A stretch of 45,740 bases of DNA, taken from a bacterium. Lineage in GTDB: Bacteria; Patescibacteriota; Minisyncoccia; UBA6257; JAGOQP01. The stretch's first letter is position 1. Each line of letters opens with the position of its first letter. Below, piece after piece: positions 1-45,740 of this stretch. A model generated the notes under the pieces. The model saw only the letters and a program-made list of their open reading frames with translations, was not told where the DNA came from and searched no databases. The translations under genes were made by a program, and so were the position numbers. The stretch lies in NCBI GenBank assembly GCA_021801825.1, contig JAJYXK010000013.1, forward strand, positions 1 through 45,740, read 5' to 3'.

Positions 1-156
1 GTGGGTTGGTTATTTTAAATCGCCTTATTAGACTTAGGTGGTTATTAATTAGAAAGATGTGACCCTCATATCTCTGTGCATAACTTATACAACATACCTT
101 AAAAAACAGCCAATGGGGCTGTTTTTGGGGGTTGGAAATGCCCTTGACAGATGGGG

Positions 157-185
157 TTGCTTATTTTTGAGATATGGTGTATAAT
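157..185 (+). promoter_or_regulatory. sigma70-type promoter
   Basis: TTGCTT, 17-bp spacer, TATAAT upstream of ORF 260; GGAGG RBS at ~249-253. Confidence 0.5.
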
Positions 186-259
186 ATAGGCAGCTTTTTG
201 AGAAAAAGAAAATAATAAAAATAAATATATAAACCAAAAACAACGCACGGAGGTGCATT

Positions 260-1168
260 ATGAAACGCAATATCTTTTATTTCGTTATCCTCCTGCTTGT
301 TATGTGTATTCTTCCTGCAGGAGTTTTTAGTCAAACTGGATCCTTAATCCAGAACCTTACTGCCAAGTGGGTTAATAAAGTCCCTTGGCTGTCATATTCA
401 AATACTCCACAAGCTGAGTTTAAAACTTATGTTGATTCCTGTACTCAATTAAATTGTTATGTGAGGGTTTTTGAGCAAAAAGATCTCCCCATTATTACTG
501 ATGCGGCCTACTTCAATTGGATTGCGGATCCCGCAGAAACATTACAGGTCCCTGACTCTGTTAGGGTGATCGCAAAAGTTATTTCAACAGATCCTCAAAA
601 TCTTCCCATTGTTAGTTTGCAAGTTAAATTATTGCAAAAGAGTGTGGGTGGAGGATATTTCAGTGAGTATAAAGACATTAATTCCACGTGGAGCACGTAT
701 GTGTGGAAAACTACTGATACCTATCGCAAAGTTCCATCTTTCGAAGGGTTTGGTATTGGAGTTATTATTGGTCAGTCTCCAAATGCGATGAAAGCAACTA
801 TTGCTGTAAAAGTTGTTGAGCTTTGGAAAAACGGCGTCTGTTACTATCAGTACCTGTTCAAACCCGACACCACTGTTTCTGTTGAGGATGCTCCAACTAT
901 TCCTACTAGTTTTGCGCTCTCTCAGAATTATCCCAACCCGTTTAATCCGAGTACTCGCATAAAAGTGACTATTCCTGAGGCAGGAACTTACGAGTTAGCG
1001 GTATATAATAGCATTGGACAGAAAGTTTCGGTTATCATTTCCGAGCAGCTTTCTATCGGCATATATGAATTCACTTTTAGTGCCGGAAAACTCTCATCGG
1101 GGGTATATATCTATCGTTTAATTGGTAGAAATACCTCTCTTTCTAAGAAAATGTTATTAGTTAAATAA
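260..1168 (+). CDS. secreted protein with T9SS type A (Por) C-terminal sorting domain
   Basis: N-terminal signal peptide; C-terminal 'FALSQNYPNPFNPST...YNSIGQKV...LSSGVYIYRL...KKMLLVK' matches the T9SS CTD consensus. Confidence 0.9.
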   Translation: MKRNIFYFVILLLVMCILPAGVFSQTGSLIQNLTAKWVNKVPWLSYSNTPQAEFKTYVDSCTQLNCYVRVFEQKDLPIITDAAYFNWIADPAETLQVPDSVRVIAKVISTDPQNLPIVSLQVKLLQKSVGGGYFSEYKDINSTWSTYVWKTTDTYRKVPSFEGFGIGVIIGQSPNAMKATIAVKVVELWKNGVCYYQYLFKPDTTVSVEDAPTIPTSFALSQNYPNPFNPSTRIKVTIPEAGTYELAVYNSIGQKVSVIISEQLSIGIYEFTFSAGKLSSGVYIYRLIGRNTSLSKKMLLVK

Positions 1169-1196
1169 TTATTTAATTTTTCTTTTATTGTTCATT

Positions 1197-1237
1197 AACA
1201 AGAGGGCACTCGTCTCACGGCGAGTGCTTTTTTGTTT
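1197..1237 (+). terminator. intrinsic terminator
   Basis: GCACTCG...CGAGTGC stem followed by T-tract. Confidence 0.75.
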
Positions 1238-1292
1238 ATCCACTCCTTTTGAGTTTTATTTTATGCTATACTATGGTCAAATAAAAAATTAT

Positions 1293-4200
1293 ATGTACAA
1301 ACGCATCTTATTATCATTACTTTTAATCGTCGGAGTTTTTGGAACCACCTCGTTAACACACGCATTGCCTGTGGAGAGTGTGGGAGTTACCCCTAGTCAA
1401 CAAACGTTGTCTTATGCAACGGTTCCGGTATATCAAAATGGAGTGCAAACAGGAACCACTAAGGCGTATACTGGATCTATTCTTGTATCCGTAACAAATC
1501 CCCAAAAAAAGAGTCTTTGCGTAACGGTTCCTTCAACGGTTTCTCTTGGGGGATACACCTTTCCTGTTGCGGGACGTGGTATCTCGGGGAGTGGGCAATG
1601 GGTTGGCGACAATCAAGTTTGTGGAAATGACAACTTTCAGGTTTCTGTTTCTATTAATGTGAAGTCAACAACTGGCGCAGCATTAGATGCTGGAACATAT
1701 TCATATCCAGTAACCTCAAATTCTTCTGGATATGAGAGTCTTTCCGCGAGTCTTATTATTTCGCGAGTTGCATATTCGGTAACCGGCGTTACACTCGCAC
1801 AGTATAATGCTAATGTGTATGATGCTACCAACTGTGATGTTTCTCAGGCGCAAGACCCCTACCAAGCAGGAGATTATAGAATGTGTAGAATTCTCCCTGT
1901 AAACAATAGAAACGGTTCAATCTTTGTAAATGGTGGTCCCGTGGGTCAAGTTGGGTCATTTATTACTGATGATCCCGGAACTACAGGAACATGGTCTCTT
2001 TATCTACCTAATTATAGAGCAACTATTCAAGGGGGAGTATTTTATGGTGGTACCGCATACAGAATATATACTGCGGCGCGGTTTGTGAATGGCGCTTGGC
2101 AAAAATCTTATGTGACCGAAATCGCTATAAATCCCGTTTCTGGACAGGGAGATTTCAGTAATGTGGATAGTATAAATATCTACACTCCTATGTCTCTTAG
2201 TTATAATTCTTTTACGCTTACCCCCGCGACTCAAACACAAACTACTACTCTTTCCGAATCATATTCACAATCGGGAACAATTTCTTTTAATGTTAGTGAC
2301 AGGGTTGGGGTTTCCTGCGGTGATGTTAATATGTCTGCCGTGGCAAAGGGCCCTCTGGCAAACTATGTGAGTGGTATTCAGGGAAATATCAATACCTCGT
2401 GCGCACCAACGATTTCATTTAATATAAAACCTTCATATGTTTCTAATCAGATAGTGTATAGATGTCCTATTGATGCTAATGGAGTCGATGAAGAGGGAAT
2501 TCCTCTCGCAGGTAAAATCGTGGCGAATGGATCGGTGAGTTGTGGAAGAGTTTCAACTATGGGAAACAAACTGGTATATCCATATGCCGATACTATCCCC
2601 ACTACGCATTATTTAAAAGACGACATTGTTGATAGTAGCGCTATTCAATTTGATGTTACGGGGAAAACATATGATGGATATATGACTATTGGAACTTCTC
2701 GTACCGTAAGCGCAACGGTTGTTCTTAAACCAACAGCTCCTACCAAGACTATCTCAATAAAATCAGGACAACCATCCGCCTCTTTTTCTGGGGATTCAAG
2801 GAATCAGACTGTTACTATTCCTGTAACCATAACTGCGACTGGATTTTCAAGTGAGAATGAAATTATTGCAAAGAGATCATATGGAGAACCTTTAAATAAG
2901 TTTCTTTCGATAGTTAGTTATTTTACTACTAATACTTCTTCATCAATTGTGAATGGGGCTACTACTCTCACAATCAATAAAAGTCTTACCATTGTTCGTA
3001 ACGGAGAAAATCCCACTTCTGATATAATTGGAGATATCCGACTCACTGCATTTAGTACTGATGGAACCGCTACTGCCACTCCAATAAATGTAAAAGTGAC
3101 TATTGATGGTCCCATTCTCCCCCCAGGAGATTTGCAACTACTTCCGCGATTACAATCAATGCATGTTGCAGAAAAAGATCTTCCCAAGACTGTTTTCTTT
3201 GATGTGACGGCAAGTACGACCGCTGACTGCAATTCAATTTCATACGTGAATGGATATCTTCCAGACATCACCCCAAGCTGGGTAACTCCCATGCGTGGAT
3301 TTGGGGGGAATAAATGTTTAACTAGATTTGCTGTTGCTTTACCCCCAGATGCTCTAAGTCACCTAAATCAATCTAATAACTCATTAATTGGAGTGACTGC
3401 GGGAACTGCGACTATAAATGGAACTACTACAACTGGGTTTGCGGGATTCTGGGTGACTGTTGATCCTTCTATTGTTGTTCCACCGACAACATTAACCGCA
3501 CATCTTGATTTGAGTAAATCTGGAGCAAAAGTTAATGAGGTTATAAATGCGACCACAACTTCAACAGGAGGAAGTGATCCTAAAACATATAAAATTAATT
3601 TCGGTGATGGCACAGGTGATCAACCAGGACAATTTCTCAGTCATGCGTATGCGGCTTCGGGATCATATACGGTGACGGGTACGGTGACCGATGCAAATGG
3701 CGTGGTAGCAACTGATTCAAAAGGAATTAATATCAATACGGTAGTTGTATCCGACTTGAAGGCTTTATTGTCGGTAAGTCCTACGCAAGTGGATGTGGGC
3801 GATCCTGTACAGGCGGCTCTCTCTGCTTCTGGAGGAACGGGACCATACTCTGCGTATAAAATTGATTTTGGTGATGGCACAATTTCAAACACTTCATCTG
3901 CGTCAAATTCATATGATTCTGCCGGCACGTATACCGTGACAGGAACTATTACTGATACAACGGGAGCTACCGCAAGTGTTAGTAAAACTATTTCGGTAAA
4001 TTATCCACGTATTCAAGCAGGAATCACTATTACTTCACCAACTCCTCAATCGCGTATTATTACTCCAGATAAAGTGATTGTGGCGGTATCAGCGAGCGGG
4101 GGACGAGGCGCGGGTACGTATAGATATTCCATAGATTTTGGTGATGGATCTTCTCCGATGGTGTATTCCAACGCAGGAGGTAGTGTTACCAATATTCAAC

Positions 4201-4667
4201 ACACCTATACAGCCGTTAGCTCGGTGACTAATTATCAGATTCAAGTAACCGTTACTGACATGGCGGGGCGCGCTCAAAGTGATAGCGCAAGTGTTACGCT
4301 TACTGCATATCCACCGCTTGCGTGTACCTTGAATATGAATAAGTCCATTGGACTTCCTCCATTTCATCCAACCTTTATCGTAAAGAGTAAAGGAGGGACT
4401 GAAAGTAAGTATCGTATTCTTATGAACGCCGATGGGGGAACAAAAGCGACCGATGAGGCATTTGTGAGCAATCCTGCTACTGCGTCTACTACCTTGAGTC
4501 AATACGTTTACTTAAGCTCAGGATCATATAGTCCAGTCGCTCGTGTGTTTGACCTAGATCTTATCGGAAGTGGATTTCTTGTGGGAACCAAGAATGCTTC
4601 TACTACCTGCGCTACTTCCACGACGGTTCTCTCAGGAAGTGGGGGAGAAACAACTCCAGGATTGTAG
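1293..4667 (+). CDS. large exported Ser/Thr-rich surface protein with C-terminal PKD domains
   Basis: Signal peptide from ATG 1293 (MYKRILLSLLL); three (N/D)FGDG...Y...Y.V PKD motifs plus a degenerate fourth; ends GGETTPGL. Confidence 0.85.
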   Translation: MYKRILLSLLLIVGVFGTTSLTHALPVESVGVTPSQQTLSYATVPVYQNGVQTGTTKAYTGSILVSVTNPQKKSLCVTVPSTVSLGGYTFPVAGRGISGSGQWVGDNQVCGNDNFQVSVSINVKSTTGAALDAGTYSYPVTSNSSGYESLSASLIISRVAYSVTGVTLAQYNANVYDATNCDVSQAQDPYQAGDYRMCRILPVNNRNGSIFVNGGPVGQVGSFITDDPGTTGTWSLYLPNYRATIQGGVFYGGTAYRIYTAARFVNGAWQKSYVTEIAINPVSGQGDFSNVDSINIYTPMSLSYNSFTLTPATQTQTTTLSESYSQSGTISFNVSDRVGVSCGDVNMSAVAKGPLANYVSGIQGNINTSCAPTISFNIKPSYVSNQIVYRCPIDANGVDEEGIPLAGKIVANGSVSCGRVSTMGNKLVYPYADTIPTTHYLKDDIVDSSAIQFDVTGKTYDGYMTIGTSRTVSATVVLKPTAPTKTISIKSGQPSASFSGDSRNQTVTIPVTITATGFSSENEIIAKRSYGEPLNKFLSIVSYFTTNTSSSIVNGATTLTINKSLTIVRNGENPTSDIIGDIRLTAFSTDGTATATPINVKVTIDGPILPPGDLQLLPRLQSMHVAEKDLPKTVFFDVTASTTADCNSISYVNGYLPDITPSWVTPMRGFGGNKCLTRFAVALPPDALSHLNQSNNSLIGVTAGTATINGTTTTGFAGFWVTVDPSIVVPPTTLTAHLDLSKSGAKVNEVINATTTSTGGSDPKTYKINFGDGTGDQPGQFLSHAYAASGSYTVTGTVTDANGVVATDSKGININTVVVSDLKALLSVSPTQVDVGDPVQAALSASGGTGPYSAYKIDFGDGTISNTSSASNSYDSAGTYTVTGTITDTTGATASVSKTISVNYPRIQAGITITSPTPQSRIITPDKVIVAVSASGGRGAGTYRYSIDFGDGSSPMVYSNAGGSVTNIQHTYTAVSSVTNYQIQVTVTDMAGRAQSDSASVTLTAYPPLACTLNMNKSIGLPPFHPTFIVKSKGGTESKYRILMNADGGTKATDEAFVSNPATASTTLSQYVYLSSGSYSPVARVFDLDLIGSGFLVGTKNASTTCATSTTVLSGSGGETTPGL

Positions 4668-4745
4668 AATAGTAAATATAGAAAATAAAATCCAAAACCC
4701 CCGAGAGGGGGTTTTGAGTTAAACCAAACTCTTTCAATCTTATCT
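4639..4745 (+). repeat. left copy of ~100-bp direct repeat (PKD gene 3' end plus terminator)
   Basis: ACAACTCC(A/G)GGATTGTAGAATAGTAAATATAGAAAATA...CAAAACCCCCGAGAGGGGGTTTTG...AAACTCTTT recurs at ~10896-11000. Confidence 0.9.
4693..4716 (+). terminator. intrinsic (probably bidirectional) terminator
   Basis: CAAAACCCCC-GAGA-GGGGGTTTTG perfect hairpin. Confidence 0.8.
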
Positions 4746-4814
4746 ATTGTGTATTTATATAAAATGTGGTTAAATAAACTTAGTATATTACAATAAAATA
4801 AAGGAGAAATAATT

Positions 4815-6128
4815 ATGTTGTATAAAACATTGGATTCGCCACTTTCTATTCACTTAGAGGTGAATACCTCTTGTAACCAGAAATGTATTCATTGTTATAA
4901 TTTTTGGAGAAAGGAAGATAAACCAGTCTTCATTAATCTAAAAAAAGAACTTGCTGAGCATATAGTGCAACAGCTGAAGAGGTTTGGGGTGTTTCACGTT
5001 GTTCTTAACGGAGGGGAGCCTCTTATGAATTTATCAACCCTTCTCTTTCTAATAGATGCTCTTTCAAGAAATCAAATTAGTTTTTCTCTTAATACTAATT
5101 TGACCCTTCTTACTGAGTCATCGGCGCAAAAATTAAAAGATGCTGGACTTGAAATTTTGCTTACGTCGTTACTTTCACACAATCCTGCGGTTCACAACTA
5201 TCTTGCTCAAGAAGAAAATTCTTTTGAAAACTTCTTAAACGGTTTCAAAATTGCTAAAAAAGTTGGCTTCAAGATTACTGTTAATATGGTTGTATCTAAA
5301 GTGAACAAGAGAGACATTTTGGGGGTCGGTCTATTAGCGAATTCATTAGGGGCTTCGTCATTTTCTGCAACGCGAGTTATGCCTCAACATCCTTACAATT
5401 CGGATTTTAATGAGTTACTCGCCTTAGACAATGGGGATGTTGATCATATAATTAAATCGCTTATGATTTTACATTCTGATAATATTTTTGTTGAATCTCT
5501 TATCCCATATCCAACGTGTTCTTTCAACAATAACGCTGAATTCCTTGTCCTTGGAAGAAAGTCTTGTTCTGCTGGGAAAACCTCGTGTGTTATAGGGGCC
5601 GATGGTCTAGTTAGGGCATGTCCTCATGATAGTAAAGTATATGGAGATATCAAAAATGAAAATCTTGGTTTAATATGGCAAAACATGTCTGAATGGAGAG
5701 ATGGAAGCCTTATTCCTCTTGAATGCAAAAAATGTCATTTCTTTTCACAATGTGGCGGTGGATGTCGCATGACATCAACACATGTGTTTGAAAAAGATAC
5801 GGCTATGAGAGAGAACCAAATGGAATCAAAACACAATATAGCTATATATCCAAGTATGAAATCTCTTGATGGAATTGCTCTGTTGAGAGTAAAGGAAACT
5901 TGTAGATTTAGAAAGGATGGAGAACTTTGTGTTATAAACACCGGAGGAATGAAGAATGTGTTCATAAATTCGGAAACGTTTGGTTTACTTTCTACACTTT
6001 ATTCTGAAAAATCAAAATTTACAGTGTCTGAGCTTATTACTAAGTATGATTTACATATGAATTTGGAAGAATGTTGTAATTTCTTCTCTCATCTTGTAAA
6101 CAGGGGTGTTATTGAGATATTGACCTAA
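4815..6128 (+). CDS. radical SAM/SPASM peptide maturase with C-terminal PqqD/RRE-like domain
   Basis: CNQKCIHC, GGEP, SPASM cysteines (CSAG...RACP...CKKC..FSQCGGGC); last ~85 aa have a beta3-alpha3 RRE-like pattern ending 'FFSHLVNRGVI'. Confidence 0.9.
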   Translation: MLYKTLDSPLSIHLEVNTSCNQKCIHCYNFWRKEDKPVFINLKKELAEHIVQQLKRFGVFHVVLNGGEPLMNLSTLLFLIDALSRNQISFSLNTNLTLLTESSAQKLKDAGLEILLTSLLSHNPAVHNYLAQEENSFENFLNGFKIAKKVGFKITVNMVVSKVNKRDILGVGLLANSLGASSFSATRVMPQHPYNSDFNELLALDNGDVDHIIKSLMILHSDNIFVESLIPYPTCSFNNNAEFLVLGRKSCSAGKTSCVIGADGLVRACPHDSKVYGDIKNENLGLIWQNMSEWRDGSLIPLECKKCHFFSQCGGGCRMTSTHVFEKDTAMRENQMESKHNIAIYPSMKSLDGIALLRVKETCRFRKDGELCVINTGGMKNVFINSETFGLLSTLYSEKSKFTVSELITKYDLHMNLEECCNFFSHLVNRGVIEILT

Positions 6129-6196
6129 TCTTTTATCTATCCTACTATTAAGATGGTACACTAAGTACCTATTAGCTAATAAAGACGGAGTTTCCA

Positions 6197-6334
6197 ATGG
6201 AACTCAAATTTGTTTCTTTACTTAACCTCACAGATGATTGTAACAATCTATCCTGTTGTGAAAGTGGTAGTGGTGGATGTAACACGTGTCAATCAGGATG
6301 TGAGGGGGGGACAGAGGAGTGTGATGGAGAATAG
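6197..6334 (+). CDS. Cys-rich RiPP precursor candidate, 45 aa, 7 Cys (missed by ORF track)
   Basis: Hand translation MELKFVSLLNLTDDCNNLSCCESGSGGCNTCQSGCEGGTEECDGE*; GGAG RBS at 6187-6190; lies between the rSAM gene and a terminator. Confidence 0.8.
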   Translation: MELKFVSLLNLTDDCNNLSCCESGSGGCNTCQSGCEGGTEECDGE

Positions 6335-6365
6335 CTCTCCCGTCTCGTTTGTTCTCTAGTATTAG

Positions 6366-6401
6366 AGCCCGTGCTATTTTGGCACGGGTTTATTTTTTTT
6401 T
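6366..6401 (+). terminator. intrinsic terminator closing the rSAM-peptide unit
   Basis: CCCGTGC...GCACGGG stem followed by a long T-run. Confidence 0.8.
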
Positions 6402-6418
6402 AATTTCGTGTAGTATAT

Positions 6419-7129
6419 ATGCATATGAGTTATCCTCACGTTACATTTCAATACAATATAGATAAAGATATCTCCAATTTGAAAATTGGACTCGCTGTTG
6501 CGCACAATGGAAGAAATAACGACGGGGAAATATCTCATATTGTGCGAGTTTATGACGCCAATCCTACAGATGAACAGCTATACGCCTATGTCAATAAGTG
6601 GTGGGGCGGTAGGGAACATCTAAAACCTCTTATTTTAGAACCTCTACAATCGTATTGGAATTCCGTAGAACATAGTTTCTTTGAAACACTATATTCCAAC
6701 ATGCAGTTAGATTCATGGTATGAGGTAAAAACTATTGATTCATTTCTCAGCATCCGTTATGGGTGTGGGTATAATGAGAAGGAAAATTGGTTTGCAACTA
6801 GTGTCCACGCGAGCTCTTTTCGAAATACTGCGACCGCCATGCATGAAATTATGCATATTTTCTTCCATAAACAGTGGTGGAATTTTTGTGTATCACAAGG
6901 GATTGAAAGTTCATATATATGGGATATTAAGGAATCATTTACTACACTTCTTAATGTGTGGTTTGAGGATTTGCTAATTGATACAGATTTCGGATATCCC
7001 GAGCACCAGAATTTACGCACAAAAATACGTGAGTGGCATCAAGAGAAGGATGATTTCAAAACTATGTGTGAAAAGGCGTGTTTGTATATGAAAGAACATC
7101 CCGAAGAACACGCGAAATGGAAAGTTTAA
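6419..7129 (+). CDS. hypothetical HExxH (gluzincin-like) metalloprotein
   Basis: 'MHEIMH' with a downstream Glu in 'DIKESFT'. Confidence 0.6.
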   Translation: MHMSYPHVTFQYNIDKDISNLKIGLAVAHNGRNNDGEISHIVRVYDANPTDEQLYAYVNKWWGGREHLKPLILEPLQSYWNSVEHSFFETLYSNMQLDSWYEVKTIDSFLSIRYGCGYNEKENWFATSVHASSFRNTATAMHEIMHIFFHKQWWNFCVSQGIESSYIWDIKESFTTLLNVWFEDLLIDTDFGYPEHQNLRTKIREWHQEKDDFKTMCEKACLYMKEHPEEHAKWKV

Positions 7130-7295
7130 GTTTGGGATTGTCTTTATATAAGAGAGGGTTCATTTTTCTTGTTCTTTGTGCTCTGGTTCTTGATCCAGAT
7201 GATGTGTCGCTTCTTGAGAAAATAGTCCCTCAATTTATCCTTAATCTCCATAGCAAGATGTCTCTTCAAAAAACTGTTTTATGATAGTTAATATA

Positions 7296-7841
7296 TTATA
7301 GGGCAGTTTTTTTGAACGTAAGATTATTTGGATCTAATCCTTCAGATTTTATTATCTCTGTGGCAGTCCCCTTGATGATTTGTGAATTCTTGATATTCAG
7401 AGATTTCAACAATGTGTTTACGTCTTTTTTGCTAGACGCTTCAATTTCCATATATGGATTCATATTTGGATAAGTGTCTAGTTCTATTTTCGTGTCTTTT
7501 AATTTATATTCTTCTCTTATTTTTTCTCTATTCCTAAAAATTTTAAATCCCATAAATTCTAGGATTTTCTTTGCCTGTTCAAAACTACTAACCTGTATTT
7601 CATACTCGTCTCGGATTTCAAAATTTTTGTCTTCTTTTTTTACTTTTATGGTTAGAAATGTTTTTTTCCCCTCTTTTCGTAATCTAAGGGAAGAATACGC
7701 GCGTTCTTTTTGGGCTGATTCAAAATACAACTCATGCATTAAGGTTGGTTTCATAATTAACTTTCCCCCAATTTTTCTTAAATCTCTGCGCACTCTTTTT
7801 ACGTCAATGTCTAATATTTTTATTTCTATTTCTCTTTTCAT
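7296..7841 (-). CDS. cyaB: CYTH-domain protein (class IV adenylate cyclase-like)
   Basis: EIEIK (ExExK) start, LRLRK, REEY, EIE motifs. Confidence 0.8.
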   Translation of the reverse strand: MKREIEIKILDIDVKRVRRDLRKIGGKLIMKPTLMHELYFESAQKERAYSSLRLRKEGKKTFLTIKVKKEDKNFEIRDEYEIQVSSFEQAKKILEFMGFKIFRNREKIREEYKLKDTKIELDTYPNMNPYMEIEASSKKDVNTLLKSLNIKNSQIIKGTATEIIKSEGLDPNNLTFKKTAL

Positions 7842-7847
7842 ATTGGA

Positions 7848-8588
7848 TTATATAAATAACAATTTGGTTATATCATTAAATATTTTTACCGACAAATCTA
7901 TTTCCTCTCTTAGTTTCTCTTCTGATATTATTGTTACTTCTTTTTTCGCCCTCATTTCCTCATATTTTTTTAATTGCTTGATTATTCTTATTGGAAGACT
8001 TTTCTCTGCTAAATATATGACTTCTCTGTATGTTGAGGGTGCTAGTTGTGGCTCTGCCAAGCTTTGTTTTAATATTAGAAAAATAATTTTTATGTTCTTT
8101 TTTAGTAATTTCTGAAGACTCTTTTTATCCTTGGTATGTGTAAAGATATCGGCGTTTCTCCTTAAAAAATTTTTATCCTGATCTGCAAGGGTTGCCCAGA
8201 ATCCATAGATAAAATCTTGGTAACCCATCGCGGGGATTTTTATATTTTTCTTTATTAAAACCTTTGTTTTTCCGAGGAAAAATAAAAAATTTTTAATTTT
8301 CCCATGTAATTTTCTTGGCTCGGTGTGTTCTATGGTATATTTCGAAACAATCATGGTGTCTATCTCAATTTTTGCAAGAGATTCTAACTCTTGCTCACAT
8401 TTTTTTACAAGTCTTAGATTTAGCGAATCTATCTTGTTTAAAACCAATAGCACATCTATGTCACTCCACCCATGGACAAAATTTTTTCTTCCAACGCTTC
8501 CTCCGACGATAAGTAAATTAATGTTTTTTCCCAAGGTCTTCCTATATGTGAAATGAATGGTTTTTAATAATTTATTTATATCTACCAT
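7848..8588 (-). CDS. Pol-beta-fold nucleotidyltransferase-domain protein
   Basis: 'GGSVGR...WSDIDVL' GS/DxD motif with a helical C-terminal half; ATG 8588 overlaps the upstream stop. Confidence 0.75.
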   Translation of the reverse strand: MVDINKLLKTIHFTYRKTLGKNINLLIVGGSVGRKNFVHGWSDIDVLLVLNKIDSLNLRLVKKCEQELESLAKIEIDTMIVSKYTIEHTEPRKLHGKIKNFLFFLGKTKVLIKKNIKIPAMGYQDFIYGFWATLADQDKNFLRRNADIFTHTKDKKSLQKLLKKNIKIIFLILKQSLAEPQLAPSTYREVIYLAEKSLPIRIIKQLKKYEEMRAKKEVTIISEEKLREEIDLSVKIFNDITKLLFI

Positions 8589-9412
8589 AATAACATATTT
8601 AATTTTTTTGTTGACCAATTAAATTGGTGTATAGATCGATTTTTAATATAAGTTCCTGGGTTTAGTTTTATCACCTTTCTATTATCTTTGACTACAAGCG
8701 ATCCATGAAGAATAAACATATTTTCAAATATTTTTGTGTATTCTTGTAGTGTTTTATTCATCACGTTTTTCTTCGACGATATTATTAATTCTTCTATTTT
8801 TATCATTCTTTGCCCAACTCCGTTTTCTGGTATAAATTTTTTCCTTTTTATTATGTCTTTTCTGCAATCATTTTGTTCTAAGCATTGGTATTTTTGAATC
8901 CCTATTTTTTTTCTTAGTAATGTTTTGTTAAATTGAAGATATCCATCCCTCTCTCTTCCATAATCGTCCTGTATTCTTATGAGGTTATATTTATTTGGGG
9001 GAGATTCTAGCTCTAAAACCCTTGAATAAAATACTTTGTCTTTATTAATTGTCTTATGAGCAAGCCCTGCTTTAATGATTCTAAAATCACCAGGATGCAA
9101 TACATTTCTACTACTAAGCGTCTCTAAAATAATATCTCCCTGAATTACAATATTTAGTGTATCTTTCTGGGGATGACAATGTAGTGATGTGGAAGACGTT
9201 GGTTTTATGTGAAGTTCCCATATTTCTACTTTTTTATTTTTTCCACACAGATATTCGTATCCCCATGGTTTTTTCACTATAAAATTTTTAAAGTCAAAAG
9301 CGCCAGTTCTTTTTATCTTTCTAATAGATTTATTTCTGATGATACGCGCGTCTTTCTTTGTTGGGTTAATTACTTTTTGAGATTTTATAATATGTGGATA
9401 TTCTGTAATCAT
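8582..9412 (-). CDS. cupin-domain protein (mannose-6-P isomerase-like cupin)
   Basis: KKPWGYE, TSLHCHP, 'RIQDDYGR' motifs; probable second degenerate cupin at the C-terminus. Confidence 0.75.
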   Translation of the reverse strand: MITEYPHIIKSQKVINPTKKDARIIRNKSIRKIKRTGAFDFKNFIVKKPWGYEYLCGKNKKVEIWELHIKPTSSTSLHCHPQKDTLNIVIQGDIILETLSSRNVLHPGDFRIIKAGLAHKTINKDKVFYSRVLELESPPNKYNLIRIQDDYGRERDGYLQFNKTLLRKKIGIQKYQCLEQNDCRKDIIKRKKFIPENGVGQRMIKIEELIISSKKNVMNKTLQEYTKIFENMFILHGSLVVKDNRKVIKLNPGTYIKNRSIHQFNWSTKKLNMLLW

Positions 9413-9936
9413 TTGTTTTTCAAAAAATCTATTATGGCCTTTACGAACGGTGCAAGATCTCGTGGGTGTCTGGATGTTATGATATTTTTATCTACTACCA
9501 CTGGTTCATCTTGATATATTGCCCCTGCATTTTGTAGGTCATCTATTATGGCGCGATAACACGTTGCGACTTTTCCTTTCATGATTTTTGCAGAAATAGG
9601 AATCCATACTCCGTGACAAATTGCTGCCACTAGCTTGTTTTTGTTGTACATATCCATAACAAAGTTTAAAACATCCCTGTTCATCCTAAGTCTATCTGGG
9701 CCCTCATTTCCTCCTGGGATAACAACACAGTCAAAATCATTTTCTTTGAGATCTTCTAGCTTTATGGTCCCTTGCATAGGAAATCCAAATTTCCCAAAAG
9801 CTGTCTTCTTCTGATCCGTTGCTATTTCGATTGAAATATTTTCTTCCTCTTGTAGCCTATAGAAAGGATAAATAGCTTCTTCGTCTCTGAAATCTGTTTC
9901 TAGTAAGATAACTATTCTTTTTGTTGTGTTGTTCAT
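9409..9936 (-). CDS. pfpI: PfpI/DJ-1 family protein (type 1 glutamine amidotransferase-like)
   Basis: 'FRDEE', 'IPGG', 'AAICHG', 'ITSRHPRDL'. Confidence 0.9.
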   Translation of the reverse strand: MNNTTKRIVILLETDFRDEEAIYPFYRLQEEENISIEIATDQKKTAFGKFGFPMQGTIKLEDLKENDFDCVVIPGGNEGPDRLRMNRDVLNFVMDMYNKNKLVAAICHGVWIPISAKIMKGKVATCYRAIIDDLQNAGAIYQDEPVVVDKNIITSRHPRDLAPFVKAIIDFLKNK

Positions 9937-10778
9937 GTTTTTTGTTTTATTGTTGAATTATGTTTTGTAGTAATCCCATTTCTTTTCAAATATTTAATAC
10001 CGGCATTATCTCCATAAGGAAAAAGATAAGAGACTTTTTTAATTGAGGATTTGGCAATTGCTTTTGCGCACATCAAGCAGGGGGGTATTAAAATATGCAT
10101 AGTACATTTATCTAGATTTAATTTCTTCTTTCTAATTTCCTCTAGTAATAGAATTTCAGCATGTTCTTCGCTAGCTGAATTTTTTGACTCTGCAATAATT
10201 TTACCATCTTTGTCTTCCAGCACGGCTGTTATCTTTGAATGTAGCCCATTACTTAGAATTGTATTTTTAAGTAATCTTTTTGAAATTTCATCTTGCTTCT
10301 GTTTCGTGTTGATTGAGTATAGTTTTTGGCGATTAAGAAAATCAGACAAACGAAAAGGGGCGTATTTAATGTCTAATTTTTTGTACGTTTTTTTTATCTC
10401 TTCTCCAAGTTTTTTTCTGTAGGTTATATTATCATTTTGGAACGCGATTGTTTTTGGTTTTATTTTTTTTATACACTCGGTGTCGTGTGCCGTTTTATTT
10501 TCAATTAACACATAGTCTACAAAATTTAGTGATGAAATAATTTGAGCACGAGTACTATGTGTGGCCGAAAGTGGACTAGTAAAACCCCTTCTCTGTAAAA
10601 CCATCTTATCTCGCTGAACAATCACAATGAGTGGGCGTCCTTGTTTTGATGCCCACTTTAACAATCTAAAGTAGTATTCATTAAAAGGATCAAAAGATCC
10701 ACTAATTAGAGTTGCTGAATTCTGTTTTACCAGAGACGGAATCTCTTTTAGTGTGTAAATCTTATTTTTTTCACACAT
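9933..10778 (-). CDS. fusion of cytidylyltransferase-like domain and zinc-dependent nucleotide deaminase
   Basis: N-terminal 'SGSFDPF...VDYV...KP' (HIGH motif degenerate); C-terminal HAE...PCLMC. Confidence 0.8.
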   Translation of the reverse strand: MCEKNKIYTLKEIPSLVKQNSATLISGSFDPFNEYYFRLLKWASKQGRPLIVIVQRDKMVLQRRGFTSPLSATHSTRAQIISSLNFVDYVLIENKTAHDTECIKKIKPKTIAFQNDNITYRKKLGEEIKKTYKKLDIKYAPFRLSDFLNRQKLYSINTKQKQDEISKRLLKNTILSNGLHSKITAVLEDKDGKIIAESKNSASEEHAEILLLEEIRKKKLNLDKCTMHILIPPCLMCAKAIAKSSIKKVSYLFPYGDNAGIKYLKRNGITTKHNSTIKQKT

Positions 10779-10895
10779 TTTTATCTTGTTTATCTTGCCG
10801 TGTATTATATCACGTTGCTAAGTTGATGAAAATGAACTCCTTAAAGCCATTGGGTTGTGTAGATATTAGTCATTTGTCTCTATATAAATGGTCTT

Positions 10896-11000
10896 GTGGG
10901 GGAGACAACTCCGGGATTGTAGAATAGTAAATATAGAAAATAGAAATTCAAAACCCCCGAGAGGGGGTTTTGTTAAATCAAACTCTTTAAACTTTTATCT
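10896..11000 (+). repeat. right copy of ~100-bp direct repeat, including terminator 10949-10972
   Basis: Matches 4639-4745; still reads GETTPGL* in frame. Confidence 0.9.
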
Positions 11001-11020
11001 TTATATTTTATACTGATTGT

Positions 11021-11482
11021 ATGGTTATATATATTGGCTCAGATCATCGTGGTTTTACTTTAAAAGAGGGACTAGTGTCGTATCTTAAAGGTGTTGGATA
11101 TGAGGTTGTGGATTGTGGTAACACTGAACATAATGAACAAGATGATTATGTTGATTTTGCGAGCGCGGTAGCGCGTCATATCAGTAGAGATCCCAACCAA
11201 CGGGGGATTGTGTTGTGTGGATCGGGAGTTGGGGTTTCTATCGTGGCGAATAAATTTTCCAACGTGCGTTGTTCACTTTGTTTTTCTTCTGATCAGGCTA
11301 TCGCGGCGCGACATGATGATGATGCAAATGTAATCGCGATTCCTGCGGATTTTATTTTGGGAGACGCGGCGAAAAAAATGATTGCGGTGTGGTTGCAAAC
11401 GCCTTTTAACGGTGGGGATGCCTATGTGCGTCGTTTGCAGAAAATCAGCGAGGTGGAATATGAGGTAAAAGAAAAAATGTAA
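11021..11482 (+). CDS. rpiB: ribose-5-phosphate isomerase B
   Basis: GSDHRG, CGSGVG, ANK, ARHDDDAN. Confidence 0.92.
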   Translation: MVIYIGSDHRGFTLKEGLVSYLKGVGYEVVDCGNTEHNEQDDYVDFASAVARHISRDPNQRGIVLCGSGVGVSIVANKFSNVRCSLCFSSDQAIAARHDDDANVIAIPADFILGDAAKKMIAVWLQTPFNGGDAYVRRLQKISEVEYEVKEKM

Positions 11483-11496
11483 TTGTTCGTTTTGTT

Positions 11497-12081
11497 ATGC
11501 TCAATCATAAAGGGAAGAGGTTGTGTATTACGGGCATTCCAGCTTCAGGAAAATCTTATTTAGCAAAAAAACTCGCAGTTGATACTGGGGGAATCTTTGT
11601 ATCTTTTGATGATTTAAGAGAGGGTCTTACTCATGATTTTGTTTATGGGAAATGGGTAAATTTTTATTATAATATTAGTGATGAGAGGGAGTATTATTTA
11701 GAAACCCCTCCTGATGTTCTATGGAAAGATATTGTTAGTCAGTCTGAGGGGCTTTGGCCTGTTTTTCTTGAACATATTCATTCTTATGTTAATGAGCCAC
11801 GCCCCGTTATCTTTGAGTGTGTTAATCTTTTACCACATCTTGTGGTACCGGATTGTGGTTTTCCTGAGATAGTGCTACTTGGTTCTTCTCAAAAGGAAAT
11901 TTTAGAGAGAAACAAAAAAGATCCGCGTTGGGGGAAGACTACTTTTTTACAAGAAATTGAGGCTAAGAACTTTTTTCTTGTTGAACGTCCACGATACAAA
12001 GAAGAGGGAGAGCTCTTTGGCGTCTTTATTTCTGATAATTTTGACGACGCATATTGTTTTGGGTTATCTGTCTTGAAATAA
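11497..12081 (+). CDS. P-loop kinase-like protein
   Basis: Walker A GIPASGKS near the N-terminus followed by DDLRE. Confidence 0.65.
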   Translation: MLNHKGKRLCITGIPASGKSYLAKKLAVDTGGIFVSFDDLREGLTHDFVYGKWVNFYYNISDEREYYLETPPDVLWKDIVSQSEGLWPVFLEHIHSYVNEPRPVIFECVNLLPHLVVPDCGFPEIVLLGSSQKEILERNKKDPRWGKTTFLQEIEAKNFFLVERPRYKEEGELFGVFISDNFDDAYCFGLSVLK

Positions 12082-12177
12082 TCAGAATTAATAAATATTA
12101 AGAAGGACCCCTGTATATAAAAGTGAATTTGATTCTAAACATTTCTACGCAACTCTTTTTGGTGTATACTGTTATAT

Positions 12178-12822
12178 ATGGAAGTTATTCCGGTTGTTAA
12201 TAGAGAAACTGTTTCTGATGCAAAACAGTGTTTAAAGATTCTTGAAAATTTTTCTTCTCGCGTCTCGCGAGTTCATTTTGATGTGGGCGTTCCACCGGTG
12301 TCTACTATTCGCATTCCGTTGTTTCCACAAGTGTTTGAGGCCTACAAAGACACATTTTCTTTTGAATTACATTGTATGGTTCCCGAAACACTTTTTTTCT
12401 CTAGGGCTCATCGCGCTCCCGGAGTCGCGCGAGTGTATTATCACCTAGATGAGATTCATGATGCTGAAAGATTTGAACGACAACTGCTTTCGTGGAGAAA
12501 ACAGGGAATTGATGTAGGGGTAGTGGTGCGTAGCTCTGATCTTCTTAAGAATATAGTGCTACCCAAAAGTGTGCGTAGTGTATTGGTACTCTCGGTTGTT
12601 CCGGGTCGCGCGGGACAGAAATTTCATACTCGCGCATGGAAAGTGATTTCGTTTTTGAAAGAGAAATACCCGCGTGTTATACTTACTGTTGATGGAGGAA
12701 TCACTCCTCCGATTGTCAAAAAACTTGCAAAACTGGGTGTCTCACGGGTTACCTCTGCAACGTATATTTGGGAAAGTAAAAAACCGGAGGAAGCGTACCG
12801 CAAGTTAGTAGAGAGTGATTAG
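12178..12822 (+). CDS. rpe: ribulose-phosphate 3-epimerase (divergent)
   Basis: HFD, ELHCM, VVPGRAGQ, VDGGI. Confidence 0.85.
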   Translation: MEVIPVVNRETVSDAKQCLKILENFSSRVSRVHFDVGVPPVSTIRIPLFPQVFEAYKDTFSFELHCMVPETLFFSRAHRAPGVARVYYHLDEIHDAERFERQLLSWRKQGIDVGVVVRSSDLLKNIVLPKSVRSVLVLSVVPGRAGQKFHTRAWKVISFLKEKYPRVILTVDGGITPPIVKKLAKLGVSRVTSATYIWESKKPEEAYRKLVESD

Positions 12823-12890
12823 TCGCGAGTATCTAGTAGAAATTTTTACTCAGCCCTAACCCCTAAACCCTATTTACTCATATATTTACC

Positions 12891-13748
12891 ATGTATCTTT
12901 CTCACAAACACATTAAACAGTTATACGGCATAGCAAATCATCTGAGAGAAGATGTCATCACTATGCTTGAAAAGGCGGGTTCAGGGCATAGCGCGGGGTC
13001 ATTGGGTATGGCTGATATTTTTGCGGGGTTGTATTTTGGTGTATTAAACCATAATCCCAAAAAGCCACTATGGAGCGATCGCGATAGAGTGGTGCTTTCT
13101 AATGGTCATATTTGTCCGGTTCAATATGCCGCCTTAGCTCGCGCCGGATATTTTCCACTCAAAGAATTAGAAACTTTGCGCGATTTTAAATCTCGCTTAC
13201 AAGGACACCCACATCGGGAATCATTGCCAGGAATTGAAACTACTTCGGGTCCTTTAGGAAGTGGTCTTTCTCAGGGGATTGGTATTGCGCTTGCGGGACG
13301 TATGGATCACAAAAAGTATCAAACCTACGTGATTTTATCTGATGGAGAACATGACGAAGGACAAACCTGGGAGGCGGTTCTTCTCGCGGGAAAACTTAAG
13401 CTAAATTCTCTTACTGCAATTATTGATAGGAATAATATTCAGATAGATGGATTTACCGAAGATGTTTTACCACTTGGGTCATTGCATGAAAAATATGAAG
13501 CATTTGGATGGCATGTTATAGATGTTGATGGGCATAATATAGAAGACTTTATAAACGCCACCTATGAAGCAAAAGCTGTTTATGAAAAGCCGACCGCAAT
13601 TATTGCGCATACTATCCCGGGGAAAGGAGTCTCTTTTATGGAGCGCTCATACGCGTGGCATGGCGCGCCGCCATCAAAAGAACAAGCTCGCGCCGCCTTG
13701 CGAGAATTGCGTACACTTGGAGGAAAAATTAGAGGAGAGAATGAGTAA
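12891..13748 (+). CDS. tkt: transketolase N-terminal subunit
   Basis: SGH, SNGH, LQGHP, TPP-binding SDGEHDEG. Confidence 0.93.
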   Translation: MYLSHKHIKQLYGIANHLREDVITMLEKAGSGHSAGSLGMADIFAGLYFGVLNHNPKKPLWSDRDRVVLSNGHICPVQYAALARAGYFPLKELETLRDFKSRLQGHPHRESLPGIETTSGPLGSGLSQGIGIALAGRMDHKKYQTYVILSDGEHDEGQTWEAVLLAGKLKLNSLTAIIDRNNIQIDGFTEDVLPLGSLHEKYEAFGWHVIDVDGHNIEDFINATYEAKAVYEKPTAIIAHTIPGKGVSFMERSYAWHGAPPSKEQARAALRELRTLGGKIRGENE

Positions 13749-13826
13749 GTAAGTATTAAGTATTATGTAGGTAGTATGTATTAAGGAAAGAGAAGAACTA
13801 ATCATAAATCTAAATAAAATATAATT

Positions 13827-14150
13827 ATGGAATGGGTAAAAAAAGTTTATATATATTTGTTTTCTGCGGTGGGGTTGGTTTTGGTTGTTATTGGATCTGT
13901 GCAAATCATTAATGTTGCTCTCAAAACGTATGTGTTCACTCAGGCAGACATGGTGTACGTGTATCCGCAAATACAGCCAGTAAATCCTACTGATAAATTT
14001 ATCCAGCCGGATCCAAATGAACAGATTGCATATCAAGAAAAAACACGCACAAGTACTCGTCAACGAGATGTTGCGAATGCAATTGCTTTATTAATAGTTG
14101 GTACCCCACTGTTTCTTTTTCATTGGAAGCTTATTAGAAAGAACGGCTAA
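13827..14150 (+). CDS. two-TM membrane protein (DUF5671-like)
   Basis: 'VYIYLFSAVGL' and 'IVGTPLFLFHW' helices. Confidence 0.7.
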   Translation: MEWVKKVYIYLFSAVGLVLVVIGSVQIINVALKTYVFTQADMVYVYPQIQPVNPTDKFIQPDPNEQIAYQEKTRTSTRQRDVANAIALLIVGTPLFLFHWKLIRKNG

Positions 14151-14177
14151 TTTTATTAGATATTAGTTATTATTCAC

Positions 14178-15170
14178 ATGTTACACATTTCTCAAAATCT
14201 ATCTCATGACATTTTTTCAAAATCAGTTCCTACTGCGGCACTGCGCGATGGATATGGAGAAGGATTGCTTGAAGCAGGGCAAAATTCTCAGGTAGTTGTT
14301 CTTACCGCCGACGTTGAAGAATCAACTCGTACTCATACCTTTCATACATTATATCCTGATAGATTTATTGAGATGGGAGTGTCGGAACAAAATATGGCGA
14401 GTGTTGCCGCGGGACTTGCGGTTTCTGGGAAAATTCCCTATATCAATGCATATGCAGTGTTTTCTCCGGGAAGAAATTGGGAGCAAATTCGGACTACCAT
14501 TGCATATAATAACGCAAACGTAAAAATTGCAGGACATCATGCGGGTATTTCTACGGGTGCAGATGGCGCAACACATCAAGCAATTGAAGATGTGGCTTTG
14601 ATGCGTGCTATGCCGAATATGATGGTGCTTACACCCTGTGATGCGATTGAGGCGCGCAAGATGACGGTTCAGGCGGCGCTTATTAATAAACCTATATACA
14701 TACGATTACAACGCGAAAAAACTCCGATACTTACCACGAAAGAAACTCCTTGCACCATTGGAAAATCTGAAGTTTTTTGGATGCCTAAATCAAAGAAATA
14801 TTCAGTGGTTTTGTTTGCTATGGGTCCTATGGTGTATCAAGCATTGTTAGCTGCGCGAGAATTGGAAAAACTTAGTATTGCTGCAGTTGTGGTGCGTGTG
14901 GGAACCATTAAGCCGTTTGATGAAAAAACTACTATTGAATGGTTAAAGAAAGCGGGAGCAGCGGTTACTATTGAAGATCATACTATTTATGGAGGACTAG
15001 GTTCAGTTGTTTCTGAGGTTGCGGCGCGGTCATGTCCCACTCCTATTGAAATGGTTGGAGTCGCTGATGTTTTCGGACAATCGGGAACCGCACATCAGTT
15101 ATATAAAGCATATCACTTAGAGGTTGATGATATTGTACGAGCGGCAAAGAAAGCAATAAAACGTGTGTAA
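14178..15170 (+). CDS. tkt: transketolase C-terminal subunit
   Basis: GVSEQNM, DGATHQ, EDH..GGLG. Confidence 0.93.
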   Translation: MLHISQNLSHDIFSKSVPTAALRDGYGEGLLEAGQNSQVVVLTADVEESTRTHTFHTLYPDRFIEMGVSEQNMASVAAGLAVSGKIPYINAYAVFSPGRNWEQIRTTIAYNNANVKIAGHHAGISTGADGATHQAIEDVALMRAMPNMMVLTPCDAIEARKMTVQAALINKPIYIRLQREKTPILTTKETPCTIGKSEVFWMPKSKKYSVVLFAMGPMVYQALLAARELEKLSIAAVVVRVGTIKPFDEKTTIEWLKKAGAAVTIEDHTIYGGLGSVVSEVAARSCPTPIEMVGVADVFGQSGTAHQLYKAYHLEVDDIVRAAKKAIKRV

Positions 15171-15175
15171 TTACT

Positions 15176-16174
15176 ATGGACATTCTTACTATCGGAACAG
15201 CTCTTGTTGATTATATTATACCCGTCTCCGTGAAGAGCTCTGGAAAGAAACTTACTTTTGAAAAAGGAAAAAAATATGAAATTCATCCTCCGGTGATGCG
15301 CGCAGGAGGCGGCGCTTTGAATGTGGCAGTTACGTGCGCGCGTGCAGGTAAACAAGTAATGCTGGCATCCGAGTGGGGTTCTGATGCCGCGGGTTCATTT
15401 CTAGAACGAAGCATACGAACTGAGGGAATTGTTCCTCGGATCACCATTTCTCAAAAACAACCCACGGGAACTTCTTTTGTGTTGGTTTCTCCTGATGGCG
15501 AGCGAACGGTGTTGGTTTCTCGAGGGGCATTAAATTCGTTTTCTCTTTCTGATATTCCCGCGCGAGATCTTCAAAGAATTTCGTGGGCATATATTGTTAC
15601 TGGATCGTGGTCTATTTCTACGATTGAAAAATTACTACGCTTGTTATCTCGAGCTGGTATATCTACGGTGGTAAGCCCCTCAGGACAGTTACTTACGCAT
15701 GATAAAAAATCTCTTGCGCCTATTTTTTCTCTTAGTGATGTGGTGATTATGAATCGTAGCGAGGCGGCATTAGTGACTGGAATTCGCGCAACGCAAACAA
15801 AAACATTATTTAAAGAGCTTGATAGCATGGTTCGTGGTATTGTGGTTATGACCGATAGTAGCAAAGGAGTAATGGTTTCTGATGGGTCTCGTATGTTTAG
15901 CGCGCCCGCGTTTGATGCCCATGTCGTTGATGAAACAGGAGCGGGTGATGCATTCGGAGGAGCTTTTATGATGGGGCTTATAGAATCTGGCGCTCGTTGT
16001 GGTAAGGGGGTGTGTAGTGAGGAGGAGATGATTTATGCGCTTCGCCGAGGTTCCGCGAACGCCGCATCTGTTATAGAACACATGGGGGCTACGGAGGGGA
16101 TTCTTACTAAAAAACAATTTTTGACTCAAAAAAGATGGCGCACGTACCCTGTTAAAATTATTCATTTGAATTAA
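15176..16174 (+). CDS. PfkB family carbohydrate kinase
   Basis: GGGALN, GERT, DETGAGDAF. Confidence 0.9.
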   Translation: MDILTIGTALVDYIIPVSVKSSGKKLTFEKGKKYEIHPPVMRAGGGALNVAVTCARAGKQVMLASEWGSDAAGSFLERSIRTEGIVPRITISQKQPTGTSFVLVSPDGERTVLVSRGALNSFSLSDIPARDLQRISWAYIVTGSWSISTIEKLLRLLSRAGISTVVSPSGQLLTHDKKSLAPIFSLSDVVIMNRSEAALVTGIRATQTKTLFKELDSMVRGIVVMTDSSKGVMVSDGSRMFSAPAFDAHVVDETGAGDAFGGAFMMGLIESGARCGKGVCSEEEMIYALRRGSANAASVIEHMGATEGILTKKQFLTQKRWRTYPVKIIHLN

Positions 16175-16185
16175 CTTATATTTTT

Positions 16186-16713
16186 ATGATTGTAGTATTT
16201 ACCGGAAATGGAAAAGGAAAAACTACTTCATGTTTAGGGCACATGATTCGTGCGGCGGGGCAGGGGAAACGAACACTCATGCTCCAATTTATTAAGGGTC
16301 CATGGATTTCCGGCGAGCATATTTTTCTTGATACGCATCCCCAGGTCAGAGATCATCTAGAAATTGTTCGTGGAGGAAAGGGGTTTGTAGGAATTTTAAA
16401 TGATCAACTACCATTTGCGACGCACCAACAAGCGGCGCAAAAGACATTACAGCGGGCTTTGCGAGCCGTGCGAACAAAGAAGTATGACCTCATTGTTTTG
16501 GACGAAGTTAATGTTGCGGTTTCATTAAAACTCATAAAGCCCTCTGAAGTTTTATCACTTATAAAACAAGTTCCCGCTGATAAAGTTATTATTTTAAGTG
16601 GTCGCTATGCTCCTGCAAGTTTTATTCGTGCGGCTGATTTAGTCACCGAAATGAAAGAAATAAAACATCCTTTTTCTAAAGGTAAAAAAGCGCGGGTTGG
16701 TTTTGAATTTTAG
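16186..16713 (+). CDS. cobO: cob(I)alamin adenosyltransferase (CobO/BtuR)
   Basis: TGNGKGKTT, QFIKG, LDE, ADLVTEMKEIKHPF. Confidence 0.92.
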   Translation: MIVVFTGNGKGKTTSCLGHMIRAAGQGKRTLMLQFIKGPWISGEHIFLDTHPQVRDHLEIVRGGKGFVGILNDQLPFATHQQAAQKTLQRALRAVRTKKYDLIVLDEVNVAVSLKLIKPSEVLSLIKQVPADKVIILSGRYAPASFIRAADLVTEMKEIKHPFSKGKKARVGFEF

Positions 16714-16751
16714 GGTATAACTAGAGACTAAATACTAACGGCAAAAGACAT

Positions 16752-18218
16752 ATGCGTTTGTCTCAGATTTCTTTTTGGTTTTTTATATTATCAATGGTGG
16801 GCATGGGTGGTGTTGCAATTGGGATACCTATTTTGTATATAGCAAGTGTGGCGATTCTTATGGGAATCGTTTTTTCTTTTATTGGATTTTTTACCGACAC
16901 GCATATATGGATATGGAGAGGAATTGTGTGTCTCTTTGTTTTATGTGGCGCTGTGTATGCGCTTTGGTATACATCTCTGATCACTCGTGGGCCATCAGTT
17001 AGTTATTATAATGAACAAAATATTTCAGGACGTGTGATCTCATATCCTCGTATGTCTGATGCTACACAATCATTTTTGTTGAAAGTTTCTGAGAGTGTTG
17101 TTTCTACGCGCATTTCTTCTACCTATCGTGTTCGTTATGGAGACGCTATTTCACTACGTGGAGCCATAGAGCCGTTATCAAGCTCCACACAATATTTGGC
17201 TCGTGATGGCGCCATTGGGACTCTTTCATTCGGAACACTCATATCTATTACTCCGCCCACCTCATTTTCCTTACTAAGAACGTTATATGCGGTCCGTGAT
17301 GTGGTGGTGGGTGTTTTTAATAAAGTTTTTTTGCGAGATCAATCGGCGCTTGCTTCGGGATTATTATTGGGTCAGCAAAGCGCTTCGTTTTCCGGTGAAT
17401 TAAAGAATGATATGAAGCAGAGTGGAACAACACATCTTGTTGCGCTTTCGGGATATAACATATCAATTATTATTCAGGTACTGTATGGCATTGTGGGATT
17501 TTGGGTGTCGCGCAATAAATCTTTTCTTATAATGATTGTGGGAATTATTTTATTTGTGTGTATGACGGGAGCGGAGGCGTCGGTAGTGCGCGCCGCTTTC
17601 ATGAGTTCTTTACTGCTAATCGCCGAACGACTTTCTCGTATATACGATTTTGCTCAAGCAATGGCGGTGACCGCATGGATTATGGTTATACTGAATCCAC
17701 TCACGGCGCCGTTTAACATTGGTTTTGTATTATCGTTTGCTTCTTTGTGGGGGATGTCATACCTTGGTCCAATCTTTTTATCGTACCTTAATCGTATCCC
17801 TGTTTTATACACAACTCACTCAAAAAAATTGTATACCGTTATTGTGCAAACACTTTCTCAAACATTGGGGGCGCAGATTGCTGTTGCTCCATTGTTGATG
17901 GTGTGGTTTGGTGGAATTTCCATTTCTGGGGTTATAACAAATGTGGTGCTTCTTCCTTTAGTTCCCTTGGTAATGGGGCTTTCATCTTTTGTTGCGCTTG
18001 CGGGTTTTTTGTTTTTACCATTCGGATGGCTGGCGTCTTTTGTGGTAAGTCCGCTCCTTTCGTTTTTCTTGTGGGTGATTCATGTGGGAGCGCAGTTTGG
18101 ATTTGTCACACATACGATTTCATGGTGGGTTGTGGCACTTTGTTATATGGTGTTGTGGTGGATTGTGATACGATATAAAAAAATGTCTGTTTCTACTAGT
18201 ATGGCGTGCGCAGTGTAA
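16752..18218 (+). CDS. comEC: ComEC/Rec2 competence channel
   Basis: Multi-TM; 'SGTTHLVALSGYNI', 'ASVVRA', 'GFVLSF'. Confidence 0.92.
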   Translation: MRLSQISFWFFILSMVGMGGVAIGIPILYIASVAILMGIVFSFIGFFTDTHIWIWRGIVCLFVLCGAVYALWYTSLITRGPSVSYYNEQNISGRVISYPRMSDATQSFLLKVSESVVSTRISSTYRVRYGDAISLRGAIEPLSSSTQYLARDGAIGTLSFGTLISITPPTSFSLLRTLYAVRDVVVGVFNKVFLRDQSALASGLLLGQQSASFSGELKNDMKQSGTTHLVALSGYNISIIIQVLYGIVGFWVSRNKSFLIMIVGIILFVCMTGAEASVVRAAFMSSLLLIAERLSRIYDFAQAMAVTAWIMVILNPLTAPFNIGFVLSFASLWGMSYLGPIFLSYLNRIPVLYTTHSKKLYTVIVQTLSQTLGAQIAVAPLLMVWFGGISISGVITNVVLLPLVPLVMGLSSFVALAGFLFLPFGWLASFVVSPLLSFFLWVIHVGAQFGFVTHTISWWVVALCYMVLWWIVIRYKKMSVSTSMACAV

Positions 18219-18235
18219 ATAAAATATTTTTTACT

Positions 18236-19084
18236 ATGTCTCGTTTTATCTGGATAACTTTATCTTTATGTATATGTGCCGCAGGCGCATTGTGGGGATA
18301 TATCATTTTTGTGTCCGCTCCGCATGGAACAGAATTATTTTTTCTACCCGTGGGGCAGGGTGATGCGCAACTAGTTCGTGTTGGGGGCATAAATGTTCTT
18401 ATTGATGGAGGTCCGAACCGAGGCATACTTTCTTCATTAGACACTATTTTGGGTGCGCGGGGCCATATTGATATTGTGTTCGTTTCTCATGGACAGACAG
18501 ATCATATACAAGGGTTGTTTGATGTTGTGTCCTCTCGTCCTGTTGGTGTTTTGTTGTATCAAGGGGCGACGACTCCGTTGCTTGAACAATTATTTGTACG
18601 CGCCCGTGAGTATTCTGTGCCCGTGGTACAAATAAAAACGGGATCTACACTTTTATACAAAGATGCTTTGTTTGAGGTGTTGTCGTTTGAGCCGTCTATT
18701 CATAAGTTTGACTCAAGTGGTATTAATGACGATTCATTAGTTCTTAAATTTACGACCCCTGGGGGATGCGCGTTGTTTACTGCTGATATTGGTTCTGATG
18801 CCGAACGACAACTGAGCTCTTATTATAAAAATAAATTAGATTGTGATGTTTTGAAAGTTGCTCATCATGGATCTAAAACTTCATCACTTCCCGAATTCTT
18901 GCGAGCTGTTTCTCCTGCGCTTTCTGTTATTGAAGTTGGGAAGAATTCATATGGACATCCTACGCCGGAGGTATTAACACGTCTTGCTGGTGTGGGGAGT
19001 AGGATACTCCGCACAGATCAAGATGGAATCGTACGGGTGTTATTACAACCAGACAAATTAATCATATCTTCTCTAAAAATGTAG
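18236..19084 (+). CDS. ComEC-associated metallo-beta-lactamase-fold protein
   Basis: VGQGDA, SHGQTDH, KVAHHGS, NSYGHP. Confidence 0.9.
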   Translation: MSRFIWITLSLCICAAGALWGYIIFVSAPHGTELFFLPVGQGDAQLVRVGGINVLIDGGPNRGILSSLDTILGARGHIDIVFVSHGQTDHIQGLFDVVSSRPVGVLLYQGATTPLLEQLFVRAREYSVPVVQIKTGSTLLYKDALFEVLSFEPSIHKFDSSGINDDSLVLKFTTPGGCALFTADIGSDAERQLSSYYKNKLDCDVLKVAHHGSKTSSLPEFLRAVSPALSVIEVGKNSYGHPTPEVLTRLAGVGSRILRTDQDGIVRVLLQPDKLIISSLKM

Positions 19085-19138
19085 GAAAAATGGGCGTGGT
19101 GTTGTTTTTTTGCTCATTTTCTTATATTCTTGTTTCAT

Positions 19139-20530
19139 ATGAAACTTTGGATAAAAGATATTGTACATAAAGTTGATGAGACGGTACTTCTCGCAGGATG
19201 GGTTGCAAACCGTCGTGATCATGGAAAGCTTATTTTTATTGATTTGCGTGATCGAAGTGGGGTTTGTCAGGTGGTATTTGGTCCATGGTCTGGAGAAGAA
19301 ATTTACTCCCAAGCACAAAAATTGCGTAACGAATGGGTAATTCAGGTTGAGGGTTTGATAAAAAAACGACCCGATACCATGGTAAATCCTGATATTATAA
19401 CCGGAACTGTTGAGGTTGAGCCAAAAACTTTAGTAATTATGAATGAAGCAAAGACCCCACCGTTTCCGCTTGAGGGAGATGGGTATGATATTGATGAGGA
19501 TTTGCGTATGAAATATCGCTATCTTGATTTACGCCGCGAGCGTATGAAGAAGAATTTACTATTACGCAGTAAGGTATTGCAGCTCATTCGTGAGTTTATG
19601 ATACGTAATGATTTTGTAGAAGTTGAAACGCCAACACTCACCAAGTCTTCTCCAGAAGGCGCGCGTGATTTTCTTGTGCCATCACGATTGCAACCCGGAA
19701 AGTTCTACGCGCTTCCACAAGCTCCACAACAGTACAAACAACTACTTATGATTGCGGGGATAGAACGATATTTTCAGCTTGCGCACGCAATGCGCGATGA
19801 AGATCTTCGGGGAGATCGACAACTTGAGCATACACAAATAGATCTTGAAATGTCATTCACGACCGAGCAAGAGGTGCGTGATCTCGTAGAGAACCTTATG
19901 ACATATGTTGCAGAATCATGCGGGAAGAAAATCTTACAAAAACCATTTCCAGTTTTCACGCATGAGGAGGCGATGAAAAAATTCGGCGCGGATAAATTTG
20001 ATCTACGCGAACACAAAGATCCAAATATAATGGCGTTTGCATGGGTTATTGATTTTCCGCTCTTTGAGTGGGATGAAAATGCTAAGCGGTATACTTTTGC
20101 GCATAATCCGTTTTCTGCTCCAAAGCCCGAATGTGTGGAGCAGGTATTACGCAAAGAAGATATGGGTAATTTACGTGCTCAGCAATTTGATTTGGTATGT
20201 AATGGATATGAACTTGCCTCAGGAGGGGTCCGTATTTCAGATCCAGCAGTGCAAAGAAAGATTTTCGAGATCATGGGACTTTCAGAGGAGGAAACGGAAA
20301 AAAGATTTGGACATCTCATTCACGCGTATGAATATGGAGCACCTCCACACGCAGGAATGGGGCCTGGATTGGATAGATTTATTATGCTCTTAGCGGGTGA
20401 ACCAAATATTCGTGAGATAATTGCGTTCCCAGTTTCATCGAGTGGACAAACTTCCGTAATGGATGCCCCCTCAGAGATTGAAGAAAGGCAGCTAGAGGAG
20501 TTATATATTGAAATCCGTCACAAAAAATAG
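19139..20530 (+). CDS. aspS: aspartyl-tRNA synthetase (short, GAD-less)
   Basis: RRDHG, EGARDF, PQQYKQ, GAPPHAG. Confidence 0.95.
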   Translation: MKLWIKDIVHKVDETVLLAGWVANRRDHGKLIFIDLRDRSGVCQVVFGPWSGEEIYSQAQKLRNEWVIQVEGLIKKRPDTMVNPDIITGTVEVEPKTLVIMNEAKTPPFPLEGDGYDIDEDLRMKYRYLDLRRERMKKNLLLRSKVLQLIREFMIRNDFVEVETPTLTKSSPEGARDFLVPSRLQPGKFYALPQAPQQYKQLLMIAGIERYFQLAHAMRDEDLRGDRQLEHTQIDLEMSFTTEQEVRDLVENLMTYVAESCGKKILQKPFPVFTHEEAMKKFGADKFDLREHKDPNIMAFAWVIDFPLFEWDENAKRYTFAHNPFSAPKPECVEQVLRKEDMGNLRAQQFDLVCNGYELASGGVRISDPAVQRKIFEIMGLSEEETEKRFGHLIHAYEYGAPPHAGMGPGLDRFIMLLAGEPNIREIIAFPVSSSGQTSVMDAPSEIEERQLEELYIEIRHKK

Positions 20531-20571
20531 TAGTGTTATAAGCATTATTTACTAATTATTATAATCCATAT

Positions 20572-21648
20572 ATGAAAGGAGTATCTTTTCCTTTGTTCAA
20601 AACAAAACTTGAAAACGAATCAAAGAAATTTAACTTGGAGGATCCGATAGGACGCAAGGAATATTTTGTTACCAAAGCTCAACCAGATATTGAAAAAATT
20701 AAAGAATATTTAGATGGTGGAAACACCTTTTTAGCAATTCTGCTTGGAAAGAAAAATTCAGGTAAGGGAACGTATTCAAAACTATTTGCAGAGGCAGTTG
20801 GAAAGGAGCGTGTTTTACATATATCGGTGGGGGATATGGTGAGAGAGTTAGATACTATTGTGCATGACGAATCGCAACGAGCGGAACTTGAAGAATTTCT
20901 TAAAAAACACTACCGCTCTTCAATGCCACTGGATGAAGCGTTGGAAGCTATAAAGTCTCGCTCTACCCAATTTTTGTTGCCAACTGAGTTAATTCTTTCT
21001 CTCTTGCGTCGTAAGATTGAGAATGTAAAAGGAAAAGCAATTTTTATTGATGGATTTCCAAGAAATCTTGATCAGATTTCATATTCACTTTATTTCCGTC
21101 AGATTATGGGATTTAAAGATGACCCAGACTTTTTTGTGTTTATTGATGTTCCGGAAAATATTATTGATGAACGCATGAAATATAGAGTTATCTGTCCTAT
21201 TTGTCATGTACCACGCAATCCTCGTTTGTTAAAAACAAAGGACGTCGGATATGATGCTTCTACAAAAGAATTTTATTTAATGTGTGATGATCCTGCGTGT
21301 AATAAGTCCCGCATGGTTCCAAAAGAAGGAGATAGTCTTGGGATAGAAGCGATCCGAGAACGTATTGAGTTAGATGACACTATTATGCGTTCATTATTAG
21401 ATATGGATGGGGTGTCAAAAATATATCTTCGTAATGCATACCCTGTTTCTGAGGCTCCTACATATATTGCTGACTATGAAATAACCCCTGGATATTTCTA
21501 TTCGTGGGATGAGGCAAATCAAAAGGTAATTACCGAAGAAAAGCCATGGACAACGTTTGATGAGAATGGAGTTGAATCATACAGCCTTTTCCCTGCTCCT
21601 ATTGTTGTTTCTCTTTTGCATCAAATAGCAGAGAAGTTAAGCTCGTAG
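20572..21648 (+). CDS. adenylate kinase-like nucleoside monophosphate kinase
   Basis: GKKNSGKGT, HISVGD, DGFPR, Cys-containing lid. Confidence 0.75.
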   Translation: MKGVSFPLFKTKLENESKKFNLEDPIGRKEYFVTKAQPDIEKIKEYLDGGNTFLAILLGKKNSGKGTYSKLFAEAVGKERVLHISVGDMVRELDTIVHDESQRAELEEFLKKHYRSSMPLDEALEAIKSRSTQFLLPTELILSLLRRKIENVKGKAIFIDGFPRNLDQISYSLYFRQIMGFKDDPDFFVFIDVPENIIDERMKYRVICPICHVPRNPRLLKTKDVGYDASTKEFYLMCDDPACNKSRMVPKEGDSLGIEAIRERIELDDTIMRSLLDMDGVSKIYLRNAYPVSEAPTYIADYEITPGYFYSWDEANQKVITEEKPWTTFDENGVESYSLFPAPIVVSLLHQIAEKLSS

Positions 21649-21677
21649 TTGACTTTTCTGCCTTTCGGGTGTATCTT
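21649..21677 (+). promoter_or_regulatory. sigma70 promoter
   Basis: TTGACT, 17-bp spacer, TATCTT; predicted +1 near 21684. Confidence 0.7.
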
Positions 21678-21683
21678 TCGGCT

Positions 21684-21809
21684 AGAGTCCTACTAATATT
21701 TTTCCGAATCAAATATTAAGTTTAGGGAGGACGAATCTATGCATACCGAGGTATTCATATGAGTCCACCCACCTGACATATAGTCGGGAAAAACTTTCAG
21801 TAGGGCTCT
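21684..21809 (+). ncRNA. rod-shaped structured RNA, 6S RNA-like candidate
   Basis: AGAGTCCTACT/AGTAGGGCTCT closing stem, TTTTTCCGA/TCGGGAAAAA, central A/U-rich bubble, then GGG-GGAC/GTCC-CCC apical stem. Confidence 0.5.
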
Positions 21810-21828
21810 TTTAACTCGTTTATTTTTT

Positions 21829-22017
21829 ATGAAAACCTGTTCAATCTGCAATAAGGGATCGCAAATGGGTGGAACTCGCATAAAATTGCGTGGAAATTAT
21901 AATCCAACAAACTGGTCTCGCAAATATCCAAATTTACAGAAAACAAAAACCGCGAAAGGAGAGCGTGTGATTGCGTGTACCAAGTGTATTAAGAGAATGG
22001 CAAAGGACGCAAAATAA
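21829..22017 (+). CDS. rpmB: 50S ribosomal protein L28 (Cys-containing form)
   Basis: CSIC...PNLQ...CTKCIK. Confidence 0.9.
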   Translation: MKTCSICNKGSQMGGTRIKLRGNYNPTNWSRKYPNLQKTKTAKGERVIACTKCIKRMAKDAK

Positions 22018-22034
22018 TTTTTCAACTACTGTAA

Positions 22035-22062
22035 AAAAAGAACCTCAACAGAGGTTCTTTTT
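22035..22062 (+). terminator. intrinsic terminator
   Basis: AAAAAGAACCTC-AACA-GAGGTTCTTTTT. Confidence 0.8.
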
Positions 22063-22134
22063 GTTTCAGGAAACTTTGTACTTTGGTGTGTGGGGTTGTT
22101 GGTGAGTTTTTGTTATGATTCTCAAAATTTGCTT

Positions 22135-22170
22135 GTCCAAGATTTTTGACGATCGTCAAAAATCTTGGAC
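22135..22170. repeat. 36-bp perfect palindrome
   Basis: GTCCAAGATTTTTGACGA|TCGTCAAAAATCTTGGAC with no loop. Confidence 0.9.
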
Positions 22171-22288
22171 TTTTTGTTTTTGTGGTATTTTGCGGTATCA
22201 TAGATTAGGTTATTATGTATAAGGATTATTATTAATTAACTATAACCATGTATTGCGCGTATGCGCATAGCATGGTTGATACATTGGA

Positions 22289-23119
22289 ATGAAACCACGT
22301 CTTGTAAAAGCATCGGGAGAAATAGAATCATTTAATGAGAAAAAACTTGCCGAATCATTACGTCGCGCAGGAGCCTCTCGCAAACTTATTTCTCATACAC
22401 TTGCCGTAGTTCGTCCGAGAGAAAATCAGAAAGTTACTACGCATGTTTTGTATAATAAAGTTTTTAATACTTTGTGGAAGCTAGATAAGGGAACCGCGCA
22501 GCGATATTCACTCAAGCGTGCAATTATGAATCTAGGTCCAGCGGGACACGTGTTTGAGTCATTTGTGGGCCGTATCTTCCAGGAGCATGGATATGAGGTT
22601 CGTGTAGCGCAGATAGTGCAGGGAAAATGTGTAGCTCATGAGGTTGATGTCTTGGCGCGTAAAGAAAATAAACACTACATGATTGAGTGCAAATATCATA
22701 ATCAGATGGGTGTTCGATCTGATGTGAAAGTAGCGCTGTATACCTATAGTAGATTTCTAGATATTAAGTCTGCGTGGGAAATGTCGGAAAAAGGAGGGGA
22801 TATTCACCAAGGATGGCTTATTACAAATACTCGTCCGACTTCAGAAGCGATTGCGTATGCGGAATGTGTGGGGGTTCGTATTATTGCGTGGCGGTATCCG
22901 CGGGGAGCTGGACTGGATTATTTCATAGAATCAAAACAGTTATATCCGGTAACTATTATCCCTTCATTTCCTACCTCTATGGCGGAAAAAGCTTCAAACG
23001 ATGGAATTTTATTGGTCCACGACATATTACAAAAACGTCCCGAAGAACTTGCTCATTTATTTATGATTGATATGCGTCAAGCGCAACGTATTTTAAATGA
23101 AGCAAGGGCGTTAGGGTAA
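22289..23119 (+). CDS. ATP-cone plus Mrr-like restriction endonuclease-domain protein
   Basis: 'VKASGEIESFNEKKL' ATP cone; FE...HEVDV...IECK nuclease motif. Confidence 0.85.
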   Translation: MKPRLVKASGEIESFNEKKLAESLRRAGASRKLISHTLAVVRPRENQKVTTHVLYNKVFNTLWKLDKGTAQRYSLKRAIMNLGPAGHVFESFVGRIFQEHGYEVRVAQIVQGKCVAHEVDVLARKENKHYMIECKYHNQMGVRSDVKVALYTYSRFLDIKSAWEMSEKGGDIHQGWLITNTRPTSEAIAYAECVGVRIIAWRYPRGAGLDYFIESKQLYPVTIIPSFPTSMAEKASNDGILLVHDILQKRPEELAHLFMIDMRQAQRILNEARALG

Positions 23120-23161
23120 ATTTGTTTTTTCCCATTAAACAAGGTAATTTAATGAGACTAA

Positions 23162-23232
23162 CGGGCTGTAGTATAACGGCAGTATACACCCTTGGGGTGG
23201 GTGCGACCCGGGTTCAATTCCCGGCAGCCCGA
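23162..23232 (+). tRNA. tRNA-Pro(GGG)
   Basis: Cloverleaf; CACCC-TTGGGGT-GGGTG anticodon arm; GGTTCAATTCC T-arm; no encoded CCA. Confidence 0.93.
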
Positions 23233-23388
23233 CAGAAAACAAAATATTTTCTTAGTTTTTATTAAAAATGGTTTGATTTGACTATTTTTAAGGTTTGGTT
23301 CATATTGAAACTCCTTTTACTCCCATTCGTTGTAATAGGTATAAAAACCCTATTTTTACCGCATTCTTAAGTAATGTGGCTATATTTT

Positions 23389-25194
23389 ATGCGTATTTCA
23401 CCATTTTTTTCATTTTTAAGACGGATTTATGCCTATATACGACCGTTTCGTTGGCATTTTTTGGCGTCCCTTGGTTTTGTGGCTTTTGCGCAGGGGGTGT
23501 CTATTATTACTCCGCTTATTTATGGGAAGATTGTTGATACGCTTTTTATTAATTCTTCTTTTGCTCAGGCGGCATGGTTGGTGGGAGCTTTGTTCGGCTT
23601 GTGGATTGTTAATTTAATTGTTGGTTATTTTAGAGATAAATATGAATTGAAACACCTTGATTTTTGGGTTGATAAACATACGGCGAAAGTTTCCTTTTCA
23701 AAATTTTTGTCTCTTTCTATTGGACAACACAACAATCATCACTCGGGAATCAAACAAAATATTATGGATCAGGGGAGACATTCTTTGTCTGCATTAACGT
23801 ATACGTTTTTGTACGACGTGTTTCCTGATCTCATTCGTTTAATTTTTATCTTAATTGCCATTACGTGGTCTGATCTTACTATTGGCGCAGTTGTGTGGGC
23901 GGGAGCAGTTCTGTTTTTGGTTGTTTCTCTCTTCTTAAATAATAAATTTCATCCTCGCGTGCGCGCGTTGAAAGATATGGCTGATGAAAATGGGAAAGTT
24001 GAATCTGAAATTCTTAGAAATGTTGAGTTGATTCAGGTAAATGCGCAAGAAGAAAAAGCGTTGGGAGAAATTGAAGCGAGTAATCAAAAAATGGGGGAAC
24101 ATGGCGCCACGACATGGTTGTGGTTTGCATTTGCGTCTCGTCTCCGTGACACCATCTCCATTGGAACTCGTGTTGTGGTCATGCTGTTGGGGGTATGGTA
24201 TGTATCGCGAGGGCTTTTCCTTCCTGGATATATCGTAGTGTTATTCTCTTGGTCAACAGACGCATTCAGTCGTCTTTCTGAGCTTGGATATATTCATCGT
24301 CGTTTGCTTGATATGGGTACTTCGGTCCAAAAGTTATTTGAATTTTTTGATGTTCCTCCGGCAGTTGTTTCTGTTGCTTCACCTGCAGCTTCTATTATCG
24401 GATCTGTTTCATTTGATCATGTCTCGTTTACCTATCCTCGGCGTAGATATATCACCAGTGATTCTGACAAAGATGATGACGTGGTAGTTGAATCGTCCTT
24501 AAAGCCGGCGTTACAAGATGTTTCTTTCACCATACCTGCGGGTTCACGAGTTGCTATCGTGGGACCTTCGGGGGCGGGTAAATCAACCATTGTACACTTG
24601 TTATTACGCGCCTATGATCCCGACCAAGGACATATTTTGGTGGATGGAACAGATATTAGGGGTTTGCATTTATCAACGTATCGTCGATCCATTGGGTTGG
24701 TTGAACAACAAGTGGCGCTGTTTGATAATACGCTACGATACAATCTTACCTTCGGAAGAAATATTTCTGATCCTGTTCTTTCTGATACCGAGTTACTTAC
24801 GATAGCGCGCATTTCCCGTGTTGATGGATTTATTCATAAGTTAGAAAAAGGATTTGATACTATTATTGGAGAAAAGGGAATAAAACTTTCTGGAGGAGAG
24901 CGGCAACGAGTGGGTATTGCACGTGCGCTCGCGAAAAATCCTCGTATATTAGTTTTTGATGAGGCTACGTCTAGTCTTGATACTGAGAATGAACATCTCA
25001 TTCAGGAATCTATGCGCGATGCTTCAAAAGGACGCACTACTATTGTAATTGCGCACAGACTTTCTACGGTGAAGGATTCCGATCAGATTATTGTTTTGGA
25101 AGAGGGGAGAGTAGTTGGTGTTGGGACACACAAAGAGCTTCTTAAATCGTGTTCTACGTATGAAACTTTAGTAAAACATCAATTGGAAAAATAA
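23389..25194 (+). CDS. ABC exporter, fused permease/ATPase
   Basis: TM domain, GPSGAGKS, LSGGERQR, DEATS, AHRLST. Confidence 0.93.
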   Translation: MRISPFFSFLRRIYAYIRPFRWHFLASLGFVAFAQGVSIITPLIYGKIVDTLFINSSFAQAAWLVGALFGLWIVNLIVGYFRDKYELKHLDFWVDKHTAKVSFSKFLSLSIGQHNNHHSGIKQNIMDQGRHSLSALTYTFLYDVFPDLIRLIFILIAITWSDLTIGAVVWAGAVLFLVVSLFLNNKFHPRVRALKDMADENGKVESEILRNVELIQVNAQEEKALGEIEASNQKMGEHGATTWLWFAFASRLRDTISIGTRVVVMLLGVWYVSRGLFLPGYIVVLFSWSTDAFSRLSELGYIHRRLLDMGTSVQKLFEFFDVPPAVVSVASPAASIIGSVSFDHVSFTYPRRRYITSDSDKDDDVVVESSLKPALQDVSFTIPAGSRVAIVGPSGAGKSTIVHLLLRAYDPDQGHILVDGTDIRGLHLSTYRRSIGLVEQQVALFDNTLRYNLTFGRNISDPVLSDTELLTIARISRVDGFIHKLEKGFDTIIGEKGIKLSGGERQRVGIARALAKNPRILVFDEATSSLDTENEHLIQESMRDASKGRTTIVIAHRLSTVKDSDQIIVLEEGRVVGVGTHKELLKSCSTYETLVKHQLEK

Positions 25195-25237
25195 CATTCT
25201 TTTTTTCTCGTTGGGTAATGTGTTATACTAATTTCAT

Positions 25238-26188
25238 ATGGAACAGAAATCTAATGCACTTGAAAGTACACGCGTAGTTATTATTGGAAGTGGTTTTGTA
25301 GGATCTACTGCGGCGTTTGCTATTTTGGCGCAAGGTATTTCCTCTGAAGTGGTTCTTATTGATGTTAATAAAGAAAAGTGTATAGGAGAGATTCTTGATT
25401 TAGAACAAGCGGCTTCTTTTGTGCCACGCGCAAAGATATGGGCGGGGGATTATTCTGATTGCGCAGATGCGGATATTATTGTTATTACCGCGGGCGTTGG
25501 TCAAAAGCCGGGCCAAACACGTATGGAAATAGCAGATGTTGATGCCAAGATTATGAAAGAGATTATCTCTAATATACGACCGTATGCAACAAATGCTATT
25601 ATCTTAGTTGTGAGTAATCCGCTTGATGTTATGACGTATGTGGCACTAAAAGAATCTGGCCTTCCTAAGCAAAAAGTTTTTGGTACGGGAACGACACTTG
25701 ATTCTGCTCGCCTCCGATACTATTTAGGTAACGAGTTTCATCTTGATCCTGAAAATATTGAAGCCTATATTTTAGGTGAACACGGAGACACCTCTGTTCC
25801 TATTATTTCTCATATGAATGTTATGGGTGAATCACTTACAAATTTTCCCGAATATTCTGAAGATAAAGTACAAAAAGCATTTTTTAATGCTCGAGACGCC
25901 GCGTATGAAATCATCAAACGAAAAGGAGCGACGTACTATGCTATCGCATTTGTTATCGCTCGTATGGTGCGTGCCATATTAGATGATGAGGGGCACGCGT
26001 TTCCTGTTTCTACTCTTTTGGAGGGAGAATTTGGATTGCATGATGTGTGTTTGTCAGTGCCCGCTTTAGTCGGAAGATCGGGGATACAAAAAATCATTCC
26101 CCTTACACTTTCGGAATTTGAGCAGGAGCAGTTACAGAAATCAGCGCAAGCTATTAAATCGGTGATTGATACCGTATTGCCAAAATAA
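25238..26188 (+). CDS. ldh: L-lactate dehydrogenase
   Basis: GSGFVG, QKPGQTR, NPLD, LDSAR, GEHGD. Confidence 0.93.
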   Translation: MEQKSNALESTRVVIIGSGFVGSTAAFAILAQGISSEVVLIDVNKEKCIGEILDLEQAASFVPRAKIWAGDYSDCADADIIVITAGVGQKPGQTRMEIADVDAKIMKEIISNIRPYATNAIILVVSNPLDVMTYVALKESGLPKQKVFGTGTTLDSARLRYYLGNEFHLDPENIEAYILGEHGDTSVPIISHMNVMGESLTNFPEYSEDKVQKAFFNARDAAYEIIKRKGATYYAIAFVIARMVRAILDDEGHAFPVSTLLEGEFGLHDVCLSVPALVGRSGIQKIIPLTLSEFEQEQLQKSAQAIKSVIDTVLPK

Positions 26189-26196
26189 ATGTTTTG

Positions 26197-26267
26197 TCGG
26201 GGTGCCGAGAATTGAACTCGGTCTACACGCACCCGAAGCGTGCGTACTACCGGCATACGCCACCCCG
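26197..26267 (-). tRNA. tRNA-Pro(CGG)
   Basis: Reverse complement CGGGGTG...CACGC-TTCGGGT-GCGTG...GTTCAATTC...CACCCCGA. Confidence 0.93.
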
Positions 26268-26311
26268 TTACCAAAAAACATATCACGCTATTATAAAAAA
26301 GTGAAGCAATT

Positions 26312-26989
26312 ATGAAAAGAAAATCTTTTTCTCCTGATAATTTTGTTGAACCCAACATTGATGATGCGATGAAGAAAATGCATACCAATGAGTACATGGA
26401 CTATTTGGATCATTCCGAAAATGAGGAATGCCCCGATGATTTTGAGGCTGTATCTCTAATACAGAAGAATAATCTCCAATTGAAATATGAATCTTGCCCC
26501 GTACACGATCAAAAAATATTCGCTGAAATTGAACAAGGGTCGTTTGCTCACCTGAATGAACTTACGACACTTCCTGATTCTATCGCAGAGATTATTTCAC
26601 GAAAATTAAGCTTTCTAAATCTTGCAGGAATTATTGATTTAACCCTAGAAGCGGCTCATTTTCTAGGTAACCATAAGGGTAGGTTGTTTTTGTGTGGAGT
26701 TATTTCCTTCCAACCTGGGGTTGCTCAAGAATTAGGACATCACGAAGGATTTTTGGACTTAGCGCGACTTGCGACAATTTCTTATGAAGATGCGTGTGCA
26801 TTATCTCAACAGAAAGGAGATTTGCGACTTTCGGAATTGTGTTTGAATTTTGACGCCGATCATGCTGCAGAGTCAGAAAAAATACTTCGCGCCTTTGTTT
26901 ATCATGAAGGAGAAATATTATTTTCCCCAGATTTACAAAGTAAATTTGAGCTATATAAAGAAGAATCAAAATTTAAGAAAGTTATATAA
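26312..26989 (+). CDS. hypothetical protein with ~22-aa LRR-like repeats
   Basis: AAHFLGNHKGRLFL / VAQELGHHEGFLDL / DACALSQQKGDLRL. Confidence 0.6.
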   Translation: MKRKSFSPDNFVEPNIDDAMKKMHTNEYMDYLDHSENEECPDDFEAVSLIQKNNLQLKYESCPVHDQKIFAEIEQGSFAHLNELTTLPDSIAEIISRKLSFLNLAGIIDLTLEAAHFLGNHKGRLFLCGVISFQPGVAQELGHHEGFLDLARLATISYEDACALSQQKGDLRLSELCLNFDADHAAESEKILRAFVYHEGEILFSPDLQSKFELYKEESKFKKVI

Positions 26990-26990
26990 T

Positions 26991-27332
26991 ATGATTACTT
27001 ACGAAGAATTTAAAAAGGTAGAACTACAAACGGTTGTTATAAAACATGCTGAGTGTGTAGAAGGATCGGAAAAGTTATTACGCTTGGAAGTTTGTGATGG
27101 AAAATTGGAAACAGGCGAAGATAGAATGAGACAGATTGTTGCTGGTGTGGGAACAGTATATCAACCAGAGACTCTTGTGGGAAAGACGATTGTTATTGTG
27201 GCTAATTTAGAGCCACGAAAACTTATGGGATTAGAAAGTCAGGGGATGCTCCTTGCGGCGAGTAATGAAAGTGAAGGGCCTATTCTTCTTACTACTATGA
27301 GCGACATCGTCCCGGGAAGCGAGATTAAATAA
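26991..27332 (+). CDS. stand-alone tRNA-binding OB-fold protein (MetRS C-terminal/CsaA-like)
   Basis: MITYEEF, RQIVAG, NLEPRKLMGLESQGMLLAA; start reassigned to ATG 26991. Confidence 0.88.
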   Translation: MITYEEFKKVELQTVVIKHAECVEGSEKLLRLEVCDGKLETGEDRMRQIVAGVGTVYQPETLVGKTIVIVANLEPRKLMGLESQGMLLAASNESEGPILLTTMSDIVPGSEIK

Positions 27333-27390
27333 CTATTTCATTTCTGTATAAATGATGCTATGCTTCATCTAGAACTAAACTGGAGTATAT

Positions 27391-27495
27391 ATGGGACTAG
27401 GGCATTATGTTGTCGGAGCGTTTTTCCTCGGATATTTTATTGTGCTCTTCTATATTGTGTTTTATAAGGAAAAAGAAAAAGGTGGCTCAAAATAA
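27391..27495 (+). CDS. small membrane protein (34 aa)
   Basis: MGLGHYVVGAFFLGYFIVLFYIVFYKEKEKGGSK*; GGAG RBS at 27382. Confidence 0.5.
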   Translation: MGLGHYVVGAFFLGYFIVLFYIVFYKEKEKGGSK

Positions 27496-27633
27496 TTGTG
27501 ATAATTATGAGGTGCCTTTTTTTGATTTCTTATTATAAAAATAAAATAACTCTTAAAGAGTCGTTTCTATTCAGTGGGTCTTATCCCTATTGTGCATCGG
27601 GATGACCTCGTTATGATGTTTATTTTTGAGTGT

Positions 27634-27729
27634 GTGGACTTGGTACGAAACCAGTGGAACGAAATATTGCGAGAATTGGCCGAATGGAATCAGCTCAAGA
27701 TCGCTGAAGCACTGCTTGCTACCAGATAA
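27634..27729 (+). other. left att junction with displaced recombinase C-terminal coding segment
   Basis: Start-less frame VDLVRNQWNEILRELAEWNQLKIAEALLATR* beginning at GTG GAC, same phase as V507-D508 of ORF 44101. Confidence 0.7.
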
Positions 27730-27793
27730 TGACAGTTTAGCCGATTTTTCCGAGTTTGTGAATGGAACTAACCGGACCCGAACTTAGCTCACC

Positions 27794-27922
27794 GATTTCT
27801 GCCCCGTGTTTGCCCCTTGGGCGAGCTTTGTACCAAGAGTAGACGTTTGATGCCATCCTTGACCGTAACCCACCGGTTTGACCAAAATCGAGAGCCTAAA
27901 AACGATTTGCTTAATTTAAGCA
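27794..27922 (+). repeat. degenerate ~130-bp direct repeat, copy 1
   Basis: GTTTGCCCC(T)TGGGCGAGC and CGATTTGCTTAA blocks, ~95 bp apart, recur at 35263-35399. Confidence 0.6.
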
Positions 27923-27938
27923 ATTCACATCGAGTGTT

Positions 27939-29867
27939 TTACTTAAACAATCGTAAACCATTTAAAATTACAAGGATCGCCACGCCAGTATCTGCGGCTA
28001 TTGCGATACCAAGATTCGATATGCCAAAGATTGCCAGGACGACAAAGGCTACTTTTGCGATAAGTGCCGCGGTTACGTTTTGTTTTACGACACGCAAAGA
28101 TTTGTGACCCAGTTCAACCACTTGGGGAATGTTTGAGATATTATCATTCATGAGAGCGATGTCGGCAGTCTCTATGGCGACATCTGAACCTTTAGTACCC
28201 ATAGCAATACCAACGTTTGAAAGCGCGAGCGATGGAGCATCATTCACACCGTCACCAACCATCGCAACCGAACCATATGTATCCCTAAGCATTTGAATTC
28301 TCTTAACCTTTTCATCAGGCAGAAGTGATCCGTATGCCTCCGATATGCCGAGTTCTTTTGCCACGTACGAAGCGGTGTGCTGGTTGTCGCCGGTTAGCAT
28401 TACTGTCTTTACGCCCAACTCACCTAATCGTTTGATCGTCTCTTTTGATCCGTCCCTAACTTTATCGGCGACAGCCAAAGCCCCCATGACCTGCTTTCCT
28501 TCACTTACCAAAATAAATGTTTTACCTTCTCGCTCCAGCATTTCTGTTTTTTCAATAATTTCTTCGGTAGATATTCCGTGAGCGTCCAATAGTTTCAGGT
28601 TTCCTACGCAATGATCAAGATCATCGCATACCATGCACGTCGCCCTGCCACCCTTACCTGCGATATTCGTATAGTTCTGCATGCTATGGGGATTGATACC
28701 TTTTTTTTTGGCAAAACTTAAAATGCTTTTGGCGAGGGGGTGCGATGAGAATTGTTCAAGACCGGCCGCATCCTCAAGTACCTGTTCTTCAGTAAAGCCG
28801 TTGAATGTGATCACGTTGGAAATATACGGTTCACCCAGCGTGAGCGTACCGGTCTTGTCAAAAGCGATTGCGCGTATTTTTTTCAATTCTTCCAGATGTT
28901 TACCGCCTTTGATAAGCACTCCTTTCTTCGACGCCCCACCGATTGCGGATGTTATGGTGACCGGTGTTGAAATGACCAGGGCACAAGGACAAGCAATAAC
29001 TAGGAGAGTAATGGCGCGTTCAAGCCAGACCAAAAACGGATCGCCAATCAAAATGGGCACGCCTGCTCCAATAATAACCGCAAGAAATACGATGGAGGGC
29101 GTGTAGTATTTTGCAAAACTATCTATAAACTCCTGTGTCGGGGCTTTGGCCTTTTGTGCCCGTTCGACGAGGGAGACTATTTTTGAAAAAGTCGAGTTTT
29201 TGCTTTCTTTGGTGACTTCGATTTCGAGATACCCGTTTTCGTTGAGTGTTCCGGCAAAGACACTGTCTCCCACACGCTTGTCTTTGGGTATCGACTCTCC
29301 GGTAATAGTCGCCTCGTTGACCGCAGAGAGGCCTTTAGTGACCTTTCCATCGAGCGGAATAAGTTCGCCTGGACGCACCGATACCACCTGTCCGACTTTT
29401 ACATCAGCGACCGGCAGATTTGTGCCGTTCAAAAGAGTCGCCGTCTGTGGAGATTTGCGCATTAAAGCTTGCAGTGCCCGGCGTGACCGATTAATCCCAT
29501 ATTCCTCGAATGCTTCGGCGAGAGAAAAGAAAAAGACGACCGCCGCCGCCTCAGGCAGTTCGTTTAAATAAATTGCGCCAGTGGAAGCAATAACAACCAG
29601 TGCGTCGATATTAAGAAATCTCTGTTTGGCAATGCCTCTCCATGCGCCTTTTACGACATAAATACCTCCGGAGAGGATGGCAAGGTAATAAATGGCATTT
29701 ATGATCGATGACGATATGGAAAAGAAACTCAAAATAAAGCCGAGGACAACACAAACCCCTGCCACCTTTGTAAGGACTTTTTTCCAATTGAATTGTGGCG
29801 TGACTATCGAGGTTGCATTCTCTCGATCGCAGTGATCACACGCATCGTTTTTTTCTTCTTTTTGCAT
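27939..29867 (-). CDS. heavy-metal P1B-type ATPase (ZntA/CadA-like)
   Basis: TGES, CPCAL, DKTGT, HP, GDGVNDAP. Confidence 0.93.
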   Translation of the reverse strand: MQKEEKNDACDHCDRENATSIVTPQFNWKKVLTKVAGVCVVLGFILSFFSISSSIINAIYYLAILSGGIYVVKGAWRGIAKQRFLNIDALVVIASTGAIYLNELPEAAAVVFFFSLAEAFEEYGINRSRRALQALMRKSPQTATLLNGTNLPVADVKVGQVVSVRPGELIPLDGKVTKGLSAVNEATITGESIPKDKRVGDSVFAGTLNENGYLEIEVTKESKNSTFSKIVSLVERAQKAKAPTQEFIDSFAKYYTPSIVFLAVIIGAGVPILIGDPFLVWLERAITLLVIACPCALVISTPVTITSAIGGASKKGVLIKGGKHLEELKKIRAIAFDKTGTLTLGEPYISNVITFNGFTEEQVLEDAAGLEQFSSHPLAKSILSFAKKKGINPHSMQNYTNIAGKGGRATCMVCDDLDHCVGNLKLLDAHGISTEEIIEKTEMLEREGKTFILVSEGKQVMGALAVADKVRDGSKETIKRLGELGVKTVMLTGDNQHTASYVAKELGISEAYGSLLPDEKVKRIQMLRDTYGSVAMVGDGVNDAPSLALSNVGIAMGTKGSDVAIETADIALMNDNISNIPQVVELGHKSLRVVKQNVTAALIAKVAFVVLAIFGISNLGIAIAADTGVAILVILNGLRLFK

Positions 29868-29871
29868 ATAG

Positions 29872-30042
29872 TTATTGTTTTAATTCAGCTGTGTATGCCT
29901 GCCCTGATACGGTCTTGTCTTCGGTCTTCTGGTTATTTTCTTTCGCTTTGGACATATACCAGCCAAAGACAAGAAACAACGCAAACAAAACTACCGTGAT
30001 CGCAGCCTTCTTTGGTTCTATTTTATCAGAATGTTGATGCAT
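29872..30042 (-). CDS. small single-TM protein (56 aa, not in ORF track)
   Basis: MHQHSDKIEPKKAAITVVLFALFLVFGWYMSK...ELKQ*; fills the operon gap exactly. Confidence 0.65.
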   Translation of the reverse strand: MHQHSDKIEPKKAAITVVLFALFLVFGWYMSKAKENNQKTEDKTVSGQAYTAELKQ

Positions 30043-30054
30043 ATGTTTTTAATA

Positions 30055-30750
30055 TCACACCCTTATTTCTTTAACATTATTATTCATAATCTTTGAAACC
30101 AGTCCTTGATAAATTATTTTTTTGATACCTTTCAGATTTGCGCCATGCTTGTTATAGAAGTCGTCGGGCGAATCAAAAATGCCGTAATCTTTTGCGATGC
30201 CCTCGCTCTGAATGAAAGTATCACATTCGTTCCACTTAATCTGCAGATTGTTAAAATCTTTCACATCAACACCGAATCCGCAAAAGGCCCCCTTGGCGTC
30301 TCTGAATTTTGACTTGAGACCTTTAAGATAACCAGCATCCAATATCAGTCCTTCCAGGCTGTACCATTTTTCATTGAAATAGACTTCAACCCAGCTGTGA
30401 ATGATTTCCTTCGGGGCAATGAAATAAGCAAGGCCGTTGATCAATCCTTTTTGCAGTCTTTTATGAATTGCAAATCCGTGGAACCTGCACGGAACTCCAA
30501 CAGCCCTTAGCAAGGCCATGAACAGCGTGCTCTTGGTATTACACTGGCCAAGTCCGTCTGCCAGTACATCTGAAGCTTTGATGTCGTCGGATTTATTGTA
30601 TCCGAACTGAACATCATTCTGTACATAATCATAAATCTTGGCGATCTTATTTTTTTGATCAAGGTTACGCCAGCCTTTCTGATCGATAAGATCAGAAATA
30701 GCCTTGCTCTCGAAATCAAGAATTTTTGTTTTCTGGATATACTTGTTCAT
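30055..30750 (-). CDS. transglutaminase-like protein
   Basis: GQCNTKS Cys and HSWVEV His motifs. Confidence 0.85.
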   Translation of the reverse strand: MNKYIQKTKILDFESKAISDLIDQKGWRNLDQKNKIAKIYDYVQNDVQFGYNKSDDIKASDVLADGLGQCNTKSTLFMALLRAVGVPCRFHGFAIHKRLQKGLINGLAYFIAPKEIIHSWVEVYFNEKWYSLEGLILDAGYLKGLKSKFRDAKGAFCGFGVDVKDFNNLQIKWNECDTFIQSEGIAKDYGIFDSPDDFYNKHGANLKGIKKIIYQGLVSKIMNNNVKEIRV

Positions 30751-30777
30751 AATTTTGCAAACTACTTAAGTACTAAA

Positions 30778-31542
30778 TTAACGCGTAGTCGACTTAGGCG
30801 CCTTAGAAATCGCAGATTGTATCAATGTCTTAAAATCTTCATAGCCGCGCGGATTTTCGATCTTCTCGCCATTCAGAAAAAATGAGGGCGTGCCCTGAAG
30901 ATTGAGTTTTTGTCCTGACCCGCGATCTCGTTCTATGCGGTCTTTTAATTCTTGCGATGCAATATCCTTGCCATACTGATCCATACCAAGTCCGATTTGT
31001 CGGGCGTAGTTTTCAAAAATCTTGGGATCAGGCGCCTGCTTTTCACCCCAGTCTCTCTGGTTCTCAAAAACAATATTATGCATCTCCCAATATTTTCCCT
31101 GTCGACCGGCCGCTTCCACGGCAAGTGCCGAGGTCATACTGTTTTTATGGCCTGGCAAGGGGAAATATCTGTTGATAAATCGTACTTCGTTGCCGAATTC
31201 TTCAGCTAAACGCTTCACGACAGGATAATACGCACCGCAAGCTTCGCATTCAAAATCAAGATATTCCACAACGGTAACGGGCGCATTTTTGTTTCCTTTT
31301 GTCCAATCATCTGCGACAGCTGTGAGCAATTCGCTGGTTGGAACTACCGGTCTGCCCGAGACGTACCAGAATATTCCGCCAATTGATCCAGCAATAATAA
31401 GTATGATCGCGAACCGTTTCGTCCACTTCTTTACTGCTTTCGACCGCTCCCGCACCTGTTCTTCTTTAGCTTTCTCTTGCTGCCGTAATTCTTTCCGCTC
31501 TCGCTTGGTAAGTATCTGGTTGTTTTGCTCGTTTGGTTCCAT
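30778..31542 (-). CDS. membrane-anchored DsbA-family thioredoxin
   Basis: TM anchor, DFECEAC, GTP cis-Pro loop. Confidence 0.9.
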   Translation of the reverse strand: MEPNEQNNQILTKRERKELRQQEKAKEEQVRERSKAVKKWTKRFAIILIIAGSIGGIFWYVSGRPVVPTSELLTAVADDWTKGNKNAPVTVVEYLDFECEACGAYYPVVKRLAEEFGNEVRFINRYFPLPGHKNSMTSALAVEAAGRQGKYWEMHNIVFENQRDWGEKQAPDPKIFENYARQIGLGMDQYGKDIASQELKDRIERDRGSGQKLNLQGTPSFFLNGEKIENPRGYEDFKTLIQSAISKAPKSTTR

Positions 31543-31564
31543 GATATATCAATTAATGCCAAAT

Positions 31565-32641
31565 TTATTTAATAAGTTTTTCCGGTCCGACTGCCCGGTC
31601 ATACCTTCTGCCGTCAAACATAATGGTGGGTATTTTTATCGTTTTTATCTTATCCTCTACGATCTCTTTTTGATTAGCCAAACTCAATCGTACTTCTTCC
31701 GAATTGGCCATTTGCCGTATCTTGTCCCGATCTTCTTTTGAATACCCGATGTCTGCCAACCACGAGAGAATCATATCCTCGGCCTCTGTCGAGGTGTAAA
31801 TCGTATTGAACTTGATTTGGTAAACAACATTATCAATATCTTTTCCGGTAAAGATTTTTTCCAGAATCTGCCAGTCTGCTGGCACGTTCGCCGAAGCCAA
31901 CGGAAAACGCTTTACCGCTTCTAAGTACGAAGCGACCATTTTTGAATGAGGAAAACGATATCCGTTTGCCTGTTTTGTATCGGGTATCGGGTATACCAAA
32001 TAGGTAAGGTTATATCTGTCGGCAAAGCCTGTGTCCTTGATGTTGCCGAACAGTTTGGCGCAAAATTTACAGCTTGGATCTACTATCTCAAGCGCAACAG
32101 TTTTACTAGAATCATAGGGTTTGTAGTAAGAATTTGATTCAGAGATAAATTCATTCGGATTCCATTCTTTGAATCGATTCGGAATCATTGTGATTGTTTC
32201 TCCAAGAGTAAGAACACCGTCTTTTGCCCAGGTGAATACTTGCCCTTCTTTCAGAGAAACCCAAAAGCTAGGTTTCCCAGAGTTTATTCCACACCCACCA
32301 CCGCCAAGTGAACATGATTCTGGGTTATTGGGGTTGCAAGTGTCATAAACTAAGAGATTGAGACCGCTGTTCAATACTATAAGAAGGCTCCACACGCTTA
32401 GAATTACAAAAACCGAAGCAAAAACCCCGATCCAGCGGTCGAGGAATCTGGCCAAACGCGGTTTGGTGATAATGAATCTTCTCAAAAGTTTGGCCTTGGC
32501 TTCTTCCTGAAAATTAATATCGCACGGCCTGAAGGTCATTTTTCGAAGCGTACACTTCCATGCTTTCTTCGCCAAAGACCGGTAGCTGGCCGAAAAGACG
32601 CCAAGGATTGCAAAAATGATAAATGCCGCAATGCAAAACAT
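31565..32641 (-). CDS. membrane protein with thioredoxin-like CxxC domain
   Basis: N-terminal TMs, Cys-rich linker, DPSCKFC, KIPTIMF. Confidence 0.7.
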   Translation of the reverse strand: MFCIAAFIIFAILGVFSASYRSLAKKAWKCTLRKMTFRPCDINFQEEAKAKLLRRFIITKPRLARFLDRWIGVFASVFVILSVWSLLIVLNSGLNLLVYDTCNPNNPESCSLGGGGCGINSGKPSFWVSLKEGQVFTWAKDGVLTLGETITMIPNRFKEWNPNEFISESNSYYKPYDSSKTVALEIVDPSCKFCAKLFGNIKDTGFADRYNLTYLVYPIPDTKQANGYRFPHSKMVASYLEAVKRFPLASANVPADWQILEKIFTGKDIDNVVYQIKFNTIYTSTEAEDMILSWLADIGYSKEDRDKIRQMANSEEVRLSLANQKEIVEDKIKTIKIPTIMFDGRRYDRAVGPEKLIK

Positions 32642-32644
32642 GTT

Positions 32645-33841
32645 CTATGAGTTAGCTATGATTGTTTGTAGGGTTTTTACGAATGATTCGACCTGTTCTT
32701 TCGTGTTGTTGAGACCAAGGGAAACTCGCACCAGGGGTGGATATTTTTTTAGATTCTTCAGATAATAGTGACAGCAGAAATAACCACTCCTCACCATCAT
32801 TTTTTGTGCGGAGAGGAAAATGGCCAGCCTATGAGAGTCAATCTTCTCCGAGTAGAAACTTAAGATCAGACTTGGGGAATTGTTTATAAGTTTCAATGAT
32901 GGAATGCGAGACATTTCTTCGAATAGGAATTGTGCAAGCTCTTCTTGATGAACATACGCAGGCATACCTTCAGGCTTGTAGCTTTTAAGCCAATCCAAGG
33001 ATGCTCCTAAACCTATGATGCCCGCGAAATTCTGCAGACCAATTTCCAGCCGACTACTCAAGTCGTCCGGATCGGATATGAGCTGGAAACTTTCAGCTTC
33101 TACATCTTCCACCATGCCCCCGCCTATGAACCCGATGTCGAGCAAAGTCAGAAGGGATTTTTTGATAACAATTACTCCAATACTGGGACCGTACATCTTG
33201 TGGCCGGAAAAGAACAATGCGTCAAAATCGCTTTCACGTATTACTTTCTGGTCATGGCTCATGCTTTGAGCGGCATCAACAAGCACTATTCCGCCCGTTT
33301 TGTGGACATCAGAGGCGATTTCTTTCAGATTAGTCAGCTCACGTCCATCAATGTTGGACATGCTGTTTAGAACCACGATCGCACCCGCGACATCTTCTTT
33401 GTCATACGACAGCGATCCGTCGTCTCTACGCTCTAAGAGGACGCGTGGAATGTTCAGTCTTTTTGCGACGCTGATAGTCGGTAGAAAAACTGAATTGTGC
33501 TCGATGTCCGAAGTTATAATTTTCGTGAATTTCGGTGGCAACTGACCGAGTACCAAATTCAGGCCATATGTGGTGTTAAGCGTAAACGCCACCGCATATT
33601 CGGAAGCTGATTTACCTACGAAAGCGAGTACTTTCTTTCTCGTCTCTTTTATTTTTTCATCCAACTTTACGCCCCAGTCGTATTTTACCCGTCCTCCACA
33701 AGAATTGTATTCGTGGTAATACTCCGACATCGCATCTATTACTTGCTCCGGACGCAATGTTTGGCAAGCCGAATCAAGATAGACAGTCTTACTGTCCAGA
33801 TATGAGAAGTCGAATGGGTTTTTATTTACTGATGATTGCAT
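32645..33841 (-). CDS. SufS-like cysteine desulfurase (class V PLP enzyme)
   Basis: YLDSAC, EHNS, DAAQ, SGHKM, RSGYFCCH; start at MQSS. Confidence 0.85.
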   Translation of the reverse strand: MQSSVNKNPFDFSYLDSKTVYLDSACQTLRPEQVIDAMSEYYHEYNSCGGRVKYDWGVKLDEKIKETRKKVLAFVGKSASEYAVAFTLNTTYGLNLVLGQLPPKFTKIITSDIEHNSVFLPTISVAKRLNIPRVLLERRDDGSLSYDKEDVAGAIVVLNSMSNIDGRELTNLKEIASDVHKTGGIVLVDAAQSMSHDQKVIRESDFDALFFSGHKMYGPSIGVIVIKKSLLTLLDIGFIGGGMVEDVEAESFQLISDPDDLSSRLEIGLQNFAGIIGLGASLDWLKSYKPEGMPAYVHQEELAQFLFEEMSRIPSLKLINNSPSLILSFYSEKIDSHRLAIFLSAQKMMVRSGYFCCHYYLKNLKKYPPLVRVSLGLNNTKEQVESFVKTLQTIIANS

Positions 33842-33843
33842 AA

Positions 33844-34638
33844 TTATTTTTCCTGCAACGCTTGCTCGATGAGTGCTTTCACTGAAGCGTAAGGCTGAGC
33901 ACCGTTTAGAGGGTACTTCTTGCCATTCTTGGCGACCACGATACTCCATGGCGTGCCATTGCCTCCCGTCGCTTGCGCGTTTTGAGCATCCTGCTCAACA
34001 TGCTGGGCGTACTTTCCACTATTTAAACAGGTGTTAAATTTGTTCACGTTGAGACCGACATATTGGGCGATTTTTGGAAGCTCTGCCGAATCAAGGCCGT
34101 TATTGGATGGCGTGACTTCATAGAGCCGATCAGTATACGCCCAGAATTTCTCCGATCCGCCTAATTCATTGGCGCACTCCAAAGCCTCCGCTTCTTTGGA
34201 AGCCTTGGTGTGCAGTTGTACTAACGGGAACTGGCGGTAAACCCATGCCACCTTGCCGCTTTTGCCATACTCATCCATGACTTGCTTCATGGTGTCATGG
34301 AAGCGTTTGCAGAACGGGCACTCGGTGTCCGAGTATTCTACGATATTAACCGGCGCATCCGGATTGCCGCGGATATGATCTTTTGCCGAGATTGCGGCCA
34401 TTTGATCTAGCGATCCGATGTCTTCCTGCGGAATTTGCTGATTCGCAATCTTATTATTCGCATTGTTCCCCGATACAGTCGGGGTAGCAGAATTTTTCCC
34501 TGACGAGTAAATTACTGCGCCAGCGATCAGCGCTCCGGCCACGACAATAGCCAAAGGAACCATGTATTTACTTGTTTGCGAAGAGATGACTTTGAGTTGT
34601 GATGATTCCGCTTCGTGATGTTGATGTTCTTCAGTCAT
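33844..34638 (-). CDS. membrane-anchored DsbA-family protein
   Basis: EYSDTECPFC, GTP, GAQP. Confidence 0.92.
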   Translation of the reverse strand: MTEEHQHHEAESSQLKVISSQTSKYMVPLAIVVAGALIAGAVIYSSGKNSATPTVSGNNANNKIANQQIPQEDIGSLDQMAAISAKDHIRGNPDAPVNIVEYSDTECPFCKRFHDTMKQVMDEYGKSGKVAWVYRQFPLVQLHTKASKEAEALECANELGGSEKFWAYTDRLYEVTPSNNGLDSAELPKIAQYVGLNVNKFNTCLNSGKYAQHVEQDAQNAQATGGNGTPWSIVVAKNGKKYPLNGAQPYASVKALIEQALQEK

Positions 34639-34671
34639 ATTTATAGTATTTATGGATTATTAATGAAATAC

Positions 34672-34730
34672 AAATAAAATAAACCGGCATTGAGACCAAA
34701 CCCGTATGCCAAAATACGGATCAGTGCCGG
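34672..34730 (-). terminator. terminator/attenuator-like hairpin
   Basis: Minus strand CCGGCACTGA...CCGTAT/ATACGG...TCAATGCCGG followed by TTTATTTT. Confidence 0.55.
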
Positions 34731-34742
34731 CTAAAAAATAGG

Positions 34743-35147
34743 TTAGTAAATTTTTGGGTTGAGAATTCCTTGCGCGAATGCAAGCTTCAGGTGATTGAAT
34801 AAAGAGAGTTCTGGATTTTGTATGTTATAAACATGTCCTATCGATGTGCCCTGAATATCAGATTTATTTCTTAAGCCCGACCCGAACACTACAACTAACA
34901 ACAATATGAATAGCAGAGAAATGACAGTAGAAACATTGGGTAAGGTTGTAGCAAGTATCTGCAGGGAACTTATATGTTCATAAACGGTTGGGCAACCTGT
35001 CTGTGCCTCGCTTATAGGACACTGGGTGGTTTGAGTCTTAAAATGATAGATCGTTTCTACCGATCCCCAGGAACAAGCAATACTAATAACGAAAGTTATT
35101 AGGACTAAAAAGAAAGCAAGTGATTTTATATGTTTGGCGATTCCCAT
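34743..35147 (-). CDS. small membrane protein heading the metal/redox operon
   Basis: Two hydrophobic segments, Cys/His loop, C-terminal FAQGILNPKIY. Confidence 0.7.
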   Translation of the reverse strand: MGIAKHIKSLAFFLVLITFVISIACSWGSVETIYHFKTQTTQCPISEAQTGCPTVYEHISSLQILATTLPNVSTVISLLFILLLVVVFGSGLRNKSDIQGTSIGHVYNIQNPELSLFNHLKLAFAQGILNPKIY

Positions 35148-35262
35148 AGATTCTAAAATTTTAGCATAATTTATGCCCTTTAGGAAATTATCTATTATTA
35201 TTAAAACTTGTAGCTAGTAGCTTGAGGGTACTGCTCGCTGAATACAAAGAAGAATAACCCAG

Positions 35263-35399
35263 ATTTGCCATTTGTTTGCCCCTGGGGCGAGCGGTTGAGC
35301 CGAGGTGAGAGATTTGCACCGATCAGAAGCCCGAACCGAACGTAAACCATTTTTGCGACCGTAATGCGATTTGCTTAACTTTTCAAAAGTTAAGCAAAT
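35263..35399 (+). repeat. degenerate direct repeat, copy 2, ending in a 31-bp palindrome
   Basis: GTTTGCCCCTGGGGCGAGC ... ATTTGCTTAACTTTT-C-AAAAGTTAAGCAAAT (35369-35399). Confidence 0.6.
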
Positions 35400-35418
35400 T
35401 ATCACGAGTCATATTTGC

Positions 35419-35624
35419 TTAACCCTTTTCCTTTTTCGGCTCGGACATTAAATCAAAAATCTTTTTAGTCTCATTGATAATTTTTTCTCGCAATTTAATA
35501 TCTATAATCGCTCGCTCTAATACCTCCATAGCGTTTGATCCATCAATACCGTTTTGCTTGATTACTCTCGCAAGGTTAATATAGGCCACAAAGGCAAACC
35601 GCACGTACTCCTTATGCTTATATA
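35419..35624 (-). pseudogene. 3' fragment of IS-interrupted HEPN gene
   Basis: Removing the IS and one TATATA restores ...DFDLLY-KHKEYVRF... in frame. Confidence 0.85.
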
Positions 35625-36630
35625 CTATGAATAACGAAATGCATCTCGTAACATAATTTGATAAAATACAAGCGGCTCCTTTTGGAGCCGCTTGTATTAT
35701 GAACACCTTCTTAACAATCTACGACAAACTCAACACTATCGTATCACAGTTCTTCAAAACATTAAAATTCAAGGAGCGGGAACATTCCAAAGGTCGGAAA
35801 CCAATACTCAAAAATTCCGAAGCGGTCACGGCTGTCATTTTCTGGAGGAGACAGAACATCGGCAGTAAGAAGTCTCTATACGAAATTCTAGAACCTTCGA
35901 TGTCTTACAACCGCTTTGTTGTGGCCCTAAACAAAACGGCAAAATATCTGGCGACAATTATCACGGCTGTCATGAAATTTCTCCGCAAAAACGCTCATTT
36001 GGTTAAATTTACAGATTCAACCGAGCTTCCTGTCTGTCTCAATAAAAACGCAAAACAGCATAAGACTATGAGAGGACTGTCGGCTAAATCCAAAAGTTCC
36101 AAAGGTTGGTTCTATGGCTTAAAACTTCACCTTTCGGCTGACTGCCAAGGAAAAGTTTTGGCGATAAAGTTCACACCGGGCAATTCTAATGATAGGAGCA
36201 TATTCAAAAAAATGAACGACAAACAGAGAGGGTTATTCGTAGCCGACGCGGGCTATGTGTCTGAAGAGCTTGAGCGAGATTTTTTCATTGAACATGAACG
36301 ATTAGTCATTACTTGCCCGCGCAAGAATATGAAAAAACTTTCGGTTCCATGGCAAATCAGTCTCTTGAATTTGCGAATGAGAGTGGAGATTCACTTCCGC
36401 GTTCTCAAGGTTTGCTACGGACTGGTTACATCGCTTCCTCGTTCCATCGATGGTTACTTGACCCATTATATTGCCGCCATTGCTACCCATCTCATATCTT
36501 AATTATTGAAAGTTTCGGTTTTCCTTGCTGTTTCTTCCTTGAATCTTTAGTTTGAGCTTGTTTTTTTCAAAACCACAGACGGCTGTGGCGAGTTTAAAGT
36601 GTATTTAAAAACGCATTTCGTTATTCACAG
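35625..36630 (+). mobile_element. IS982-like insertion sequence, 1006 bp
   Basis: 18-bp terminal IRs CTATGAATAACGAAATGC / GCATTTCGTTATTCACAG (1 mismatch); TATATA duplicated on both sides (TSD boundary ambiguous because it is palindromic). Confidence 0.88.
35699..36502 (+). CDS. DDE transposase (IS982-like)
   Basis: DST.LPVC, GWFYGLKLH, ADAGY, R..VE. Confidence 0.88.
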   Translation: MNTFLTIYDKLNTIVSQFFKTLKFKEREHSKGRKPILKNSEAVTAVIFWRRQNIGSKKSLYEILEPSMSYNRFVVALNKTAKYLATIITAVMKFLRKNAHLVKFTDSTELPVCLNKNAKQHKTMRGLSAKSKSSKGWFYGLKLHLSADCQGKVLAIKFTPGNSNDRSIFKKMNDKQRGLFVADAGYVSEELERDFFIEHERLVITCPRKNMKKLSVPWQISLLNLRMRVEIHFRVLKVCYGLVTSLPRSIDGYLTHYIAAIATHLIS

Positions 36631-37501
36631 TATATAATAAGTCAAAGTCGGGAGTTGGAATGTTGTTGTATGCAGTGGGGCTTTCTTTTGCAATTTGTTC
36701 AAAAAATGAGCCATGTACGAATGCGCTTCTCGCTGAATATAATTCTTTTATGTCTTTTTCAACGTCGGGGAACCTCCAAGCAAGCAATGCGGCCATACGT
36801 TTACGTAAACGATACATAACTTCCTCATTACGAGCGTCACCGGCAGTAAAAAGAGCCTCAAGGATTGTCGCCATCTCTGCCGATTCTCTTTGCCAGCCAA
36901 ATGAACTTTTTGAATTCTCATAGTCTGACAATCCTGAATACAGGAAAGCGGCTACAAACAACCTCCAATCCTCTTTATTCCATGACTGAATACGATCTAA
37001 ATGCCAGCTACCATATTTTGATTGCTCATAAAGCGTCTTATAAAAATCTACAAAGTTTTTATTATTAAAGATTGAGTGGTTTTGATTGTGGAAGTAAATC
37101 ATAGGATCTTTACCGTGCGTCTGACGCATAATACCCATATCAGTTGCATGGAAAACGGGATAGAGAAAATTTGGAGAGTAAAGGTTTAGCAAAAATAACG
37201 TCTCGGCATAACTAAAACCGCCCTCTTCAAGGGTATTGGGAATAAGCAAACCCCATGAGCATTTTTCGTATTGCTTCTCAGTAATTCCAAATAAATCTTG
37301 TACATTATCCTCAATTTTGTAATTACGAAGTACATTATCATTTATCGGTGCTATTTTATTCTTTAATGCACCGACAAATTCATCTGTGGTAAATTTCTTG
37401 AGATTCCAAAGCTCATATCCATCTTTGAGCTCAAATAATTTAGTGTCCTCGTTTATGGGATTGCCAGTAAAGGCAAAAAACATTGTTGTTGCTCTAGCCA
37501 T
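36631..37501 (-). pseudogene. ApeA/HEPN-domain protein, 5' part, IS-disrupted
   Basis: 'LEALF...LYSARSAFVHG' RxxxxH HEPN motif; likely start MARATT at 37501. Confidence 0.75.
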
Positions 37502-39311
37502 TTGGTTTATCGTTTTTTCTGATGACGGACAGGCAAAGTAGAATGTGGAATAGTCTGTTCGCAATTTGTTCATCAGCAAATGCGTTTTTATTAATGCCAT
37601 GCGCCAAGTTATTTCTTAAATTCCAACCAATGCGTGAAGTGAGCAGAACATGGAAATAATATTCAACGTCCTCGCCTTTAGTCCCAAAAATCTTTTTTAT
37701 AACACCCGATTTAATTAATTCATGTAATGACTTTTCATCATAACCGCCATCATCATTGGGTTTGATTGTTGAAACGCCACTAGTTTTGCAAAGATTTCTG
37801 ATAGCATCTTCAATAAGAGGAATTATAAGATTACTGAATGCAAGAAAATCTCTTGTCCAATACAAATTAAGTGTCTTCAAAATATAATTCTTATCTTCCG
37901 GACGAAATACGGGTGATAGGGATATCCCTTGATATAGGATATCTGGTGTGTAATATTTTATAAATTCATCAAAAGCCCACTTTAAAAAAGGCGATTGAAA
38001 ATGTAAATTCTGTGAGAAGTGTCGGAGTAAATGCTTGTCGTAGTCTTCGTTAATGGGGCCGAATTGTGCCGTGGGATAATTAAACTCCGATACAACTGTG
38101 TTAGTAACTAGATATTGAAAAACATATTTACTTGAAATATCTTTTAGTTGTTTATCGACATGATCTTTCTTCAGAATAAAAAATATTACCAATTTAGAAA
38201 TTACTTTATTTATATCATCGGTCGAATTTTCTGATCGCTTTTCTCCGAAAATTGAGTCGAGAAATTGTTTAATTTCCTCGTTTTTTATTGTAAATTCAGT
38301 TGATACTTCATGAGTAGCAAATTTCCCGCGCTCACCTATATTGCTAATTTCGGCTCTTATTCTTGTTGCGGCCTTTTTTGCAAACTCAAATTTAGAATAA
38401 CGTGAATAAATGTCTGAAATTTTTTCTAGGTAATTCAGTATTAACAAACCATCAGAATTCGCTTGTTTGCTGTCACGAAATGATTTTTCTAATTTAGAGA
38501 GCACTAATTGTAGTTTTTCTTCATTCTCGGTCAGAGCATAGTGTTCAGCAAGCAACACAACGGCACATTCGATATTCCAAGTGTTTGATTCTTCTGATTT
38601 TGATAAACGGTCCAACCTATTTTCTAAATCTAGCAATAAAGTATTTTTCTGCTCGGCGGTAATTTGATTAAAATTGGTATTTTCAAGAAGAAGCCACCTG
38701 AAAGCATAGCCCCAAAGTCCAGGCTTATCATCTTCGGCGAATTTGTTCTCTGTCTCGATGATTACCTGAACTAAGCTACTTAAACGCGAAGAATCATTAA
38801 TTTGCTTTGCTAAAGTGAGGGCGCGTTCTAGCTTGTCCTTACAACCGAGCCCATCATCAAGATTTTTTGCACAAATTTCCAACGTCGCATCTATAACTTT
38901 TTGAACCATTTTGAAATCAAACGATCCGTTTTTAATTTTCGGTTCAAAATCAACAACTAGGTCGGCATATCTACAAACGATTATTGGATGTTTAGAAGCG
39001 TTTGCACGTTCGCGCCAATAATTTAACATCGCCTCGTCAACCGATTTTATGCTAGGGAATTCAACCATCTGATTTTTATCGTTCGGCAAAACAAACATAG
39101 GGCCATAGTATGTGCCCCAACCAGTTTCTTTATTTCGATAATTTGCTAAAAATTGAAACGCTATATATTCGGCAAGTTCGTGTTTATCAGTAAGTTTTTC
39201 ATCTTTGACTTTAAGGATATCCCGAATTTTTTCGCCTATCTTAAATTCATCGATTGGCTCGATGTTATTATCAAGATCTTCGAGATATTGCTTTAATTCT
39301 TCCCTGATCAT
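37494..39311 (-). CDS. DUF4209-like HEPN-domain protein
   Basis: C-terminal 'IEDAIR...GWNLRNNLAHG'. Confidence 0.7.
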   Translation of the reverse strand: MIREELKQYLEDLDNNIEPIDEFKIGEKIRDILKVKDEKLTDKHELAEYIAFQFLANYRNKETGWGTYYGPMFVLPNDKNQMVEFPSIKSVDEAMLNYWRERANASKHPIIVCRYADLVVDFEPKIKNGSFDFKMVQKVIDATLEICAKNLDDGLGCKDKLERALTLAKQINDSSRLSSLVQVIIETENKFAEDDKPGLWGYAFRWLLLENTNFNQITAEQKNTLLLDLENRLDRLSKSEESNTWNIECAVVLLAEHYALTENEEKLQLVLSKLEKSFRDSKQANSDGLLILNYLEKISDIYSRYSKFEFAKKAATRIRAEISNIGERGKFATHEVSTEFTIKNEEIKQFLDSIFGEKRSENSTDDINKVISKLVIFFILKKDHVDKQLKDISSKYVFQYLVTNTVVSEFNYPTAQFGPINEDYDKHLLRHFSQNLHFQSPFLKWAFDEFIKYYTPDILYQGISLSPVFRPEDKNYILKTLNLYWTRDFLAFSNLIIPLIEDAIRNLCKTSGVSTIKPNDDGGYDEKSLHELIKSGVIKKIFGTKGEDVEYYFHVLLTSRIGWNLRNNLAHGINKNAFADEQIANRLFHILLCLSVIRKNDKPNG

Positions 39312-39339
39312 TTCTCATTAACTTAGATCTACGCTTCTC

Positions 39340-40137
39340 TTAAAGAATAACGGTCACTTTTTCATACAACATTGGCCAGCTATCCTGACGCATTCTAAAT
39401 TTGGTACCGTGATTATGACCACTGCGAGCATCGAAGTCGACGAGAATCTTTGCTTCTTCAATTGCTTTCAAAAATCCCTCAAAGCTGAACTTTTGAAGCA
39501 TCATAACCTTATTGTATTTGTAATATTCTTTTCCTCGGACTGTTTTGACTTCTGCCTGAACATAAAAACTATTCAAAAGTTTTGTACCGGCCTTATGTTC
39601 AAGATCATCAAAACCCCAATATGGCTGTGGATTAAGTTCGCCAAGTCCTACTCGTTCCTTTACCGCCTTAAGCCATTCGGCGTGTCGGATATCCACGCTC
39701 TTCGCATCAAAAGATATTAAGACTTTCTTTTCGGTCCGATCGATCTTTACCATAAAACCACGATCACTACGTGTAAGACCATGAATAGTCTGTCTAAAAC
39801 TCATCTCACCTTTTGGATATTTCTTTCCATCTTCCTGATGTGCCCAGCCATACTTTGGTAAAAGGACTTGTGGCACAAAACGAATAGCTCTAGGGGAGGG
39901 CTCAATGTGAAATAAAGTACAAAGAGAAGTTGAATTCAATCGTTGGGCTTTTAGTTCCCATTCGGCTGCATTTGGTATGGGTAAATTGTTTTCTTTGATT
40001 CCGAGTAAGTCCTCGAGAGTATTCCCGATACCGCCATGATTGCCCTTGCGAGCATTAGGAACCCACCCCATATTTGCAATCTCTTTTAATTTTTCAATGA
40101 GGGCCGGCTTTGTGTAAATTTTTGGTTTGTTTGGCAT
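39340..40137 (-). CDS. MvaI/BcnI family restriction endonuclease
   Basis: GIGNTLEDLLGIKENN, ELKAQR, HNHGTKFR. Confidence 0.88.
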   Translation of the reverse strand: MPNKPKIYTKPALIEKLKEIANMGWVPNARKGNHGGIGNTLEDLLGIKENNLPIPNAAEWELKAQRLNSTSLCTLFHIEPSPRAIRFVPQVLLPKYGWAHQEDGKKYPKGEMSFRQTIHGLTRSDRGFMVKIDRTEKKVLISFDAKSVDIRHAEWLKAVKERVGLGELNPQPYWGFDDLEHKAGTKLLNSFYVQAEVKTVRGKEYYKYNKVMMLQKFSFEGFLKAIEEAKILVDFDARSGHNHGTKFRMRQDSWPMLYEKVTVIL

Positions 40138-40141
40138 ATGT

Positions 40142-40948
40142 TTATAAAAGTTTTTGTTGAGCTTTATGATTTTTAATTCTTTTCTTGGCCATCTCGCAAT
40201 ATTCCGGCGAAAGGTCGATACCGATATAATGCCGGTTAAAATTTATAGCAGAAAGTGCGGTAGTGCCTGAACCCATAAATGGGTCCAGAATAATTTTTGC
40301 ATTTGTAGACGACACAATACGATCTATAAGATTTACAGGGAAAGCGGCCGGATGTTCGTTATTCATCTCCTGGGTAAATTCCCATACGTCACCGTGGCCA
40401 CTTGCCTTAGGTGATAATTTAAACTTAGGTTTGGCGATAAGATAGATCACTTCGTATGTCGGCACGAAGTAACCAGGATTAAAATTAAAACCGCCCTTTC
40501 TTCTCCAAATTATTATCTGGCGCACAGGAAAGCCACTTACAATATCCTGCCGATCCTGCAAAACACCTCCTTGTACTCGCCACTTGTGATTATAAAAAAT
40601 TGCGCCATCTTCGGGGATAATTCTCATCATCTCCGTTAAGCATTCACGTTGCCATTTCACATACTCATCATGAGGCATGCAATCGTCGTGATGTGAATAT
40701 CCATTTTGAAGAGCCGCATTTGCCCACTTACCCTTACTACCATTTTTCATTCCGTTACCAGTAGAGTTTTTGAGATTATATGGAGGTGAGGTCACTATCA
40801 AATCAACCGAACCATCGGGTATTTTTTTCATAATATCAACCGCGTTACCGCAGATGATTTTATTTAAAAAGTGATTAGGGTATTCTAACTTCATAACTTT
40901 GGATTTAATAGGACTCGTTTTGGTTCTTGTTTTTACTTGAGTTTCCAT
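40142..40948 (-). CDS. beta-class N4-C/N6-A DNA methyltransferase
   Basis: TSPPY before DPFMGSGTT; HPAAFP. Confidence 0.92.
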   Translation of the reverse strand: METQVKTRTKTSPIKSKVMKLEYPNHFLNKIICGNAVDIMKKIPDGSVDLIVTSPPYNLKNSTGNGMKNGSKGKWANAALQNGYSHHDDCMPHDEYVKWQRECLTEMMRIIPEDGAIFYNHKWRVQGGVLQDRQDIVSGFPVRQIIIWRRKGGFNFNPGYFVPTYEVIYLIAKPKFKLSPKASGHGDVWEFTQEMNNEHPAAFPVNLIDRIVSSTNAKIILDPFMGSGTTALSAINFNRHYIGIDLSPEYCEMAKKRIKNHKAQQKLL

Positions 40949-40949
40949 A

Positions 40950-41153
40950 TTATTTTGAATGCTTTTCATTTTTCTTTTTTACATTACTCGTCTCCTCAAG
41001 AAAGGCATTGAGATCGGATTGCTTGATCCGCCAAACGCCCAATTTAGACGCTTTTAACCTGCCGGACTCGATGTAGCGAGTAACTGTGCGAGTATGTACT
41101 CTCAAAATTTCGGCAATTTCCTCAATGGTGAAAAGTTTTTCTATTTCGTTCAT
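40950..41153 (-). CDS. excisionase-family helix-turn-helix protein
   Basis: FTIEEIAEILRVHTRTV..YI..G.LKA.K.G.WRI. Confidence 0.85.
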   Translation of the reverse strand: MNEIEKLFTIEEIAEILRVHTRTVTRYIESGRLKASKLGVWRIKQSDLNAFLEETSNVKKKNEKHSK

Positions 41154-41253
41154 AAAAATAAAATTAGTCGTTGATGCCATTTTACCGCTTCCGTATTCCA
41201 TTGTCAAAATAGTCGTATTTTGTCATAATACACTTATAGCTAATCTGATAAAG

Positions 41254-41361
41254 TTTAGTGAATGGGAGATGCAAAATGGGTCCGATTCACTAAATTTTCC
41301 GATTTTGCATAGTTTACATACTGTACTATGCAAAAAAGGGACTTTTCGCATAGTACAGTAT
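41254..41361. promoter_or_regulatory. cluster of inverted repeats between divergent genes
   Basis: TTTAGTGAAT/ATTCACTAAA; TTTTGCATAGT/ACTATGCAAAA; ATACTGTACTATGC/GCATAGTACAGTAT. Confidence 0.65.
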
Positions 41362-41417
41362 AGTAAAAAAGGAAAAGTGAACTGGAAGTAATGATTAGGA
41401 TTACATCCAGTTAAAAA

Positions 41418-42104
41418 ATGAGTATGAAAATGAAAAAGGTCGCCAAGACTACCAGCTACAAATTTAATATAAGGAAACCGGTAGATTTTATGTCAACTTA
41501 CCGATTATCTGTAGCCACCACTGAAAAGATTTTGCGATCATCGATGAAATCTTCTGGTATATCTGACGGCGACCAGATCATAAAGCGCAATCAACCAGCG
41601 ATTGGGCTTCTTACCAAAGAAATTATAGAAACCAAACTCGAGGTAAAAAGTATCCGGTCCCTCTTGGAACGCAGAACGAGCAAGTTTGAGGGACTGACTG
41701 AATACGACCAGCATTTTATAAACACATTTGCCAAAGTAGCCGCTATTTCTTTCGCTGAATATTTTTCTCAAGGCAAAATCAAACCTGTTGAATTAAACCA
41801 GACAATTCTCCACTTGTCGGCCGAAGCCGATCTGTACCGTGATCCAAAAAGTAAGTACTGCTACCCTATGGGTAAAGAACAGTCTCGCCATCAAATAATT
41901 AAATATCTGATCGGCAAAGGGTATCAGGCCACATCAGATATCCGCATGGCTACCAGTGCCAAAAGCGACTCATCCGTCCGTTCTGCGATCATGAAAATAA
42001 ATGCCAAAGCCAAGCACGACCTAGAAATAGAGGAGAAATTGATTGAGGGCCGTCGCACTGATGGTTATCGCATCAATCCAGAATATAGAATTTTCTTGAA
42101 GTGA
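41418..42104 (+). CDS. hypothetical protein, probable C-terminal winged HTH
   Basis: 'SVRSAIMKIN...IEGRRTDGYRIN' resembles a wHTH wing. Confidence 0.55.
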   Translation: MSMKMKKVAKTTSYKFNIRKPVDFMSTYRLSVATTEKILRSSMKSSGISDGDQIIKRNQPAIGLLTKEIIETKLEVKSIRSLLERRTSKFEGLTEYDQHFINTFAKVAAISFAEYFSQGKIKPVELNQTILHLSAEADLYRDPKSKYCYPMGKEQSRHQIIKYLIGKGYQATSDIRMATSAKSDSSVRSAIMKINAKAKHDLEIEEKLIEGRRTDGYRINPEYRIFLK

Positions 42105-42141
42105 CGCTCGTAGTCCCCAAGTAATGTTAATAACTTTCCCG

Positions 42142-42167
42142 AAACGCTCACAAAATGAGCGTTTTTT
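42142..42167 (+). terminator. intrinsic terminator
   Basis: AAACGCTCA-CAAAA-TGAGCGTTTTTT. Confidence 0.75.
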
Positions 42168-42231
42168 GTTTGCCAAAATTTCTCTGTGGACTATTTAAGG
42201 CATAGCGGGTCGTTCGCTACGATAAACACAT

Positions 42232-42447
42232 ATGTTAAGCGTAGAGCGAGTCAAACAATTAGCGAACGACCCCACTCTCTCTGATAAACAAATCGAGGAA
42301 ATCAGAGACGGCTTTTATATGCTCTCGCAAGTGATTTTTGAACAGTGGCAAGCTGAAAGAAATAAAGCCAAAGAAGCCGAGCAAAAAGATAATAAGGAAA
42401 TTAATAACCAAAATGAATATGAAAAACCAATCGGACAACAGCAATAA
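42232..42447 (+). CDS. small hypothetical protein
   Basis: Open frame at the head of the rep operon. Confidence 0.65.
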   Translation: MLSVERVKQLANDPTLSDKQIEEIRDGFYMLSQVIFEQWQAERNKAKEAEQKDNKEINNQNEYEKPIGQQQ

Positions 42448-42679
42448 TTTTATCACCAGTGACTTCTATGTAGCCGCTTTCTTGCTTGCCAGCAAATATA
42501 AGCTTGTCGGCATAAACAAAACTGATGTTCGTCGGTTTCGTTTTGTTTTTGTTGATCAGCCGGGACGGGTTCAATTCGTGGAAGGATATTTTTTGGGCTT
42601 TGTCGACGTGAACGTTAAAGAGTTTGTCTCGGCGATCAAGGAACTTAAATCGCTGATGTATAACGACGCGATCGGTTGA
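42413..42679 (+). CDS. DUF5659-like small protein
   Basis: 'TSDFYVAAFL...FRFVF...IKELKS' pattern, recognised from memory. Confidence 0.6.
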   Translation: MNMKNQSDNSNNFITSDFYVAAFLLASKYKLVGINKTDVRRFRFVFVDQPGRVQFVEGYFLGFVDVNVKEFVSAIKELKSLMYNDAIG

Positions 42680-42698
42680 AAATAACTGAATATGAAAT

Positions 42699-43472
42699 AT
42701 GGAAAATCTGCCATTCGAAATAGATAACAATGATTACGTAAAGCTTCCCAGAAGCATCAAGACCGCCCTTGTGGACGGCTATTTGAGTTTTGAGGAATAC
42801 TCGGTCCTCGTCTGGTTGTGGATCAATGCCAATCCCCGGATTGGCAAAGCCCACGTAAGCTACGCCGGACTTTCCAAGGATTTCAAGGAAAAATATTCCA
42901 AAAATCATATCAATCGACTGATGTTGAACCTGAAGCGAAAGAAGTGGATATGGTTTCCGGTACAACAAGGTCGCAGAAGTTCGTTCCATGTTGATATCGC
43001 CAATTATCCTTTATCTAACGGCGGTTTTGTAGAGCTTGAGAAGCGTATCAAACAGAAGTCCGGCAGAAGTGAGAGCGATATTGATAAGCAATTACCAGCA
43101 GAAGTACCTACAGAAGTCAGTGACATTCGGCAGAAGTTGGAAAGCGACAGAAACACTTTAGTGGATAGGTTTTCTTTCGGTTCGGAAAGTTCGCTCGGCA
43201 GAAGTTCCAAGAACGACAACGAAAATGAAAATAAAAACAAACGATCGAATCGTGGTCGACCCGTAAGAGAGTTCACTCCCAAGTCTTACGAGGAACAGAA
43301 ATGCTGGGAGATTGCCCAAGATCTGGGAGAAAAAGATATGACATTCATCCTATCGGCTCTCAAGAAATACGGACTGACAATAATTGAGGAAGCTTACCGG
43401 TCCGTCATGGATCAGCCGGATAATAAAATCCGAAGTCGAGGTGCTTATTTTAATCGTTTAATGAATCTCTAA
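42699..43472 (+). CDS. phage-like replication initiator
   Basis: N-terminal HTH-like region, low-complexity linker with DNA repeats, C-terminal 'RSRGAYFN'. Confidence 0.6.
   Translation: MENLPFEIDNNDYVKLPRSIKTALVDGYLSFEEYSVLVWLWINANPRIGKAHVSYAGLSKDFKEKYSKNHINRLMLNLKRKKWIWFPVQQGRRSSFHVDIANYPLSNGGFVELEKRIKQKSGRSESDIDKQLPAEVPTEVSDIRQKLESDRNTLVDRFSFGSESSLGRSSKNDNENENKNKRSNRGRPVREFTPKSYEEQKCWEIAQDLGEKDMTFILSALKKYGLTIIEEAYRSVMDQPDNKIRSRGAYFNRLMNL
42974..43241 (+). repeat. iteron-like CAGAAGT repeats plus A-rich tract (putative ori)
   Basis: CAGAAGT at 42974, 43053, 43064, 43099, 43111, 43131, 43199. Confidence 0.65.
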
Positions 43473-43473
43473 C

Positions 43474-43971
43474 ATGCCTAAACTCACTTACTTAAGACCA
43501 AAACATAAACGAGCCATAGAAATGAAATGGCAGGGTTCTCAGTACAAAGAAATTGCCAACGAGGTTGGAGTCTCGATTGATACGGTTAAATTCTGGTTTA
43601 GAGCGAATGGGTTTTTGAGAGAATCCTATAACACATACAGAGGCGAGCAAATTCTAAACAGGGACGTTCAGGAAAAACAAGAAAGAATAAAAGCACTTAC
43701 TGGCAATGGTTTGCCACAAAGCGCAACGAATATCATAGATTCTCTAAGTCTGCCGATCCGCAAAATGTTCCAGAAGCTACCGGCGAAAGAAAAAGATGCG
43801 GTGATGGAACGATTTTATGAATTGACTCGGGAGTCCGAGGAGAGAATGAATAACTACACTAAACGGCACCAACTCACACCAAATGACACCAAAAATGAGA
43901 AAGAAATAAATACACTTAGACCAGATAATGCCCAAAATAAGCCACCGGACCGAGCAAAATCATGCGAATAA
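43474..43971 (+). CDS. HTH-domain protein
   Basis: 'GSQYKEIANEVGVSIDTVKFW'. Confidence 0.7.
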   Translation: MPKLTYLRPKHKRAIEMKWQGSQYKEIANEVGVSIDTVKFWFRANGFLRESYNTYRGEQILNRDVQEKQERIKALTGNGLPQSATNIIDSLSLPIRKMFQKLPAKEKDAVMERFYELTRESEERMNNYTKRHQLTPNDTKNEKEINTLRPDNAQNKPPDRAKSCE

Positions 43972-44100
43972 CTACACTTAAATGCAACAAAATGCAGTTA
44001 AATACAACGTTTGAGCAGAAAATCCGAGCTGTGGGCAACTCGAGCTTAGCTTGTTCCACAAAATAGCGTATGTTGTGTGTTGAGAAATCTCTGAGAAAAT

Positions 44101-45681
44101 ATGATGAAAGGAATTATTTACACAAGAGTATCAAGCGACGAACAGGTCAAAGGCACCTCGCTGGAACACCAAGAGGAACTTTGCCGGAAATACTGCAAGG
44201 ACAAAGGCATTGAAGTTGACGTGGTTTTCCGTGAGGAAGGCGAAAGTGCCAAAGACCTGAGCTTACAGAACCGCAAAAAGTTTCTGGAAGCTCTCGAATT
44301 CTGTCGCAAGAACAAAGACAAGGTCCAAGCCTTCGTCGTTTTGCGTGTAGATAGATTTGCCCGTAATGCCGATGACCATTTTGCTATCAGAAAAATCCTG
44401 GCGACATACGGCACAACATTGCATTCAGTCACCGAACCAATCGGAAACGAGCCGGTGGCTAAGCTCTTGGAAACATTTCTTGCTGGCATTGCTGAATTTG
44501 ATAACGCTATCAGAAAACAAAGATGCAGTGACGGCATGTTGGCCAGAATCAATCAAGGCATTTATCCGTGGAAACCGCCGATTGGCTATAAGTGCGTCAA
44601 CTTCAAAAAGCACGGCGAGAAAAAGACCCACGCCGATCCACCGCACGAGCAGATATTCCCGATCATTCAAAGAGGACTGAAAGAATTTGCCCAAGGTCTG
44701 CACTCGCAAAGCGAGCTGATGAGAAAACTGGACGAATGGGGTCTCAAGGATTTAACCGGAAAGAAAAGCACTCCTCAGCTCGTAAGCCGATTAGTAACCA
44801 ACTATCTGAAATTTTATGCCGGCATAATTACCAATCCGTGGACAGGCAAAGATATTGAGGGCCAGCATATTCCGATGATTACCAAGGACGAGATGTATCA
44901 AATCAAAATGATCCTGACCGGTAAAAAGAGACTGGTGGCAAAATACAACATCTTCAACCCAGACTTTCCGCTGAGACGAACCGTGACCTGTGCCGTTTGT
45001 GGACGACCACTGACCGGAAGCGCGCCTCGAGGTGGGATGGGAGGACGATATAACTATTATCACTGCGGAAATAAGAATTGCTGTGTGTTTGGCAAAAGCA
45101 CACCCAAACTGGAACTGGAAAAGATGTTTTTTGAATATTTAGAGAGAGTTACTCCAAAACAAGCGTTTCTCGATATCTTCAAGGAAAGCGTGATCGATAT
45201 TTGGAAAGAGAAAGGCCAGAGATTTGAAATGGAAGCCGAGAAGTGGAAAAAGAAACTGGAAACGCTCGAGGCAAAGAAAAAACGCATCTACGAAATGCGT
45301 GAGGACGGTTCTTATACCAAAGAGGAGTTTGTGGAACGAAAAGATGAAATTGAAAACGAAATATCGACTACCAGAATATTATCAAACGAAGCCCGGATCG
45401 AGCAGTTTGATATTGAAGGATCAATCATTTATGCGACCAAGTTCATAAGCAATCTCGGCCGGCAATGGTTTGATCTTGTGCCACACTTACAGCCCAAGTT
45501 CCAGAAACTGGTCTTCCCGGAAGGAATACCGTTTGAATGGAAAAAAGGATTTGGAACTGCCAAATTAGCAGTCATTTACGAGATGAATCGGGAATTCTCG
45601 ACTGAAAATTCTGCTTTGGTGGACCGTAGGAGATTCGAACTCCTGACCTCGTCATTGCAAATGACGCGCTCTACCAACTAA
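44101..45681 (+). CDS. large serine recombinase (integrase)
   Basis: YTRVSS catalytic Ser, DRFAR, recombinase domain, zinc ribbon CAVC...YYHC, coiled coil; last ~20 codons are antisense tRNA. Confidence 0.95.
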   Translation: MMKGIIYTRVSSDEQVKGTSLEHQEELCRKYCKDKGIEVDVVFREEGESAKDLSLQNRKKFLEALEFCRKNKDKVQAFVVLRVDRFARNADDHFAIRKILATYGTTLHSVTEPIGNEPVAKLLETFLAGIAEFDNAIRKQRCSDGMLARINQGIYPWKPPIGYKCVNFKKHGEKKTHADPPHEQIFPIIQRGLKEFAQGLHSQSELMRKLDEWGLKDLTGKKSTPQLVSRLVTNYLKFYAGIITNPWTGKDIEGQHIPMITKDEMYQIKMILTGKKRLVAKYNIFNPDFPLRRTVTCAVCGRPLTGSAPRGGMGGRYNYYHCGNKNCCVFGKSTPKLELEKMFFEYLERVTPKQAFLDIFKESVIDIWKEKGQRFEMEAEKWKKKLETLEAKKKRIYEMREDGSYTKEEFVERKDEIENEISTTRILSNEARIEQFDIEGSIIYATKFISNLGRQWFDLVPHLQPKFQKLVFPEGIPFEWKKGFGTAKLAVIYEMNREFSTENSALVDRRRFELLTSSLQMTRSTN

Positions 45682-45692
45682 GCTAACGGCCC
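45617..45692 (-). tRNA. tRNA-Ala(TGC)
   Basis: GGGCCGTT...TTTGCAA...TTCGAATC...ACGGTCCACCA; G3:U70 alanine determinant. Confidence 0.95.
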
Positions 45693-45740
45693 ATATTAAA
45701 TTTTGTAAAGATCATCGGTCTCGCCTCTCGTCGTGCCGTC

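What the first reader, a model, noticed from the sequence alone, without database searches (positions are those of the whole stretch)
7296..10778. Five-gene nucleotide-processing operon: CTase-deaminase, PfpI, cupin, NTase, CYTH
Seen: AT-rich, tightly coupled genes (overlaps at 9933/9936, 9409/9412 and 8582/8588) inside an islet. Known: deaminases deplete or edit nucleotides in anti-phage defence, Pol-beta NTases make nucleotide signals or modify targets, CYTH enzymes act on triphosphates, and DJ-1/PfpI repairs or detoxifies glycation. I do not recognise this combination as a named system. Inference: an undescribed defence/signalling system or a modified-nucleotide pathway.
Basis: partly seen in the sequence, partly recalled or inferred. 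Interest (0 to 1): 0.72.

Follow-up and report, generated by a model that had tools for sequence, protein, structure and literature searches.

The report
Mobile nucleotide-tailoring operon of Patescibacteria
Five tightly linked genes in an ultra-small bacterium are the intact part of a rare, mobile six-gene enzyme set that recurs in distant relatives and matches no known phage-defence system; it likely builds and turns over an unusual nucleotide-linked molecule.

Summary
The operon is real. Five intact minus-strand genes (31% GC, genome 39%) sit in an islet bounded by a 109-nt direct repeat; one congener has the empty site. The gene order recurs in 3 of 32 other loci (3 more up to a contig end), each complete copy followed by a convergent NDK-like kinase. 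The window keeps a 37-codon remnant of that sixth gene. Two other genomes carry the set without the deaminase, so the core is PfpI-cupin-NTase-CYTH plus NDK. The cytidylyltransferase domain lacks its HxGH motif; the deaminase is dCMP-deaminase-like; the NTase folds like AadA/ANT(9); CYTH lacks the cyclase HF motif. It fails the defining tests for CBASS, AvcD, Kongming and viperin, and has no effector gene. The same dead-CTase deaminase heads four other kinase/phosphatase/tailoring operons, and the PfpI-cupin pair also occurs in viral sugar-nucleotide clusters. Best reading (0.4): a pathway making and dephosphorylating a modified nucleotide or NMP conjugate. Rivals: glycan donor, damage control. 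Defence is suggested only by neighbours (3 of 4 loci). No description found in five literature searches.

The parts
9933..10778 (-). 281-aa fusion: conserved cytidylyltransferase-like (HUP) domain without HxGH, plus intact Zn deaminase of dCMP-deaminase type (H206 E208 C234 C237). Optional leader gene of the set.
   Evidence: absent from G176 and G1253 copies
9409..9936 (-). PfpI/DJ-1 enzyme, 175 aa, with E20, C107, H108
   Evidence: TIGR01382 161.9 bits, cut-off 139.05; closest solved relative PH1704, E 1e-32
8582..9412 (-). 276-aa cupin resembling the type II mannose-6-phosphate isomerase domain (KPWG, H78-C79-H80, H119, E134)
7848..8588 (-). 246-aa Pol-beta nucleotidyltransferase with helical C-terminal domain; D43, D45, D77 invariant; AadA/ANT(9)-like fold; conserved charged residues mostly basic
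7296..7841 (-). 181-aa CYTH triphosphate tunnel metalloenzyme, ExExK present, no N-terminal HF motif; predicted triphosphatase
7172..7284 (+). 3' remnant (about 37 codons) of the convergent NDK-like sixth gene, truncated in this genome
   Evidence: best ungapped match falls at the C-terminal end of 3 of 3 cassette NDKs tested, 0 of 1000 shuffles reach it; a related strain runs on into NDK-like sequence here
7268..7312 (.). 19-nt inverted repeat between the two convergent stops, possible shared terminator
   Evidence: I18; function inferred
10804..10832 (-). sigma-70-like site (10 of 12, extended -10) 26 nt upstream of the first gene
   Evidence: such sites were not enriched over shuffles (24 found, mean 31), so a candidate only
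4639..4745 (+). left direct repeat: 3' end of the PKD gene, spacer and terminator hairpin
10896..11000 (+). right direct repeat, 90% identical, just upstream of rpiB
4815..7129 (+). separate passenger module (radical SAM/SPASM, 45-aa Cys-rich peptide, HExxH protein) lying where the 5' part of the NDK gene would be; not part of the operon
   Evidence: replaced by 552 other letters in one contig of run X8

Best explanation
This is a mobile accessory operon, natively of six genes, that likely makes and turns over a non-standard nucleotide or NMP-linked small molecule. Shown: gene content, order, motifs, mobility and recurrence. Inferred steps: (1) the cupin would isomerise a sugar phosphate to a reactive carbonyl and PfpI would convert it to a hydroxy acid or hydrolyse an acyl intermediate; (2) the AadA-like transferase would join an NMP to a phosphorylated acceptor; (3) where present, the deaminase would turn the cytosine of a CMP/CDP-linked species into uracil, its dead CTase domain acting as substrate-selecting or allosteric pocket; (4) the NDK-like kinase would raise the product to the triphosphate and CYTH would remove the terminal phosphate as an off-switch. 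The product's use is open; a conflict compound (nucleotide analogue against phage or competitors) is the likeliest use but is untested. In this genome the kinase gene is truncated, so the pathway may be incomplete here.
For: Order conserved in L002, L012, L014 and, up to contig ends, L011, L013, L033. NDK-like gene convergent on CYTH in 5 of 5 other loci that extend past CYTH. All five operon types led by or containing the dead-CTase deaminase hold a phosphohydrolase (CYTH, NUDIX, PHP or His-phosphatase-like); four hold a kinase (NDK, adenylate-kinase-like, APH-like), four a Pol-beta NTase, and four a swappable tailoring part (cupin+PfpI, carbamoyltransferase, GT4, two radical SAMs). Carbamoyltransferase, GT4 and radical SAM are building enzymes, not cleaning enzymes (established knowledge). 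NTase residues conserved at 90%: 11 basic, 5 acidic, three of them the metal ligands, which fits an anionic acceptor. The dead CTase domain is as conserved as the deaminase (mean pairwise identity 0.52 and 0.49, linker 0.17; 30 sequences); HxGH loss marks one 100%-supported clade holding all operon-type copies (quick tree). Kinase linkage and triphosphatase/cyclase fusions are reported for the nucleotide-analogue enzyme viperin (10.1101/2023.09.13.557418, passages). Host and 3 congeners show no ThyA, ThyX, dUTPase or thymidine kinase, so a housekeeping dUMP role is unlikely here.
Against: No substrate or product is identified; every chemical step is inferred from folds at 12-25% identity. The PfpI-cupin pair is otherwise tied to sugar-nucleotide clusters (PfpI in 65 of 80 viral cupin loci). 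The deaminase is dispensable (G176, G1253). The NDK gene is broken in this very genome while the other five are intact, which argues that the kinase is not essential or that the locus is decaying. No defence genes were found beside types B-E among the neighbours scanned (99 of 383 ORFs against Pfam; a subset against PADLOC). Basic residues were counted from the alignment, not mapped onto the pocket.
Confidence: 0.4

Rival explanations
1. Glycan-donor module: cupin and PfpI make a small acid or sugar unit, the NTase activates it as an NMP/NDP conjugate, and glycosyltransferases elsewhere put it on a surface glycan; NDK and CYTH only manage NTP supply and by-products.
For: PfpI lies in 65 of 80 viral loci of this cupin family and directly upstream in 41 of 64, beside TPP enzymes (E1-alpha 45, E1-beta 44, acetolactate-synthase-like 13 loci), DegT (39) and NAD epimerases (40) (loci not dereplicated, best 80 of 185). 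Same setting in CPR genomes G291 and G193. The HUP domain's closest folds are HldC and glycerol-3-phosphate cytidylyltransferase. Type D has a GT4.
Against: No TPP enzyme, dehydratase, epimerase, flippase or glycosyltransferase in any type-A copy. The sugar-activating domain is the one that is dead. None of the 4 copies with long flanks sits in a glycan locus.
Confidence: 0.22
2. Damage-control or resistance kit: independent enzymes that clear methylglyoxal (PfpI), inactivate a toxic small molecule by nucleotidylation or deamination, and clean the nucleotide pool (CYTH, NDK) in a salvage-dependent host.
For: PfpI passes the family cut-off and is the only DJ-1 gene of G000 and G176. NTase fold is closest to antibiotic adenylyltransferases (Z 16.3, rmsd 3.3, 221 aligned). 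DJ-1 proteins act as glyoxalases and cPGA hydrolases (PMC13449665, PMC10915168; search listing and abstract starts). VOC and pyrophosphatase genes flank the G176 copy.
Against: Fixed order with overlapping stops and starts, and an NTase family found almost only in this set (11 matching contig lengths), point to one pathway. Sister operons swap in biosynthetic enzymes. Conserved NTase residues are basic, unlike what binding a polycationic aminoglycoside needs (inference). No NTase relative on plasmids.
Confidence: 0.2
3. Classical nucleotide-based defence: the NTase or CYTH makes a cyclic or oligo-nucleotide signal, or the deaminase drains dCTP like AvcD.
For: Shedu, IrrE and HTH genes upstream in G1253; AbiV-HEPN and IrrE in L013; UvrD helicase, then restriction-modification genes, in G176. 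Patchy and mobile. CYTH passes TIGR00318 (72.7 against 57.95). Hailong HalB appears among the NTase fold matches at Z 10.3. A distant fusion relative carries a Pycsar/CBASS-type TIR domain (P0086).
Against: CBASS cyclase model 19.1 bits against 200; anti-phage dCTP deaminase model 21.9 against 400. No P-loop kinase domain and only 281 aa, whereas that family was defined by kinase plus deaminase over 350 aa (10.1101/2021.04.26.441389, passages). No HF motif, which marks class IV cyclases (PMC8233210, passages). No effector domain in any of the six genes. PfpI and cupin are left unexplained.
Confidence: 0.1
4. Thymidylate or pyrimidine supply: the deaminase provides dUMP, as proposed in earlier scan notes for related CTase-deaminase fusions.
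For: Top fold matches of the deaminase are dCMP deaminases 4p9e and 1vq2. Distant fusions hold classical dCMP deaminases. It is the only PF00383 gene of G000. G176 and G1281 have ThyA elsewhere.
Against: No thyA beside any copy annotated; ThyA, ThyX, dUTPase and thymidine kinase not found in G000 or 3 congeners, 90-99% complete. The other genes are unexplained.
Confidence: 0.05

Closest known systems
Anti-phage dCTP deaminase / AvcD
   Same: Nucleotide-binding domain fused N-terminally to a Zn deaminase of the dCMP-deaminase type; patchy and mobile
   Different: N-terminal domain is a dead HUP cytidylyltransferase, not a P-loop kinase; 281 aa; far below the family cut-off; part of a multi-enzyme operon and optional in it
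Prokaryotic viperins with linked nucleotide kinases
   Same: Design logic: tailoring enzyme plus dedicated kinase, sometimes a triphosphatase domain, on mobile DNA
   Different: No viperin radical SAM; product and antiviral effect unknown
Kongming (KomABC)
   Same: A deaminase and NDK activity combine to give a base-modified NTP
   Different: KomA is PF00962, with HAM1 and SIR2 partners; none is present here, and there is no effector
AadA / ANT(3'')(9) and AAD(9) adenylyltransferases
   Same: Two-domain fold over the whole length (Z 16.3 and 15.2), three metal carboxylates
   Different: 12-13% identity; conserved residues mostly basic; locked into an operon; not found on plasmids
Branched-chain NDP-sugar clusters (yersiniose type; name recalled) of phages and CPR bacteria
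   Same: Adjacent PfpI and cupin of the same family
   Different: No TPP enzyme, dehydratase, epimerase or glycosyltransferase; NTase, CYTH and NDK instead
SaTTM (Saci_0718) archaeal triphosphatase
   Same: Best solved relative of the CYTH gene (E 3.6e-9), ExExK, no HF motif
   Different: Stand-alone enzyme there; operon member facing an NDK here

Membership tests
CBASS (CD-NTase) | NTase scores as a CD-NTase | tested here: not met
   NF041117 19.1 bits against cut-off 200; PADLOC cyclase hits cover only about 50 N-terminal residues, best E 7.5e-7
CBASS (CD-NTase) | cGAS-like fold | tested here: inconclusive
   CdnE entries listed at TM 0.28-0.30, AadA family at up to 0.63; top VIA rows are AadA/AAD(9)
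CBASS / Pycsar | Adjacent effector (membrane, TIR, nuclease, phospholipase) | tested here: not met
   none among the five genes or the NDK
Class IV adenylate cyclase | N-terminal HF motif before ExExK | tested here: not met
   protein begins four residues before ExExK without HF; criterion from PMC8233210 passages
Class IV adenylate cyclase | TIGR00318 cut-off | tested here: met
   72.7 against 57.95 bits; the same paper reports that such annotations cover triphosphatases
Anti-phage dCTP deaminase (AvcD) | N-terminal P-loop kinase, over 350 aa, family HMM | tested here: not met
   HUP domain, 281 aa, NF041025 21.9 against 400 bits
Anti-phage dCTP deaminase (AvcD) | Zn deaminase HAE and PCxxC | tested here: met
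   invariant in 32 of 32
Anti-phage dCTP deaminase (AvcD) | dCTP depletion on infection | not testable with these tools
   needs experiment
Kongming | PF00962 deaminase, HAM1 pyrophosphatase, SIR2 effector | tested here: not met
   no such Pfam hits; definition from 10.1101/2024.12.20.629578 passages
Prokaryotic viperin | Viperin radical SAM in the unit | tested here: not met
   neighbouring radical SAM has SPASM, scores 58.3 against 180 and is separable from the operon
Active HUP cytidylyltransferase | HxGH motif and distal S-T-T/S motif | tested here: not met
   NxYY-type sequence in place of HxGH in 30 of 32; both motifs intact only in the solo clade
dCMP deaminase / ComEB of thymidylate synthesis | Helix-4 deaminase fold with dCMP-deaminase-type tail | tested here: met
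dCMP deaminase / ComEB of thymidylate synthesis | Cys-bearing insert before HAE, as in the classical-type fusions P0047, P0055, P0058 | tested here: not met
   5 residues between N200 and H206
dCMP deaminase / ComEB of thymidylate synthesis | Thymidylate synthase available downstream | tested here: inconclusive
   ThyA and ThyX not found in G000 (91.8% complete) or 3 congeners; ThyA present in G176 and G1281
Aminoglycoside adenylyltransferase ANT(3'')/(9) | Two-domain fold with three carboxylates | tested here: met
   Z 16.3, rmsd 3.3, 221 aligned, 12% identity; D43, D45, D77
Aminoglycoside adenylyltransferase ANT(3'')/(9) | Acidic drug-binding pocket and drug inactivation | tested here: inconclusive
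   conserved residues mostly basic, not mapped on the model; activity untested
Branched-chain NDP-sugar cluster | TPP enzyme, NDP-sugar dehydratase/epimerase in the cluster | tested here: not met
   absent from all type-A copies seen
PfpI / glyoxalase III | Glu-Cys-His site and family cut-off | tested here: met

The most novel reading that the evidence does not exclude
The operon is one of a family of plug-and-play nucleotide-analogue factories of ultra-small bacteria: a shared chassis (dead-CTase deaminase, AadA-like transferase, kinase, triphosphate-removing safety valve) with swappable tailoring enzymes makes non-canonical NTPs that poison phage replication, a viperin-independent chemical immunity.
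Probability: 0.15. Interest if true: 0.85.

Novelty: new variant of a known kind. Interest (0 to 1): 0.58.

Why it matters
Patescibacteria have tiny genomes and, in this host, no detectable thymidylate synthase, dUTPase or intact NDK, yet several lineages carry this operon. If it makes a modified nucleotide, it gives a new transferase family, a pseudo-enzyme sensor domain and a set of swappable tailoring modules, possibly a new source of antiviral nucleotide analogues. If it is a glycan or damage-control module, it still gives the first handle on the PfpI-cupin pair that is common in viral sugar clusters. All genes are small and soluble-looking, so the test is cheap.

Tried and rejected
Viral collection: no relative of the fusion or the NTase; no NTase match on plasmids, no cupin match in annotated phages. 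PfpI-cupin complex prediction gave no answer (score 0.01, mark 0.32) and is no evidence either way. A profile of five cassette NDKs did not detect the remnant in a genome-wide six-frame search, nor did tblastn; the remnant rests on the positional test and on run X8. Pfam NDK found nothing in G000. Profile comparison of the type-A NTase with the type-B NTase gave probability 4%: the latter is called an NTase only from its GS..DxD motif, and the two are not shown to be close. Strain variants entered (12 positions from truncated tables): 7 synonymous, 5 not; too few to judge selection. No RNA holder listed. Promoter-like sites not enriched. No Rfam family near the operon. Atlas look-up for the NTase was not available. 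The careful tree did not finish; the quick tree is used. TadA (a source's automatic name) rejected: 21.7 bits against 150 and no C-terminal TadA helices in the model. The radical SAM gene as a member of the operon rejected. One paper id was wrong and gave an unrelated review. Literature searches with no description of the operon; supplementary tables of large defence screens (for example PMC13069673, seen in a search listing only) and of PMC3239186 were not read and could list it; bioRxiv supplements are closed.
Full report
Observation. Pfam confirms all six domains. The block has 31.4% GC in a 38.9% genome. The host G000 is 654 kb and 91.8% complete; a genome of the same order, G664, has the contig length of locus L006, titled Patescibacteria, so the host is taken as a patescibacterium.

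Mobility. A direct repeat (4639-4745 and 10896-11000, 89.9% over 109 columns, two copies in the genome) covers the 3' end of the PKD gene and its terminator and encloses 6.2 kb. Congener G003 has PKD gene, terminator and rpiB side by side; G001 has other cargo there (YcaO-nitroreductase, DUF2268, unknown); G002's contig starts too near rpiB to tell. The fusion gene was found in 0 of 3 congeners, full length in 0 of 400 phylum-wide genomes (two N-terminal partial hits), 1 of 400 in the order and 1 of 400 in the class. It is rare and patchy.

Recurrence. Of 32 other loci holding the fusion, 3 have all five genes in order (L002 Komeilibacteria, L012, L014) and 3 have the order up to a contig end (L011, L013, L033). 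The Uhrbacteria deaminase and NTase accessions are three numbers apart, as the order predicts. Two genomes of one other genus, G176 and G1253, carry PfpI-cupin-NTase-CYTH without the fusion. In 5 of 5 other loci that reach past CYTH an NDK-like gene converges on it; it keeps the Lys, Arg, Asn and His positions of NDKs by my reading of the alignment (motif recalled) but scores far below the NDK equivalog (34.7 against 155).

The sixth gene in the window. Bases 7172-7284 on the plus strand translate to 37 residues whose best ungapped match falls at the C-terminal end of 3 of 3 cassette NDKs, above 1000 of 1000 shuffles. One contig of run X8 joins 4717 to 7172 with 552 other letters, and its 30 letters before 7172 read in frame as the stretch after the NDK catalytic His. 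So a related strain likely has the six-gene set between the repeats, and here a radical SAM-peptide-HExxH module has displaced most of the NDK. Profile and tblastn searches alone missed the remnant. X8 also lacks the P-loop kinase at 11497-12081; whether that kinase stands in for the lost NDK here is a guess from two strains.

Anatomy. Fusion: model pLDDT 90.7; N-terminal matches HldC and glycerol-3-phosphate cytidylyltransferase, C-terminal dCMP deaminases of S-TIM5 and T4. HxGH is replaced in 30 of 32 close homologues, yet the domain is as conserved as the deaminase. On a quick tree all HxGH-less copies form one clade (SH-aLRT 100); the HxGH-intact copies with flanks (6 distinct loci) stand alone, while every HxGH-less copy with downstream flank sits in a nucleotide-enzyme cluster. 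These are kin, so this is one loss, not many. NTase: model pLDDT 92, closest to ANT(3'')(9) and AAD(9), Z 16.3 and 15.2, then HEPN-like domains and HalB near Z 10-11; 11 basic against 5 acidic conserved residues. CYTH: closest to SaTTM, without the HF motif that the SaTTM paper names as the mark of class IV cyclases (PMC8233210, passages). PfpI: intact site. Cupin: type II mannose-6-phosphate isomerase-like.

Sister operons. The same fusion occurs with carbamoyltransferase-NUDIX-NTase-like and a convergent adenylate-kinase-like gene (L010, L015, L016, L021/22); His-phosphatase-like-NUDIX-NTase-like (L006/24); APH-like kinase, nucleoside-bisphosphate-phosphatase-like PHP, NTase, GT4 (L004/18/19); two radical SAMs, NUDIX, NDK (L003, L023). 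The theme is nucleotide transfer, phosphate adding and removing, and a variable tailoring step. The second source of parts is different: among the best 80 of 185 viral loci of the cupin family, 65 have PfpI, 41 of 64 directly upstream, with TPP enzymes, DegT and epimerases, and CPR genomes G291 and G193 show the same. The operon therefore looks like a sugar-chemistry pair recruited into a nucleotide chassis.

Defence. No gene approaches a defence-family cut-off and there is no effector. Of 4 copies with over 3 kb upstream, 3 have defence-type neighbours: Shedu with IrrE and HTH (G1253), AbiV-HEPN with IrrE (L013), a UvrD helicase and further off restriction-modification genes in a recombinase-bounded element (G176). 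The window has none nearby; its restriction island starts 24 kb away. Two of the three are congeners, mobile islands mix defence and other cargo, and types B-E showed no such neighbours in the part scanned. This is a hint, not a result.

Mechanism and odds. Best reading, 0.4: synthesis and turnover of a modified nucleotide or NMP conjugate, steps as given above, all chemistry inferred. Glycan donor 0.22, damage control or resistance 0.2, classical signalling or dCTP depletion 0.1, thymidylate supply 0.05. The last is weakened because ThyA, ThyX, dUTPase and thymidine kinase were not found in G000 or 3 congeners, though drafts can miss genes and two other carriers have ThyA.

Comparison and novelty. 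It resembles AvcD in architecture, viperin-kinase pairs and Kongming in logic, AadA in fold, and branched-sugar clusters in two genes, and is a member of none. Papers seen: passages of PMC8233210, PMC3239186 (no mention of this fusion among the terms searched), 10.1101/2021.04.26.441389, 10.1101/2024.12.20.629578, 10.1101/2023.09.13.557418; search listings only for PMC13449665, PMC10915168, PMC13069673. Five searches found no description of the operon; supplements were not read. Earlier scan notes describe the dead-CTase deaminase and thymidylate-linked fusions but none held this operon's words or sequence. Verdict: real, conserved, mobile, apparently undescribed; function open; interest 0.58.

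Noticed in passing
window 4815-7129 (+): Radical SAM/SPASM gene, a 45-aa peptide with six Cys (6197-6334) and an HExxH protein: looks like a RiPP (ranthipeptide-type) module; separable from the operon.
   Followed up: partly
window 11497-12081 (+): P-loop kinase inserted between rpiB and rpe, weak VakA hit (E 1.5e-5); absent in G001 and in contigs of runs X7 and X8; congeners have other genes at this spot.
   Followed up: partly
window 4640-11020; L050, L051: The PKD gene-rpiB junction is a cargo hotspot: empty in G003, YcaO-nitroreductase plus DUF2268 in G001, this islet in G000.
   Followed up: yes
window 34743-45692: Second island ending at tRNA-Ala: transposase, DUF4209 protein with PDC-S39 match, MvaI/BcnI endonuclease, N4/N6 methylase, serine recombinase.
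   Followed up: partly
P0086, P0058: Distant fusions: cytidylyltransferase + dCMP deaminase + CAP12/Pycsar TIR (481 aa), and ATP-cone + cytidylyltransferase + NUDIX + deaminase (561 aa). No genomic context obtained.
   Followed up: partly
L056-L135, L142, L143: PfpI-cupin-phosphatase-TPP enzyme module inside viral and CPR sugar-nucleotide clusters, with a D-2-hydroxyacid dehydrogenase in G291; could supply the keto-acid donor for branched sugars. One literature search found nothing on it.
   Followed up: partly
window 260-1168 (+): Protein with a type IX secretion C-terminal sorting domain match above cut-off in a patescibacterial genome, next to a 1159-aa PKD protein.
   Followed up: no
G000, G001, G002, G003: No ThyA, ThyX, dUTPase or thymidine kinase found in four congeneric drafts; how they obtain dTTP is open.
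   Followed up: partly
L144:8283-11736 (G176): UvrD helicase followed by a 500-aa protein with no Pfam, PADLOC or NCBIfam match, directly upstream of the cassette; possible unnamed two-gene defence unit.
   Followed up: partly
window 11021-16174 (+): Pentose-phosphate genes (rpiB, rpe, split transketolase, PfkB kinase) lie next to the islet; host locus, link to the operon not shown.
   Followed up: no

Follow-up and report, generated by a model that had tools for sequence, protein, structure and literature searches.

A tRNA-targeting genomic island whose serine integrase gene appears to contain its own attachment site and to exchange its 3' end on integration

The window, meaning the whole 45,740-nucleotide stretch of DNA analysed, comes from a tiny-genome bacterium of the candidate-phyla-radiation (CPR) type, with a whole genome of 654 kb. 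Comparison with same-genus genomes shows that positions 27634-45618 read as an integrated genomic island of ~18 kb, inserted into the 3' end of tRNA-Ala(tgc) by its own serine integrase. From the two junctions we infer that the attP of the element lies inside the integrase ORF, at codons L-V-D, which are antisense to the tRNA end ...G-U-C-C-A73-C74(-C-A). It is highly probable that an island of this kind, with an attP-in-ORF exchange of the integrase tail, is the right explanation of the locus. In this mechanism, the integrase made from the circular element would be 537 aa long, and its C-terminus would be a conserved amphipathic helix of the WNQIIxELxxWQxL type. Integration would move the helix-coding segment 18 kb, to the far end of the island, and would fuse the integrase to 20 tRNA-antisense codons, giving a 526-aa protein with a predicted disordered tail. 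Which integrase isoform is produced would be decided by the state of the element's DNA itself. The features are as follows.

27584-27615, minus strand: degenerate tRNA-Ala 3'-half remnant, in the chromosomal flank just outside the island
27634-45618, no strand assigned: integrated island of ~18 kb, missing between the same flanks in three same-genus genomes
27634-27639, plus strand: distal junction (attL-type) core GTGGAC, with chromosomal flank to the left and element DNA to the right
27634-27729, plus strand: start-less orphan frame, the putative displaced integrase C-terminus, consisting of VD, LVRNQWNEILRELAEWNQLKIAEALLATR and a stop, matched by the tail HMM
40950-41207, minus strand: excisionase-like or MerR-like HTH ORF of 85 aa, upstream of the methylase (phrog_66, E 1.9e-12; phrog_2907, E 9.5e-9)
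43474-43971, plus strand: HTH DNA-binding protein of 165 aa, directly 5' of the integrase (Sigma70_r4_2, 1.8e-7; phrog_4151, 1.7e-7)
44101-45681, plus strand: large serine integrase in its integrated form, 526 aa, with residues 1-506 element-encoded and 507-526 from tRNA antisense
45617-45692, minus strand: tRNA-Ala(tgc), the integration target, called by ARAGORN
45619-45624, plus strand: proximal junction (attR-type) core GTGGAC, inside integrase codons V507-D508 and antisense to tRNA positions 69-74
Island cargo, first group: P-type ATPase, transglutaminase-like protein, two DsbA-like thioredoxins and class-V aminotransferase
Island cargo, second group: IS DDE transposase, DUF4209 protein, MvaI/BcnI restriction-modification pair, HTH proteins and the integrase

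The integrase C-terminus reads SALVDRRRFELLTSSLQMTRSTN before the stop codon. A first-pass annotation of this DNA had described this tail as the antisense of tRNA-Ala, and the last 20 codons (507-526) are indeed antisense to the ARAGORN-called tRNA-Ala(tgc), with the final 65 nt of the ORF complementary to the tRNA. The resolvase-type catalytic domain PF00239 matched residues 5-153 (E 7.2e-27), and Y7, R9, V10 and S11 are invariant across 38 sequences in an alignment of integrase homologues. PF13408 matched with E 3.4e-5 at 24.6 bits, just below the 25.3 cut-off, and C297, C300, C322 and C327 are invariant in the homologue alignment. PF07508 gave no match in the query integrase and is recorded for some homologues. 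In an AlphaFold2 model of a helix-type homologue, P0006, long paired helices span residues 351-398 and 404-428, as a coiled-coil inserted in the zinc-ribbon domain. Foldseek matched the full-length structures of the SprA, Bxb1 and phiC31 integrases (E 3e-18 to 2e-12), and phmmer matches include Bxb1, SprA, 3guv and the TP901-1 catalytic domains. By domain and fold the product is thus classed as a large serine recombinase, for which attP x attB activity is predicted. All recognised domains lie within residues 1-506, which integration leaves intact.

At the far end of the island, the frame read from 27634 gives VDLVRNQWNEILRELAEWNQLKIAEALLATR followed by a stop. A tail HMM of 27 positions was built from the tails of 46 helix-type homologues, with the shared SxLVx excluded, and was searched against 25,669 six-frame segments of the genome. 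It returned one significant match, at C5 plus strand 27550-27726 (E 4.5e-4, 20.1 bits, inclusion level), followed genome-wide by a segment with E 0.35. The match is in frame with GTGGAC, immediately 3' of the core and on the same strand as the integrase, and its 20.1 bits place it near the bottom of the orphan tails, the others scoring 19-41 bits. The start-less VD frame proposed to open at a GTGGAC core 18 kb from the recombinase is therefore borne out, since GTGGAC at 27634-27639 opens an in-frame tail. A search of the 31-aa tail against serine recombinase C-termini, which had been suggested as a check, found it homologous to the C-termini of related serine recombinases and the one significant HMM match in the genome; the proposed 537 aa of the circular form follows by arithmetic (506 + 31 = 537). 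The P' arm of attP also falls within 27634-27729, including a TGGAAC at 27655-27660.

The first pass had cautioned that the 6-bp core would by itself be weak evidence, and this is so: the window contains 14 copies of GTGGAC where 10.8 would be expected, and at least 14 copies were found in 23 of 100 shuffles. A direct-repeat search of the tRNA against the window found nothing longer than the 6-bp core, as expected of a serine integrase. The shared core is 6 bp long at this locus, five other loci have cores of 6-9 bp, and the common overlap is limited to tRNA positions 74-71. All 45 of 45 tRNA-overlapping loci have an in-frame GT codon no more than a few bases from the called tRNA 3' end; in 44 of these the GT is at the A73-C74 offset (+2 where CCA is encoded, 0 where it is not), and the one exception, L036, is off by one. 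V507 is invariant in both alignments. Crossover therefore probably takes place at the GT dinucleotide opposite tRNA A73-C74, here 27634-27635. No convincing inverted repeat of TGGAAC was seen by eye in the P arm of attP.

The junctions were compared with an unoccupied site. G001, a genome of the same genus, has ~1.5 kb between its tRNA-binding-protein gene and tRNA-Ala(tgc), with no part of the 18 kb there, and the 18 kb is also absent between the same flanks in G002 and G003. Left of GTGGAC, the G001 site matches the left flank of the window at 28/38 positions and the integrase side at 14/34; right of GTGGAC, it matches the tRNA at 33/33 and the tail side at 12/24. The empty site, which the first pass had named as a check, thus switches in this relative from left flank to tRNA exactly at the predicted GTGGAC junction. 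The same degenerate tRNA-Ala 3'-half remnant is present in G001, downstream of its unoccupied tRNA-Ala. Taken with the tail homology and the tRNA-antisense tail, the G001 junction upholds the earlier proposal that the att core lies inside the recombinase ORF and that integration exchanges the C-terminus. The encoded C75-A76 of tRNA-Ala(tgc) (45617-45618) is element-derived, and the encoded CCA end of this gene results from integration; most tRNA genes of the same genome have no encoded CCA end.

Logan contigs from four public runs of two studies, which are possible source samples, were aligned to 26800-45740. The distal junction is spanned by contigs of X1, X5 and X6. Neither a joint of 45624 to 27640 (circle) nor a skip of 27634-45618 (empty site) was present among the contigs of these four runs; since contigs drop rare variants, this absence weighs neither for nor against such junctions. 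Loose contig ends before 45614 and 45628 resemble tRNA-Ala genes of other organisms.

To place the integrase in its family, the tails of 121 proteins (the query and 120 homologues) were typed: 66 are tRNA-antisense, 46 are helix and 9 are truncated or other. Of 80 related loci, 45 have a minus-strand tRNA that overlaps the 3' end of the integrase gene, the overlapping tRNAs being for Ala, Lys, Glu, Met, Ile, Arg, Leu or Tyr and comprising at least 12 isoacceptor types. An orphan tail upstream on the integrase strand was found in 13 of the 80 loci, within flanks limited to 10 kb (E 2e-3 to 2e-9). A second family member in the same genome (C11 5967-4414) overlaps tRNA-Glu(ctc), and two tail-like frames, 'VTQVGENWNQI..', lie on its own strand 7-8 kb away. 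Tail arrays occur in loci L046 and L043, and the same-genus genome G003 contains an orphan tail with no integrase. On a tree made without the tails, the tail states are interleaved: at least 17 changes are needed over the 112 rows, starred branches force 13 of these, and sister pairs differ in tail state at ~0.1 substitutions. MAGs from outside the CPR (Omnitrophota, Ignavibacteria, Delta- and Alphaproteobacteria) also contain helix-type integrases; these lie on contigs of 100-790 kb and lack a tRNA at the 3' end, so an attP inside the ORF may not extend to every lineage. Among IMG/VR viral contigs, the best relative is only ~30% identical, with no sign there of a phage-borne family.

The motif of the 27634 tail is common to 31 other tails. 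E13 is conserved in 32/32, L14 in 31/32 (with six different codons) and W17 in 31/32, and the second positions of codons 13, 14, 17 and 20 have a nucleotide diversity of 0.04, versus 0.44 for their third positions. As a codon statistic, this pattern shows protein-level selection on the helix. Asparagine 8 is encoded by AAC in 30/31 tails, giving TGGAAC at +22 to +27; part of the tail conservation is thus at the DNA level, and TGGAAC is probably a binding motif of the P' arm.

In the P0006 model the tail is helical at 511-531 (pLDDT 76-80), and the crossover codons fall in a low-confidence linker before it. The window's own 526-aa protein was modelled with no secondary structure over residues 493-526, where pLDDT stays below 50, and the tRNA-encoded tail itself, at pLDDT 29-46, is predicted to be disordered. 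Complex prediction of tail 499-532 with residues 285-498 of the same protein scored 0.61 (best of three controls, 0.01), a level reached by 58/80 solved complexes and 2/110 mismatched pairs, although the weight of this test is limited because two parts of one polypeptide tend to pass. Agreement between runs is 87% of contacts or better, and the partner has a pLDDT of 76 or more. The predicted contacts, at 356-364, 433-445, 460-467 and 487-496, comprise the two coiled-coil ends and the neighbouring zinc-domain helices; the helix is thus predicted to dock at the coiled-coil base, where directionality factors bind. The prediction shows the tail modelled as part of the fold, and not a regulatory role. 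Helix 407-450 is continuous in the tail-less model and broken at 429-434 in the model with the tail, a difference from which no direction is drawn because the models come from different sequences and alignments. This difference resembles that described between the SPbeta integrase without and with its factor (PMC11722253).

Four interpretations of the displaced frame and the exchanged tail were weighed. The first pass had read the exchange as a putative self-encoded directionality or stability switch, with added antisense silencing from the convergent tRNA; for the switch, selection on the helix at the protein level and its predicted docking give indirect support. We give roughly even weight to the helix being a cis-acting regulatory piece at the coiled-coil base, in which case the isoforms would differ in recombination activity or directionality. 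A tentative and rather unlikely extension is that the clade is a natural self-toggling recombinase, in which the helix form integrates and the helix-less form is excision-competent or locked. If so, the DNA state would record the direction and make a second, dedicated factor unnecessary, the helix would exert in cis, at the same site, the action that directionality factors exert in trans, and the tail arrays in L046 would mean that small cassettes are captured, in integron-like fashion, at the 3' end of the integrase gene itself. The exchange could instead be a neutral by-product of attP overlapping the integrase 3' end in compact genomes, with the helix aiding folding or DNA binding, the integrated form somewhat weaker and direction set by a separate factor, like that of other serine integrases. 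The island offers candidates for such a factor in the HTH ORF adjoining the integrase and in the excisionase-like ORF 40950-41207; the latter may be a directionality factor or a restriction-modification controller, so a separate conventional directionality factor may exist. The TGGAAC motif, which accounts for part of the tail conservation, and the position of the crossover codons in a low-confidence linker also fit a by-product. Such an origin is nonetheless hard to square with the protein-coding constraint on the distal helix well past a typical half-site, with a helix modelled as packed on the coiled-coil base and not dangling, and with an arrangement kept in at least 45 loci and 12 tRNA isoacceptor types; we consider it fairly unlikely.

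A still less probable reading is that the swap mainly sets the amount of integrase and not its direction, through a degron tail, pairing of the mRNA with tRNA-Ala or collision of convergent transcription. The predicted disorder of the integrated-form tail and the 65-nt complementarity to the tRNA are compatible with it, as are the degradation tags on integrases and repressors described for mycobacteriophage integration-dependent immunity (PMC8092301); the tRNA-encoded tails, however, vary with the target tRNA, so no common degron is evident. Finally, the 27634 frame might be the last remnant of a second, decayed integrase gene, with the left end of the island elsewhere. Orphan tails without an integrase do exist, as in G003, and so do tail arrays, but no integrase homology lies upstream of 27634, tblastn of the integrase found no further fragment in contig C5, the full 18 kb is missing between the same flanks in the three relatives, and the DNA upstream of 27634 is homologous to the G001 sequence downstream of its unoccupied tRNA-Ala, switching at GTGGAC. 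The G001 flank homology and the absent integrase fragments largely refute this reading, which we regard as very improbable.

The island with an attP-in-ORF tail exchange remains our preferred explanation. Large DNA is inserted into genomes mainly with serine integrases, and how their direction is set is the central question about them. The homologues form a large environmental clade of serine integrases, whose targets are tRNA 3' ends of at least 12 isoacceptor types. Because attP would lie inside the integrase's own gene, every insertion would remove the conserved C-terminal helix, providing a natural isoform pair for testing how the coiled-coil hinge sets direction; the clade may also point to reversible integrases that work without a second protein. 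The analysis further identifies a common kind of genomic island in CPR genomes, and such islands would explain the encoded CCA on a few CPR tRNA genes.

Myxophage Mx8 targets a tRNA gene. The ORFs of the Mx8 and SSV tyrosine integrases span attP (PMC4383910, PMC6070905). For Mx8 IntP, attP is placed in the int coding sequence; the gene recombined by integration acquires a new 3' end, and its product is changed but not lost (PMC6070905, PMC4383910). The island integrase is alike in having attP inside its ORF and gaining a new gene 3' end on integration; unlike the tyrosine recombinase of Mx8 (PMC4383910), it belongs to the large serine recombinases, its core measures 6 bp and its crossover is probably 2 bp, and the segment displaced from it is a short helix, modelled at the base of the coiled-coil. 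In 'suicidal' archaeal integrases of the SSV type, the recombination site is likewise inside the ORF and integration disrupts the gene (PMC7253208, PMC4383910). These tyrosine recombinases have their gene split in two parts, whereas only the last 31 residues of the island integrase would be exchanged. On sequence grounds the island integrase works like the Mx8 and SSV types, with the site in the ORF, but belongs to neither, being serine and not tyrosine. Mycobacteriophage integration-dependent immunity is described as a further case in which integration at an attP within a gene changes the C-terminus and behaviour of the protein (PMC8092301); there, a repressor gene is rewritten by a tyrosine integrase with removal of a degradation tag, whereas here the rewritten gene is that of the integrase itself, and no repressor gene was found across either junction among the ORFs.

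Directionality factors act at the coiled-coil base of serine integrases, and the SPbeta factor helix that packs there is reported to be essential (PMC11722253). The serine integrases described in PMC8092301 integrate within, and disrupt, protein-coding genes, and a 2015 account stated that serine integrases were not known to target tRNA genes (PMC4383910). Our literature search, which covered few subscription journals, returned no report of a serine integrase with tRNA 3' ends as its target, nor of one by which its own C-terminus is rewritten. To our knowledge, the canonical large serine integrases (Bxb1, phiC31, SprA) have attP outside the integrase ORF. The island enzyme shares with Bxb1, phiC31 and SPbeta SprA the same domain order and fold and a short common core, and the central dinucleotide of Bxb1 is also GT, according to a structure entry title. 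It differs from these canonical enzymes in targeting a tRNA 3' end and in the predicted loss of its C-terminal helix on integration.

The 654-kb genome, of CPR size, is assembled in 24 contigs, and the window is the whole of contig C5. The island's integrase end carries two overlapping features:

44101-45681, plus strand, integrase open reading frame, 526 aa
45617-45692, minus strand, tRNA-Ala(tgc), called by ARAGORN with CCA included

The product of 44101-45681 is a large serine integrase, based on a resolvase catalytic domain (PF00239, E 7.2e-27) and a recombinase zinc ribbon (PF13408, E 3.4e-5, slightly below the cut-off), sequence matches to the Bxb1 and SPbeta SprA integrases, and fold matches between the model of a close homologue and the full-length SprA, Bxb1 and phiC31 integrase structures (E 3e-18 to 2e-12). 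Residues 507-526, VDRRRFELLTSSLQMTRSTN, are encoded by the antisense of tRNA-Ala(tgc), and the codons TTG-GTG-GAC (L-V-D) are the antisense of tRNA positions 69-76, GUCCACCA. A second GTGGAC at 27634 begins a start-less frame, VDLVRNQWNEILRELAEWNQLKIAEALLATR, that runs to a stop codon. Checked by tRNA calling and translation of the reading frames, both observations were correct as written in the first-pass annotation. Contig C16, the continuation of C5 according to synteny in the same-genus genome G002, overlaps C5 by exactly 127 bases (window 45614-45740 = C16:1-127). The start of this overlap, 3 bases ahead of the tRNA 3' end, suggests that the assembly graph branches at the tRNA. In the public sequencing run X5, loose contig ends before 45614 resemble the tRNA-Ala genes of other organisms.

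By itself the 6-bp core is within chance, with 14 occurrences of GTGGAC in the window for 10.8 expected, and no longer direct repeat joining the tRNA end to the rest of the window was found. The best 120 homologues and the query (121 proteins) are alike as far as ...KSxLV(D), followed by two kinds of end: 66 have tails such as ..GIEP.. or ..FELLTSSLQ..RSTN, which among the fetched loci are encoded by tRNA antisense strands, and 46 end in a conserved helix, xxRxxWNQIIxELxxWQxL, the remaining 9 being truncated or atypical. With the 46 helix tails, minus the shared SxLVx, as a profile, a scan of all 25,669 six-frame segments in the genome gave a single significant match, C5 + 27550-27726 (E 4.5e-4; runner-up E 0.35), on the integrase strand, immediately after GTGGAC and in frame with it. 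By this sequence comparison the tail at 27634 exceeds chance, bearing out the proposal that the start-less frame is a protein-like tail related to integrase C-termini.

Three same-genus genomes (G001, G002 and G003) share the left-flank genes (ABC transporter, malate/lactate dehydrogenase, tRNA-Pro, tRNA-binding-domain protein) and the right-flank genes (tRNA-Ala(tgc), tRNA-Gly, genes of C16), and the entire 18 kb is missing in 3/3. Left of GTGGAC, the G001 tRNA 3' end agrees with the window's left flank at 28/38 positions versus 14/34 for the integrase side; right of the core it agrees with the window tRNA at 33/33 positions versus 12/24 for the tail side. G001 switches identity at the predicted GTGGAC junction, so the first refuting condition named in the first-pass annotation, an empty site that maps elsewhere, does not apply. 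A degenerate tRNA-Ala 3'-half remnant is common to both flanks (window and G001). This copy, directly downstream of the target, is intact-looking in G001 (L094 4972-5031) and degenerate in the window (27584-27615), as if it were a relic of an older integration of a different kind.

Excision would leave a tRNA-Ala gene ending ...GTCCAC/ACAC, without CCA. The same CCA-less end is found in the genome's other tRNA-Ala (ggc) and in most of its tRNA genes, of which ARAGORN called 49 with Ala-tgc included twice owing to the contig overlap. CCA is encoded in only four distinct tRNA genes, of which Ala-tgc and Glu-ctc are fused to family integrases, and Val-cac and Ala-cgc have no adjoining integrase. 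Since two of the four are those fused to family integrases, the encoded CCA (window 45617-45619) is donated by the element. At the corresponding G003 locus, L096, an orphan tail frame FMVDFTIINWNQFITELTEWQKL (~7920-8070, E 2.8e-10) and the same tRNA-Ala(tgc), here without encoded CCA, are 1.9 kb apart with no integrase in between; the element at this shared site has decayed or is devoid of an integrase.

The island also carries a complete MvaI/BcnI-type restriction-modification pair (39340-40969), a 605-aa DUF4209 protein (37494-39311) and an IS DDE transposase (35699-36502). Its left third (27.9-34.6 kb), with a P-type ATPase, two DsbA-like proteins and a cysteine-desulfurase-like aminotransferase, has a higher G+C content (0.44-0.46 versus 0.35-0.41). 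A 36-nt direct repeat (78% identical) occurs near the island's left end (27791-27826) and directly upstream of the transposase (35257-35292).

Among 80 related loci from species-representative genomes, mainly Patescibacteria MAGs with flanks limited to 10 kb, the integrase 3' end is overlapped by a minus-strand tRNA in 45, further loci being interrupted by contig ends. The targets are Ala-tgc, -cgc, -ggc, Lys, Glu, Met, Ile, Arg, Leu and Tyr tRNAs, and 33/45 encode CCA. In 45/45 the called tRNA 3' end has an in-frame GT codon no more than a few bases away, and in 44 this codon is at the offset expected for A73-C74 (L036 is off by one). In 13/80 loci the 10-kb flanks hold an orphan helix-coding frame, located 4-10 kb upstream of the integrase and on its strand. 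The bases shared by the two junctions, GTGGAC (window, L038), TGGTAG (L022, L027), TGGTGC (L023) and TGGTGACCC (L063), overlap at tRNA positions 74-71, and V507 is invariant in the alignments; we therefore infer from sequence that the crossover dinucleotide is the GT opposite A73-C74. The genome itself holds a second family member on contig C11 (5967-4414, 518 aa, 38% identical), ending ...LVTPMGFEPMFQE over a tRNA-Glu(ctc):

4375-4451, C11, tRNA-Glu(ctc)
12690-12803 and 13446-13568, C11, second integrase's strand, 7-8 kb away, tail-like frames 'VTQVGENWNQI..'

The shared core is GTGACCC, and the frames have weak profile E-values of 0.35 and 0.38.

In a tree built without the tails, helix and tRNA states interleave: the 112 rows require 17 changes or more, of which well-supported branches force 13, and the two members of sister pairs such as P0106/P0120 and P0038/P0041 do not share a tail state. 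The pattern agrees with a single kind of element that has two states, not with two subfamilies. Helix-type integrases also occur in non-CPR MAGs (Omnitrophota, Ignavibacteria, Delta- and Alphaproteobacteria, Bacteroidetes), where the contigs reach 790 kb and no tRNA was found at the integrase 3' ends. The first-pass reading of an att core inside the recombinase ORF, with exchange of the C-terminus, is supported by the empty site, the 45/80 tRNA overlaps and the 13/80 orphan tails, both in the window and in a large clade centred on CPR bacteria. This support does not extend to the non-CPR helix-type copies.

In L046 (10001-16500; identical in L047), four further orphan tail frames lie downstream of a helix-type integrase:

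12462, 13907, 15046 and 16395, L046, integrase strand, orphan tail frames

A conserved hairpin-like stretch and the core GTGGTC come before every one of them. Between one frame and the next is a unit of 1.1-1.4 kb that contains a conserved small ORF (MLTLEQ...) and, on the minus strand, an ORF that varies. The arrangement resembles an integron-like cassette array assembled at the 3' end of the integrase gene itself. An array of tails occurs in L043 as well (11504 and 17005).

The helix is conserved both as DNA and as protein. Asn 8 is encoded by AAC in 30/31 tails, and the resulting TGGAAC (+22 to +27, counted from the GT) is probably a P'-arm binding motif. Constraint at the protein level is indicated by Leu 14, present in 31/32 tails through six different codons, by E13 (32/32) and W17 (31/32), and by codons 13, 14, 17 and 20, where diversity is 0.04 at second versus 0.44 at third positions; codons 2-6 are without that contrast. 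In the model of P0006, a helix-type homologue 71% identical to the query (alignment of 46, mean pLDDT 78.7), the crossover codons fall in a low-confidence linker (495-508) and the tail is a helix (511-531, pLDDT 76-80). Residues 493-526 of the window protein (alignment of 38) are modelled as unstructured, with pLDDT below 50. Complex prediction of tail 499-532 with residues 285-498 scored 0.61, a mark attained by 58/80 solved complexes and 2/110 mismatched pairs, versus 0.01 for the best of three controls; the partners here are two pieces of one chain, and such pairs tend to pass. Contact agreement among runs was at least 87%, and partner pLDDT at least 76. The tail is predicted to touch the coiled-coil where it leaves (356-364) and where it returns (433-445), as well as residues 460-467 and 487-496. 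All that this prediction says is that the tail is modelled as belonging to the fold at the base of the coiled-coil.

From the integrated anatomy, empty site, family pattern and helix constraint established here, a cycle can be proposed. The circular element would encode the 537-aa integrase, and insertion would proceed by recombination at the GT within codon V507 with the tRNA 3' end, leaving a gene ending in tRNA antisense and the helix-coding piece at the island's other end; excision would restore the helix end. A regulatory role for this swap is plausible. The C-terminal helix of the SPbeta factor, which packs with the zinc domain on one side and the inter-hinge segment on the other, is described as essential (PMC11722253), and on this precedent we consider it an even call whether helix loss would alter direction or activity. 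Alternatively, the swap may be a neutral by-product while a separate factor sets direction, a view favoured by an excisionase-like HTH ORF in the island, or it may control how much integrase is present, by way of the disordered tail or of tRNA antisense.

Integrases extending across attP are known from Mx8 and SSV, both treated as tyrosine integrases in PMC4383910. SSV-type genes are described as split on integration (PMC7253208), and Mx8 integration gives int a new 3' end, the enzyme reportedly being modified, not inactivated (PMC6070905). No published description of a serine integrase targeting tRNA 3' ends or rewriting its own end was found in the literature, of which coverage was incomplete. 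The window integrase works like Mx8 IntP, yet belongs to the large serine recombinases.
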